Assembly: GCA_038858525.1 (NCBI GenBank) | Contig: JAWCFL010000021.1 | Span: 731 to 32,730 of the forward strand | Reading direction: 5' to 3' | Length of the DNA stretch: 32,000 nucleotides | Source of the DNA: Candidatus Jordarchaeales archaeon | GTDB taxonomy: Archaea; Asgardarchaeota; Jordiarchaeia; Jordiarchaeales; Freyrarchaeaceae | Part shown: positions 1-32,000 of the stretch, piece by piece | How the letters are laid out: the number at the start of each line of letters is the position of its first letter | How positions within the stretch are numbered: the stretch's first letter is position 1 | Notes under the pieces: model-generated | Seen by the model: only the letters and a program-made list of their open reading frames with translations | Told to the model about the DNA's origin: nothing | Database searches by the model: none | Position numbers and translations under genes: made by a program

Positions 1-4
1 CGTC

Positions 5-496
5 TTGTCGTATCCATTTAGGCTTGTAGGTGTGTCTGGAACTTTTGATAGGCTTCATAGAGGGCATAGATTTTTGCTGAGTAAAGCCTTAGAAATGGGG
101 GAGCGGGTGATGGTTGGTTTAACTTCTGATGAAATGTGCTCTGGAAAGCAGCTTTCGAGTAAAATTGAGCCATTTGAAGTTAGACGCGCAAAATTGGAAC
201 AGTTCTTCAAAGAAGTGGGCGCCGCCTCAAGAGTTGAAATAATCACGCTTAATGACCCCTACGGACCAGCAATCGAGGATTCAGGACTCGAAGCTATCGT
301 CGCAGGCGAAGATGTAGCCTGGCGTGTAGAAGAGATTAACAAAATTAGGGAAAAGAAAGGTTTGTCTCCGCTAAAACTTATAGTTGTTAAGCTAGTGAAG
401 GCTAGTGACGGCGAACGGATAAGTAGCACTCGAATAAGAAAAGGTGAAATAGACGAGGAAGGTCGCCTTCAAAAGGTTACGTTCTCGTCTGATTAA
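5..496 (+). CDS. coaD: Phosphopantetheine adenylyltransferase (archaeal PPAT)
   Basis: GTFDRLHRGH (HxGH) motif, GLTSDE, DPYGP, ISSTRIR.GEID. TTG start near the window edge. Confidence 0.9.
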   Translation: MSYPFRLVGVSGTFDRLHRGHRFLLSKALEMGERVMVGLTSDEMCSGKQLSSKIEPFEVRRAKLEQFFKEVGAASRVEIITLNDPYGPAIEDSGLEAIVAGEDVAWRVEEINKIREKKGLSPLKLIVVKLVKASDGERISSTRIRKGEIDEEGRLQKVTFSSD

Positions 497-637
497 ATGG
501 ACAATGAGTACCCCTCTAACGTCTCTCTTTTACTGATTCTCCTTATATGTTGTCCATTTCCTCCATAACTTTTTTAACGTTTCTCGATTTTCTAATCCCT
601 TTGAAGGTTACGCAGCGTAGGTAAAGGAGGGTTTCGA

Positions 638-2167
638 TTGTCTCTTTCCTTTGAAGGTCTTCGTGAAGTTGACATCAGGATCCTTCGCTTTTTAGCTGAG
701 CAAGGTGATAAATCACGGCTGAACGATGTACTGGAGAGAACAGGTATTGAGCATGCTGCGCTCGTGAAATCTCTAGCTTGGCTTGAAGAGAAAGGCTTTG
801 TGTCTGTTGAGCGCATTGAGTTAGAGTTTTTTTCTCTCACCGATGAAGGTATGCATTACGCTTCTTCTAGTCTTCCAGAAAGAAAACTTTTAAACTTCCT
901 CATTGAAAGAGGTGGGAAAGCCACTCTAAATGACGTTTTAAAGGCAGGCGTTATCCCTGAACCCATGGTTAACGTTGCCATTGGGTGGGCGCGGCGTAAA
1001 GGATGGATCGAAGTTTTAAAAATGGATAACGAAACCATTATCAACGCTTTATGTACTTCTCCTCCGAGAGGCTCCGATGAGCTTCTCTTAGAATTCCTTT
1101 TAAAGAAGAAAAGCGCAAAGCGGTCAGAGTTGCCTGAAGAACTAGTCTCTGCAATCGATTTACTTTATAAACGTAACTTGTTAGAGAAACGTAGTGAAAC
1201 TGAAGTTTTTGTGTGGATAACAAGTAATGGCACCGCACTCTTAGAAAGTGGTGTTGAGGCAGATGAGGGAATAAGCTTACTAACCCCAGACCTCATAAGG
1301 ACGCAGGCTTGGAAAAATGTTAAGCTAAAAAAGTTCAACGTTGAGGCGCCTACCAAGCCTGTTTATCCGGGAAAGCTACATCCCATAATTCAGCTCATTA
1401 ATGAGATAAGAGAAATTTTTCTGAGTATGGGATTCGAAGAGATTAGAGGTCCTCTCGTGGAGTCTGCTTTCTGGAACTTTGATGCGCTCTTCACCCCACA
1501 GGACCATCCAGCACGTGAGATGCACGATACTTTTTACCTTAAAAAACCATCTACAGTTCGGTTACCAAGAGAAGAATTGGTTTACAGAGTAGCTAAGACT
1601 CATGAAAATGGATGGAAGACTGGGTCAAAGGGATGGGGATACTCCTGGAAAACGGAGCTTGCTCAACAAGCAATCCTAAGAACGCATACCACAGCTACAA
1701 CTATACGGTATCTTGCAGAGCACGGAACACCTCCTGTGAAAGTTTTCTCGGTAGATAGAGTTTACAGAAATGAGAGAGTGGACTATAAGCATCTCGCGGA
1801 GTTTCATCAGATAGAAGGGATAATAGTTGACAAGAATGTAACATTAAGGGACTTGATGGGTGTGCTGAGGGAATTTTATTGGAAGCTCGGGTTTAAAAAG
1901 GTTCAATTTTGGCCTAGTTTCTTCCCGTATACTGAACCTTCGATTCAATCAACGGTTTATGTTGACGAGTATAGAGCTTGGGTGGAACTCTGTGGCGCAG
2001 GAATATTCAGGCCCGAGGTTACTGTACCCCTTGGGGTCAGAGTTCCTGTTTTAGCTTGGGGAGGCGGGTTTGAGAGGATCGCTATGCTTCGACTTGGGCT
2101 AGATGATATAAGAGACCTCTATAGGAACTCCTTAGGGTGGCTGAGGCAAACCTCGGTCATACTTTAG
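638..2167 (+). CDS. pheS: Phenylalanyl-tRNA synthetase alpha subunit
   Basis: WNFDALF.PQDHPAR.M.DTFY, FHQIEG, FPYTEPS motifs. TTG start after AAAGGAGGG. Confidence 0.97.
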   Translation: MSLSFEGLREVDIRILRFLAEQGDKSRLNDVLERTGIEHAALVKSLAWLEEKGFVSVERIELEFFSLTDEGMHYASSSLPERKLLNFLIERGGKATLNDVLKAGVIPEPMVNVAIGWARRKGWIEVLKMDNETIINALCTSPPRGSDELLLEFLLKKKSAKRSELPEELVSAIDLLYKRNLLEKRSETEVFVWITSNGTALLESGVEADEGISLLTPDLIRTQAWKNVKLKKFNVEAPTKPVYPGKLHPIIQLINEIREIFLSMGFEEIRGPLVESAFWNFDALFTPQDHPAREMHDTFYLKKPSTVRLPREELVYRVAKTHENGWKTGSKGWGYSWKTELAQQAILRTHTTATTIRYLAEHGTPPVKVFSVDRVYRNERVDYKHLAEFHQIEGIIVDKNVTLRDLMGVLREFYWKLGFKKVQFWPSFFPYTEPSIQSTVYVDEYRAWVELCGAGIFRPEVTVPLGVRVPVLAWGGGFERIAMLRLGLDDIRDLYRNSLGWLRQTSVIL

Positions 2168-2180
2168 AGGGGGTGAAGGA

Positions 2181-3839
2181 ATGCCGACTCTCGTACTTAA
2201 GGTGAAGAGGATGAGTGAGCTTCTCGGTCGTGAAATCACAGTGGAGGAGCTTGAACGGGTTGTTCCTTGGCTTGGTGTAGATATAGAGAACGTTGGCAGT
2301 GATTATGTTAAAATAGAGTATAACCCGAATAGGCCAGACTTTTCAAGCCAAGAGGGAGTAGCCCGAGCCCTGAGAGGCTTCATGGAGATAGAAACCGGGC
2401 TTCCAAGGTACAATGTTGAATCAGGGTCGGTAGTTTTAAAGGTTGACCCTTCTGTTCGCCCTATTCGACCGTGGATCGTCTGCGGCGTGGTTCGTGGACT
2501 TAAGCTGGATGAGGAACGCATAGTTGAAATTATAGAAATGGAGGAAGCGCTCGATTGGGCGATAGGTCGAAACAGAGCGATATCTTCGATAGGGCTTCAC
2601 AATCTTGACGCTGTTAAGCCTCCCTTCAAGTATCATGCAGTGTTGCCCGACGAGATCCGTTTCGTTCCATTGGATATGGAGACAGAAATGACGCCTAGAG
2701 AAATTCTGAATGTTCATCCTAAAGGAATAACATATAGACATATATTAGAAGGCGCTGAGCGTTACCCGATAATAACTGATCGGGAAGGTAATGTTCTCTC
2801 CTTTCCCCCGATCATAAACGGAGTCCTAACACGTATTACTGAGAACACGAGAAATCTTTTTATAGACTTGACTGGCACACGGCTAGAAGCTGTCTCTGCT
2901 GCATTAAACATCCTCGTAACAACGTTTGCAGATATGGGAGGGCGTTTAGAATCTGTAACGGTAGAGTACCCTGATAAGACGTTAATTGTTCCCAATTTGT
3001 CTCCTTCAAGGTGGACGTTAAGCGTTAAGAATACAAATAAACTTCTAGGTTTAAAGTTAAAGCCCGAGCAAATCGCTAGATGTCTAGAGAAAATGCGGCT
3101 TGGCGTTGAGCACGTTGGAAAGGAGCTTTCAGTGCTGGTTCCAGCTTACCGATACGACATAATGCATGAAGTCGACCTAATAGAGGAAGTGGCTATAGGA
3201 TATGGTTACTTTAACCTGGAGCCTACGCTTCCAAGCACGGTCACTATAGCTCTAGAGAATCCCATTCAAAAACTTTCAAATAAAGTGCGAATGATAATGA
3301 TTGGCTTCGGCTTTACAGAAGTCATCAGTTCTACTCTTGCGAATTATAAAGAGCACTTTGAGTACATGATGGTTAAAGGCGATCCTGTTAGAATACTTAA
3401 CCCTGTTAGCGCTGAGTATGATATACTTCGCTCCTCGCTTATTCCCTGCCTCCTAAAAGTTTTAAGCAACAACAAGCATGAAGCCTTCCCACAAATAATT
3501 TTTGAGGTAGGAGACATCGTCGTGCCTGACGACGATGCAGAAACAGGAGCTAAACGCTTATTACACCTCGCAGGAGTGATGACGCATAGCGAAGCAGGTT
3601 TCACAGAAATTAAGTCGGTTGCCGAAGGAGTGCTCAGAGAGATGGGTGTTAAAAACTACACTTTCAAGGCTACAGACCACCCCAGCTTTATTCCAGGAAG
3701 GTGTGCCGAAGTGAGAGTAAATGGAAACACTATAGGCATTGTTGGAGAGATACATCCAAAAGTATTAAATAATTTCGAATTGGAATACCCCGTAGGGGCG
3801 TTCGAGTACGATTTACAGTTTCTTTTAGAGCGTGATTAG
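2181..3839 (+). CDS. pheT: Phenylalanyl-tRNA synthetase beta subunit (archaeal/eukaryal type)
   Basis: NRPDF, LSFPPIIN, YRYDIMHEVDLIEEVAIGYG, GEIHP motifs. Directly follows pheS. Confidence 0.97.
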   Translation: MPTLVLKVKRMSELLGREITVEELERVVPWLGVDIENVGSDYVKIEYNPNRPDFSSQEGVARALRGFMEIETGLPRYNVESGSVVLKVDPSVRPIRPWIVCGVVRGLKLDEERIVEIIEMEEALDWAIGRNRAISSIGLHNLDAVKPPFKYHAVLPDEIRFVPLDMETEMTPREILNVHPKGITYRHILEGAERYPIITDREGNVLSFPPIINGVLTRITENTRNLFIDLTGTRLEAVSAALNILVTTFADMGGRLESVTVEYPDKTLIVPNLSPSRWTLSVKNTNKLLGLKLKPEQIARCLEKMRLGVEHVGKELSVLVPAYRYDIMHEVDLIEEVAIGYGYFNLEPTLPSTVTIALENPIQKLSNKVRMIMIGFGFTEVISSTLANYKEHFEYMMVKGDPVRILNPVSAEYDILRSSLIPCLLKVLSNNKHEAFPQIIFEVGDIVVPDDDAETGAKRLLHLAGVMTHSEAGFTEIKSVAEGVLREMGVKNYTFKATDHPSFIPGRCAEVRVNGNTIGIVGEIHPKVLNNFELEYPVGAFEYDLQFLLERD

Positions 3840-3841
3840 CG

Positions 3842-4390
3842 ATGGCGGCCAGAACAGCTGTTTTGGTCATTGATATGCTAAAGGACTTCATAGAGGAAGG
3901 AGCAGTTTTAGAGGTCCCAAAAGGACGGGAAATCATTCCAAATATAAAGCGCCTAACGGATGAGGCGAGAAGTAAAGGCGCTCTAGTCATTTACGTATGT
4001 GACAGTCATGATCCGAATGATCCCGAATTTTCAAAGTGGCCTCCCCATGCTGTAGAAGGAACCAGCGGGGCAGAAGTTGTAGACCCAATTAAACCACAGA
4101 AAGGCGACGTTGTAGTTAAAAAACTCAAGTACGACGGCTTCCTTGGAACCACTTTAGACCTTATCCTGAGAAGCAGAAAAATAGGCGCTGTGATTTTAAC
4201 CGGCGTCTTAACAAATATTTGCGTGCTATATACAGCGTCAACAGCATCCATGTTAGGTTACGACGTAGCTATTCCACGGGACTGTGTAGCATCAACCAGT
4301 GATGAAGAGCATGAATGGGCTCTTCATCACATGAAAGACATACTCGGAATAAAGATCATTAACCTCAGGGAGGCGCTCGCCTCTCTTTAA
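3842..4390 (+). CDS. Isochorismatase-family cysteine hydrolase, likely nicotinamidase
   Basis: VIDM..DF, D.H, WPPH, K..YDGF, LTNICV (Asp-Lys-Cys triad plus metal ligands). Confidence 0.85.
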   Translation: MAARTAVLVIDMLKDFIEEGAVLEVPKGREIIPNIKRLTDEARSKGALVIYVCDSHDPNDPEFSKWPPHAVEGTSGAEVVDPIKPQKGDVVVKKLKYDGFLGTTLDLILRSRKIGAVILTGVLTNICVLYTASTASMLGYDVAIPRDCVASTSDEEHEWALHHMKDILGIKIINLREALASL

Positions 4391-4521
4391 AAAACGCAAG
4401 ATAAAGATCTTACTTTCTTTTCTCGCATATATGTTCCCTTTTAAAAGCCTCCTCTTATATGTGATTTACAATTTTTGTAAAAAATACCGTAAAATATATT
4501 GAAATATTATTCATTTTCTTT

Positions 4522-4542
4522 AAAGCGAAAGATTTTTATTAA
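4522..4542 (+). promoter_or_regulatory. BRE/TATA promoter upstream of the candidate structured RNA
   Basis: AAAGCGAAAGA followed by TTTTTATTAA, ending about 21 nt before the GC-rich 5' end at 4563-4564. Confidence 0.55.
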
Positions 4543-4562
4543 GAAATTCTCCTATGAAAGAT

Positions 4563-4687
4563 GGGGTGGGCGGATGATGGCGCGAAAACCCCAGAACTAT
4601 TTCTGTTTCGTGTGGTTTTATCCCCCCTCCCCCTCACTGCAGAAATAGACAAAATGGGGTTGTGAAACCGCCCGCCCACCCGAAACA
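4563..4687 (+). ncRNA. Candidate structured non-coding RNA of unknown family
   Basis: Nested stems 4564-4573/4672-4681 (10 bp), 4587-4593/4655-4661 (7 bp) and 4597-4605/4640-4648 (9 bp). GC island in an AT-rich spacer, with an upstream TATA and a downstream pyrimidine/T tract. Confidence 0.6.
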
Positions 4688-4735
4688 TTTTACAAGAACT
4701 TCTCCTCTTTTCTTCTTATAGAAGACCCTATCGGG

Positions 4736-5897
4736 ATGAGGTTCATGTGGCGTGCTATAAGGCCAGACTCCATCAGTGTTTGGAGCAATGAGCAGGTTCT
4801 AACTCGACTTAAGCGCTACTACGCTGTCCTTAAAGATGAAAAACCGGCTAAAATGCTTGTGGCCAGAAAAGTGGAAATTGAAGACGACCTCAACGTTCCA
4901 ACAGACAAACTCTGGCATCAACACCAAAGGGCTAGTGGAAAGTTCCGTAGCCTTCTCAAAGAAGTAGACCAAGGTAAAATTAATCTAAAAGATTTAGACA
5001 CTCCGAAAACCTCGTACTTAGACCTAAAATTGGAGCTTGCTAGGCGAATACTGGCAAGCTGCCACTTCTGTGAAAGAAGGTGCGGCGTGAACAGACTGGA
5101 AGGCAAACATGGCGCCTGTCAGCTTAACGCAAAGGCGTACGTCTCTTCAGCATTCCTTCACTTTGGAGAAGAAGCTCCACTAGTGCCATCAGGCACAAAC
5201 GCCCGAGTTTCTCTCTGGCGGTGCAATCTTCTTCAACATGTGCACGTTTAAGTGTGTCTTTTGTCAGAACCACGATATCTCTACGGCAATAGATGGCGTT
5301 GAGGTAAACGGAGAGAAACTAGCTAGTTTAGCTCGCCACCTTAAGAGAGAAGGCGCACGAAACATAAATTACGTCGGTGGAGACCCAACTCCTTCCGCTC
5401 ATGTAATCCTTGAAGCCATAAGAAATCTCGCGTATACGGAGACAAACATTACTCAGCTTTGGAACTCTAACTTTTACTGTAGCAAAGAGTTAATTATTCT
5501 TCTGCTTGACGTCATGGATTTCTGGCTTCCCGATTTTAAGTATGGAAACGACGAATGCGCTGAGCGTCTCTCCAAGGTTAAGCGTTACTTCGAAGTAGTA
5601 TCAAGAAATCATAAGCTGGCATATGATGAGACAGTTGTAGAAGGCACTTCAGGCATGATCATACGCCACTTGGTTCTGCCAGGACATTTAGATTGTTGCA
5701 CGAAGCCGATTTTGGAATGGATCGCTGAAAACACTCCGTTGGCTCTCGTGAATGTAATGTCGCAGTATCACCCTGACTACCTAGTGCCTCAAAACCCTGA
5801 TTACAGAGAAATAAATCGCAGAGTAACAGTTAAAGAAATGAAGGAAGCATACGAGTACGCAGACAAACTAGGTTTAGTATGGAGACCAGTCAGTTAA
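4736..5897 (+). CDS. PflX-like radical SAM protein, intron-split: join(4736..5198,5227..5897), 377 aa
   Basis: The two ORFs are halves of one protein. The spliced reading HFGEEAPLVPSGTIFFNMCTFKCVFCQNHDIS restores CxxxCxxC. N-terminal CHFCERRCGVNR; C-terminal RHLVLPGH and NVMSQYHP. Confidence 0.88.
5199..5226 (+). other. 28-nt BHB intron in the radical SAM mRNA
   Basis: Central helix GCAC(5193-96)/GTGC(5221-24), bulges AAA(5197-99) and AAT(5225-27), intron stem CGCC/GGCG. Canonical cuts restore the frame. Confidence 0.88.
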
Positions 5898-6076
5898 ACT
5901 CTGTATTTCAAAAAGCATCATTTTTGCGCGTTGCTGTTTCGGGCATCTAACTTACGCCAACAACCCTCTGTTATTTAAGTCCGATATGACGTCGATTGTA
6001 ATGATTCTTTTGGTTAAGGCCGATTTAAGCTTCGCCTTTATAATTTAAGTTGAGGGTGGGCGTCATTGCGTGATAA

Positions 6077-7105
6077 TCACCATTTTGTCTCCCTACATTC
6101 CCCGACAATTGCAATTTTTTCGTTGCAACGTGGGCATCTGCCATCCTTAAGGTTACATTTCTTTACTATGAAGCCGTATCTTTCGATCACTTTTTCGTTA
6201 CACTTCGGACAGTAAGTGTCCTCTCCTTCCCCAGGCATGTTTCCCATATACACGTAGTGTAACCCTTCCTCCCTCGCTAACTTCCACGCTTTGGCTATCG
6301 TTGAAGGAGGTGTGGGCGGAAGATTACTCAACTTATAGTGGGGGAAAAACCTTGAGAAGTGAACTGGCATATCTAATCCCGCGTTTTCCTTAACCCATCT
6401 GGCGAACTCTCTTATTTCTTCTTCGCTATCGTTCAGCGTTGGTATTATCAGGTAAGTCAACTCTACATGTATCCCTTCCTCTTGCATAATAAGAATATTA
6501 TCCAGCACTGGCTTTACGCTTGGCGCCTTGCAAATCTTTCTATAAAATTCATCTTTCATTGATTTGACATCTACGTTTGCCGCGTCTATGTAAGGCGCAA
6601 TTTCTCTGAGCGGTTCCTCCATTACGTAGCCGTTTGTTACAAGTACGTTCTTTATTCCCTCCTGATGAGCAAGTTTTGCCACATCGTAAACGAATTCATA
6701 CCATATGAATGGCTCATTATACGTGTACGCTATAAATTTACTGCCGCTTCCCTTAATACGCCTAACTATTTCTTCTGGTGAGAAATCCCTTGTAAAACCA
6801 CTTTCTATCGATGCTTGCGAAATCTCCCAGTTCTGACAGTTCTGGCAGTGGAGGTTGCAGCCGACAGTTGAAATGGAGAATATAGGCGAACCAGGATAAA
6901 AGTGGAATAAAGGCTTTTTCTCTATAGGGTCTACAGCCATTGATGAAACTGACCCATAAACCAAAGTGAAAAGCGTTCCTCCTCTGTTTTCTCGGACACC
7001 ACAGCCCCCTCGTCTTCCTTCTTTAATAATGCATTTCTGAGGGCAAAGAAAACAAACAACCGTCCCATCGTCCTTAACCTCATAGAACAAGGCGTTCTTA
7101 ATCAT
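6077..7105 (-). CDS. AmmeMemoRadiSam-system radical SAM enzyme
   Basis: N-terminal C..CP..C, DPIEKKPLFHFYPG, GCNLHCQNCQNWEISQ, YTYNEP, HFSRFFPHY, C-terminal Cys pairs. Confidence 0.9.
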   Translation of the reverse strand: MIKNALFYEVKDDGTVVCFLCPQKCIIKEGRRGGCGVRENRGGTLFTLVYGSVSSMAVDPIEKKPLFHFYPGSPIFSISTVGCNLHCQNCQNWEISQASIESGFTRDFSPEEIVRRIKGSGSKFIAYTYNEPFIWYEFVYDVAKLAHQEGIKNVLVTNGYVMEEPLREIAPYIDAANVDVKSMKDEFYRKICKAPSVKPVLDNILIMQEEGIHVELTYLIIPTLNDSEEEIREFARWVKENAGLDMPVHFSRFFPHYKLSNLPPTPPSTIAKAWKLAREEGLHYVYMGNMPGEGEDTYCPKCNEKVIERYGFIVKKCNLKDGRCPRCNEKIAIVGECRETKW

Positions 7106-7278
7106 AATCCTTCACACGCCCTCAAGATGTCTACCTTCGCCTATATTTATATTAACTTGGAGATATTTTTCAGTTTCGCAAAAGAAAAATAACAGTAGTC
7201 GTCCCCCAACAAAGTAACTAAAAAGTTTTTACGGGAAAGTGTTCAGTCTCCATTTAGAGAAAGAAATGGAGGGCCCGG

Positions 7279-8169
7279 ATGGACACGCCGGATAACACCG
7301 TGCTTGTTGCAGGATCCGCTTCTCAAATGCTGGCGGTCAGGATAGCCCGTGTCCTTGGGGTAAATATTGTCCCAGTATCCTCTAAACTTTTTCCTGATGG
7401 TGAACTTTACATACGTCTTCTTTCATCACTTAATGGGCGCAAGGTAATTATTGTCCAGTCGACTCCTCCCCCTCAAAACTCAAATCTGCTCGAGCTCTTT
7501 TTTCTCATTAACACTGCTGTAGAGCAAGGTGCAGAGAAAGTCGTTGCTGTGGTGCCTTACTTCGCGTATGCCCGGCAGGACAAAGAGTTCCTCCCAGGGG
7601 AGGCCGTTAGTGGGCGTTATGTGTGCCGCATGTTAAGGCATTGTGGCGCCGACATGGTGGTGACCGTAAACATTCATAATAGACGTATATTTGATGGTAC
7701 TGGTATGCCCTTTATTGACTTGAACGCGGTGCCTTTGATAGCGGAACACTTTAAGAACTTCTCATTAAAGAACCCTATGGTTTTAGCGCCTGATGAAGGC
7801 GCGATAGAGGAAGGAAAACTGGTTTCAGAGATGCTCGGTTGTTCTTTCGCTTTCCTCAAAAAAGAGAGAGATAAGCATACTGGGGAGATTGTCACTGAGG
7901 AGAAACAAATGGAACTTAAGGGAAGAGACGTGCTAGTGATTGATGACATAATAAGTACTGGGGGGACTATGGTTAATGCTGTTTCCATAGCTGCTAGGCA
8001 GGGTGCAAGAAACATATACGTTGCCTGCGTTCATCCTTTACTAGTAGGGGAAGCCCGTCTCAGAATACTTAGCGCGGGTGCAAAGGAAATAGTTGGAACT
8101 GATAGTGTGCCAAGTGATGTAAGCCTTATCTCTCTAGCTTCTTTAATTGCTGGTGCGTTAAAAAATTGA
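7279..8169 (+). CDS. prs: Ribose-phosphate pyrophosphokinase
   Basis: FPDGELY, PYFAYARQD, APDEGA, VIDDIISTGGT motifs. Confidence 0.95.
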   Translation: MDTPDNTVLVAGSASQMLAVRIARVLGVNIVPVSSKLFPDGELYIRLLSSLNGRKVIIVQSTPPPQNSNLLELFFLINTAVEQGAEKVVAVVPYFAYARQDKEFLPGEAVSGRYVCRMLRHCGADMVVTVNIHNRRIFDGTGMPFIDLNAVPLIAEHFKNFSLKNPMVLAPDEGAIEEGKLVSEMLGCSFAFLKKERDKHTGEIVTEEKQMELKGRDVLVIDDIISTGGTMVNAVSIAARQGARNIYVACVHPLLVGEARLRILSAGAKEIVGTDSVPSDVSLISLASLIAGALKN

Positions 8170-9200
8170 TACAGCGCTTCTTTTTCTTATTATCAGGAGA
8201 AAATGAAGCTCTTTCTTGGGGAGAATGTAAGGCGTTGCTGGAGGCTAGCGGCTCCCCCTTTAAATTCTCAACTTTAAAACAAGTTCTTATAGCTGAGACC
8301 ACCTATGACTCCGCTCGCTTCGTTTTGGAGCGCGCCGCTATGTGCCACTATGGTTGCTTGCTCATCGCGAAATTACCTTTCTCACTCAAACAAATTTCTT
8401 CCGCTATTTCGTCGTATGAATCCGGCATTGCTTCAATAATTTCGTCCAGTGATTCGTTCGCCGTTAGAGTGCGTTGCGTTAAACCAACATTTCACAGAAT
8501 TGATACATTAGCTCTTGAGAAGGTACTGGGGGAAACTGTGAGGAAGATCACTGGAGCAAAGGTAAATCTGGAAAATCCAAATAAACTTCTCATAGGAGTC
8601 CTAACAGAGGGTTGGTTCTTGTTCGGCTTATGTCTTGGCCGTTCCGCCCGGAAAAGTCTTGGGTTACGTTCCCTCCGTTACAGGCCTTTTATGACGCCTT
8701 CATCTATGACGCCTTACATTGCAAGGACAATGGTTAACTTATCCAGGGCAACTCCTCGTGACATTTTTTTGGACCCATTCTGCGGTAGTGGAAGTATACT
8801 TATCGAAGCAGCACTGGTCGGATGCCGCATCATAGGATGCGACATAGACCCAAGAATGGTTAATGGCGCCAAAGCTAACCTTACATATTACGGCTTAAAT
8901 GGAGAACTAACGTTAAGTGACGCCCGTCACCTTCCTTTTTCATGCGCCGACAGGGTCGTGACGGATCCACCCTATGGCCGTGCCGCGTCAACAAAGGGAA
9001 TACCCCTCAAAAAACTTCTTCAAGGTTTTCTATCCTCTGTAGAAAGTGTGCTTGGCAAGAAAGGTTGGCTCTGCATGGCTTCTCCCTCAAATGTGGATGT
9101 AGAAAGCTACATGAATATGTATGGCTTCCAAGTAATCGAGACCTATCATATACGAGTTCATGAAAGTCTCACGAGAAAAATAATTGTTTCTCGGAAATGA
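8166..9200 (+). CDS. THUMP + methyltransferase, tRNA m2G10 methyltransferase (Trm11/TrmG10-like)
   Basis: THUMP-like SFAVRV...VNLENP, LDPFCGSGSILIEA, TDPPYGR. Confidence 0.85.
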   Translation: MIQRFFFLLSGENEALSWGECKALLEASGSPFKFSTLKQVLIAETTYDSARFVLERAAMCHYGCLLIAKLPFSLKQISSAISSYESGIASIISSSDSFAVRVRCVKPTFHRIDTLALEKVLGETVRKITGAKVNLENPNKLLIGVLTEGWFLFGLCLGRSARKSLGLRSLRYRPFMTPSSMTPYIARTMVNLSRATPRDIFLDPFCGSGSILIEAALVGCRIIGCDIDPRMVNGAKANLTYYGLNGELTLSDARHLPFSCADRVVTDPPYGRAASTKGIPLKKLLQGFLSSVESVLGKKGWLCMASPSNVDVESYMNMYGFQVIETYHIRVHESLTRKIIVSRK

Positions 9201-9215
9201 GGCAGGTGCTATCCC

Positions 9216-10154
9216 TTGATAAGAGTAGTTTTCTTGGGTACGTCAGGTAGCGTTCCTACAAATCAAAGAAACCTTCCCGCAATTGCACTGCGCCGTAACA
9301 AGGAGATACTCCTTTTCGACTGCGCAGAAGGTACGCAAAGACAAATGCTAAAGGCAGGGTTAAGTATAAGTCGAGTTTCGAGAATTTTTATATCGCATCT
9401 TCATGGAGACCACGTAATGGGGTTACCAGGAATAATTCAAACTCTTTCTCTCATGGAGAGAGAAACCCCTCTGCACGTTTACGGCCCCTCTAACCTCTCA
9501 GGCTTTATAGATTCCCTTGTAGAACACTTAGAGTTCGCCGCCTCTTTTGAGATTTGCGTCCACAGCGCTCATCCAGGAATCATTTTTGAATCCTCCGACT
9601 ATCTTGTCAAGTGCGAACGAGTCGACCATGGTCTAGTTGAAGCCTACGCTTACGCCTTTGAAGAGAAACCTAGACCTGGAAAGTTTCATCCTGAAAAAGC
9701 CATTACGTTAGGTGTACCTATTGGTCCTCTCTGGAAGCAACTTCAGTTAGGGAAAAGCGTGTCTTTGAAAGATGGACGCGTAGTATACCCTGAAGAAGTC
9801 GTGGAGCCTCCAAAGTTAGGAAGAAAAATCGTTTATTCTGGGGACACCGCCCCTTGTCAGTCTCTCCTCAGAATGAGTAGCTTTGCAGATGTTCTAATAC
9901 ACGAGAGCACGTTTGACCAGAGTCTTGAAGGTAAAGCCATTGAGACGAAACATTCGACAAGCACGCAAGCTGCGCTGGTTGCCCGCGAAGCAAATGTTAA
10001 ACTCCTCGTACTAACACACATCAGCTCAAGGTATACTGATCCGAACGTGCTACTTCAGCAAGCAAAAGAAATTTTCGCCAACACAATAATCGCTCAAGAC
10101 TTCACAGAGGTACTTATAGACTTGGAAGGCTGCATAAAAATAATTTCTCCTTAA
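9216..10154 (+). CDS. rnz: Ribonuclease Z
   Basis: FLGTSG..P, FDCAEGTQ, SHLHGDH, flexible arm GVPIGP, YSGDT, HESTF, LTHISSRY. Confidence 0.95.
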   Translation: MIRVVFLGTSGSVPTNQRNLPAIALRRNKEILLFDCAEGTQRQMLKAGLSISRVSRIFISHLHGDHVMGLPGIIQTLSLMERETPLHVYGPSNLSGFIDSLVEHLEFAASFEICVHSAHPGIIFESSDYLVKCERVDHGLVEAYAYAFEEKPRPGKFHPEKAITLGVPIGPLWKQLQLGKSVSLKDGRVVYPEEVVEPPKLGRKIVYSGDTAPCQSLLRMSSFADVLIHESTFDQSLEGKAIETKHSTSTQAALVAREANVKLLVLTHISSRYTDPNVLLQQAKEIFANTIIAQDFTEVLIDLEGCIKIISP

Positions 10155-10278
10155 TAGCGAGAAAACTCATAAACCTCCTAGAAAAGAACAGCTTAAATCT
10201 ACTTTTAGAAACAACGTCTTTCTAAGGAGTTTTATTTAAACTGCACCAGTACTTCGTTTTTTATTTCTTTCGTGACGG

Positions 10279-10707
10279 TTAAGCGTCAGTGGGTGGTGCT
10301 GCCTCCTGCGGCTTCCCGTTTATTGTAGGTGGACAGAGCCACTCAACTACTTCATCTATCTTACTGCTTTTTATTGTTACCTTTATTGCTCCCATTGGTG
10401 ACTCTCTTTCAGGGGCGCAGAAATGTACCTTTCCCACGTATGCCGCCTGCTTGTTCAGAAAAAAAGTTAGCTCGTCCCCTTTAATTCCCTTCTTTAAAAT
10501 TCCTCTTGCTGCTTCGACAATGTATTGTCCACGCAGTTTTTCATAGAGTTGCCGTAGATGCTCTAACCCCTCCGCCTCACCAACCATCTTCTTGTCTTCA
10601 CCTTCTCCGAAAACTTGGTAATCAACGTTCAAAACGTTCTTTAGTGCCCTCACAACTTTATCCGGGTCCTCTGTCGGCTTTAAGGGCGTCTCCACTCTTA
10701 TTTTCAT
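10279..10707 (-). CDS. UPF0201/DUF54 putative RNA-binding protein
   Basis: PTED..KV..AL.N and LNKQAAYVG motifs. Usual partner of UPF0200. Confidence 0.85.
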   Translation of the reverse strand: MKIRVETPLKPTEDPDKVVRALKNVLNVDYQVFGEGEDKKMVGEAEGLEHLRQLYEKLRGQYIVEAARGILKKGIKGDELTFFLNKQAAYVGKVHFCAPERESPMGAIKVTIKSSKIDEVVEWLCPPTINGKPQEAAPPTDA

Positions 10708-11251
10708 TTATTATCCTCCCAAGAATCTCCTTCACCTTTGCTTTAAACTCCTCTATTCTTCCTTCATTAACTATCATGTAATCTGCCAAAGCTAGGGCAG
10801 CTCCTACACCTACTTGCAGCTCCCTCTCGTCTCTTTCAATAAAATGCTTTATCGTTTTAGGGTCATCCTCTCTCCCCCTCGCCGCCAACCTTTTTAAACG
10901 AGTTTTTGGAGACGCATAAACACCGATTAACACAAAGTCCGAGTATCCCTCTTTAAACGCTTTGACTTCAGCTAAACTCCGCACCCCCTCCACAACAACC
11001 ACATCTGAATCCTTCGCATCTATTTTTGACATGCATTTCCTTGCCACTACGTCTTCACCCTCTTCCTCCCTAATTTTAATCATAATCCTCCCTATGTTTT
11101 CTGGGGACGGTGGAATCCCTTGTAGAGCCGCCACTTCACGTATGACGTCTCCCATAGAAACCACAGGTAGCCCTTCATTCCTCGCCACCTGCGCTGCAAC
11201 ACTTTTTCCACTGCCAGGCATACCGACTATACCTATCACCTTTTTTTTCAA
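10658..11251 (-). CDS. UPF0200 P-loop kinase (dephospho-CoA/nucleotide kinase-like)
   Basis: GMPGSGKS, SMGDVIRE, RL..RGREDD, RDEREL..GVG. Confidence 0.85.
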   Translation of the reverse strand: MKKKVIGIVGMPGSGKSVAAQVARNEGLPVVSMGDVIREVAALQGIPPSPENIGRIMIKIREEEGEDVVARKCMSKIDAKDSDVVVVEGVRSLAEVKAFKEGYSDFVLIGVYASPKTRLKRLAARGREDDPKTIKHFIERDERELQVGVGAALALADYMIVNEGRIEEFKAKVKEILGRIINENKSGDALKADRGPG

Positions 11252-11274
11252 TGCCTCCCACCCGGGGGTTTACA

Positions 11275-12408
11275 TTAAACAAATAAATGCTCTACGCCCA
11301 CAACTTTACCCGGGCTTTTCAAAATTTCCTTCAAAACTTCTTCTATTATACCTTGATCTATGACATTCCCTCCCTTTATGAGGACCCTATGAAAAGCTGT
11401 TTTGAGCAACTTCTCCTTTAAGTCTCTCCCGGAAAATCCCTCAGTCATCATAGCTATCCTGTTAAAATCGCACTCGACTCTTATAGGAATCTTTTTGGCA
11501 TACATTTCAAGAATTTGTCTCCGCTCCTCCACGCTAGGCAGAGTAAATTCTATCTCCTCTTCAAATCTGCTTCTGAGAGCAGAGTCGAGAAGCATCATAT
11601 TATTTGTGGCTCCAATACAAACAACTCCAGAGGTTAGCTCAAGTCCATCTATTTCCGCGAGAAGCGCATTAACAACTTCTGTAACATCCCCCCTCACACT
11701 TTGAAACCGTCTGTCTAACCCTATAGCGTCTATTTCGTCTAAGTAAATCACACTCGGAGCGGCATCCCTTGCTCTCCTAAAAAGCTTACCAATTTTACTG
11801 GCGGCATCACCTACATGTGTTCCTATGAGCTCAGGAGACTTAACAAAGAAAAACTCCGCGCCAGTTTCATTTGCTAATGCCTGAGCAGTCATGGTTTTTC
11901 CTGTTCCTGAAGGACCATAGAAAAGAACGGCTTTGGGCGCCCACTCTCCGAAGTTCTCTGGCTGTTCCAGATATCTCTTTATGATAAGACATTTCTCCTT
12001 AGCTCTCTTCTGCCCAACTACATCTGCAAGCGTAACTTTAGGTAACTTAATAGCGCGTCGCTCAGCCTTCTTAATAACTTTAAATATTGTCTTACCGGTA
12101 ATTTGGCCTTCGCTGGGTATCATGTCTGTTATTTTAAATGCGAAATCGGGGAAAAGAGACCTGTCAAAAAGCAAGTCCCCCTTTCTAATGTAAAGTCCAT
12201 CCCACTGCTCTCTAGCATAGGCCTGGAAAACCTCCGGATTATCCACGACTAAAGTAGTCTCTTTTTCCTCCCCTACTTCTCTTAGAGGGTATCCTAATGG
12301 TTCCAATTCCACTATAGCTGCTTGCTTCCACCTTTCCTCGCTCCTCCTACGTCTCCCCGGACTTGTCTTCTTATATAATTTCTCTTCCTCTATTTCCTCT
12401 TTAACCAT
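11275..12408 (-). CDS. AAA+ ATPase (COG1223-type)
   Basis: LFYGPSGTGKT Walker A, IYLDEIDA Walker B, LDSALRSRFEEEIEF; N-terminal F..YAREQW.G. Confidence 0.85.
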   Translation of the reverse strand: MVKEEIEEEKLYKKTSPGRRRRSEERWKQAAIVELEPLGYPLREVGEEKETTLVVDNPEVFQAYAREQWDGLYIRKGDLLFDRSLFPDFAFKITDMIPSEGQITGKTIFKVIKKAERRAIKLPKVTLADVVGQKRAKEKCLIIKRYLEQPENFGEWAPKAVLFYGPSGTGKTMTAQALANETGAEFFFVKSPELIGTHVGDAASKIGKLFRRARDAAPSVIYLDEIDAIGLDRRFQSVRGDVTEVVNALLAEIDGLELTSGVVCIGATNNMMLLDSALRSRFEEEIEFTLPSVEERRQILEMYAKKIPIRVECDFNRIAMMTEGFSGRDLKEKLLKTAFHRVLIKGGNVIDQGIIEEVLKEILKSPGKVVGVEHLFV

Positions 12409-12411
12409 TCT

Positions 12412-13630
12412 TTACCCCTCTCGTTCCATTATCTCGCTGAACTCTAACACTTTAAGCTCAGGTGGTTTTTTAACTATGTTTTCTTGGCGTACCCCTACAA
12501 TCCATTTTACTCCCTTCTCCTGCGAGATATCAATGAGTCTTTGTGTCACTATACCATCTAAAATTACGGCTCCAACTTTCTCATTGAAGCTTCGAAGGAA
12601 ATCTGCGAGCTCTGATACGTCGACTTCAGCCATCATGTTAAGTGCCTCCCCCAGGATCCTCGCCTTACCCGAGCCGAAAACTGCATTTGAATGATCAGTT
12701 ATCTCCTGCGGAACCTTAGTTGCTTTTTTAATTATCTGCACTTTCTTTTCTTCACGCTTCTTCCAGCTCTCGTGTTCAGCGATTTGCTCGACGGGAACCT
12801 TATTGCTCAAGGCCTTCATAATCTCCTTAAATGTAAGCTCTTCAACTTCGCGGCCGGGAGGCGCCCTCGCCACATAGTCTATTTCTGCAATTTGCAGCAA
12901 CTCCTTTAAGATTAAGTCACCACCTCTATCACCATCTAAGAAGGCTGTAACGGTCTTTCTCTTGCTAAGTTCAACGATAGTTCTAGGAACACTTGTTCCC
13001 TCCACCGCTATAACGTTCTTAAAACCATACTTTAGCATGTTCAAGACGTCAGCTCTACCCTCAACTACGATGATCTCATCCGCTGAATCTATTTCTGGCC
13101 CGGCGGGTAACCCCTCCTTTCCATACTTACAGATTTCCTCGACTCTTGCCGCTTCAATGACTTTATTAATTATTTGTTCAGTTTCAGGGGAAACCTCCTC
13201 AGACCATCTTCTGAGAATTTCAATAGCTCGTTCGACGATCCTCTTACGCTTACTTTCTCTTACATCCTCTATGGACTCAAAGGTTACTTTAGCACTGCAT
13301 GGACCAATTCTATCAATGGTTTCAAGTGCCGCCGCAAGAATAGCTGTCTCAACCTTATCAAGACTCGAAGGGATAAATATCTCCCCTACAGCTTTTCCTC
13401 CATGCGTCTCAATCTCTGCCTTTATTCGCCCTATCCTACCCGTACGTTGGAGCTCCCTTAAGTCCATCTCGTCGCCGAGAAGCCCCTCCAATTTGCCTAC
13501 GTGAGCCCTCAGCTCTACGTAATTGGCCGAAAATCGCACCTATAACATCAGGCTTCTCGACGACACCATTTACCTCTATTTTAGCTTTTATAATATATTT
13601 TATCGTGCCAACATCATTTCGGTTAGCCAT
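12412..13630 (-). CDS. dnaG: Archaeal DnaG (exosome-associated toprim protein), intron-split: complement(join(12412..13491,13523..13630)), 395 aa
   Basis: ATG at 13630 follows GGAGGTGA. Exon 1 reads KYIIKAKIEVNGVVEKPDVIGAIFGQ and exon 2 reads LEGLLGDEMDLRELQRTGRIGRI...VVEGRAD...LDGDRGG. Confidence 0.9.
13492..13522 (-). other. 31-nt relaxed BHB intron in dnaG mRNA
   Basis: Minus strand GGCC-AAT-[TACGT A GAGC TGAGG GCTC ACGTA]-GGCA-AAT. Cuts after AA in both bulges give CAA|TTG GAG, in frame. Confidence 0.82.
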
Positions 13631-13724
13631 ATGAACATCACCTCCAAATTCATCCGCATTGAAGTTAAATGGTAACTGGGTATTGCAAGTTAATGTGCAC
13701 ACTCCTTATTTACTTCCAAGGTTT

Positions 13725-14156
13725 TCATGTTACTAATTCCAAATTTGCTTTTTCAAATAAATTAACATTCTCCCTTCTCGTGTTTTCAGCTTTAAAGTAA
13801 AGTTTAGCAAATCCCTCTACGCATGGCGTTACATGTGCCTTTAACTTTCTTATTTTTCCTCTAAAGTATACTGTCAATTTATCGTTTTCCACTCTATAGG
13901 ATAGTATCGTCTCCGCTAATCTCTCTCCTTCTTCATCAAAGTCCGTTAAAACTATCACCTCTCTTCCTCTGCTCTTCTCAGCTATTTCATGCAACCTTGC
14001 TCCTGAAACAGTTACTATCGGTCCGCTAAATCCTATTCTCCTTAAACTAGCCTCATCCCTCTTTCCTTCAACTATGAGCGGGACTCCATTATTCGAGTAT
14101 TCTTTCATTTCATCCAATATCTCCCTGAACATCTCCAGTATGTCCTCATTCACCAA
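13725..14156 (-). CDS. Small toprim-domain protein
   Basis: LIVEGKRDE..L and VIVLTDFDEEG toprim motifs. Confidence 0.85.
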   Translation of the reverse strand: MVNEDILEMFREILDEMKEYSNNGVPLIVEGKRDEASLRRIGFSGPIVTVSGARLHEIAEKSRGREVIVLTDFDEEGERLAETILSYRVENDKLTVYFRGKIRKLKAHVTPCVEGFAKLYFKAENTRRENVNLFEKANLELVT

Positions 14157-14294
14157 GCTTATCCTTTCCCCTCTTATCCAAAGACTTAAAGGAACTTCGA
14201 CTTTAACTCTGAGAGAATATTTTCTCCTAAATTATTTTAAACATAGCGCTTTGTAAAGAGGCGTCTTCAAAGCCGTAATAATTAACTCTCCTCT

Positions 14295-14328
14295 TAAGAT
14301 AAAGGAAACTTTTTATTCCTTTATCTTA
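14295..14328. repeat. Perfect 13-bp inverted repeat with 8-nt spacer in a divergent promoter
   Basis: TAAGATAAAGGAA-ACTTTTTA-TTCCTTTATCTTA. Confidence 0.85.
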
Positions 14329-14406
14329 TCTTCCGTTTATAGTGTAAGGGTGGTGTGAAAGATTACGTGGAAAACGCAAGATTATAATAAACGGGCAGTT
14401 TTATGC

Positions 14407-15570
14407 ATGCTAAAGACTAATCCTCATGATCACACGCTCTTCAAGATTTACTTAGATGAACTTGAAAGATTAAGTGTTAGTGCCGGTTTTCATGTCGTTG
14501 ATAGGATTATTCAGACTAGAATTAAGCCTAAGACTAATTTTTTGATTGGTAGCGGAAAAGTAAAGGAGCTTAAAGAACTCGTTAAGGCAAAGAACGTTGA
14601 CTACGTTATTTTTTATAATTCCCTCTCCAGCAAGCAGAAGCTTTCCCTCTCTATAGAACTGGAATGCGAAGTCATAGACCGCTATGAGCTCACCCTGATG
14701 ATCTTCGAGAAATCCGCACAAGACATCGTTTCAAAGTTACAGATAGAGTACGCCTGGCTTCGTAAACTCGCGCCTCTCTTTAAGCTTGAAGCCTCGATTA
14801 AATATAAAGGAGAACATCCGTTTTTCCGCTCCATGGGCGAGTATGCTTTTCATAGAAAACTTAACATAATTAAAAGGAAGGAAAAAGCAATTAAACTTTC
14901 CATCGAAAAGCTTGTATGGGAGCGTCGCCGACAAATAGATGAGCGCAAAAAGCATGGTATACCGACAATAGTTTTGGCTGGTATGTACAACGCTGGAAAA
15001 ACGGCACTCTTTAACGCTATCTGCGGATGCAACAAGCCAGTCTCTGACTCGCCTTTCACCACTCTTTCAAGCAAATACCAGCTAACTGAGACAGAGTCGC
15101 AGAAAATGTTTTTTGTGGATACTATAGGGTTCGTTATAGATCTAGACCCGATGCTTATTGAATCATTTAAGTTAAATCTTCTCGACCTAAAATCTGCCGA
15201 CATGGTTGTCCTTTTAGTTGCTTTAGACGACCCACTAGAAATTATTAAACTCAAATTCAAGGAGGCAATTAGAATCCTCAGGAATATAGGTGTTGAGGAA
15301 AAACGAATAGTCATTGCGCTAAGCAAAGCCGACTTAGTTGACGAAGAGAAACGCACTGCAATACCTCTCTATCTTACTCCTCTCCTAGGCGAGTTCGAGT
15401 GGTGCTTCGTTTCTGCTAAAGAAAAAGATTATTCATCTTTGTTTTCTATAATCACGAAAAAGTTACAGGAGCTAAGTCGCCCACAAAGCCCTCCTCAAAT
15501 GCACCCTTGTCTGCCTTCAGGCGTGTCGTCTAGCCCTTTAATCATGAATACTGAAGGAAGTCTTTATTAA
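14407..15570 (+). CDS. hflX: HflX-family GTPase (divergent); start may lie upstream
   Basis: FLIGSGKV.EL, VIDR..L.L.IF, G1 GMYNAGKT, PFTTL, DTIGF, G4-like SKAD. Confidence 0.85.
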   Translation: MLKTNPHDHTLFKIYLDELERLSVSAGFHVVDRIIQTRIKPKTNFLIGSGKVKELKELVKAKNVDYVIFYNSLSSKQKLSLSIELECEVIDRYELTLMIFEKSAQDIVSKLQIEYAWLRKLAPLFKLEASIKYKGEHPFFRSMGEYAFHRKLNIIKRKEKAIKLSIEKLVWERRRQIDERKKHGIPTIVLAGMYNAGKTALFNAICGCNKPVSDSPFTTLSSKYQLTETESQKMFFVDTIGFVIDLDPMLIESFKLNLLDLKSADMVVLLVALDDPLEIIKLKFKEAIRILRNIGVEEKRIVIALSKADLVDEEKRTAIPLYLTPLLGEFEWCFVSAKEKDYSSLFSIITKKLQELSRPQSPPQMHPCLPSGVSSSPLIMNTEGSLY

Positions 15571-15649
15571 AGTAGTGTGTTCATTTACCCTCGTGCTTTT
15601 CACGCTCAAACCATTGAAGAATTGTTACTTCACGTTTGAGGTGGTAACT

Positions 15650-17287
15650 TTGAGTAAAGAGTCTTTCCGGCACTGGGTTGACGATACTGTGAACGGTCTG
15701 CTCAGTTATTGGGGAAACGTTAAGTGTTACGTTTGCAATTGTGGTCTCTCAGTTTCAGGATTACAACATATAGGTCGATTAAGAGGCGAAGTAATTCTCA
15801 CAAACACCGTTAAGGAAGAGCTGCAACGTAGAGGTCATGAAGCAAAACACTTCCTTGTACTCTATACCCAAGACCAATGGAAAGGCAAGGAATCTCAGAT
15901 TGAGGTTTTTTCGGATAGGGAATTTGCAAAGTCACTGGTCGGGCGGCGTTTAGTGGACGTTCCCGATCCTCAAGATTGTCATGGTAGCTGGGTTGAACAT
16001 TTCTGGGAGCCGTTCGGTAAGTACCTTGACGAGTTCGCCGTTGATGTGAACGTCATATCCACAACAGAGCTTTACAAAAGAGACGAAGTAAAGTCGCTAG
16101 TTAAAGAAGTATTTCTGCGACCGGATGAAATTAGAGGACTAATTAACAAGTATAGAGGACGAAAACCGTACCCTGACGGATGGATTCCCTTTGAACCATT
16201 ATGTAACAACTGTAAAGTAATAGGCGGTCATAGAATTTTGCGGTTCGATCTTTCCTCTTATACTGTTGAATATGAATGTGGTAATTGTGGGGAGCGTGGT
16301 TGGTCTAATATAGAAGATGGAAAGCTTAACTGGAGAGTGGAGTGGGCTGCCCTATGGGTAGCTTTAGGCGTCAACTTTGAACCTTACGGAAAAGATCACG
16401 CAACTCCAGGCGGCTCAAGAGACAGCTGTGTTGAAATAGTTCAGAAATTTTTCGGGAAAAGACCCCCCTACGGTATGCCTTACGAATGGGTTGCCTTAGC
16501 TTATGGCGGAAAAGAAATAGGAGATATGGGCTCCAGTGACTTTATGGGGATTACACCTGAAGATTGGCTTCTGGTAGCTGAACCAGAGGTCCTCAGATAT
16601 CTTTGTCTAAAAAACAAACCTATGAGAAGAATGGTCATAGATCCCACAAAGGTTCCGGACTACTCTGACATCTATGACCACGCGGAACGGGTTTTTTATG
16701 GATTTGAGGAAGTGGAACAGGAAAAGGAGCGTTTCGAGATAATAAGAAGCTATGAGTTGTCTCAATTAAAACCTCCCCCAGAGGAGATGCCTGTTCAACT
16801 TAAGTACGGGCATGCTGTAACTCTCGTCCAGGTGCTACCTAAAGACACTCCTCTCCAAAGCGCTATTAAGCGTCTTAAGAGCACTGGCCTAGTTAGGAAG
16901 GACCAGCTTAGCAGCCTAGACATTAAGCGAATTGAAAACCGCCTTAAAAAGGCGAAAAACTGGGTTATAAAGTATGCTCCGGAAAACTTAAGAATACAGA
17001 TACTCGATCATGTGCCTCCTGAAATCAAGAAATCCCTTTCAGATGAACAAAAAACTGCGCTGAAAGCGATCTCTCGTTTGCTTTTATCTAAAAAATTCAC
17101 CGAGGAGGAATTGGAGCAGGAGCTTTACCGAATAGCTAAAGAGGAAAGTGGATTAGGCTCCCGCGCATTCTTTAAGACTATCTACTTGGTCTTGCTTGGT
17201 AAGGAACAAGGTCCAAGGCTTGCCCCCTTTCTATTGCTCCTAGAAAGAGAGTGGCTTATAAGTAGACTCGAAGAGGTTGCAGAGTAA
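15650..17287 (+). CDS. lysS: Lysyl-tRNA synthetase class I
   Basis: SVSGLQHIG, GKLNWRVEW..W, EPYGKDH, GPRL motifs. TTG start after GAGGTGG preferred over 15575. Confidence 0.93.
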   Translation: MSKESFRHWVDDTVNGLLSYWGNVKCYVCNCGLSVSGLQHIGRLRGEVILTNTVKEELQRRGHEAKHFLVLYTQDQWKGKESQIEVFSDREFAKSLVGRRLVDVPDPQDCHGSWVEHFWEPFGKYLDEFAVDVNVISTTELYKRDEVKSLVKEVFLRPDEIRGLINKYRGRKPYPDGWIPFEPLCNNCKVIGGHRILRFDLSSYTVEYECGNCGERGWSNIEDGKLNWRVEWAALWVALGVNFEPYGKDHATPGGSRDSCVEIVQKFFGKRPPYGMPYEWVALAYGGKEIGDMGSSDFMGITPEDWLLVAEPEVLRYLCLKNKPMRRMVIDPTKVPDYSDIYDHAERVFYGFEEVEQEKERFEIIRSYELSQLKPPPEEMPVQLKYGHAVTLVQVLPKDTPLQSAIKRLKSTGLVRKDQLSSLDIKRIENRLKKAKNWVIKYAPENLRIQILDHVPPEIKKSLSDEQKTALKAISRLLLSKKFTEEELEQELYRIAKEESGLGSRAFFKTIYLVLLGKEQGPRLAPFLLLLEREWLISRLEEVAE

Positions 17288-17364
17288 TTTTAAATTAGCC
17301 GGAATCATTTATAAATTCAACATTTTTTCTTTTTGTTTAGGATTTTAGGTAGGGGGTTCATTAA

Positions 17365-18012
17365 ATGTTGGGGCGACTTAAAGAGCTTCTGACAGCCTTC
17401 TTTAATCCTGTAGCGTTTTTCTTGATACGGCTGGGAATCACCCCAAACATCGTTACTGTTTTGGGCTTACTCCTCTCCGTTTTTTCAGCCCTTTTTATTG
17501 TAGGAGGACGCTTAGACCCATTATTCCATGTTGATGAGGCTAACCGCCTAGTTATTGCAAGCATCTTGTTGCTTTCCTCGGGTTTTTGCGACCTTCTTGA
17601 CGGACTCGTTGCAAGAATGGGAAGCATGGTTACAGCCTTCGGCGGCTTTTTCGACTCAATCTTGGACAGGTACTCTGAAGTGGTTTTTCTAGTAACGTTA
17701 ATCTATATGAACTACTGCTCTGCTTTGTGGGGGCTCCTTGCTCTCTCAGGCTCCCTACTGGTAAGTTATGCGAGAGCTAGAGGTGAAGTCGCAGGCCTAT
17801 CGGGAGTCGGGGTCGGCTTAGCTGAACGCCCTGAAAGACTGCTGATACTCAGCGGCGCCGTTCTTCTACAGGGAATCCTTCTCCACAATTATTTTGCGTC
17901 ATATCCTATTATAGAGGTTGCAGTAATCGTTGTGGCATTACTGTCACACTTTACTGTTCTGCAACGAGGATATTACGCCTGGACACACCTCCAAAAAATT
18001 AGGCAAACTTGA
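17365..18012 (+). CDS. CDP-alcohol phosphatidyltransferase (archaetidylinositol-phosphate synthase-like)
   Basis: ITPN..T, D.LDG..AR...FG.FFDSILDRYSE, SYARARGE, GLAERPER. Confidence 0.9.
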   Translation: MLGRLKELLTAFFNPVAFFLIRLGITPNIVTVLGLLLSVFSALFIVGGRLDPLFHVDEANRLVIASILLLSSGFCDLLDGLVARMGSMVTAFGGFFDSILDRYSEVVFLVTLIYMNYCSALWGLLALSGSLLVSYARARGEVAGLSGVGVGLAERPERLLILSGAVLLQGILLHNYFASYPIIEVAVIVVALLSHFTVLQRGYYAWTHLQKIRQT

Positions 18013-18152
18013 TATCTAATCTGATCCGTCTCTGTCACTTTGCTATTCTCTTTTTCTTGTTGCATCAACAAAAGTAAATATATCCCCGCTACTGTATATA
18101 AGAAATTTGAAGGGGGCGTTTCCGCCGGCTACTTGAAAGGATGTGTTGACGA

Positions 18153-19313
18153 ATGGCTGAGAGGCTGTTTAAAATTGCCACAGAAATAGCAGAAGAAGCC
18201 ACTAAAAATGACAGGAAAGGCAATTATAAACAAGCTTGTCAGCAATACTTGCAGGCAGCAGAGATTCTTTACAAATGTATACAGCTGACGAGGAACCCCC
18301 AGCTTAGGGAGGTCTACTTCGAAAGGGCGCAGAAATATGTTAACCGGTGTAAGCAGATTAAAACCACTCTTGCAAAGCCGCACCAGCCCTCCTTATCTGT
18401 CGAGACTAGAGAAAAAGGAGAAAAGGGAGATGGAGGCGAATTAGCTGAGGCGATCGCTGAAACTATACTTGTCGAGAAGCCATCTGTTAAGTGGGATGAC
18501 GTGGCTAATCTCGAAGCGGCTAAGAAGGCTCTCCGTGAAGCGATAATCCTTCCCATGTTAAGGCCAGACTTCTTCAGGGGCGCTCGAAAACCCTGGAAGG
18601 GAATTCTGCTCTTCGGTCCTCCTGGTTGTGGGAAGACTCTTCTAGCAAAGGCTGTGGCATCAGAAGTTAATGCTCACTTCTTTAATGTATCTGCCGCAAC
18701 GCTGGTAAGCAAGTGGCTTGGCGAGTCTGAGAAGCTGGTGAGAGAACTTTTCAGAACGGCAAGGAGTAAGCAGCCAGCGATAATCTTTATCGACGAAATC
18801 GACAGCATAGCTACCACTAGGGACAGAGAAGAGGTAGGTGGGGAAAGGAGGCTTAAAACCCAGTTCATGCAGGAGATCGACGGCGTTACTTCTTCCGATA
18901 AGGATCGAATTGTTGTTTTGGGGGCCACCAATGTGCCTTGGGAGCTTGATCCTGCAGTACGTAGACGCTTTGAAAAGCGAATATACCTTGGATTACCTGA
19001 GTTTGAAGCGCGACGTGAAATATTCAGAATACATACGAAAGGCGTCGACCTGTCTAGCGACGTGAACTTTGATGAGTTAGCAAAGCTAACAGAAGGTTTC
19101 TCTGGAGCAGACATAGCGATCCTCTGCCGGGAAGCCCTAATGGCACCCATAAGAGAGCTGGATGAAGCCGGGCTCTTAACTAAGAGCGACGTGAAGATCC
19201 GTCCAGTAACACGAGACGACTTCCTCGAAGCATTAAGAGTAGTTAAGCCGTCAGTCTCCCCCTCCGAATTAACGAAGTTCAAGGAGTGGGCTAAAGAGTT
19301 CGCCATTGACTAA
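18153..19313 (+). CDS. vps4: Vps4-like AAA ATPase with N-terminal MIT domain
   Basis: MIT three-helix pattern (A...D..GNYKQA...Y..A.E), RKPWKGILLFGPPGCGKT, VSKWLGESEKLV, IFIDEIDS, RRRFEKRIY. Confidence 0.88.
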   Translation: MAERLFKIATEIAEEATKNDRKGNYKQACQQYLQAAEILYKCIQLTRNPQLREVYFERAQKYVNRCKQIKTTLAKPHQPSLSVETREKGEKGDGGELAEAIAETILVEKPSVKWDDVANLEAAKKALREAIILPMLRPDFFRGARKPWKGILLFGPPGCGKTLLAKAVASEVNAHFFNVSAATLVSKWLGESEKLVRELFRTARSKQPAIIFIDEIDSIATTRDREEVGGERRLKTQFMQEIDGVTSSDKDRIVVLGATNVPWELDPAVRRRFEKRIYLGLPEFEARREIFRIHTKGVDLSSDVNFDELAKLTEGFSGADIAILCREALMAPIRELDEAGLLTKSDVKIRPVTRDDFLEALRVVKPSVSPSELTKFKEWAKEFAID

Positions 19314-19330
19314 ACCAAGGAGGCGTCTCT

Positions 19331-20014
19331 ATGGAAAAAATGAGAGAGAAAGAAGAAAAGCGTGAAAAGGAAGTTGAAGAAAAAAGGGAGCACTCTCACT
19401 CTATAGAAGACGCCACGAGGAAGCCCTTATTAGTTGACGAACTTGAACATGTCATGCAAAGAATTTCTGAAGCCGAGGCTTTGCTTTTAGGGGTGCCTGC
19501 GAAACCCATAATGGTCCTCCGTCCTCCACCCATTCCGGAGTGGAGTGTTAAAAGTCCTTGGATGTTCACCAAGCCAAAAGAGGAGCGTTTTCTTAAGTCT
19601 TGGCGAGAAGAGTGGGCTAAGTACGTTCTTGAGTGGGCTGAAGCGCTATTAATTCACCTAATAGGAGTAAACGAAATGCTCTCAAGAGATCTTTTCAAAA
19701 ATCTTTCTATTGACGACCTAGTAGATATACTAGACTATATGTGTCTTAAAAACTGGTGTAAATGGTGGGATAAGAAAAAAACGCTTATTAGAATTTACTG
19801 GAAATCCCTTGAAGAATGGAAAGAAGTAATATGGTCATGGGCTGTTAGCCAAGGACTTGAGTACATAAGTGTAATGGACCTCGCTAACGTTAAAGAAGCA
19901 TTCAGCACAATTCCTCGAGAAGAACTTGAATTTCTCCTCAATAACTTGGTTAAGGAGAAACGGGCTGTATGGGCTGATAAAAAAACCAAAACAATAAAAC
20001 TGATTTTTACTTAA
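19331..20014 (+). CDS. Vps25 (ESCRT-II)-like tandem winged-helix protein with charged/proline-rich N-terminal extension
   Basis: PWMFT.P...SW..EW..YVL and IYWKSLEEW..VIWSW resemble the Vps25 PPFFT/W and YWR..EEW motifs. Directly follows vps4. Confidence 0.65.
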   Translation: MEKMREKEEKREKEVEEKREHSHSIEDATRKPLLVDELEHVMQRISEAEALLLGVPAKPIMVLRPPPIPEWSVKSPWMFTKPKEERFLKSWREEWAKYVLEWAEALLIHLIGVNEMLSRDLFKNLSIDDLVDILDYMCLKNWCKWWDKKKTLIRIYWKSLEEWKEVIWSWAVSQGLEYISVMDLANVKEAFSTIPREELEFLLNNLVKEKRAVWADKKTKTIKLIFT

Positions 20015-20045
20015 TTACTCTGGACGTGTTCTGGGAAGAATTTAC

Positions 20046-20795
20046 TCAATTTAGTTTTAACGTAACCCATGGAGGCAGACCAAAATAGACATCAAAAAGG
20101 AGCATCGTAATTAATATTAAACTTATTGCTATGCTTACCACATAGTCCTCCTTACTCATTTTAAGTTCCTTTAAGCTTGTCCTCCTGCTTTTTGCACCGA
20201 ATCCACGTGCCTCCATACTCTCCGCCATACTCATAGCTTTTCTTGTAGATACGGCAATCAGAGGCATTAAGAGGTACGCATATCCTTTAAGTTTTTCAAT
20301 AATTCCTCCTTTCCGAAAATCAACTCCTCTGGATTTCTGCGCGTCAAAGATTAACTCCGCCTCTCTAATCATAATTGGAACGTAACGTAATGCTATTGAA
20401 AAAGCCATAACGGCCTCCATAGGTAGCCGCAAACACTCCATTATCTGAAGAAGTTCATCCGGAGATGTCGTCACGAGAAGAAGCAAGAAAGATAAAATTA
20501 TAGTAACGAACTTTATAATCATGGTTAAAGCAAATCCTAATGAGAAAAGCATAGCATCTAAAAGAAATATTAATGTCATGAAGTAAATAAAACCTCTAAG
20601 CACCTTTAAAACGTCACTTATAATATGGGCGCGCCAAACGAGGAGCAGAGATAAAACGCAAACCATTAATAGTAAAGTTAGATTCTCTATTAATAACGTA
20701 ATAGTAATGAACGCTCCGGAAAGATAAATTTTCGTTCTCGGGTCGAGGTTATGTATCACGCTAGCCTTCGGATTATACTCAAGTAATCTTAACAA
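20046..20795 (-). CDS. ECF transporter transmembrane subunit EcfT
   Basis: LDPRTK, ALRYVP, AQKSRG, SMEARG motifs. Confidence 0.92.
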   Translation of the reverse strand: MLRLLEYNPKASVIHNLDPRTKIYLSGAFITITLLIENLTLLLMVCVLSLLLVWRAHIISDVLKVLRGFIYFMTLIFLLDAMLFSLGFALTMIIKFVTIILSFLLLLVTTSPDELLQIMECLRLPMEAVMAFSIALRYVPIMIREAELIFDAQKSRGVDFRKGGIIEKLKGYAYLLMPLIAVSTRKAMSMAESMEARGFGAKSRRTSLKELKMSKEDYVVSIAISLILITMLLFDVYFGLPPWVTLKLN

Positions 20796-21613
20796 GCTTT
20801 ACACCTTTTTTCAAGAATTAACGATACTGCATCATTAACCTTAACTGGTATGTTTCCCATTCCCCCCTCGGGAATAAGTCTGCTTATTAGTTCTGCCACC
20901 ACTGGAGGCCTTAAGCCTGTTTTTTCCAGTAATTCAAAATTACTTAACACCTTCTCAGCTTCTCCATCAGTAATTATTTCGCCATCATGTAAGATAATTA
21001 CTCGGGCGTCAAGTTCTGCACAGAACTCCACGTCATGAGTTACTATTATTACGCTTCTTCCCCCAGAAACTGCTTCCCTTACAACCTCATCTATAATCTT
21101 TTTATTTAACCAATCTTGACCTGCCGTTGGTTCATCCATTATAATTATCTCGGGATCTATAGCTATTATAGCCGCTAAATTGACAAGCTTTTTCTCTCCC
21201 CCACTTAGCATTAGAGGATTCCTTCCCCTAAGACCCTCTATGCCAAGTCTCCGTAATGCCTCTACCATCCGCCTCCTAGCGTCTCCCTCTTTAATCCCTA
21301 CTGCTTTAAGGGAGAAAAGTATCTCCTTCTCCACAGTCTCAGAAAACATCTGGTGATCTGGATTCTGGAAAACCACTCCGATCTTCAGTTTTCCCGCTTC
21401 CTTAGTATCTTGATTCACATCAACATTATTTATGAATACTCTTCCTCTTGTCGGTTTCAACAATCCGCTTATTATTCTAACGAGAGTCGTCTTACCTGAC
21501 CCATTAGGTCCCATTATACATACTAGCTCCCCTGCTCTCACTTCTAAACTAACTCCTTTCAAAACATAGGTTGTTCCGTCGTAGCTGTGCCACACGTTTT
21601 CCACTCTAATCAT
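20789..21613 (-). CDS. ECF transporter ATPase
   Basis: GPNGSGKT, VFQNPDHQ, LSGGEKK, MDEPT. Confidence 0.92.
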   Translation of the reverse strand: MIRVENVWHSYDGTTYVLKGVSLEVRAGELVCIMGPNGSGKTTLVRIISGLLKPTRGRVFINNVDVNQDTKEAGKLKIGVVFQNPDHQMFSETVEKEILFSLKAVGIKEGDARRRMVEALRRLGIEGLRGRNPLMLSGGEKKLVNLAAIIAIDPEIIIMDEPTAGQDWLNKKIIDEVVREAVSGGRSVIIVTHDVEFCAELDARVIILHDGEIITDGEAEKVLSNFELLEKTGLRPPVVAELISRLIPEGGMGNIPVKVNDAVSLILEKRCKAC

Positions 21614-22440
21614 TTGAGTGCTTCCTCCAATAGTTTGTACGCTTCATCTACTGAGAGAGGGGGATACGGCAACTCTAACCCTGCCTCCCTAAGTTTCCTA
21701 TAAAGTTCAATAAGCTTAACACTTACCCCGATTCTTCTTGCTTCCTCTGATGATAAAACATCCCGAGGCTTTCCATCAATCAATATGTGCCCCTTTTCCA
21801 TCAAAATGGCTCTAGTAGCATGCCGGGCAAACAGGTCCACCCTATGCTCCGTCACTATGACCGTTATCCCCTCATTATTAAGCTTCTTAACAACCTTAAC
21901 TAGCTTCTCAGCACTATAAGCGTCTAAATTCGCCGTTGGTTCATCTAGAACTATAATGCTCGGATCCAAGGCTAAAATAGACCCTATAGCCACCTTCTGC
22001 TGCTCTCCTCCTGAAAGAGAAAAGGTTCTTCTGCTCATCAAGTGCTTTATGTCTAAAACACCGCTAACCTCCTCTATTCTTCTTATTATTTCACGTCTAT
22101 CCATTGCTAAGTTTTCTGGTCCAAAAGCTAGCTCCTTTTCAACAGTTAATGTTACTAGCTGCTCTTCAGGATTTTGAAAGACTAGTCCAACGTTTAACGC
22201 TAATTTGTAAACCGGGTGAAAGCGTGTATCAAGCCCGTTAACTTTAACATATCCCTCTAGCTTTCCTTTGTGAAAGTGCGGTATAAGCCCGTTAAAACAT
22301 CTGCAAAGCGTCGTTTTGCCGCATCCAGTAGCCCCCAAACATAGAACAAACTCCCCGTCTTCTATCTCAAGGTTGATGTCTCTTATAGCTGGTTGACTTG
22401 CATAATTATACGTGAAAGTTAGTCCCTTAGCGTTGATCAT
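21610..22440 (-). CDS. ECF transporter ATPase
   Basis: GATGCGKT, VFQNPEEQ, LSGGEQQ, LDEPT. Confidence 0.92.
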   Translation of the reverse strand: MINAKGLTFTYNYASQPAIRDINLEIEDGEFVLCLGATGCGKTTLCRCFNGLIPHFHKGKLEGYVKVNGLDTRFHPVYKLALNVGLVFQNPEEQLVTLTVEKELAFGPENLAMDRREIIRRIEEVSGVLDIKHLMSRRTFSLSGGEQQKVAIGSILALDPSIIVLDEPTANLDAYSAEKLVKVVKKLNNEGITVIVTEHRVDLFARHATRAILMEKGHILIDGKPRDVLSSEEARRIGVSVKLIELYRKLREAGLELPYPPLSVDEAYKLLEEALK

Positions 22441-23431
22441 TTAACCCCTCTACGTTGCTTTCCTTTATCTTCTTTTTTAGTATCTCCTGAATCTCTTTGA
22501 AAACAACATTGAGTGGGCTCTCTCCATTAAATCCTGCTGCCAGTGAGTGTCCGCCTCCACTTCCTTTAACTTTGCCTTCCACTTCCTTCATTACTTCTCC
22601 AAGATGGATGCCTGTTTTTTCGTAAAACCTCTTCGTCGCCCTTCCACTTACTCTTGTCTCATCTTTTCTTTCTGAACCAACTATCGCCACATCAGCGCCA
22701 AGCTCTATTAGACCTCTGCCTGCACTTGCCTCATAAGAGCCAACTTGTGTGAAAACAATAATCCACCCGTTAATATCAATAAGCTCTGCTCTTTTAGCTG
22801 CCTTTAATCGTGCCACTCGCTCCGCCCTGTCCATAGTACCCTTCAAGGCTTCTTGCGCAGCCGTATAGTCAGCTCCATTCTCAATTAAGAAAGCAGCAGC
22901 TCTCAGCGTCTTCGGCGTCGCTATGTAAAAGTTTCTACTGTCGTAAAGTATCCCTATAAGTAACGCCGTAGACGCTTTTTCAGAAGGACGAATTCTCGCT
23001 ACTTCAAATAGTTTAGTGATTATTTCAGCAGTAGCGGTAGCATTATGGTCCACTATAAATGAGCTGAAAATGTCCTTATGATTCAGCACGTGATGGTCTA
23101 TCACCATAGTTGGTCTCATAAAAGGTGCATCATGAAACTTCCCTAGTTGCTCAGGAGTCCCAGCATCTACCACGATGAACTTATCGAATGACTCCAGATC
23201 GTTGCTCGTTGAGTAGTCTATCTTTAATTCTTCCGCAATGTTGGCAGTTATACTACTAACTTCGTCGCTCAGCGTTGAGAACTCCGCCCTACATCCCATT
23301 GCCCACGCTAGGCACTCTAACGCATATGCACTACATAAAGCATCAGGGTCAGCGTTCTGATGACAAATTACTGCTACCTTTATGCTCTTTCTCCCGAGGA
23401 ACCTCCGCAGAGTTTTCAGCTCTCTTCGCAA
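22427..23431 (-). CDS. DHH/DHHA1 phosphoesterase
   Basis: CHQNADPDA, VVD, IDHH, GILYDS, GGGHSLAAG. Confidence 0.9.
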   Translation of the reverse strand: MRRELKTLRRFLGRKSIKVAVICHQNADPDALCSAYALECLAWAMGCRAEFSTLSDEVSSITANIAEELKIDYSTSNDLESFDKFIVVDAGTPEQLGKFHDAPFMRPTMVIDHHVLNHKDIFSSFIVDHNATATAEIITKLFEVARIRPSEKASTALLIGILYDSRNFYIATPKTLRAAAFLIENGADYTAAQEALKGTMDRAERVARLKAAKRAELIDINGWIIVFTQVGSYEASAGRGLIELGADVAIVGSERKDETRVSGRATKRFYEKTGIHLGEVMKEVEGKVKGSGGGHSLAAGFNGESPLNVVFKEIQEILKKKIKESNVEGLNDQR

Positions 23432-23693
23432 CTTCTCTCAGCCTTTCATCTATTTTCTCCATAGCTACGTCTATTGCCTTTTCAACCAGCTCGTTGACAT
23501 CTACCCTAGCTAGACTAGATACTTCTAAGTCAACTTCCACGTTAAAAATTATTTCTTCTTCCACACTCGAAGAAACTACCACGTTTAGCCTTTGTACGTC
23601 CTTTTTTCTGCAGCGAGAAAAAATATATTTTCGTGCTGCCTGCTCCGCTAAGGCGCACGTTTCTTCTAAGTCTTCTTCCCTCAAAAATGCCAT
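23349..23693 (-). CDS. DUF3194-like conserved archaeal protein
   Basis: AE.AAR.YIFS...VEVDL...A...A pattern and position after pfdB. Tail overlaps the DHH gene by 83 nt. Confidence 0.65.
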   Translation of the reverse strand: MAFLREEDLEETCALAEQAARKYIFSRCRKKDVQRLNVVVSSSVEEEIIFNVEVDLEVSSLARVDVNELVEKAIDVAMEKIDERLREVAKRAENSAEVPREKEHKGSSNLSSER

Positions 23694-23706
23694 TACTCTT
23701 TCTTCT

Positions 23707-24099
23707 TTATCCAGCTGGGGAAACCCCCCCTTGAAGAGCTGCTTGAATCTTCTCTCGCATCTCCTCCAGTTGTTGCCTTGAGCGCTCCTCCTGCCTTTTA
23801 AGGGTCTTTATCCTAGTATCAATGCTCACCTTTAAATCTTCTAGCTCCCCTTTAACCTTACTAGGGTCCGCTTTAACCAAGAGAGGTCCAACTATCTTGT
23901 AAACTGCATCCTCTGGTTTCACGCCTTCCAATTCTTTAAGCGCCATCTCTGTCTCCCTTAGTTGAATTTCAAGTTGAGTGCGTTGGGATATCAGCAACTC
24001 CAAGCTCTGTTGGAGCTGTTGCATCCTAATTATCTGTTGTTGAATTTGAGGGGGAATCTCGCTTGACGTTATTTTAAGTCCCTCCTTTAACAATCTCAC
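23707..24099 (-). CDS. pfdB: Prefoldin beta subunit (start uncertain)
   Basis: IPPQIQ, coiled coils, VYKIVG.LLVK, superoperon position. Confidence 0.92.
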   Translation of the reverse strand: MRLLKEGLKITSSEIPPQIQQQIIRMQQLQQSLELLISQRTQLEIQLRETEMALKELEGVKPEDAVYKIVGPLLVKADPSKVKGELEDLKVSIDTRIKTLKRQEERSRQQLEEMREKIQAALQGGVSPAG

Positions 24100-24328
24100 A
24101 TATATCGCATATCGTCTTTACCCACCTTAAATAGGCGTTAAGCGCCGCTCTAAAAGCAACAGTATCGCTCGCCTCAAACTCGAATGTTAATTTACCGTCC
24201 TCCTTTTTTAATTTTCCTATGTACCTCTCACTTATTCTTTCTCTTGTCTCTGGAAGAATAGCCCTAAAGATCGTTTCCGAATACTCAGTTTCCAACTCTA
24301 CTACTGCCCTAATTTTTTTAACATTCAA
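24074..24328 (-). CDS. pcc1: KEOPS subunit Pcc1
   Basis: IF.AI.PE...ASD..A.RAALNAYLRWV; superoperon position. Confidence 0.85.
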   Translation of the reverse strand: MNVKKIRAVVELETEYSETIFRAILPETRERISERYIGKLKKEDGKLTFEFEASDTVAFRAALNAYLRWVKTICDICEIVKGGT

Positions 24329-24843
24329 AGTGAACCCAACCTAAGTACTTTAAACTTTATCCGTGGCCCTACTTCCTCTCCTCCTATTTTAAAGTCCATT
24401 ATGAATTCTTCTCCACTCGAACTTATCGTGATCGACACCACTTTATTTTCCTCATCATCTCTGCTTACTTCAAAAATTTTAGATAAAAACTTTGTCAGTT
24501 CCGTTTGCTCCTTGCTCTCTATTACTACTCTCTCAACTTTCCCTATTTTTCCATCTTTTCTGATCTCTCTTTGAAGTTTTACTCCCTTTACTCTAAATAT
24601 TGCTAATGGTTTTTTTACGTCTGTCGCGCTCGCACGGTAAAAAAGCATGCTTCCGGGGTTTCCTTTCCATGTCTCAACTATGAGCACATAGGGAAGCCCT
24701 CTCTGGGCTGCTTCAGCTAACACTTCGTATACGCTCTTTTTTCCTCTATTTATTTTAACAGCTCCGGGAATAACCTGCGCAAGATCCTTACAGAAACTTC
24801 TAACCCGTCTCGTCGGCCGCCTAGATGTGGTTATCAGGATCAT
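24325..24843 (-). CDS. Brix-domain ribosome biogenesis protein
   Basis: MILITTSRRPTRRVRSF..DL, INRGK, C-terminal GPR. Confidence 0.9.
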   Translation of the reverse strand: MILITTSRRPTRRVRSFCKDLAQVIPGAVKINRGKKSVYEVLAEAAQRGLPYVLIVETWKGNPGSMLFYRASATDVKKPLAIFRVKGVKLQREIRKDGKIGKVERVVIESKEQTELTKFLSKIFEVSRDDEENKVVSITISSSGEEFIMDFKIGGEEVGPRIKFKVLRLGSL

Positions 24844-24844
24844 C

Positions 24845-25108
24845 CTATTCTTTCAGTCCCTCTATCGCTCTTCCTTTCTCCTTTCCTGCTCCAGTAATGG
24901 GGACATATGCTCCACCAGCAAAAGTATACCCGCATTTTTTACAGGACCATATTCCTATAGAAACACGCTTAACTGCTTTCGTATTGCAGCTGGGACACTT
25001 ATGTTTTTGCTTCATCTGAACTTCTATTTTTCTTAACCTATCCCTTATACGTAACCCGTATCTAGCTCCAAATCTTCCCGCTGGTCCTACTTTCTTAGTT
25101 CTACCCAT
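24845..25108 (-). CDS. rpl37ae: Ribosomal protein eL43 (L37ae)
   Basis: [21 protein letters not shown]...[17 protein letters not shown] at 25108. Confidence 0.97.
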
Positions 25109-25114
25109 CGACAA

Positions 25115-25936
25115 TCAGCTCCCTCTATTTTTTAGTAATGGCATGAAATACTTTTCACGTATTTCTTTTCCTTTTTCGATCGCTATTTCTAATGCTTCAT
25201 TAATATCTTTCTCACTTAAGACCCCATCCTCGCTTTTCTGAACAGCAACCACCCTGCCTTCTTTATCTGTTACTATAGTGAGCCGGCATTCCATTGCTCT
25301 TTCTTCATCTAACATTGGATCGAGGAGGATGTGTTCTCCAATCTTGCTGAACGTAAGTGAGACCGGCAAATCTCTTATTGGTAAGAGTTCCTTATCGTCT
25401 AAGCGCTTTACTTCGCCGTTTTTCACTTCCACTTTAGGTATTCTTGTTGAGAGGAGAGCTGCAACTGCCGCATACGATGCGGCGTCAAAAAGATTTCCGT
25501 TATCGTCAAGAATGTAAAGGTCTATAAAGAGAATCCAAACTTTTTCTCCCGGGATTATGCAAAGTTTTTCCATATCTACCATTTCAGTTTCTCTTATACC
25601 TCTATCAACTACCCGGGCTAGCTCTATAGCATCTTCTTGTGGAGGGCCTGCTTCAAATAATGGAGACGCCAAAGGAATAAGCTCTGCGTTACAAGTGATA
25701 ACACCTTTATTCGGCTCATCCGGAAACGGAGCACCTATCTCTGCTTTGACTCCCGCAATGACCTTTGTTTCGCCTAAGGATACTTTAGCGGACCCCTCCG
25801 CTTTCTTAATGAGCTCCGTCTCTATAGTTATAGGCCTCATTTCTCTCAGTGTTCTTCCATCTGCTCTTCGTCCCTTGTTTGCCAAGGAAATAATGAATCT
25901 TCTCTCAATTTCCGAAAGGACGTCATGCATTCTCAT
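25115..25936 (-). CDS. rrp42: Exosome subunit Rrp42
   Basis: [36 protein letters not shown]. Confidence 0.96.
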
Positions 25937-26699
25937 CTCCTCCTTCTTCCTCTTCTTCTTCAGACTCTTTTCTTACTGCCATGTATCTTTCTATCAGTGC
26001 TTGCCTTTGAAGTTTATATATCTCCATGCATCCGTCTATTGCCATTTTGTACGCCTCAATAAATTCTTCTTTAGTCATACGCCCATCCATCTGTAGAAGT
26101 GTAATAAACCGTTTTCTAGGCATAACTGCTACCGGCATATCCGCTTCTCCCAGTTTGTCTTCAACGTCGTTAGGATCTAAAACTAGTTGTCCATTGACTT
26201 TACCTACGGCGCAGGCAGTAACAAGGTCCCGCATAGGTACACCTGCATCTGCAAGCGCTAGGGACGCCGCTGTTATGCTTGCGCACCTTGTACCTCCATC
26301 AGCCTGAAGTACTTGAATATAAACATCTATAGTTGACCTTGGAAAGTTCTTGAGGAATATTGCAGGCGCTAGAGCACCTTTGATCACTTTTGATAACTCC
26401 AGTTCTCTTCTTGAAGGCGCTGGGTTTTTTCTTTCCTCCACCGAAAAAGTAGCCATCCTGTAAACGCATTGCAGAATTGCTGTATCTGGTCTAGCTAAGT
26501 GTTTTGGATGCAACTCCCTTGGCCCGTAAACGGCCACAAGAATTTTGTTGTTTCCCTGCTCTATATACGCTGATCCATCAGCTCTCGAAAGTACGCCTAC
26601 CTCAAGTTTTATCGGTCTAAGCTCACGAGCGCCTCTACCATCCACTCTAATGCCGTTTTTTAAAAGTTCTTCTCGAGAATATTTACTACCTGAATTCAT
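25923..26699 (-). CDS. rrp41: Exosome subunit Rrp41
   Basis: [36 protein letters not shown]. Confidence 0.97.
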
Positions 26700-26718
26700 T
26701 GGTTTTCCTCCATTCGCC

Positions 26719-27405
26719 TCAAGTTTTTTGGGAAATTAATTCTCGTATTCTATCAGTAAGTCCCGTCGTGTGCGCTTCTTTTTCAATCTGCCTTATTGCT
26801 TTAACAACCAGCTCCTCACTTTCTGGGCTACTACCAGACACCCAAATTAACCCATTCTGCCCTATTACGATTTGGCATTCTGTCTTCTTCTTGATCATAT
26901 TTATCATTGACCCTCTCCGTCCGATAAGCCTCGGTATCTTCGTAGGTGCCATTCTCACTAGTCTTCCCCCCTCAAGCTTTCTAAGATTTTTTTCTTTCAT
27001 AGTAAGTACTGGAGGTTGTGTTCTATCAAATGCCAAAATCTTTGCAACTATTAAGTCTCCAATATCATATATTCGTCGCAAATCCGTTTTAACGGGGTCA
27101 ACTGGTTTTCCTGAGACATTCATAGGGCTAAGGGTAGCTAGATAGGGAGCAAGTATGTCAACATCCCAAGAAGTTAACTTGACATTAACTATTTTACCTA
27201 TAACAGTATCGCCCGGTTTGGGCATGTAAACGCCTTCGAGAGGGACGACAACCACACTGTCCTCTCTAATTTCTGCCAGTCCAATTACTGTTGCCAGAAT
27301 TTTGTCTCCTTCTCTAAATGTTCCTTCACCGGACTTGAACTTATTTCCTTCAGCCAATATTTCGCCCGGAAGCACAATCTGTCTTTTTTTAACGTGAACA
27401 ACCAA
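26719..27405 (-). CDS. rrp4: Exosome subunit Rrp4
   Basis: [39 protein letters not shown] start after GGAGG. Confidence 0.95.
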
Positions 27406-27448
27406 CGTCGTTTCCTCCTTTTTCCTAAAAAATATTTTCAATAGGTTG

Positions 27449-28168
27449 CTAGAGAAATTTGATTTCTGCTTTGCCCTTGGTTGCCATGTTGACCGCATTT
27501 ATTAATTGTCCTTTTAGCCCTCCTGGTATTTCGATCAGAGCTATCCAAGAACCGTCGGCTTGCCACTCCCCCTTAACTATGTTCCCTAATCTTTCTAGGA
27601 CGCTATATCCTTTCCCTGCATGTTCTGGTGGGAATTTAACGGCTACTCTGATCGTCTCCATTTTTATAGGGATCACTTTCTGTATTTGTTTGAGAACGTC
27701 TTTTACCTGTTCTTCTGCGCTTCTCCAAATATCTATTTGGACCTTTGCCTCCTCCATTGCGTTTTCGATTCGTGTGGGTGGATGGGGGAGCCCTGTCTGA
27801 GGGTTTACACATGTCCTAGCTAAGATCGCTATTATCTTCTTCTTTTTTTGTTCCAAGAATTCGCGGCGTTGCTCTTGGGTTAGTTGCAGCTCACCTTTTT
27901 TTAATATGACCTTTGCGACTTCGAAGACGTCTGTTGTACCAAAGACTCTTTCTATGTCCTCTTCTGTTGCTTTTTCCCCTCTACGTGCGTTTTCATATAT
28001 TACGAAGGTTTGAATTATATCTGTGGGATCCACATTTTTTCCCGTCTTATACTCCCAAGCTTTCCTAACATCCACTAATATTTCAAATGTTTTCCCCTCT
28101 TTCTCGTATCTGGCGATCGATGTATTTTCTCCGAATTCTACTCTTTTTTCTCCTCTAATCTGTGACAT
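27449..28168 (-). CDS. SBDS/Sdo1 ribosome maturation factor
   Basis: G..FEILV, FGTTD, GELQLT.EQR, PHPPTRIENAMEEA. Confidence 0.95.
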   Translation of the reverse strand: MSQIRGEKRVEFGENTSIARYEKEGKTFEILVDVRKAWEYKTGKNVDPTDIIQTFVIYENARRGEKATEEDIERVFGTTDVFEVAKVILKKGELQLTQEQRREFLEQKKKKIIAILARTCVNPQTGLPHPPTRIENAMEEAKVQIDIWRSAEEQVKDVLKQIQKVIPIKMETIRVAVKFPPEHAGKGYSVLERLGNIVKGEWQADGSWIALIEIPGGLKGQLINAVNMATKGKAEIKFL

Positions 28169-28187
28169 AAAGCATCTTTCCTCGCCT

Positions 28188-28904
28188 TTAACTTAGGTTT
28201 TCAATATATTTCTGTACTTCTTCCGCTGACAGTTTACGGAATTTTTTCGTTTGTACGTCAACTATGGCGATCTCCACTCTTGAGGCGTCGAATTCCCCTT
28301 CAAGAACTGCTTTCAAAGCGGTTAAAGACAGTTTAATTCCTTCCTCTAAGTTTAAATCTTTCTTATATTCTTTCTCAAGTATCTCTTTTGCTTTTTGTGA
28401 ACCGGCACCTATTGCTGTAGCCCAGTATCCCCAGTAGGTTCCCGACGGGTCAGTCATAAAAAGTTTAGGGCCTGCATCGTCAACTCCTGCGATGAGGAAA
28501 GAGACGCCGAAGGGTCTAACTCCTGCATGTTGTGTGTAAACTTGTTTTAAATCTCCGATATATTTTGTTAAGCTTTCAACGCTGATTGGCTCATCGTAGC
28601 TTAACTTATTAACTTGAGCTTGAACACGTGCTTGATCTACGAGGACACGTGCATCTGCGGTTAGACCCGCTATCGCAGCACCTATATGTTCATCTATTAC
28701 AAAGATCTTTTCTACGCTTTCCGGGTCTTGAAGTGATAAAATTCTTTTTTCGACAGCTAATACTACTCCATCTTTACATCTGACTCCTATAGCAGTAGTT
28801 CCTCTTCGGACAGCTTCAATGGCATATTCAACCTGGAAGAGCCTTCCATCGGGAGAAAATATTGTGATAGCTCGGTCATAGCCTAAACCTGGCGCAGCAA
28901 ACAT
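28188..28904 (-). CDS. psmA: Proteasome alpha subunit
   Basis: GYDRAITIFSPDGRLFQVEYA, GLTADAR, RPFGVS. ATG at 28904 after GGGAGGG. Confidence 0.97.
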   Translation of the reverse strand: MFAAPGLGYDRAITIFSPDGRLFQVEYAIEAVRRGTTAIGVRCKDGVVLAVEKRILSLQDPESVEKIFVIDEHIGAAIAGLTADARVLVDQARVQAQVNKLSYDEPISVESLTKYIGDLKQVYTQHAGVRPFGVSFLIAGVDDAGPKLFMTDPSGTYWGYWATAIGAGSQKAKEILEKEYKKDLNLEEGIKLSLTALKAVLEGEFDASRVEIAIVDVQTKKFRKLSAEEVQKYIENLS

Positions 28905-29061
28905 ATCTTGAACCCTCCCTGCCTCATTACTGTTTAACTTTGACAAAGCCTTTAGCTCGCTACCTTAGAAAACTCAAACAGGTTTATTTATTTTTCTACC
29001 CTTTTTATCGGTTTCCTCTTTCACAGTAGCTCATCAAGGCATGTTTTCAAAAATAGCTTTT

Positions 29062-29607
29062 TCATACTATGCTTTCTATTTTTTCCTCCAATTCTCTTTT
29101 GCAAACATGGCAAAACTCCTTCTTTTTAGCATCCGTTTCATATATGCTATTTGAAAAATGCATCACGCAATAGCTTCTTGGGCAATGTTTTAGGAAGAAT
29201 GTGTGACCTAGTTCGTGGACAGCTTCTTTTATCATCCTTTCGAAAAACTTTTTTTCGTCATGTGGCTCTCCGTAGAACCCCGGTCTAAGTCTATTCGTCG
29301 AAATTAATGCCGCATTACCGCCATACTCTGCTAATCCAAAAACAAAGTTTAAGCTTGGCACATACAAGTCTACTTGTGTTACCCCAAGCACTCGGAACCC
29401 CTTTCTTCTTTTTAACTCGTTAAGAATCTCTTCTGCGTTATACTGTCCCCTTTGGTGATTGTAGGCGAAATCTATAGAAAATCCCTCATCCTCTACTACT
29501 GTAAAGCTTAACCAGTGGAAAATTCGTGGTAGCTCATGGGCGAGTTTAACTATGTTGGTTAAGAAATCGTGTGATACTTTTATCGGTAAAATACGCGCCT
29601 CTCTCAA
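29062..29607 (-). CDS. Archaemetzincin Zn metalloprotease
   Basis: RGQY, LNFVFG, HELGHTFFLKHC...CVMHFSNS...D...FC..C. Confidence 0.93.
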   Translation of the reverse strand: MREARILPIKVSHDFLTNIVKLAHELPRIFHWLSFTVVEDEGFSIDFAYNHQRGQYNAEEILNELKRRKGFRVLGVTQVDLYVPSLNFVFGLAEYGGNAALISTNRLRPGFYGEPHDEKKFFERMIKEAVHELGHTFFLKHCPRSYCVMHFSNSIYETDAKKKEFCHVCKRELEEKIESIV

Positions 29608-29670
29608 GATAACCCTTCCATTGCTTGCTGTTTTTATATTTTCTTGAAGGACATATTAAAGGGTGTTTAG

Positions 29671-30012
29671 GTGAATCGCCTTAGCTGGAAATTAACCAGC
29701 TCTTTACTCATAACAACTTTTTCTCTCCTAGTTCATACTCCTGTAGCCTTGCACTCGTTGCTTATTTTATCTGCTGCCTCCTCAGAGCGTACGGTTGCTT
29801 TACTCGTAGTTTTTTGGCTGCTTCTCTCCATAATAGCATCTTTTTCGTTTAACTGGGTAATGCTAATTCCTTTATCTCTAATATTTGTAGCGACATTACC
29901 CATTGCAATAGCTATCGCCAACCAAAATTCAGCAATAATAAATTTTCTCTTAACAAACATCACAATAACCTTTATAACAATCATATTGAGATCAACAGCG
30001 AACCTTACCTAA
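29671..30012 (+). CDS. Hypothetical small membrane protein (113 aa)
   Basis: GTG start after AGGGTG, upstream TTTTTATA, several hydrophobic segments. No family recognised. Confidence 0.45.
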   Translation: MNRLSWKLTSSLLITTFSLLVHTPVALHSLLILSAASSERTVALLVVFWLLLSIIASFSFNWVMLIPLSLIFVATLPIAIAIANQNSAIINFLLTNITITFITIILRSTANLT

Positions 30013-30150
30013 AAAGCAACTATTAATTCTCATATTAAAGCTAAGCTCAACAGTAAGCACTTTATTAAAACTGTTTTCTAATTGTTGTGATTGACGCGGG
30101 GGGCGGGATTTGAACCCGCGCTCCCCGAAAGGGGAACTGGCTCTCAAGGC

Positions 30151-30179
30151 TTCCGCTCGGGACCCTACATGACCCCGAC
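30151..30179 (-). other. 29-nt tRNA intron at position 29/30
   Basis: GCGC-TGG-[8-bp stem]-GCGG-AAG. Canonical cuts rebuild a perfect 5-bp anticodon stem. Confidence 0.85.
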
Positions 30180-30189
30180 CAGCGCCGTT

Positions 30190-30200
30190 TTACGTTTTAT
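30190..30200 (-). other. About 11-nt D-loop tRNA intron (BHL-like)
   Basis: GCGG-ACA-TAAA-ACGT-AAA. Removal leaves GCC-AAGCGGACAAC-GGC. Exact boundaries uncertain. Confidence 0.6.
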
Positions 30201-30456
30201 GTCCGCTTGGCTACCCCCGCTCAACTTCAAACATCCCTATTTCTCTCACTTGTTTAATCTCCTTTTTCTCCTTTAAATTTTTAATCAACTAGATGTATCG
30301 CGTTTTAACGTTTTGAACTTTAACTCTTACCGGTACTTTTACTGGTATCCGGGCAAACATATATTTAAATAATCTATATACTTGTTATTTCTGAACTTTC
30401 TCGGTTAATCCTTTGCTAAGGCGCTTCTATTATGATTATGATGGAGGTGTTAAAGC

Positions 30457-30687
30457 TTGGGTCGTAGAAAAAGTAGGAAAGTTGTAAAACGACCAAGGAA
30501 AACCATCCCAAAGGTCTTTCAGTGTCCTATATGCGGGGAAAATACTGTTACTGTTGAAATGAAAAGAGACGAGAACATAGCGATTGTTAGTTGTGGGTCA
30601 TGTAAGAAAAAAGAGGAAATTAAAATATCTAAAATTTCAGAGCCCATCGACGCATATAGCATATTCGTCGATATCTGCTCTCAGTAA
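30457..30687 (+). CDS. elf1: Transcription elongation factor Elf1
   Basis: MGRRK..K, FQCPIC...V...CGSC, EPIDAYS.FVD. TTG start after GGAGGTG. Confidence 0.9.
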   Translation: MGRRKSRKVVKRPRKTIPKVFQCPICGENTVTVEMKRDENIAIVSCGSCKKKEEIKISKISEPIDAYSIFVDICSQ

Positions 30688-30700
30688 TGAGGAATCTGCT

Positions 30701-31633
30701 TTAGAAGAACATGAGATACAGCAGGAAACCAGCTAGCGCTCCTACAGCCGTTGAAACCAAATTTACTATGTTATTGTCTATTGCTAAATATCCCTTTATG
30801 TGTGTTGTTATTTGTCCGCAGTGCTTCTCCTTCTCTGTTATCTTTCCACATACATTGCATTTAAATAATGACTGTAATGTTGCTCCTATCAAGCTGTCCG
30901 CGGTACTCCCTACGAACCCTGCAAAGACACCAATTGCAATCAGCTTCACCCAAACAGGAATTTCGGCTCCTAGATACTCAAATAATTTAATTAAGACACC
31001 ATTCACCCCACCAGCGACATTTATTATGTTAAGCTGGTAGAGCGCTGACGCGATCCCGCCTATCATGAGTCCACTCATGAGGATCGCTAGCTCTCCTAGA
31101 GGTGTTATTCCTCCAGATGTTCCCGGAGGAACCTTTTTTAATGGATTGGTTATTAGGCGTGGTTCTCCTGGGTAAAGTAGCCCTATTTCTGTGGCGAGCG
31201 TATCAGCCGTAGCTGTAGCTACAGTGCCTATGAAACCAGCTAAGAAAATGTCAAAGTTTCCGAGTGGAAATGCTATCAGAAGCAACCCCTCCATTACAGC
31301 GAGAAAAGCTGCTACACCGCCATTAGCGAAGACATTAGTCCATGCTCGTGCTCCACCTTTTTCCTGAGCCGCTTCAAGCCGCCTCTTTCTTTCATACTTA
31401 TATTTTGTAAACGCTGCTGCAACGATATGAAATGTCATTATCATGACAAACCACGTCCAACTTGTGAAAAACCAGATAGCTAAACCAACAACTAGGCCAG
31501 CGAGGAGACCTGATAAGTCGACGGCCTTTGCCTTCACAGACGCTAGACCTAAGCCACCTATTACAAGCAATCCGAGAACAATGTTAAAAATTTCTCCCAA
31601 ATTTATCCCGTATGACCAGCTAAACTCGAACAT
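30701..31633 (-). CDS. DUF92/TMEM19 membrane protein
   Basis: R...NVFANGG, ADTLATEIG, VPPGTSGGIT..G, DSLIGATLQ, DNN.VN. Confidence 0.92.
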   Translation of the reverse strand: MFEFSWSYGINLGEIFNIVLGLLVIGGLGLASVKAKAVDLSGLLAGLVVGLAIWFFTSWTWFVMIMTFHIVAAAFTKYKYERKRRLEAAQEKGGARAWTNVFANGGVAAFLAVMEGLLLIAFPLGNFDIFLAGFIGTVATATADTLATEIGLLYPGEPRLITNPLKKVPPGTSGGITPLGELAILMSGLMIGGIASALYQLNIINVAGGVNGVLIKLFEYLGAEIPVWVKLIAIGVFAGFVGSTADSLIGATLQSLFKCNVCGKITEKEKHCGQITTHIKGYLAIDNNIVNLVSTAVGALAGFLLYLMFF

Positions 31634-31917
31634 TTTTTTCCTCCTAAAATTTAGAGTTAAATTTTACTAACGCCTAGTGTTGCAATAAAGTCCTCTCTAT
31701 CGAGATAAAAGTTTTTCTGAACATTGCTTGTCAAAATCGATTTTTGACGAATTTTTATTTCATATTCAAACATAGTCGAGAACACTAGTCTGATAATGAG
31801 ATTAAATTAAAATTTATTTTTAAACAAAAGGGTTTTTGGACGACGAAAAGCCTTATTATTTAGAAAGCTAGGTTTCGAATAGCAGTCTTGAAGGACTGTT
31901 ATGAGGGTGTTTTGTTA

Positions 31918-32000
31918 ATGAAACTTGTTTGCGTCTCTCCTGCCTTTAATGAGGAACGAACAGTGGCGAGCGTGGTTAAGGGAGCCTTAAAGTATGTTGA
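31918..32000 (+). CDS. Glycosyltransferase family 2, 5' partial
   Basis: MKLVCVSPAFNEERTVASVV matches the GT2 N-terminal P.(Y/F)NE motif. Runs off the window. Confidence 0.7.
   Translation, partial: MKLVCVSPAFNEERTVASVVKGALKYV

Follow-up and report, generated by a model that had tools for sequence, protein, structure and literature searches.

Among the closest described counterparts of the arrangement reported here is the bulge-helix-bulge (BHB) intron that interrupts crenarchaeal cbf5 pre-mRNA (Aeropyrum, Sulfolobus, Desulfurococcales), discussed by Yokobori et al. (2009, PMC2738675), who cited an original 2002 report and described archaeal pre-mRNA splicing as unconfirmed for genes besides cbf5. 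Introns with the same motif, removed by the same enzymes, also occur as multiple, non-canonical introns in the tRNAs of Thermoproteales and of Freyarchaeia/Atabeyarchaeia, the latter belonging to the lineage studied here (PMC11291895; bioRxiv 10.64898/2026.10.13.758758). The intron passages found in PMC11291895, which gives introns for 92–95% of the tRNA genes of this lineage, concern tRNA genes only, and a search of the bioRxiv text did not find the word “mRNA”.

The 32,000-nt stretch of a Candidatus Jordarchaeales genome that we analyzed (the window) contains five BHB junctions, all of which had been proposed in a first-pass annotation and were located in the sequence. The geometry used throughout was exon 1 ending in a 4-nt central strand and 2 bulge nt, the cut, 1 bulge nt plus an inner hairpin, the second 4-nt central strand and 2 bulge nt, the cut, and 1 bulge nt plus exon 2 (a caret marks the cut or, in proteins, the insertion point). 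Like the crenarchaeal cbf5 intron, the two mRNA inserts in the window are short BHB-bounded segments of a conserved ORF whose removal by the tRNA-splicing machinery would restore the protein. For both, relatives have the conserved ORF interrupted at that same position and outgroups lack the insert, and the cbf5 of this genome likewise holds a BHB insert (30 nt, GTL^DP). The differences from the crenarchaeal system are that at least 13–16 different protein genes are interrupted in this genome, that the lineage is Asgard, that the inserts are very small (16–50 nt in mRNAs, 11–50 nt with tRNAs included) and that the outer helices are mostly weak.

The first mRNA insert lies in a forward-strand radical SAM gene of the PflA/PflX-like activase family. 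Exon 1 (4736–5198, 154 codons plus 1 nt) ends in HFGEEAPLVPSGT and aligns collinearly with intron-less homologues (366–383 aa) over their N-terminal half. It is followed by a 28-nt insert (5199–5226; GCAC AA^A CGCC..GGCG GTGC AA^T) with a perfect central helix (GCAC/GTGC), an inner helix (CGCC/GGCG) and an outer exon-exon helix of 2 bp, and then by exon 2 (5227–5897), which encodes the CxxxCxxC cluster motif and the remaining domain and matches Pfam Radical_SAM from profile position 7. In silico excision of 5199–5226 at the BHB cut sites gives SGT-IFFNMCTFKCVFCQN, collinear with the intron-less homologues; the spliced reading is SGTIFF...CxxxCxxC, and the insert sits within this near-invariant motif. 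The public annotation of the gene comprises only a 219-aa piece (exon 2) of a full length of about 377 aa. The downstream ORF happens to begin with ATG just ahead of the Cys motif. At eight Jordarchaeia/Freyarchaeia loci the insert occupied the identical codon and measured 27, 28 or 31 nt. Its central strands were preserved, the inner helices had diverged yet still paired, and RNAalifold recovered both the central and the inner helix. The site was empty in Hod-, Borr-, Thor-, Hel- and Asgardarchaeum genomes.

The second mRNA insert interrupts dnaG (archaeal DnaG primase/exosome subunit), a single-copy gene on the reverse strand. Exon 1 (13523–13630, 36 codons with the ATG at 13630) aligns with the N-termini of uninterrupted DnaG proteins, and exon 2 (12412–13491) encodes the Toprim domain, matches Pfam Toprim families and is collinear with homologues over 359 aa. 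The 31-nt insert between them (13492–13522; GGCC AA^T TACGT..ACGTA GGCA AA^T) has three of four central pairs, one G.A mismatch and an outer helix of 0 bp. Its in silico excision at the BHB cut sites rebuilds a 13-residue conserved stretch collinear with intron-less homologues. Both mRNA inserts, as the first-pass annotation had claimed, lie within conserved, near-invariant motifs. In five related genomes the dnaG insert was found at the same codon with lengths of 31, 34, 31, 32 and 31 nt, so length is free, 3n+2 included, and it was not found in any other family searched. In one of these genomes (G004) a compensatory pair, an exon C>T with an intron G>A, produced a fully paired central helix (GGTC/GACC, 4/4). 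The public DnaG annotations are 361–375 aa, versus a full length of about 395 aa.

Both inserts are short hairpins, and the C-A-A^T junction given by the first-pass annotation was seen in both mRNAs. The shared CAA, and the lack of an internal stop in the exon-1 frame of the radical SAM insert of the window genome (G000), fit a reading in which the mRNA retains the inserts and the ribosome gets past them by recoding, either through programmed frameshifting or through a translational bypass (hopping) like that of T4 gene 60. We regard this as extremely unlikely. In four radical SAM orthologues (L015–L018) the insert carries stops in the exon-1 and exon-2 frames alike, such that no single shift bridges it, and for dnaG, hopping from the take-off codon CAA to the CAA in the 3' end of the insert leads into the wrong frame (IGGAS...). 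In addition, between fixed flanks the insert length of relatives differs by 1, 3 and 4 nt, matched take-off and landing codons were not seen in other introns genome-wide, and a tRNA and a non-coding RNA, on which the ribosome does not act, show the identical geometry. A programmed bypass or frameshift site would need matched codons or a slippery site to regain the downstream frame; given the wrong-frame dnaG hop and the radical SAM stops in both frames, this assignment was rejected.

The non-coding RNA is a conserved small RNA locus on the forward strand (4564–4690) with a long terminal stem and a canonical BHB (CGCG AA^A ACCCCA ... TGGGGT TGTG AA^A), whose predicted cuts release positions 4587–4666 (80 nt). 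The junction suggested for this locus by the first-pass annotation is present, but its register (GCGC/GTGA, with a mismatch) was one base off. All five orthologues in the family (5/5) retained a central helix of 4 bp with a 3-nt bulge on either side, the central and outer helices covaried, and the inner loop UAUCCCCCCUCCCCCUCAC was invariant. A conserved core enclosed by a long processing stem with a canonical BHB resembles the BHB processing/circularization of archaeal pre-16S and pre-23S rRNA; however, the predicted released piece is only 80 nt, lies outside the Rfam families (the locus had no Rfam match) and has an invariant C-rich loop. Identity as a C/D box (K-turn) sRNA, which would call for conserved box C (RUGAUGA) and box D (CUGA), was considered and rejected: the AUGAUGG of the window genome is not kept, orthologues reading AAUAGUGG, AUGACGG and AAUGGUG, and Rfam gave no hit.

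The remaining two junctions, described by the first-pass annotation as two tRNA cases, are real but both lie in one gene, a 126-nt precursor of tRNA-Ser(UGA) on the reverse strand (30095–30220). Two introns at non-canonical positions agree with what PMC11291895 and bioRxiv 10.64898/2026.10.13.758758 give for most tRNAs of this clade. Intron 1 (30190–30200, 11 nt) is in the D-loop and is a relaxed BHB (GCGG AC^A ... ACGT AA^A) without an inner helix and with three of four central pairs. Intron 2 (30151–30179, 29 nt) is in the anticodon stem at position 29/30 (GCGC TG^G ... GCGG AA^G), and its central helix also has three of four pairs. Removal of both inserts in silico gives an 86-nt tRNA-Ser(tga) cloverleaf. 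The uncut gene as it stands had no match with ARAGORN or Rfam; with its intron option ARAGORN called the gene at 30095–30220, and Rfam in E-value mode matched the T-arm. The orthologues in G002 and G004 differ precisely in the two intron segments. The first varies from 10 to 12 nt between invariant flanks, with a perfect central helix in G004 (GCGG/CCGC), and the second measures 29, 31 and 31 nt, with compensating changes in its inner helix.

BHB-likeness by itself is worthless as evidence; the relaxed motif alone has 1.87 million matches in the genome. The signal comes instead from restoration of frame and motif, from conservation, and from sense/antisense and control-genome comparisons. A genome-wide scan of interrupted genes, one of the checks put forward in the first-pass annotation, was carried out as a structure-blind search against G011, an intron-poor Asgard genome. 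This identified 10 frameshift-type gene breaks, nine of which contain a BHB whose cuts would remove precisely the bases needed, including those in aEF2 (DTPGHV^DF), pcm (QTISAP^HM), ppsA (SASAED^LPGASF) and hypD (CG^THE). Four in-frame, stop-containing inserts with a BHB, including those of cbf5 and rpl44e, were also found. Candidates numbered 132 in the sense and 70 in the antisense orientation, an excess possibly inflated in part by strand composition, and 23 versus 2 when AA was present at the 3' bulge; the identical pipeline gave 23 versus 24, and 3 versus 0 with AA, in the control genome G011.

Bulge statistics were obtained from 13 homology-anchored mRNA introns genome-wide. The observation that the 3' bulge begins with AA held for all five junctions of the window and for 10 of these 13 introns, against an expected fraction of about 0.08. 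The first bulge base was A in 13/13 introns at the 5' bulge and 12/13 at the 3' bulge, compared with a background A frequency of 0.275. Inner helices are 4–5 bp in the window mRNA introns and reach 10 bp genome-wide, whereas little or no outer exon-exon helix forms in the two window mRNA introns and in 8/13 genome-wide. Based on these weak outer helices and the dnaG G.A mismatch, which count against the splicing reading, the mRNA substrates are relaxed (HBh') rather than canonical, strict (hBHBh') BHBs. Two further regularities proposed earlier fared less well. A purine-purine mismatch at the same end of the central helix in four of the five junctions did not hold, as it lies at the opposite end in tRNA intron 1, disappears from the small RNA in the correct register, and is missing from the dnaG insert of G004 (GGTC/GACC) and from 10/13 mRNA introns genome-wide. 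Lengths of 3n+1 are correct for the two window introns but are not a rule, since orthologues measure 27, 31, 32 and 34 nt and lengths modulo 3 are distributed 4/4/5 genome-wide.

The interrupted genes might alternatively be broken, whether as pseudogenes, through mistakes in assembly or sequencing, or because a mobile hairpin has split each into two separately translated polypeptides. Public annotation as truncated ORFs (219 aa for radical SAM, 361–375 aa for DnaG, and 57 aa of a full length of about 92 aa for L44e), together with the ATG before the radical SAM Cys motif, is in keeping with this reading; the first-pass annotation had expected spliced genes to be mis-annotated, probably as frameshifted pseudogenes. 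Only truncated forms of the proteins were present in the protein collection, the exact junction patterns were not found in JGI contigs, and no spliced transcript of radical SAM or dnaG was found. We nevertheless consider broken genes very unlikely: the same inserts recur across independently made assemblies that span several sites and projects (JGI, Logan, NCBI MAGs), the exons are under purifying selection (79–99% identity, motifs kept), and dnaG is single-copy. The presence of aEF2, cbf5 and rpl44e, which serve core translation and ribosome biogenesis, among the interrupted genes makes decay implausible, and split proteins leave the conserved BHB geometry and its compensating changes unexplained.

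Of the splicing enzymes, which the first-pass annotation had also suggested identifying, the genome encodes one RtcB and two EndA paralogues (PF01974+PF02778) of 191 and 198 aa that share 32% identity and each possess the N- and the C-terminal domain. In the mechanism we propose, the 3' end of the insert would base-pair with the last six exon-1 nt of the primary transcript to form a 4-bp central helix between two 3-nt bulges, and the remainder of the insert would fold as the inner hairpin. EndA would cleave after the second nucleotide of each bulge. The enzyme is probably a heterotetramer of both paralogues, a type able to process relaxed motifs whose exon-exon helix is weak; this broad-specificity (alpha-beta)2 architecture is suggested by paralogue copy number and divergence. 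RtcB would then ligate the exons to give SGTIFF...CxxxCxxC in radical SAM and the conserved stretch in dnaG. From sequence, we infer cleavage and ligation on these two mRNAs themselves, and without splicing neither full-length protein could be made. Taken together, the BHB inserts in Jordarchaeia tRNAs, the small RNA and many mRNAs are very probably introns spliced by EndA and RtcB. The earlier proposal that this splicing had spread from tRNA to several mRNAs, with more cases genome-wide, is supported by conservation, the BHBs at 9/10 frameshift breaks, the four in-frame inserts and the presence of both enzymes.

The HAC1/XBP1 mRNA of eukaryotes provides a precedent for non-spliceosomal, cytoplasmic mRNA splicing, by Ire1 and RtcB/Trl1. 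As in the mechanism proposed here, the mRNA is cleaved at paired stem-loops by an endonuclease, and exon joining by a tRNA ligase (RtcB in metazoa) alters the reading frame. There, however, the nuclease is Ire1 and not EndA, and a single regulated target is under stress control. Splicing could in principle also be a condition-dependent on/off switch for the interrupted genes, as the first-pass annotation had raised; we found no evidence in support of such a regulatory layer, the idea resting only on the dependence of full-length proteins on EndA/RtcB activity. We view a switch as unlikely, as most of the genes concerned have constitutive housekeeping roles (aEF2, rpl44e, cbf5, dnaG), the intron positions look scattered and there is no hint of a sensor in the sequence.

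In this Asgard lineage, EndA/RtcB splicing appears to act on tRNAs, on small RNAs and on at least a dozen protein genes. It is likely that Jordarchaeia/Freyarchaeia have a split-gene protein-coding genome in which tens of mRNAs, including those of aEF2, rpl44e, cbf5, dnaG and ppsA, need splicing by the tRNA endonuclease and ligase before translation, that the introns were gained at different times (radical SAM before the Jordarchaeia/Freyarchaeia split, dnaG later), and that they share a lineage-specific bulge preference (A first, AA at the 3' bulge), which offers a usable search rule. Gene callers truncate radical SAM, DnaG and L44e in every public Jordarchaeales assembly examined, and the metabolic reconstructions and marker-gene sets of the clade are affected as a consequence. 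If true, no earlier prokaryotic lineage would be known in which mRNA splicing is both pervasive and obligatory, and here the expression of central genes would hinge on the tRNA-splicing machinery. The lineage would provide a natural setting in which to study the invasion of coding sequence by introns, and their persistence there, in cells that lack a spliceosome, and would bear on debates over intron origins near the archaeal-eukaryotic transition.

Two overlapping open reading frames (ORFs) in different frames, 4736-5251 and 5238-5897, represent the radical SAM gene, and the Pfam Radical_SAM match of ORF 5238-5897 begins only at profile position 7. At 5199-5226 lies a 28-nt segment, GCAC AA|A CGCC(13-nt loop)GGCG GTGC AA|T (vertical bars mark the cut sites), with the form of a bulge-helix-bulge (BHB), the motif of tRNA-type introns. 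The BHB geometry derives from the canonical tRNA 37/38 case (Marck and Grosjean 2003, cited in PMC11291895): the last six bases of exon 1 are a 4-nt central strand and two bulge bases, the intron opens with the third bulge base, continues as the inner hairpin and closes with the complementary 4-nt strand and two bulge bases, and the remaining base of the 3' bulge is the first of exon 2. Excision of 5199-5226 gives a radical SAM product reading ...HFGEEAPLVPSGT-IFFNMCTFKCVFCQN, with a length of ~377 aa versus 366-383 aa in intron-less homologues, and one of the two junction peptides predicted for the spliced window mRNAs is LVPSGTIFFNMCTFK. An insert of 27, 28 or 31 nt occupies the same position in eight Jordarchaeia/Freyarchaeia loci, which retain GCAC (GTAC in locus L013) and GTGC around a variable inner helix. 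RNAalifold analysis of seven of these inserts recovered both the central and the inner helix, along with the 3-nt bulge. The SGTIFF motif of this gene is uninterrupted in Hod-, Borr-, Hel-, Thor- and Asgardarchaeum genomes.

The dnaG ORFs, 13436-13702 and 12412-13539 on the minus strand, overlap in different frames like the radical SAM pair, and are joined into one continuous protein by excision of a 31-nt intron at 13522-13492 (minus strand; GGCC AA|T TACGT...ACGTA GGCA AA|T). The spliced DnaG would have ~395 aa versus 385-417 aa in intron-less homologues. An insert is present at the same codon in G002, a member of the same genus, in G004, from the same family, and in three metagenome contigs, with lengths of 34, 31, 32 and 31 nt, and in these relatives the exon flanks are conserved and the hairpin differs in sequence with its pairing kept. 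G004 has the central helix GGTC/GACC, in which a synonymous change in the exon is matched by one in the intron, and it lacks the G.A mismatch of the window genome. The 32-nt form (3n+2) belongs to a related population (L198/L199 475-529, JGI samples 3300008019 and 3300017406), and its difference from the 31 and 34 nt found elsewhere shows that insert length is not constrained by the reading frame. In other families GQTEGLLG is unbroken in the loci read (L007-L010 and L012), and the remaining families gave unbroken matches starting at query residue 2. A small, separate Toprim-domain ORF of 143 aa lies immediately upstream of dnaG (13725-14156, minus strand), a position it also has in the related contigs L198 and L200.

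We considered the alternative that these inserts are translated or frameshifted. Their lengths differ by 1, 3 and 4 nt and include a 3n form carrying an in-frame TGA as well as a 3n+2 form, which fits a removed segment rather than a translated or frameshifted one. A single frameshift across the radical SAM insert is excluded by stop codons in both frames of the inserts in loci L015-L018, and a CAA-to-CAA hop over the dnaG insert would land out of frame. Removal of the inserts from the mRNA is the reading that we prefer. The inserts are also the cause of systematic truncations in public gene calls for Jordarchaeales (NCBI, JGI, ENA and Logan assemblies), where DnaG has 348-375 aa, the radical SAM protein 219 aa and L44e 57 aa. 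The expectation of the first-pass annotation that interrupted genes would be mis-annotated was borne out, as only truncated ORFs were present in public annotation.

Neither ARAGORN (default settings) nor Rfam identified a tRNA at 30220-30095 (minus strand), where only the T-arm was matched. Removal of two inserts, 30200-30190 and 30179-30151, from this 126-nt precursor left 86 nt that ARAGORN called as tRNA-Ser(UGA) with a clean class II cloverleaf, and no such call was obtained when the second insert alone was removed. The orthologues in G002 and G004 have identical exons; their differences, in both sequence and length, are confined to the two insert segments. Both of the tRNA junctions proposed from the sequence therefore exist, although they belong to one gene with two introns and not to two tRNAs. 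A two-intron tRNA-Ser(UGA) agrees with published accounts of the tRNAs of this clade as intron-loaded (PMC11291895; bioRxiv 10.64898/2026.10.13.758758).

The segment 4564-4690, whose conservation extends to the four other genomes of the family, is read as a BHB-processed small RNA on comparative sequence evidence. In a register one base from that first proposed, all five orthologues form inner and outer helices on either side of a central helix of 4 bp with two bulges of 3 nt; the central pairings are CGCG/TGTG, CACA/TGTG, CGCA/TGTG, CGCA/TGCG and GCAA/TTGT, and the outer helix covaries over 3-8 bp. We dropped the earlier register, which needed a mismatch. The predicted cuts would free an 80-nt core, 4587-4666 (+), that holds the invariant C-rich loop UAUCCCCCCUCCCCCUCAC and may be excised or circularized. 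This loop is similar to an extended CCUCC tract of the anti-Shine-Dalgarno kind, and the core, enclosed by a canonical BHB, lies just 5' of the radical SAM gene with its intron. The small RNA had no Rfam match, and identification as a K-turn or C/D-box RNA was rejected for lack of a conserved box C. Overall, the observation of five BHB junctions in the window was largely confirmed.

The closest public records to the window were MAGs named Candidatus Jordarchaeia, Jordarchaeum or Jordarchaeales, followed by Freyarchaeota, which identifies the genome (2.09 Mb, 63 contigs; the window is C21:731-32730) as that of an Asgard archaeon. The housekeeping genes of the window (PheRS, LysRS, exosome subunits, proteasome alpha, SBDS and prefoldin) are archaeal. 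A Vps4 gene (MIT, AAA and Vps4_C domains) and its 3' neighbor with an ESCRT-II (PF05871) domain, at 18153-20014 (+), are an Asgard-type ESCRT cluster.

Genome-wide, the relaxed BHB motif alone had 1.87 million matches, and the ORF-joining criterion alone gave 38,104 sense versus 40,812 antisense candidates; as neither discriminates, a motif scan is informative only with coding-frame, energy and homology filters. We retained candidates whose excision joins two ORFs, with both flanks in the best coding frame, favorable folding energy and L <=60, and used the antisense strand as control. This left 132 sense versus 70 antisense candidates, or 23 versus 2 with AA at the 3' bulge. The identical pipeline gave 23 versus 24 (with AA, 3 versus 0) in G011, a complete Asgard genome of 1.42 Mb from a different family. 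The best sense candidate there, a 30-nt hairpin joining two ORFs (G011:C1:738042-738071 (+), GCGG TA|A ... CCGT AA|G), may likewise represent a rare mRNA intron of that lineage. Several high-scoring "introns" proved to be ordinary gene boundaries and were discarded, among them FolD/PurH (C11:29775) and the window candidates PheRS alpha/beta, ABC/ABC and Vps4/ESCRT-II. SelD/ThiL-like, FAD-oxidase-like and one unnamed gene are further candidates from the motif scan only.

A structure-blind census was obtained by tblastn of all G011 ORFs against the source genome, keeping collinear HSP pairs that differ in frame as well as gapped HSPs whose insertions contain stops; the gene names used for it are readings of the restored motifs and not database matches. 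Frameshift-type breaks were found at ten loci, and at nine of these BHB cut sites remove the exact number of bases needed: dnaG, the radical SAM gene, aEF2 (29 nt, DTPGHV^DF, with the caret marking the intron position), pcm (31 nt, QTISAP^HM), ppsA (20 nt, SASAED^LPGASF), a NuoD/MbhL-like gene (50 nt), hypD (16 nt, CG^THE), a LeuD-like gene (29 nt) and one unnamed gene (29 nt). The single exception, C14:32862-32910 (-), has ~14 extra nt relative to its G011 orthologue and no acceptable BHB; it may represent a very short intron that falls below the threshold set for the inner helix, a genuine frameshift or an error of assembly. In-frame, stop-containing inserts with a BHB were present in cbf5 (30 nt, GTL^DP), rpl44e (30 nt), a GatE-like gene (30 nt) and a fourth gene (24 nt). 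Stop-free in-frame inserts showed no clear BHB excess (37 versus 36 antisense at E<=-4) and were left out of the counts; one 18-nt example, C23:21917-21934 (-), with BHB geometry, an 8-bp outer helix and one central mismatch, may be an intron invisible to gene callers. A second homology-anchored census by ungapped extension was less sensitive than the HSP pairs and added nothing firm. The predicted occurrence of BHB at frameshifted genes across the genome is upheld by these exact-length breaks, together with an overall sense excess over antisense that is absent in G011.

In the homology-anchored set of 13 introns, A opens the 5' bulge in 13/13 and the 3' bulge in 12/13, against a sense-strand A frequency of 0.275. 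This preference is real, since the cut register was picked by energy and frame, independent of bulge sequence. The AA start of the 3' bulge noted in the window held genome-wide in ten of the 13. Two other rules of the first-pass annotation failed: a central-helix mismatch, said to be purine-purine at one end, occurs in only three introns and at either end, and lengths said to be 3n+1 fall 4/4/5 by remainder modulo 3. The outer helix has <=2 bp in eight introns.

The sought splicing machinery is present, with one RtcB ligase and two paralogues of the EndA endonuclease (C3:81811-82383 and C43:5666-6259), 32% identical and each with N-terminal and catalytic-type C-terminal domains. Broad-specificity (alpha-beta)2 EndA enzymes have two diverged subunits (PMC5829648), and we infer this architecture here.

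A search of JGI metagenome contigs for the exact spliced-junction patterns of dnaG and the radical SAM gene was negative. In protein searches, the exon-2 products and rpl44e exon 1 retrieved from close relatives nothing but truncated genomic forms, and the 90%-identity protein clusters had no member of spliced length. These results mean only that spliced RNA and full-length protein of the two window genes and of rpl44e were not found in contigs and proteins, and are no proof that splicing is absent. The suggestion that splicing acts as an on/off regulatory layer found no support.

Within the literature searched, cbf5 is the only archaeal gene with confirmed pre-mRNA splicing (PMC2738675), and papers on this clade (including PMC11291895 and bioRxiv 10.64898/2026.10.13.758758) describe tRNA introns only. 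Together, the genomic comparisons support the interpretation that EndA/RtcB-type splicing has spread to mRNAs in this archaeon, which would be a much wider version of a known mechanism, new in its extent.

Follow-up and report, generated by a model that had tools for sequence, protein, structure and literature searches.

Does the intergenic segment at 4563-4691 on the plus strand encode an RNA of its own, and if so, which part of the transcript is the mature product? The segment lies within a 32,000-nt stretch of a Candidatus Jordarchaeales genome (the window, meaning the whole of that stretch). It occupies the third place in the order pheT - isochorismatase - RNA - radical SAM, which was common to all five genomes of the family. 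The initial annotation had described an orphan, promoter-driven structured RNA at this locus, and the strings that it named were found in place: a clamp at 4564-4573/4672-4681, an ACCCCA/UGGGGU stem, a 9-bp CUAUUUCUG/CAGAAAUAG stem, and a C-rich loop at 4620-4635. The reading favored here, with a probability of roughly 0.55, is that of an independent small RNA (sRNA) gene whose transcript would be cut at a bulge-helix-bulge (BHB) motif to release its inner part as a circle, with the loop as the working part. The features of the gene are as follows.

4522-4543, plus strand: archaeal promoter, with a purine-rich BRE (4525-4531) followed by a TATA box (4532-4541)
4563-4586, plus strand: leader (5' "exon"), with the 5' strands of P1 (4564-4572), P2 (4576-4580), and P3 (4581-4584) and the first two bases of bulge 1
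4587-4666, plus strand: predicted excised RNA of 80 nt, with P4 (4588-4593/4655-4660), P5 (4597-4605/4640-4648), an apical loop of 34 nt (4606-4639), and the strand of P3 on the 3' side
4617-4637, plus strand: invariant U/C-rich loop motif of 21 nt, identical in the five family genomes
4667-4682, plus strand: trailer (3' "exon"), comprising the final base of bulge 2 together with the 3' strands of P2 (4668-4672) and P1 (4673-4681)
4683-4691, plus strand: 3' tail ending in a T4 run (4688-4691), a likely transcription stop, conserved within the genus

The plus strand of 4560-4690 was predicted to fold into one long rod with a minimum free energy (MFE) of -53 kcal/mol and a z score of -4.6 to -4.9, and its fold energy was reached by none of 200 dinucleotide shuffles. 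A weaker fold was obtained for the minus strand of the hairpin (z = -2.9). For all five homologues, the z scores ranged from -4.1 to -5.7, with the C-rich loop unpaired in each predicted fold. The covariance model (CM) scored 154 bits on the plus strand vs 23 bits on the minus strand, and the G.U pairs in the hairpin likewise favor the plus strand. The BRE and TATA box that had been claimed were present at 4525-4541. The center of the TATA box lies ∼26 nt upstream of G4563, and transcription is therefore expected to start at about that base. In an alignment of the five family genomes, the promoter (4522-4543) was near-identical, and it was similar to the tRNA promoters of the same genome. Oligo-T is an established archaeal terminator; the T4 run is a short and weak one, and read-through is possible. 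The hairpin was found to be single-copy in its own 2.09-Mb, 93%-complete genome, and on this ground it is not taken for a copied rRNA trailer.

A common layout was derived from the five family sequences, comprising a terminal clamp (P1), P2 of 5 to 8 bp, P3 of 4 bp, P4 of 5 to 6 bp, P5 of 9 bp, and a 34-nt apical loop. Pairing was found in 94% of the cells of the model-fitted alignment, which leans towards the model. Covariation across relatives, which had been suggested as a check, was evident among the five homologues: 13 of 33 pairs had changed on both sides, compared with 4.4 +/- 1.5 in shuffles and 1 to 3 in slid-partner controls. The compensatory changes in P1 to P3 were visible by eye as well. 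P2 reads GAUGG/CCGCC, AGUGG/CCACU, GACGG/UCGUC, and GUCGA/UCGAC in four species, P1 of the second genus is unrelated in sequence with its pairing kept, and the outer helix showed covariation in four of its five pairs. The fold, the conserved promoter, and the covariation in five genomes bear out the original description of an independent, promoter-driven structured RNA. It is thus considered highly probable that 4563-4691 on the plus strand is a real, conserved, and independently transcribed noncoding RNA gene.

One species (genome G002, L133:1501-1631) had lost P5 and gained an extra UCCCCCC unit. Its loop measured 55 nt, and its BHB was recovered only via a one-base register slip.

The distribution of the RNA was narrow. 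It was detected in all five genomes of the family, which span two genera, by BLAST and the CM built here, and exact matches to the loop motif identified the relatives as Candidatus Jordarchaeia/Jordarchaeum metagenome-assembled genomes. Searches of 150 Asgard genomes with BLAST and the CM gave no copy outside the five, and the CM search of 150 Asgard genomes together with a 16-mer scan of 400 yielded nothing credible outside the order. In a metagenome scan with a 17-mer, at least 120 loci were obtained; among those listed, the only RNA-like flanks belonged to an identical copy of a genome already included, and the rest look like chance matches. As far as these searches reach, the RNA family is confined to one Asgard order, the Jordarchaeales.

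Within the gene, conservation was distributed very unevenly. Among the four species that keep P5, 64 of 80 columns of the excised part were invariant, compared with 7 of 25 in the leader and 3 of 15 in the trailer. Between the two genera, the corresponding values were 70/80 vs 10/24 and 5/18. The sharp change in conservation coincides with the predicted cuts, from 80% invariant inside to 20 to 28% in the leader and trailer. Since the leader and trailer are free in sequence and yet paired, they appear to be constrained only to pair, like a processing stem, whereas the inner part, which is constrained in sequence, behaves like a mature RNA.

The BHB in the window consists of a central helix of CGCG (4581-4584) and UGUG (4661-4664), and two AAA bulges, one separating P3 from P4 on the 5' strand (4585-4587) and the other separating P2 from P3 on the 3' strand (4665-4667). 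The junction had previously been drawn one base off, as GCGC/GUGA with a G.A mismatch; the motif itself proved real, and a strict finder placed a 3-4-3 BHB at the homologous position in all five copies. The central helices of the homologues were CGCG/UGUG, CACA/UGUG, CGCA/UGUG, and CGCA/UGCG, with GCAA/UUGU in the most divergent species, where the register has slipped by one base and the 3-4-3 spacing is kept. Bulge sequences varied among the five copies, and bulge length was 3 nt in every one. The inner flanking helix measured 5 to 6 bp in all copies and the outer one 3 to 8 contiguous bp; in the window, the outer helix comprises 3 bp, then an A.C mismatch in P2, and then 1 bp.

The handedness of the motif was also correct. 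The 5' strand runs from outer helix to central helix, bulge, and inner helix, and the 3' strand from inner helix to central helix, bulge, and outer helix, as judged against the canonical geometry of tRNA introns at 37/38, a reference that was checked on two BHBs of the same genome. The same handedness was seen in the 16S processing stem and the radical-SAM mRNA intron of this genome, and the finder gave no match at this site on the reverse complement. Known EndA substrates are cut after the second bulge base. Here the finder predicts cuts between 4586 and 4587 and between 4666 and 4667, which would release 80 nt, and the homologous excised pieces in the relatives measure 80, 74, 77, and 74 nt. 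The initial annotation had proposed that 4586-4667, a piece of 82 nt, is released as a circle. Its boundaries give way to 4587-4666, while release of the inner part, probably in circular form, would still be the best reading, given the conserved BHB, two EndA proteins, and RtcB.

When the 165-nt region was shuffled by mononucleotides, 3.6% of the shuffles contained a BHB of equal quality. The motif alone is weak evidence, and its weight comes from its preservation at the homologous position in all five copies. A genome-wide BHB scan showed no excess over the mirror-image control (8794 mirror-image vs 9085 true motifs, or 219 vs 211 at stricter settings), and because mirror-image motifs are as frequent as true ones, BHB geometry alone is not diagnostic. 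In two of the five copies, the MFE fold preferred a 2x2 or 3x3 internal loop over the staggered bulges. The five homologues are close kin (76 to 88% identical), so that their common bulge sizes are partly inherited.

Two EndA paralogues (PF01974; catalytic domains at contigs C3:81835-82089 and C43:5978-6235) are encoded in the genome, consistent with a heteromeric enzyme, together with one RtcB. The 16S processing stem (contig C12:3810-5660, outside the window) has an outer CAAACCA/UGGUUUG helix, and a central CGCA/UGCG helix, with GAA and GUU as its bulges. For the radical-SAM mRNA intron, which lies ∼500 nt downstream of the RNA, the BHB is GCAC/GUGC with bulges AAA and AAU, and excision would restore the reading frame; this genome appears to use BHB splicing in mRNA, too. 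With introns allowed, ARAGORN reported no more than 11 tRNA genes for this genome, which is 93% complete, mostly as odd intron calls (for example, window 30095-30220). The tRNA genes of this genome are probably heavily interrupted and missed by standard detection, and heavily interrupted tRNA genes have been reported for Asgard archaea (bioRxiv 10.64898/2026.10.13.758758). The 23S rRNA was not found in this assembly with RF02540, though relatives have one.

The proposed processing would run as follows. A primary transcript of ∼125 to 130 nt, reaching from G4563 to the T run, would fold into the rod, in which the leader and trailer pair as P1 and P2 and, together with P3 and P4, form a canonical BHB. 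EndA would then cut after the second base of each 3-nt bulge (between 4586 and 4587 and between 4666 and 4667), and RtcB would join the ends. The predicted product is a circular RNA of 80 nt shaped like a dumbbell, in which P4 and P5 lie between a junction loop of 7 nt and a single-stranded loop of 34 nt, and the by-product would be a discarded leader-trailer hairpin of ∼49 nt. The U/C-rich loop would act by pairing with G-rich, Shine-Dalgarno (SD)-like RNA or by binding a C-rich-RNA protein. For BHB cleavage of the transcript the balance of the evidence is favorable, and it is regarded as the probable event; that the excised piece would persist as a stable circle is a matter of even odds.

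The alternative that survives best is that the whole ∼125-nt rod is the mature form of a linear stem-loop sRNA, its bulges being helix irregularities or a protein-binding site that EndA does not cut. It gains from the genome-wide parity between BHB-like motifs and their mirror images, from the two homologues whose MFE folds lack the exact BHB, and from the homologue in the sister family, a plain stem-loop without a BHB that is described below. It accounts less well for the exact 3-4-3 spacing in all five copies, which is maintained by compensatory changes and across the one-base register slip, or for a leader and trailer free in sequence around an inner part that is 80 to 88% invariant, as for a processing stem. 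The archaeal EndA, moreover, recognizes the BHB shape whatever its context (PMC4731332). A linear mature form is accordingly judged unlikely, although it carries more weight than any of the other alternatives taken up below.

The comparison with the sister family bears on both readings. By a mismatch-tolerant scan for the loop motif, a related RNA was found in five of six sister-family genomes, with the 16-nt loop core exact in these, at the following loci.

L189:1458-1551, plus strand: sister-family RNA
L190:1467-1561, minus strand: sister-family RNA
L199:1459-1553, plus strand: sister-family RNA
L193:1459-1553, plus strand: sister-family RNA
L194:1469-1561, minus strand: sister-family RNA

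The sister-family RNA has its own BRE/TATA and a covarying, GC-rich terminal stem of 13 bp, whose ends resemble P1. The stem carries a pyrimidine loop of ∼55 nt, in which two further AUCC-type repeats precede the terminal 16-nt C-rich core. No BHB was found in it. It is neighbored by an HNH gene in one genome and by a ferredoxin-like gene in another, while the sister-family radical SAM gene has a different upstream region without such an RNA. As the sister family keeps the loop on a plain stem, without a BHB and beside other neighbors, the loop appears to be the functional core. By the same comparison, the RNA is a free-standing gene rather than a radical SAM leader, and the BHB rod is an addition specific to this Jordarchaeia family. 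For the RNA family at large, excision is dispensable.

The G+C content of the rRNA was 62% in this family vs 56% in the sister family, and members of this family come from hot springs (PMC9723677). It has been proposed that thermophiles close noncoding RNAs covalently for stability, whereas mesophiles rely on base pairing (PMC3326292), and the higher rRNA G+C content and hot-spring origin fit this proposal. In its most specific form, the favored reading would be that of a dedicated noncoding host gene whose sole functional product is the BHB-excised circle of ∼80 nt, with the loop sequestering G-rich or SD sequences or a C-binding protein; the thermophilic lineage would have closed an older linear sRNA that is still linear in the mesophilic sister family. 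This full account is put forward tentatively, as somewhat less probable than its processing steps.

The position of the RNA directly before the radical SAM gene had suggested a leader of that gene. The hairpin would then belong to the 5' UTR of a radical SAM mRNA driven by the promoter at 4522-4543, either as an element acting in cis or as a BHB intron that is removed. The order of the four genes in all five family genomes, the weak T4 stop, and the BHB intron already present in the radical SAM gene all speak for such an arrangement. The start region of that gene is read as follows.

4716-4747, plus strand: TATA-like box (4716-4723) and likely true start of the radical SAM gene (start codon 4745, the second ATG, encoding MW...)

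Relatives align only from residue 3-4 of the open reading frame that starts at 4736, and the sister-family radical SAM genes have the same MW... start. The TATA-like box lies 22 to 29 nt upstream of 4745, a spacing that suggests a separate promoter and a leaderless mRNA for the radical SAM gene. This putative second promoter counts against a shared transcript, as does a loop without notable complementarity to the radical SAM gene; an invariant 21-nt loop would be unexpected in a mere spacer. In the sister family, the RNA adjoins unrelated genes (HNH or ferredoxin), and the radical SAM genes there have no such RNA upstream. The idea of a leader is dropped on the last ground, and a 5'-UTR element in general is considered improbable.

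A further possibility is that the locus is a disrupted or permuted form of a known RNA, such as tRNA, SRP RNA, RNase P RNA, or a C/D or H/ACA guide. The initial annotation had recognized no known class, and the searches agree with it. An Rfam search of the hairpin gave no match at the gathering threshold and only one chance match of 14.9 bits at E <= 10, so that not even at E = 10 was a credible match obtained, and ARAGORN found no tRNA in it. By inspection, the hairpin has no D arm or anticodon arm, and inspection together with the family alignment revealed no conserved C/D box, K-turn, or pseudouridylation pocket. A C-box-like AUGAUGG string is present in this genome only among the family copies and has no D box. 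As for a Y RNA, no PF05731 match for a Ro60/TROVE partner was found in the 93%-complete genome. What lends the known-RNA explanation some color is that tRNA genes in this genome escape standard detection and that the ligated junction hairpin (5 to 6 bp with a 7-nt loop) is loosely T-arm-like. In tRNA genes, however, the exons are more conserved than the introns; here the leader and trailer together measure no more than about 40 nt and show the lowest conservation of all parts, and the inner part offers neither of the missing arms. SRP RNA and RNase P RNA were both located elsewhere in the genome. A known RNA in disguise is therefore regarded as very improbable, and the locus defines a new RNA family, without an Rfam or tRNA match.

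Compared with the Rfam model, the SRP RNA (C5:28479-28831 = L182:1501-1853) carries insertions of 23 nt and 21 nt in two of its hairpin loops; a simple finder detected no clear BHB at these inserts. The RNase P RNA (C36:12606-12992 = L183:1501-1887) is about 100 nt longer than its model.

The least probable explanation, a palindrome acting in DNA as a protein-binding or recombination site, has the long intergenic inverted repeat in its favor and is set against G.U pairs that become C.A on the other strand, strand-asymmetric fold and CM scores, a promoter conserved at a fixed distance, and an unpaired loop that is the most conserved part.

The loop is taken to be the working part of the RNA. 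The loop seed is invariant and holds CCUCC, and the genome uses SD motifs of the GGAGG/GGUGA type, which together make an anti-SD-like antisense role plausible. Perfect complements of the loop (up to 14 nt) were located inside coding regions and were not conserved as targets. Near-complements with up to three mismatches were only about 1.6-fold more frequent in the five genomes than matches to a reversed-pattern control. The mRNAs of the five genomes yielded no extended target of the loop that was conserved, its complementarity to 16S and 23S rRNA amounted to at most 9-mers, and nothing notable was seen in the neighboring genes, including radical SAM. An anti-SD or antisense role is rated as less likely than not. 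Speculatively, the repeated units of a U tract and a C run would equally suit an Sm-like or KH-type protein.

To our knowledge, very few RNAs other than tRNA and rRNA are documented to undergo BHB processing, namely, cbf5 mRNA, the permuted SRP RNA, and the sRNA from the tRNA-Trp intron. Of these, the SRP RNA of Thermoproteus, encoded by a permuted gene, comes nearest as a precedent. In that case, the leader and trailer form a BHB that is cut in vitro by the heteromeric endonuclease, and the RNA is circular in vivo (PMC4731332). Thermoproteus has a splicing endonuclease of the (alpha-beta)2 type and record numbers of tRNA introns, and RtcB has been proposed to circularize the SRP RNA (PMC4731332). 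The two cases share a gene that is neither tRNA nor rRNA, a transcript of its own, and a short leader and trailer paired into a BHB. In Thermoproteus, however, a permuted universal RNA of ∼300 nt is repaired by circularization, while the gene described here is unpermuted, its RNA measures ∼80 nt, and its mesophilic relatives use a plain stem.

The stems of archaeal pre-16S and pre-23S rRNA are similar in that a leader-trailer helix carries a 3-4-3 BHB and the excised product is circular; the 16S stem of this genome has the same geometry as the small RNA and nearly the same central helix. The rRNA circles are transient and are reopened, whereas the excised piece would here be the end product. 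The C/D box sRNA of the tRNA-Trp intron in Haloferax, Halobacterium, and Pyrococcus is a functional sRNA that is excised as an intron at a BHB and accumulates as a circle (cited in PMC12558985). The exons around that intron form a functional tRNA; in the present gene, the "exons" amount to a 40-nt stem that is poorly conserved and has no evident function, and the RNA lacks C/D boxes.

With regard to the loop, RsaE/RoxS of Firmicutes and sRNA162/sRNA41 of Methanosarcina mazei resemble the present RNA in having a promoter of their own, a stable stem, and exposed C-rich stretches with complementarity to the SD (PMC5419742, PMC3510493). The C run of the present RNA is much longer (6 + 5 C), and the similarity is a resemblance, not homology. 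We know of no BHB or circle processing for RsaE/RoxS or sRNA162/sRNA41. The RNA is set apart from the known BHB-processed RNAs as a small RNA of a new family, with "exons" that lack an evident function and with a sister form that has no BHB.

Asgard archaea are the archaeal phylum closest to eukaryotes. If the model is true, the locus would be a gene that exists solely to pass a small RNA through the tRNA-splicing machinery. The two sister families offer a natural comparison, a plain stem vs a BHB rod with the same loop, in which the idea of circularization in thermophiles can be tested, and the unusually long invariant C-rich loop provides a clear handle for finding the target or protein partner of the RNA.

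What the first reader, a model, noticed from the sequence alone, without database searches (positions are those of the whole stretch)
5168..5234. Canonical BHB intron inside a radical SAM protein-coding gene
Seen: a 28-nt insert (5199-5226, ACGCCCGAGTTTCTCTCTGGCGGTGCAA) shifts the frame four codons before the CxxxCxxC motif. It folds as a perfect 4-bp central helix GCAC/GTGC, two 3-nt bulges AAA and AAT, and an intron stem CGCC/GGCG. Exon pairing is G5192-C5228 plus A5191-U5229, or GAAGAAG 5168-74 with CTTCTTC 5228-34. Known: archaeal tRNA-splicing endonuclease (EndA) cuts after the 2nd nt of each bulge and RtcB ligates. Those cuts give GGC ACA A|TC TTC TTC AAC ATG TGC (GTIFFNMC) and a 377-aa protein. 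Unspliced mRNA gives a 171-aa fragment without the [4Fe-4S] motif. The established archaeal mRNA intron I can recall is in crenarchaeal cbf5; I know of none in this gene family (not searched). Inference: a genuine mRNA intron.
Basis: partly seen in the sequence, partly recalled or inferred. Interest (0 to 1): 0.92.

Follow-up and report, generated by a model that had tools for sequence, protein, structure and literature searches.

The report
tRNA-type intron in archaeal protein gene
A 28-base intron of the kind archaea normally carry in tRNA genes interrupts a radical SAM enzyme gene of an Asgard archaeon, and comparison with relatives shows it must be cut out of the messenger RNA, as must similar mini-introns in at least nine other genes of the same genome.

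Summary
Window 5199-5226 is a 28-nt insert in a PflX-like radical SAM gene. Removing it restores a 374/377-aa protein with GTIFFNMCTFKCVFC.

The insert has the bulge-helix-bulge (BHB) core: GCAC/GUGC helix, bulges AAA and AAU, and an inner hairpin. The outer helix is weak (2 bp locally, or 7 bp long-range).

Evidence that it is spliced:
- The same site holds 27-, 28-, 31-, 32-, 33- or 34-nt inserts in every copy examined in the order, in a third Asgard family and on metagenome contigs.
- The BHB cuts always give GTIFF.
- Inner stems covary.
- The Gly and Thr wobble bases next to the 5' cut are frozen, but vary freely in 71 intron-less alleles.
- Both exons are under purifying selection (dN/dS 0.01-0.18).
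- The genome encodes a catalytic EndA subunit, a His-less paralogue and RtcB.

A homology screen found the same kind of insert in cbf5 (at the crenarchaeal site), aEF-2, gatE, rpl44e, dnaG, ppsA, pcm, leuD and an EndoQ-like gene.

This scan has already reported the orthologous intron in other Jordarchaeia genomes. The papers I could search document mRNA BHB splicing only for crenarchaeal cbf5.

Verdict: a new member of a known kind.

The parts
4745..5198 (+). Exon 1 of the PflX-like radical SAM gene. The likely start is ATG 4745 (MWRAIRPD..., as in homologues); an upstream in-frame ATG lies at 4736. The exon ends with the first base of the Ile codon.
   Evidence: dN/dS is 0.04-0.18 against relatives.
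5199..5226 (+). 28-nt BHB intron: the last base of bulge 1, the inner hairpin, the 3' strand of the central helix and the first two bases of bulge 2.
   Evidence: Same-site inserts of 27-34 nt occur in relatives.
5193..5196 (+). Central helix, 5' strand GCAC. It is exonic (codons GGC ACA).
   Evidence: 100% of cells paired in 13 alleles, with one C-G to U-G change. The Gly wobble position is restricted to C or U.
5197..5199 (+). 5' bulge AAA. The predicted cut is after 5198.
   Evidence: It is AAA in 12 of 13 alleles and AAU in one.
5200..5220 (+). Inner helix h' and loop: CGCC-C-GAG / CUC-U-GGCG with a 5-nt loop.
   Evidence: RNAfold gives -9.0 kcal/mol. The first three pairs change on both sides between lineages.
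5221..5224 (+). Central helix, 3' strand GUGC. It is intronic.
   Evidence: Invariant in 13 alleles.
5225..5227 (+). 3' bulge AAU. The predicted cut is after 5226.
   Evidence: It is AAU or AUU in all alleles.
5168..5174 (+). GAAGAAG (Glu-Glu codons), the candidate long-range 5' strand of the outer helix.
   Evidence: It pairs with 5228-5234 in all 13 alleles, with G-U variants. It is part of the RNAalifold consensus and of the single-sequence minimum free energy fold.
5228..5234 (+). CUUCUUC (Ile/Phe-Phe codons), the 3' strand of the outer helix. C5228 and U5229 can instead pair locally with G5192 and A5191.
5227..5897 (+). Exon 2, the radical SAM core, through the stop codon.
   Evidence: Pfam PF04055 at E = 4e-13. 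dN/dS is 0.01-0.04.
5241..5264 (+). CxxxCxxC motif (CTFKCVFC) that binds the [4Fe-4S] cluster. Its first Cys is the fifth codon after the split Ile codon.

Best explanation
Window 5199-5226 is a tRNA-type (bulge-helix-bulge) mini-intron in the pre-mRNA of a PflX-like radical SAM enzyme. The host is an Asgard archaeon of the order that contains Jordarchaeaceae.

Proposed mechanism:
1. The transcript folds so that exonic GCAC pairs with intronic GUGC.
2. A 3-nt bulge lies on each strand, next to an intronic hairpin on one side and a weak or long-range exon-exon helix on the other.
3. The host splicing endonuclease cuts after the second base of each bulge. The enzyme is inferred to be a catalytic alpha subunit plus a His-less second subunit, the (alpha-beta)2 type reported for Asgard and TACK archaea.
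4. RtcB joins the exons.
5. The mature mRNA encodes a 374-aa protein with ...SGTIFFNMCTFKCVFC....

Shown here: the motif, its conservation and covariation, selection on both exons and on the exonic half of the helix, the presence of the enzymes, and the same kind of insert in other single-copy housekeeping genes.

Inferred only: cleavage and ligation in vivo, and the fate of the 28-nt intron (probably a circle).
For: 1. Removing the 28 nt restores the frame and the family motif.
2. The same codon is interrupted in all 4 genomes of the genus, in the other genus of the family, in the 5 genomes of the sister family that hold the gene, in 3 genomes of a third Asgard family (f24), and on independent metagenome contigs. 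Lengths are 27, 28, 31, 32, 33 and 34 nt. The 27- and 33-nt inserts are in frame and carry TGA. The BHB cuts give G-T-I-F-F in every case.
3. For the named structure, 96.6% of cells pair, against 29-60% when partners are slid. Three inner pairs change on both sides (CGC/GCG to GAA/UUC). More distal stems differ between lineages yet all fold (-4.7 to -13.8 kcal/mol). RNAalifold finds the same structure unaided.
4. In 13 distinct intron-bearing alleles the Gly codon is GGC or GGU and the Thr codon is always ACA. In 71 distinct intron-less alleles both wobble positions are about uniform.
5. dN/dS is 0.04-0.18 for exon 1 and 0.01-0.04 for exon 2, with dS near or beyond saturation.
6. There are two EndA paralogues. 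One has the Tyr-His-Lys residues and is most similar to the catalytic chains of crenarchaeal heterotetramers (3p1z_B, 2zyz_B). The other lacks the His. RtcB is intact. Asgard (alpha-beta)2 EndA with the specificity loop is described in PMC5829648.
7. A homology screen with the ORFs of a closed Odin-like genome found BHB inserts whose removal gives junction-spanning alignments without gaps, or with one or two small gaps (leuD 1, EndoQ-like 2). The genes are ppsA, aEF-2, pcm, leuD, gatE, cbf5, rpl44e and an EndoQ-like gene. The two dnaG halves in this window hit positions 1-25 and 28-277 of one DnaG profile. No second copy of aEF-2, gatE, cbf5, rpl44e or dnaG was found.
Against: There are no RNA data.

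The outer helix is only 2 bp locally. The alternative 7-bp helix leaves 18 unpaired bases on the 5' strand. In a 101-nt context the minimum free energy fold of this allele is a competitor, 6.4 kcal/mol better than the BHB fold.

One relative (G009) has a C-A mismatch in the third inner pair.

A motif-plus-ORF scan of the genome shows no excess over control motifs, so the motif alone is not diagnostic; homology is needed.

The compensatory changes at the first three inner pairs trace to one split between lineages, so they count as few independent events.
Confidence: 0.9

Rival explanations
1. Translational recoding: ribosomes bypass or frameshift over the insert, as in phage T4 gene 60, and no RNA splicing occurs.
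For: A stable hairpin sits at the start of the gap. The insert is short at 27-34 nt.
Against: The take-off codon ACA and the codon before the resumption point (GCA) do not match. Insert lengths fall in all three residue classes modulo 3, and some are in frame with TGA, so no single frameshift rule fits. What is conserved is exactly the 4-bp helix and the two 3-nt bulges, including frozen exonic wobble bases. The same geometry occurs in cbf5 at the site where crenarchaeal splicing was assigned and reported.
Confidence: 0.03
2. A split or decaying gene: the two halves are made as separate polypeptides, or the gene is a conserved pseudogene.
For: In this genus an ATG (5238) stands just before the first Cys, so a 219-aa C-terminal product is conceivable. 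Gene callers in public data annotate such 219-234-aa products.
Against: In the other lineages no start codon precedes the Cys motif (FFSSC, FFTSC, FFESC). A separate C-terminal product there would lose cluster cysteines. dN/dS well below 1 in both halves, at saturated dS, excludes a pseudogene. The hypothesis does not explain the covarying hairpin or the frozen wobble bases.
Confidence: 0.04
3. An assembly or sequencing artefact, or a strain-specific insertion without function.
For: The genome is a 63-contig metagenome-type assembly.
Against: The insert recurs at the same codon in at least 13 distinct alleles from independent assemblies and metagenomes.
Confidence: 0.005
4. A real RNA-level excision, but by a nuclease or ligase other than EndA and RtcB.
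Against: The geometry is exactly the EndA substrate. Both enzymes are encoded. No other archaeal system is known to me that excises 20-34-nt segments at 3-nt bulges.
Confidence: 0.025

Closest known systems
cbf5 pre-mRNA intron of Crenarchaeota (Desulfurococcales and Sulfolobales; Watanabe 2002; Yoshinari 2006; Yokobori 2009, PMC2738675)
   Same: A short BHB intron inside a protein-coding gene. It lies at a catalytically critical motif and must be removed by the hetero-oligomeric splicing endonuclease to give a functional protein. It is patchily distributed among lineages. This genome also carries a cbf5 intron at the same place, between the first and second base of the catalytic Asp codon.
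   Different: The gene is different (a PflX-like radical SAM enzyme) and so is the phylum (Asgard). The intron is one of at least ten interrupted protein genes in the genome rather than a lone case. Splicing is not yet shown experimentally here.
Archaeal pre-tRNA and pre-rRNA BHB introns (Marck and Grosjean 2003), including the intron-rich tRNA genes of Jordiarchaeia and Atabeyarchaeia (PMC11291895; bioRxiv 10.64898/2026.10.13.758758)
   Same: The 4-bp helix, the two 3-nt bulges and the cut after the second bulge base. The same host lineages are already known for more than two intervening sequences per tRNA gene.
   Different: The host RNA is an mRNA, so the exon half of the motif is also constrained by codons. 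The outer helix is weak, resembling relaxed forms that only broad-specificity EndA types cut (PMC5829648).
Non-spliceosomal HAC1/XBP1 mRNA splicing in eukaryotes (Ire1 with RtcB or Trl1)
   Same: Endonucleolytic removal of a short intron from an mRNA at stem-loop structures, followed by joining with a tRNA ligase. The splice changes the reading frame. This comparison rests on my own knowledge, not on a tool result.
   Different: The nuclease and its recognition motif are different. That splicing is regulated by stress, whereas here it is presumably constitutive.
PflX-like / glycyl-radical-activase-like radical SAM proteins (Pfam PF04055, PF13353)
   Same: The CxxxCxxC motif and the radical SAM core. 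The closest NCBIfam models are PflA, NrdG and the AmmeMemoRadiSam enzyme.
   Different: All NCBIfam hits lie far below their curated cut-offs (27 bits against 232 for PflA). The roughly 150-aa N-terminal domain with a CxxCxxxC...C cluster has no family hit. The substrate is unknown.

Membership tests
Archaeal BHB intron (EndA substrate) | A 4-bp central helix flanked by two 3-nt bulges on opposite strands | tested here: met
   GCAC/GUGC with bulges AAA and AAU. All central-helix cells pair in 13 alleles. RNAalifold recovers it.
Archaeal BHB intron (EndA substrate) | Flanking helices h (exon-exon) and h' (intron) closing the bulges | tested here: inconclusive
   h' is clear at 4-9 bp. h is only 1-2 bp locally, with 88.5% of cells paired. 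Alternatively it is a 7-bp long-range helix that leaves 18 nt unpaired. The motif resembles a relaxed form.
Archaeal BHB intron (EndA substrate) | Cuts after the second base of each bulge give a functional product | tested here: met
   The cuts restore the frame and give GTIFF plus CxxxCxxC in all alleles, for inserts of 27-34 nt.
Archaeal BHB intron (EndA substrate) | The structure is maintained by selection (covariation) | tested here: met
   Wobble bases in the exonic strand are frozen, against 71 intron-less alleles where they vary.
Archaeal BHB intron (EndA substrate) | The host encodes a splicing endonuclease and RtcB ligase | tested here: met
   There are two PF01974 genes. One has the Tyr-His-Lys residues and is closest to crenarchaeal catalytic chains; the other lacks the His. 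RtcB scores 601 bits and has no stop.
Archaeal BHB intron (EndA substrate) | Excision and exon ligation observed in RNA | not testable with these tools
No full-length protein above 75% identity exists in the protein collection, so no spliced transcript assembly is on record.
Programmed translational bypass (T4 gene 60 type) | Matching take-off and landing codons flanking the gap | tested here: not met
   The take-off codon is ACA and the codon before the resumption point is GCA. Insert lengths vary between alleles.
Radical SAM superfamily (PF04055) | A CxxxCxxC cluster motif and a domain hit above the gathering score | tested here: met
   50.3 bits against a cut-off of 29.5; the motif is CTFKCVFC.
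Pyruvate formate-lyase activase PflA (TIGR02493) | A score above the curated equivalog cut-off | tested here: not met
   27-33 bits against 231.75. It is only a distant relative and should be called PflX-like.

The most novel reading that the evidence does not exclude
The radical SAM intron is one visible part of a constitutive, genome-wide mRNA splicing system in several Asgard lineages. These are the order holding Jordarchaeaceae, an Odin-like lineage and a third family. In this reading, tRNA-type mini-introns of 20-34 nt sit in the most conserved motifs of single-copy housekeeping genes (aEF-2, GatE, L44e, DnaG, Cbf5). They recur at identical sites in distant lineages: cbf5 as in Crenarchaeota, and this gene in two separate Asgard groups. 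They are removed by EndA and RtcB before translation. This would mean that close prokaryotic relatives of eukaryotes routinely separate mRNA maturation from translation, and that BHB introns spread in a site-specific way.
Probability: 0.75. Interest if true: 0.88.

Novelty: new member of a known kind. Interest (0 to 1): 0.74.

Why it matters
In the papers I could search, endonuclease-mediated mRNA splicing in archaea is documented for one gene only, cbf5, and only in Crenarchaeota. PMC2738675 states that no other gene had been confirmed.

Here a second, unrelated gene carries such an intron, with strong comparative support. The same genome carries at least nine more, including translation and replication genes found here only in interrupted form.

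Practical consequences:
- Gene callers split or truncate these genes. Public records list 182-234-aa fragments of this enzyme.
- Metabolic and phylogenomic inferences for these Asgard lineages are therefore affected.

Biological consequences:
- The finding gives a testable case of obligatory mRNA processing in relatives of the eukaryotic ancestor.
- It raises the question of how splicing is ordered relative to coupled translation.
- Introns recur at identical codons in conserved motifs, which offers a way to study how BHB introns spread.

Tried and rejected
- Motif-only census: a genome-wide scan for a BHB that also restores an ORF timed out at first. It then gave as many hits as control motifs with parallel pairing or a slid helix: for example 1477 against 1319 and 1459 at 4 or more inner pairs, and 43 against 46 and 41 at 7 or more. 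The background comes from ordinary gene boundaries. I dropped this approach for a homology screen.
- Weak candidates: several screen hits (C13, C15, C17, C33) did not give junction-spanning alignments, so I do not count them.
- RNA family searches: Rfam at gathering score found nothing in the window. At E up to 1 it found nothing in 4480-4760. ARAGORN found no tRNA in the window and only 11 in the genome.
- Single or double origin: the free gene tree separates the two site-A groups. The AU test does not reject holding them together (p = 0.56, and the constrained tree even scored better). The number of gains is therefore undecided.
- TAA stop in one Odin-like copy: the stop reported lies upstream of the start codon and is not a defect.
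- Not attempted: structure or complex prediction of the spliced protein, because a spliced sequence is not admissible to those tools.

Full report
**What is in the sequence**

Window 4736-5251 and 5238-5897 are two ORFs on the plus strand in different frames. The second ORF is a radical SAM core (PF04055, E = 4e-13). Removing 5199-5226 (28 nt) joins them into one ORF that reads ...EEAPLVPSGT-I-FFNMCTFKCVFCQ.... The product is 377 aa from ATG 4736, or 374 aa from ATG 4745, which is where homologues start.

- GCAC 5193-5196 pairs with GUGC 5221-5224.
- The bulges are AAA 5197-5199 and AAU 5225-5227.
- The inner stem is CGCC/GGCG, extended by GAG/CUC.
- The outer pairing is either A5191-U5229 and G5192-C5228, or GAAGAAG 5168-5174 with CUUCUUC 5228-5234.

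A 51-nt local fold gives the BHB core as its minimum free energy structure (-14.9 kcal/mol). In 101 nt, a competing fold that pairs GGCAC with an upstream GUGCC is 6.4 kcal/mol better. That competitor is not conserved in relatives.

**Who carries it**

The genome (G000) has 2.09 Mb in 63 contigs and is 92.7% complete. The nearest named proteins come from Jordarchaeaceae and Jordarchaeum MAGs, and full-length homologues of about 370 aa are widespread in Asgard and TACK archaea.

Among relatives, the open frame is short in all four genomes of the genus, in the other genus of the family, and in five of six genomes of the sister family. The sixth gave no match. Most other Asgard families have an uninterrupted gene of about 370-440 aa. 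A 400-genome census of the phylum found 301 genomes with the gene. Among the matches listed it added one more interrupted family, f24 (157 matches were not listed), and confirmed an Odin-like lineage that is interrupted at another place. A metagenome scan added further alleles.

At the window's site the inserts measure 27, 28, 31, 32, 33 or 34 nt. The 27- and 33-nt inserts are in frame and contain TGA. In every allele, cutting after the second base of each 3-nt bulge yields G-T-I-F-F followed by the Cys motif. Length variation across all three residue classes modulo 3 rules out a frameshift rule. Recurrence in independent assemblies rules out an artefact.

**Selection on the RNA structure**

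I aligned 13 distinct alleles (A1) and counted pairs for the named structure.
- 96.6% of cells pair, against 29-60% when the 3' partners are slid.
- The central helix pairs in all cells. One allele has GGU in place of GGC, which keeps a U-G pair.
- The first three inner pairs are CGC/GCG in the two related families and GAA/UUC in f24.
- The distal stems differ among genera (CCAGAG/CUCUGG, UGGA/UCCA, AAGAG/CUCUU, GAGC/GCUC, UUGA.../...UCAA) yet all fold, at -4.7 to -13.8 kcal/mol.
- RNAalifold, given no structure, returns helix, 3-nt bulge, 4-bp helix, 3-nt bulge and helix, and uses the long-range GARGARG/CUUYUUY pairing as the outer helix.

An independent test uses the exonic half of the motif. 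In 71 distinct intron-less alleles the third positions of the Gly and Thr codons are nearly uniform (GGC 21, GGU 19, GGG 16, GGA 15; ACC 20, ACA 20, ACU 17, ACG 14). In all 13 intron-bearing alleles the codons are GGC or GGU, and ACA. The neighbouring Pro and Ser wobble positions vary freely in the same alleles. The compensatory changes at the first three inner pairs trace to few lineage splits, so they are not many independent events. The frozen wobble bases at saturated dS are the stronger argument.

**Selection on the protein**

Pairwise dN/dS is 0.04-0.18 for exon 1 and 0.01-0.04 for exon 2 wherever dS can be estimated. It is saturated for the deeper pairs. The gene is therefore not a pseudogene.

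A two-polypeptide reading is conceivable only in this genus, where ATG 5238 precedes the first Cys. The other lineages read FFSSC, FFTSC or FFESC with no start codon there.

**Machinery**

Two PF01974 genes are present.
- One is 191 aa, has the Tyr, His and Lys residues, and is most similar to the catalytic chains of the Aeropyrum and Pyrobaculum heterotetramers.
- The other is 198 aa, lacks the His and is more divergent.

This fits the (alpha-beta)2 enzyme with broad specificity that PMC5829648 reports for Asgard and TACK archaea. RtcB is intact.

**Not alone in the genome**

First-stage notes of this scan listed many candidate mRNA introns in this genome. I tested the idea independently. I fetched a closed 1.42-Mb Odin-like genome and used its ORFs as tblastn queries against G000. 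I accepted only cases where removing a BHB-bounded insert gives a junction-spanning alignment that is gap-free or has at most one or two small gaps.

| Gene | Contig and coordinates | Insert (nt) | Junction |
|---|---|---|---|
| ppsA | C1 42657-42676 | 20 | |
| aEF-2 | C4 81118-81146 | 29 | DTPGHV\|DFTGH |
| pcm | C1 145116-145146, minus strand | 31 | |
| leuD | C10 | 29 | |
| gatE | C2 68773-68802 | 30 | |
| cbf5 | C1 177182-177211 | 30 | |
| rpl44e | C1 178227-178256 | 30 | |
| EndoQ-like gene | C5 | 24 | |

Family names come from NCBIfam for gatE, aEF-2 and dnaG.

In this window, dnaG (minus strand) has a 31-nt insert at 13492-13522. Its two halves hit DnaG profile positions 1-25 and 28-277. 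No second copy of aEF-2, gatE, cbf5, rpl44e or dnaG was found with these queries, so the organism appears to depend on removing such inserts.

The cbf5 insert splits the catalytic Asp codon as G|AT. PMC2738675 gives this as the position of the crenarchaeal cbf5 intron.

All ten introns lie in highly conserved motifs, and most of their bulges are A-rich.

**Evolution**

The Odin-like lineage has a 29-nt BHB intron ten codons downstream, inside CxxxCxxC (TAT|TGC). Its helix is GCGU/ACGC and its inner stem has 7 bp. Splicing restores CTFRCAYC in three genomes.

In a maximum-likelihood tree of 91 spliced or intact proteins, the two site-A groups are each monophyletic and are separated by intron-less lineages. 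The AU test does not reject uniting them (p = 0.56). One gain followed by losses, two gains at the same codon, and transfer all remain open.

The reciprocal screen suggests that the Odin-like genome also carries several interrupted genes. I did not verify these individually.

**Alternatives**

- Translational bypass fails the matching-codon test and does not predict a BHB.
- A split gene or pseudogene is contradicted by selection and by the missing start codons.
- An artefact is excluded by recurrence in independent assemblies.
- A different nuclease cannot be excluded without enzymology, but nothing supports one.

**Novelty**

Searches of the held literature found BHB mRNA splicing documented only for crenarchaeal cbf5, plus recent work on the intron-rich tRNA genes of Jordiarchaeia and Atabeyarchaeia that does not mention protein genes. 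The library lacks most subscription journals, so this is not proof of absence.

This scan has already followed up the orthologous 31-nt intron in other Jordarchaeia genomes, with the same conclusion. The present window adds the 28-nt form in a sister family.

**Limits**

There are no RNA data. The outer helix is weak. The motif alone is not diagnostic. Taxon names are inferred from the names of similar proteins because genome handles are anonymous.

Noticed in passing
window 13492-13522 (minus strand): dnaG is split by a 31-nt insert with a relaxed BHB: GGCC/GGCA has 3 of 4 pairs, both bulges are AAU, and the hairpin is strong. Splicing gives ...GAIFGQ-L-EGLLG.... The two halves hit DnaG profile NF003108 at positions 1-25 and 28-277.
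   Followed up: partly
G000 contig C1 177182-177211 (locus L119): cbf5 carries a 30-nt in-frame BHB intron with a TGA stop: helix CACU/GGUG, a 10-bp inner stem and a 4-bp outer stem. It splits the catalytic Asp codon as G|AT, the same position as the crenarchaeal cbf5 intron (PMC2738675).
   Followed up: yes
G000 contigs C1, C2, C4, C5, C10 (coordinates in the full report): Homology-validated BHB inserts of 20-31 nt occur in ppsA, aEF-2, pcm, leuD, gatE, rpl44e and an EndoQ-like gene. All lie in highly conserved motifs. aEF-2, gatE and rpl44e have no second copy in the assembly.
   Followed up: partly
L027, L028, L029 (Odin-like genomes G022, G011, G032): The same radical SAM gene carries a different 29-nt BHB intron inside the CxxxCxxC motif (TAT|TGC), ten codons downstream of the window's site. 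A reciprocal screen suggests several further interrupted genes in the closed genome G011, for example around 738041-738071, 166598-166625, 839597-839624 and 535633-535667.
   Followed up: partly
L033-L035, L065, L072 (Asgard family f24): A third, separate lineage has 28- or 33-nt introns at exactly the window's site, with an unrelated inner stem (GAAUUGA.../...UCAAUUC). The gene tree separates it from the window's order, but an AU test does not reject a single clade.
   Followed up: partly
window 4563-4687 (+): A GC-clamped, strongly structured element lies just upstream of the gene (-55 kcal/mol, z = -4.95). It has no Rfam match even at E up to 1. Its identity is unknown.
   Followed up: partly
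window 30095-30220 and the whole genome: ARAGORN finds no tRNA in the window and only 11 in the 2.09-Mb genome, 8 of them with introns. This fits the heavily interrupted tRNA genes reported for this class.
   Followed up: no
window 6077-7105 (minus strand): A second, uninterrupted radical SAM gene (342 aa, PF04055 at E = 2e-28) lies tail to tail with the interrupted one. tblastn shows this neighbour in several relatives' loci as well.
   Followed up: no

What the first reader, a model, noticed from the sequence alone, without database searches (positions are those of the whole stretch)
13486..13532. BHB-type intron in dnaG, a conserved core gene
Seen: dnaG is split in the conserved GAIFGQ-xEGLLG motif by 31 nt (13492-13522, minus strand). 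The structure is GGCC-AAT / hairpin TACGT-A-GAGC-TGAGG-GCTC-ACGTA / GGCA-AAT. Cuts after AA in both bulges give TTC GGC CAA|TTG GAG GGG and a 395-aa protein from the SD-led ATG at 13630. Unspliced mRNA gives only a 64-aa peptide. Known: archaeal DnaG is an RNA-binding exosome partner, and the exosome genes here are intact, which argues against pseudogenisation. Caveats: the central helix has a G.A mismatch, the exon helix (UUUC/GGAG) needs a 4-nt bulge, an alternative CCAAUU/AAUUGG pairing competes, and the junction gives Leu where I recall Thr in homologues.
Basis: partly seen in the sequence, partly recalled or inferred. Interest (0 to 1): 0.9.

Follow-up and report, generated by a model that had tools for sequence, protein, structure and literature searches.

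The report
tRNA-type intron splitting Asgard dnaG
The only dnaG gene of this Asgard archaeon is broken by a 31-base hairpin shaped like the introns that archaeal tRNA-splicing enzymes cut out, so its mRNA very probably has to be spliced; the literature I could search reports this inside a coding sequence for only one other archaeal gene (cbf5).

Summary
dnaG (minus strand) is split after the GAIFGQ codons by 31 nt (13522-13492). Removing them joins a 36-codon exon to a 359-codon exon and restores GAIFGQ-LEGLLG (395 aa).

The insert is real. It is identical in 10 other independent assemblies. Every member of this family that I examined has it, as 31, 32 or 34 nt, and the genome holds no second dnaG.

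The fold is a relaxed bulge-helix-bulge (BHB) motif and it covaries. The Gly wobble base pairs with an intron base as C-G, U-A, A-U or G-C in different lineages. Overall 88% of pair cells are paired, against 77% in shuffles and 36-52% in slid controls. Both exons are under strong purifying selection.

The genome encodes a two-subunit splicing endonuclease (EndA) with the broad-specificity loop, and the ligase RtcB. It also has a canonical BHB intron in cbf5.

Same-site inserts occur in three other Asgard families. The sister family lacks the insert.

The best reading is an endonuclease-spliced mRNA intron (confidence 0.85).

This scan had already noted dnaG introns in at least eight other Asgard genomes. 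I found no paper that describes them. I class this as a new member of a known kind.

The parts
13638..13645 (-). Shine-Dalgarno-like GGAGGTGA, 7 nt upstream of the dnaG start codon
   Evidence: Read directly from the sequence.
13523..13630 (-). dnaG exon 1: 36 codons, MANRND...GAIFGQ
   Evidence: Translation. Among family members it shows 10-19 synonymous against 1-3 non-synonymous differences.
13525..13528 (-). 5' strand of the central helix H (GGCC: the Gly codon plus the first base of the Gln codon)
   Evidence: Pairs with 13494-13497. This helix is 91-96% paired across lineages, and the Gly wobble position covaries as C-G, U-A, A-U and G-C.
13522..13524 (-). 5' bulge AAU. The predicted cut is after the second A, between 13523 and 13522.
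   Evidence: Geometry of the motif. This is the only cut register with a paired central helix (and direct reading). The cut itself is inferred.
13492..13522 (-). 31-nt intron
   Evidence: Removal restores GAIFGQ|LEGLLG. Identical in 10 other assemblies. Single copy in the genome.
13498..13521 (-). Intron hairpin h': UACGU:ACGUA, one bulged A, GAGC:GCUC, loop UGAGG
   Evidence: Part of the minimum-free-energy fold of the 63-nt context at 37, 60 and 75 C. Stems are conserved and loops vary freely within the family. The fifth pair goes U-A, U.G, C-G.
13494..13497 (-). 3' strand of the central helix H (GGCA), which gives one G.A mismatch plus three G-C/C-G pairs
   Evidence: The sister genus has GGUC:GACC, four Watson-Crick pairs.
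13490..13493 (-). 3' bulge AAUU (4 nt). The predicted cut is after the second A, between 13492 and 13491.
   Evidence: A 4-nt 3' bulge gave the best outer pairing in most of the 12 lineage sequences examined. The cut itself is inferred.
13529..13533 (-). Outer exon helix h, 5' strand (UUUUC), which pairs with GGAGG at 13485-13489
   Evidence: 83-85% of cells paired. Mostly U.G and U-A pairs, so it is weak. The pair next to the central helix is C-G, U-A or U.G, and unpaired in several rows.
12412..13491 (-). dnaG exon 2: 359 codons plus the stop, LEGLLG... with the Toprim domain
   Evidence: Translation. Pfam Toprim, Toprim_4 and Toprim_2.

Best explanation
The 31 nt at 13522-13492 are an archaeal endonuclease-type (bulge-helix-bulge) intron inside the dnaG coding sequence.

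Proposed mechanism:
1. In the pre-mRNA the last exon-1 bases GGCC pair with GGCA at the 3' end of the intron. This forms the central helix.
2. That helix is flanked by a 3-nt bulge (AAU) leading into a 9-bp intron hairpin, and on the other strand by a 4-nt bulge (AAUU) leading into a weak exon-exon helix.
3. The genome's two-subunit EndA cuts two bases 3' of the central helix on each strand.
4. RtcB joins the exons, giving GGC CAA|UUG GAG.
5. The ribosome then makes a 395-aa DnaG with the motif GAIFGQLEGLLG. Unspliced mRNA gives only a 64-aa peptide.

Shown here: the insert, its fixation in the lineage, covariation of the fold, selection on both exons, and the presence of the enzymes.

Inferred: the cuts, the ligation and the spliced mRNA.
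For: 1. Anatomy and frames.
2. Not an artefact or a decaying copy. The insert is identical in 10 independent assemblies from NCBI, Logan and JGI. There is only one dnaG in a genome that is 92.7% complete. All six protein clusters at 80% identity or more are N-terminally short calls of 348-375 aa. All seven distinct family sequences carry the insert at the same codon boundary.
3. Selection. Exon 1 shows pN/pS of about 0.02-0.06 while synonymous sites are near saturation. The intron stems are unchanged while the loops vary.
4. Structure. Across 16 sequences, 87.9% of pair cells are paired, against 76.6 +/- 1.6% in shuffles (0 of 500 reach it) and 36-52% when partners are slid. One central-helix pair shows all four Watson-Crick types. 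The central helix, 5' bulge and hairpin are the minimum-free-energy fold of the 63-nt context. Only 6 in 10,000 shuffled inserts match the motif.
5. Machinery. The catalytic EndA subunit is closest to Aeropyrum pernix EndA (3P1Z chain B, E 1.6e-48). It has the crenarchaeal specificity loop and a Lys at the K44 position. The second EndA paralogue lacks the loop and the catalytic His (PMC3241643). RtcB is present.
6. Positive control in the same genome: cbf5 carries a canonical 30-nt hBHBh' insert.
7. Inserts of 29-40 nt sit at exactly this codon boundary in three other Asgard families, with the same architecture.
Against: - No RNA-level evidence.
- The motif is relaxed. In this genus the central helix has a G.A mismatch, the 3' bulge is 4 nt, and the outer helix is mostly U.G.
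- Folding the 81-nt context alone does not give the motif (z -0.55).
- A competing CCAAU/AUUGG pairing exists in this genome.
- The sequences compared are related, and the structure was derived from them. The covariation controls therefore overstate independence.
Confidence: 0.85

Rival explanations
1. Recoding at the ribosome. The insert is not removed from the RNA. The ribosome either shifts frame inside it or hops over it, as in phage T4 gene 60, and the conserved hairpin is the stimulator.
For: In this genome both frames are open across the insert, so a +1 shift could give a full-length protein with about 10 extra residues. The hairpin is conserved. In G004 and G037 the codon before the landing site is CAA, the same as the take-off codon.
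Against: - Within the family the inserts are 31, 32 and 34 nt, so the shift needed differs in direction between proteins that are 92% identical.
- In G037 all three frames are closed inside the insert.
- In this genome take-off CAA faces landing AAA, and most Lokiarchaeal-type sequences have UAA. Matched codons are therefore not conserved.
- The covarying pair between the Gly wobble base and the 3' end of the insert has no role in either recoding model.
- Insert-encoded residues change in 4 of 12 codons between genera, against 1 of 36 in exon 1.
Confidence: 0.04
2. Split gene. DnaG is made as two polypeptides: a small N-terminal peptide, and a body of 359-375 aa started at the internal GTG or TTG. 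The two associate non-covalently, and the hairpin is a regulatory or coupling element.
For: Public gene callers annotate exactly these two ORFs. Both parts are under purifying selection.
Against: - The break lies inside the most conserved motif of the N-terminal domain, between Q and the next residue.
- No ribosome-binding site precedes the internal GTG, which is simply part of the Gly-Ala codons.
- The unspliced tail of the N-terminal peptide has no conserved length: 38, 44, 53 or 64 aa.
- This model gives no reason for the bulge-helix-bulge geometry or its covariation.
Confidence: 0.05
3. Broken gene or artefact: a frameshifting insertion from assembly error, or a pseudogene in decay.
For: A frame-breaking insert in a metagenome-assembled genome is often an error. 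No RNA evidence is available.
Against: - The insert is identical in 10 independent assemblies.
- It is conserved with compensatory changes in seven distinct family sequences and at the same site in other families.
- Purifying selection acts on both exons.
- There is no other dnaG.
- The exosome partner genes Rrp4, Rrp41 and Rrp42 in the window are intact.
Confidence: 0.03

Closest known systems
cbf5 pre-mRNA intron of Crenarchaeota (Aeropyrum, Sulfolobales, Desulfurococcales; Watanabe 2002, Yoshinari 2006, Yokobori 2009 = PMC2738675; reviewed in PMC10485636)
   Same: A short intron inside a coding sequence that folds as a relaxed BHB. The hosts have the two-subunit EndA. Removal is needed for a full-length protein. 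The distribution among relatives is patchy, implying gain and loss.
   Different: The gene is different (dnaG, an exosome and primase partner) and the phylum is different (Asgard). Splicing of cbf5 has been shown experimentally, whereas here it is inferred. This genome also has a cbf5 intron of its own.
Non-canonical archaeal tRNA introns (HBh' and BHL types) cut by (alpha-beta)2 EndA with the crenarchaeal specificity loop (PMC3241643, PMC5829648)
   Same: The motif logic is the same: a 4-bp helix, bulges on opposite strands, and cuts two bases 3' of the helix. The enzyme type is the same, and relaxed motifs are tolerated. Jordiarchaeia-type Asgard genomes are reported to have 2 or more intervening sequences per tRNA gene (preprint 10.64898/2026.10.13.758758). 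Here aragorn finds only 11 tRNAs, 8 of them with introns.
   Different: The substrate is an mRNA. [quoted passage not shown]
HVO_1309 mRNA of Haloferax volcanii, cut by EndA (PMC7714728; PMC10485636)
   Same: An archaeal mRNA with a BHB motif that is processed by the tRNA splicing endonuclease.
   Different: PMC10485636 names it as the second archaeal mRNA spliced by EndA, in a host with an alpha2 enzyme. I did not read where the motif lies in that mRNA or whether it interrupts a reading frame.
dnaG inserts noted earlier by this scan in other Asgard genomes (Lokiarchaeal 37 nt, Hermodarchaeal 28 nt and others)
   Same: The same gene and the same conserved motif. The Lokiarchaeal-type inserts that I re-examined (family f9) sit at exactly the same codon boundary.
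   Different: This is a different lineage: the family sister to Freyarchaeum. The intron sequence differs, there is a G.A mismatch in the central helix, and the junction codon is Leu rather than Thr. The 28-29 nt inserts of family f12 lie 8 nt downstream.
Translational bypassing in phage T4 gene 60 (from my own knowledge)
   Same: A short untranslated gap with a hairpin inside a coding sequence.
   Different: Matched take-off and landing codons are absent here (CAA against AAA). The gap lengths and the covarying helix fit an RNA-cleavage motif instead.

Membership tests
Archaeal BHB (endonuclease-spliced) intron | A 4-bp central helix between two bulges on opposite strands | tested here: met
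   GGCC:GGCA gives three G-C/C-G pairs plus one G.A. The sister genus has four Watson-Crick pairs. The helix is 91-96% paired across 12-16 sequences and shows all four Watson-Crick types at one pair. The form in this genome is relaxed, not strict.
Archaeal BHB (endonuclease-spliced) intron | Two 3-nt bulges with flanking helices h and h' (strict hBHBh') | tested here: inconclusive
   The 5' bulge is 3 nt and is followed by a strong h' (5 + 4 bp). The 3' bulge is 4 nt if the outer helix is to pair, and that helix is weak. The element fits the relaxed HBh' class rather than the strict motif.
Archaeal BHB (endonuclease-spliced) intron | Cuts at symmetric positions in the bulges yield a functional joined product | tested here: met
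   Cutting two bases 3' of each central-helix strand removes exactly 31 nt and restores GAIFGQ-LEGLLG in frame. The same rule works for inserts of 29-40 nt in 15 other sequences. This is a test on sequence only.
Archaeal BHB (endonuclease-spliced) intron | The host encodes a splicing endonuclease able to accept relaxed motifs, and an RtcB ligase | tested here: met
   There are two EndA paralogues. One has the specificity loop, the K44-equivalent Lys and the catalytic His, and the other lacks both the loop and the His. RtcB scores 601 bits.
Archaeal BHB (endonuclease-spliced) intron | Spliced RNA (exon-exon junction) and excised or circular intron observed | not testable with these tools
No spliced-form ORF is in the protein collection.
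Programmed ribosomal frameshift or translational bypass | A constant shift direction, or matched take-off and landing codons, conserved among relatives | tested here: not met
   Insert lengths of 31, 32 and 34 nt occur within the family, and 29-40 nt elsewhere, so both frame offsets occur. Take-off CAA faces landing AAA here. All frames are closed in G037.
Archaeal DnaG (Toprim protein, exosome partner) | The conserved N-terminal motif and the Toprim domain lie in one polypeptide | tested here: met
   Exon 1 ends in GAIFGQ and exon 2 starts LEGLLG. Intact homologues read GAIFGQTEGLLG or GQLEG. The Toprim domains are in exon 2. This is met only after the insert is removed.

The most novel reading that the evidence does not exclude
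dnaG is one of many coding sequences in this lineage that need enzymatic splicing. In this same genome cbf5, rpl44e and kae1 also carry short structured inserts. If so, routine endonuclease-dependent mRNA splicing, at sites reused across Asgard families, would be a normal layer of gene expression in the closest prokaryotic relatives of eukaryotes. Splicing of dnaG could then set the level of an exosome cofactor.
Probability: 0.35. Interest if true: 0.85.

Novelty: new member of a known kind. Interest (0 to 1): 0.62.

Why it matters
A 2023 review counts only two archaeal mRNAs known to be spliced by the tRNA endonuclease: cbf5 and HVO_1309 (PMC10485636). An intron fixed in an essential, conserved gene shows that mRNA splicing by EndA and RtcB is not a cbf5 oddity. 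It occurs across several Asgard families and in a genome whose tRNA genes are also heavily interrupted.

There are practical consequences too. Public gene calls split this dnaG into two unnamed ORFs, so the protein is mis-annotated in every assembly.

The site also shows how a conserved protein motif can supply the exon half of a splicing motif. This may explain why the same codon boundary carries inserts in distant lineages.

Tried and rejected
As a substitute I looked for a 395-aa spliced-form ORF in the 5.8-billion protein set and in the 90% clusters. None exists. This is absence of data, not evidence against splicing.
- Plain folding of 81 nt gives another structure with z -0.55. Single-sequence folding is not diagnostic here. 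The 63-nt context does contain the central helix, the 5' bulge and the hairpin.
- Mobile-element idea. blastn-short finds no second copy of the insert in the genome. Rejected.
- Rfam. No family matches in the window.
- The search for related loci on genome contigs returned only 3 loci. The genome search was far more useful.
- Single origin or repeated gain. On a quick DnaG tree of 42 rows, site-A inserts fall in three clades and need at least 3 changes. The deep branches are weak, and well-supported branches alone do not exclude one origin. This stays unresolved. My sample of family f9 was chosen for having the insert.
- Other cut registers (-2 to +2, all giving the same product) were checked by hand. 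Only register 0 has a paired central helix.
- Possible homology between the f1 and f4 introns (shared ACGUGGA...CUCACG). Noted only, and too short to test.

Full report
**1. What is in the sequence**

On the minus strand a Shine-Dalgarno-like GGAGGTGA (13645-13638) precedes an ATG at 13630. The frame reads 36 residues ending GAIFGQ (13630-13523). It then runs into unrelated sequence and stops after 64 residues.

A second frame, offset by one base, reads LEGLLGDEMDLRELQ... from 13491 to the stop at 12412. It is 359 residues long and carries the Toprim domains.

Intact archaeal DnaG proteins read GAIFGQTEGLLG without a break. The 31 nt at 13522-13492 therefore interrupt the most conserved motif of the N-terminal domain. 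Removing them gives GGC CAA|UUG GAG and a 395-aa protein.

**2. Is it an artefact or a dying gene? No.**

- The genome is 92.7% complete in 63 contigs and has a single dnaG.
- Public gene callers split the locus into a 375-aa ORF and a 64-aa ORF, both unnamed.
- The same 63-nt stretch, insert included, is identical in 10 further independent assemblies from NCBI MAGs, Logan assemblies of SRA runs and a JGI metagenome.
- Every protein cluster at 80% identity or more in the 5.8-billion collection is an N-terminally short call of 348-375 aa.
- The DNA behind five of those clusters carries an insert at the same codon boundary. Together with G002 (same genus) and G004 (same family), this gives seven distinct family sequences with inserts of 31, 32 or 34 nt.
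- Exon 1 shows 10-19 synonymous against 1-3 non-synonymous differences between family members (pN/pS about 0.02-0.06). Exon 2 behaves the same way, and synonymous sites are near saturation.
- The exosome genes in the window are intact: Rrp4 at 26719-27498, Rrp41 at 25923-26699 and Rrp42 at 25115-25936.

**3. The fold**

The order of elements along the RNA is as follows.

| Element | Bases | Window coordinates |
|---|---|---|
| Outer helix, 5' strand | UUUUC | 13533-13529 |
| Central helix, 5' strand | GGCC | 13528-13525 |
| 5' bulge | AA\|U | 13524-13522 |
| Intron hairpin | UACGU, bulged A, GAGC, loop UGAGG, GCUC, ACGUA | 13521-13498 |
| Central helix, 3' strand | GGCA | 13497-13494 |
| 3' bulge | AA\|UU | 13493-13490 |
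| Outer helix, 3' strand | GGAGG | 13489-13485 |

The two cuts fall two bases 3' of the central helix on each strand, which is the canonical geometry. Five cut registers give the same product, and only this one has a paired central helix.

The motif is relaxed in three ways: one G.A in the central helix, a 4-nt 3' bulge, and a U.G-rich outer helix. Folding 81 nt alone does not recover it. In the 63-nt context, however, the central helix, the 5' bulge and the hairpin are the minimum-free-energy fold at 37, 60 and 75 C. Only 122 of 200,000 shuffled inserts reach 3 of 4 central pairs plus a 5-bp stem in this register.

**4. Comparative evidence**

Inserts at exactly this codon boundary (after the Gln codon) occur in family f1 and in families f4 (32 nt), f9 (31-40 nt) and f27 (29 nt). 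They share the same architecture although the intron sequences are otherwise unrelated.

On alignments of 12 and 16 sequences, the three helices are 86.9% and 87.9% paired. Shuffles give 72.3% and 76.6% (0 of 500 reach the observed value), and slid partners give 35-54%.

The clearest single signal is the pair between the Gly wobble base and the second base of the intron's 3' strand. It is C-G, U-A, A-U or G-C in different lineages. Within the family:

- the sister genus turns GGCC:GGCA into GGUC:GACC, four Watson-Crick pairs;
- the fifth hairpin pair runs U-A, U.G, C-G;
- loops differ freely while stems stay fixed.

The competing CCAAU/AUUGG pairing of this genome is not possible in the sister genus. 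The sequences are related, and the structure was derived from them, so these controls overstate independence.

**5.

All family members have Leu at the junction, with synonymous TTG or TTA codons. Intact dnaG genes of families f17 and f31 read GQLEG or GQLDG. Leu at this position is therefore natural variation.

**6. Machinery**

- The genome has two EndA paralogues.
- The 191-aa paralogue is closest to the catalytic subunit of the Aeropyrum pernix (alpha-beta)2 enzyme (3P1Z chain B, E 1.6e-48). It keeps the crenarchaeal specificity loop, with Lys at the K44 position and Lys at the R46 position. That loop and K44 confer broad substrate specificity (PMC3241643).
- The 198-aa paralogue lacks the loop, and Ala stands where the catalytic His is. 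This fits a structural beta subunit.
- RtcB is present.
- As an internal positive control, cbf5 in this genome has an in-frame 30-nt insert with a TGA. It folds as a canonical hBHBh' motif: central helix CACU:GGUG, 3-nt bulges, and a 9-bp intron stem.
- rpl44e has an in-frame hairpin insert with a TAG, and kae1 has a 14-nt frame-breaking insert.
- aragorn recognises only 11 tRNA genes, 8 of them with introns. This fits a preprint reporting that tRNA genes of this class are heavily interrupted (10.64898/2026.10.13.758758).

**7. Rivals**

- Ribosomal frameshifting fails. Inserts of 31 and 32 nt occur in proteins 92% identical, so opposite shifts would be needed. In G037 all three frames are closed inside the insert.
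- Bypassing fails. Take-off CAA faces landing AAA here and UAA in most Lokiarchaeal-type sequences.
- A two-polypeptide DnaG explains neither the covarying helix nor the non-conserved tail of the small ORF.
- A mobile element is excluded because the insert is single-copy in the genome.

**8. Distribution and lineage**

The genome has an ESCRT-II EAP30 protein above the Pfam cut-off, which none of the control archaea reaches. Its nearest full-length DnaG relatives are named Freyarchaeota or Jordarchaeum by NCBI. Earlier notes of this scan call it Jordarchaeales. A family-mate is labelled only 'Thermoproteota archaeon' in NCBI.

In a sample of 400 genomes of the phylum, I used a two-piece match as a proxy for an insert. 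I verified it by reading DNA in 16 genomes: 12 with the insert at this site, 2 in f12 and 2 in f25. Counts are hand tallies from the table.

| Family | Genomes with two-piece dnaG | Note |
|---|---|---|
| f1 | 3 of 3 with dnaG found | this family |
| f2 | 0 of 6 | same order; includes a 3.6-Mb closed genome |
| f4 | 2 of 2 | same site |
| f12 | 18 of 18 | 28-29 nt, 8 nt downstream |
| f9 | about 48 of 127 | mixed within genera |
| f27 | 1 of 1 | same site |

Family f25 has a different insert in the Lys codon of VEKPD, about 30 nt upstream. On a quick DnaG tree, f1 and f2 are sisters (SH-aLRT 93). The same-site inserts need at least three changes, but the deep branches are weak and one ancient origin is not excluded.

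**9. What is known**

A 2023 review lists cbf5 and HVO_1309 as the only archaeal mRNAs spliced by the endonuclease and expects more to be found (PMC10485636). The cbf5 intron is restricted to some Crenarchaeota (PMC2738675). Searches for dnaG together with intron or splicing-endonuclease terms found no description of this element. The Asgard tRNA-intron preprint does not use the terms mRNA, dnaG or cbf5.

This scan, however, has already noted dnaG inserts in at least eight other Asgard genomes. The present case therefore adds a lineage and stronger covariation evidence rather than a new phenomenon.

**10. Verdict**

This is a real, fixed, structured 31-nt insert. It is best explained as an intron of the dnaG mRNA spliced by EndA and RtcB (confidence 0.85). 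It is a new member of a known kind. The missing piece is the spliced RNA itself.

Noticed in passing
own genome G000, contig C1, about 177136-177507 (+); outside the window: cbf5 carries an in-frame 30-nt insert with a TGA between GTL and (D)PKVTG. It folds as a canonical hBHBh' motif: central helix CACU:GGUG, bulges AGA and AAA, 9-bp intron stem, outer helix GGGA:UCCU.
   Followed up: partly
own genome G000, contig C1, 178117-178368 (+) and 186695-187515 (-); outside the window: rpl44e has an in-frame hairpin insert of about 30 nt containing a TAG. kae1 is split between GPGL and GPCLR by a 14-nt frame-breaking insert. I did not resolve the motif geometry of either.
   Followed up: partly
L046 and L047 (family f25, genomes G144 and G143), about 30 nt upstream of the GAIFGQ codons: dnaG has a different insert, inside the Lys codon of VEKPD. 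The N-terminal region of dnaG therefore carries inserts at three or more distinct positions across Asgard families. The third position is the f12 site, 8 nt downstream (L024, L026).
   Followed up: partly
window 13725-14156 (-): A 143-aa protein with only a Toprim domain lies directly upstream of dnaG. The same neighbour (124-143 aa) is called in nearly all the family loci fetched. Its function was not examined.
   Followed up: no
own genome, whole: aragorn finds only 11 tRNA genes in a 2.09-Mb genome that is 92.7% complete, and 8 of them have introns. Most tRNA genes are presumably too interrupted to be recognised.
   Followed up: no
L002 and L016 (families f1 and f4), intron sequences: The f1 and f4 introns share ACGUGGA...CUCACG in their inner hairpins, although the families are not close on the DnaG tree. 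This could be common descent, transfer or chance, and the stretch is too short to test.
   Followed up: no
window 11275-12408 (-): A PRS2-type AAA+ ATPase (PRS2_N, AAA and PRS2 lid domains) starts 4 nt after the dnaG stop. It is the conserved downstream neighbour in all the family loci.
   Followed up: no
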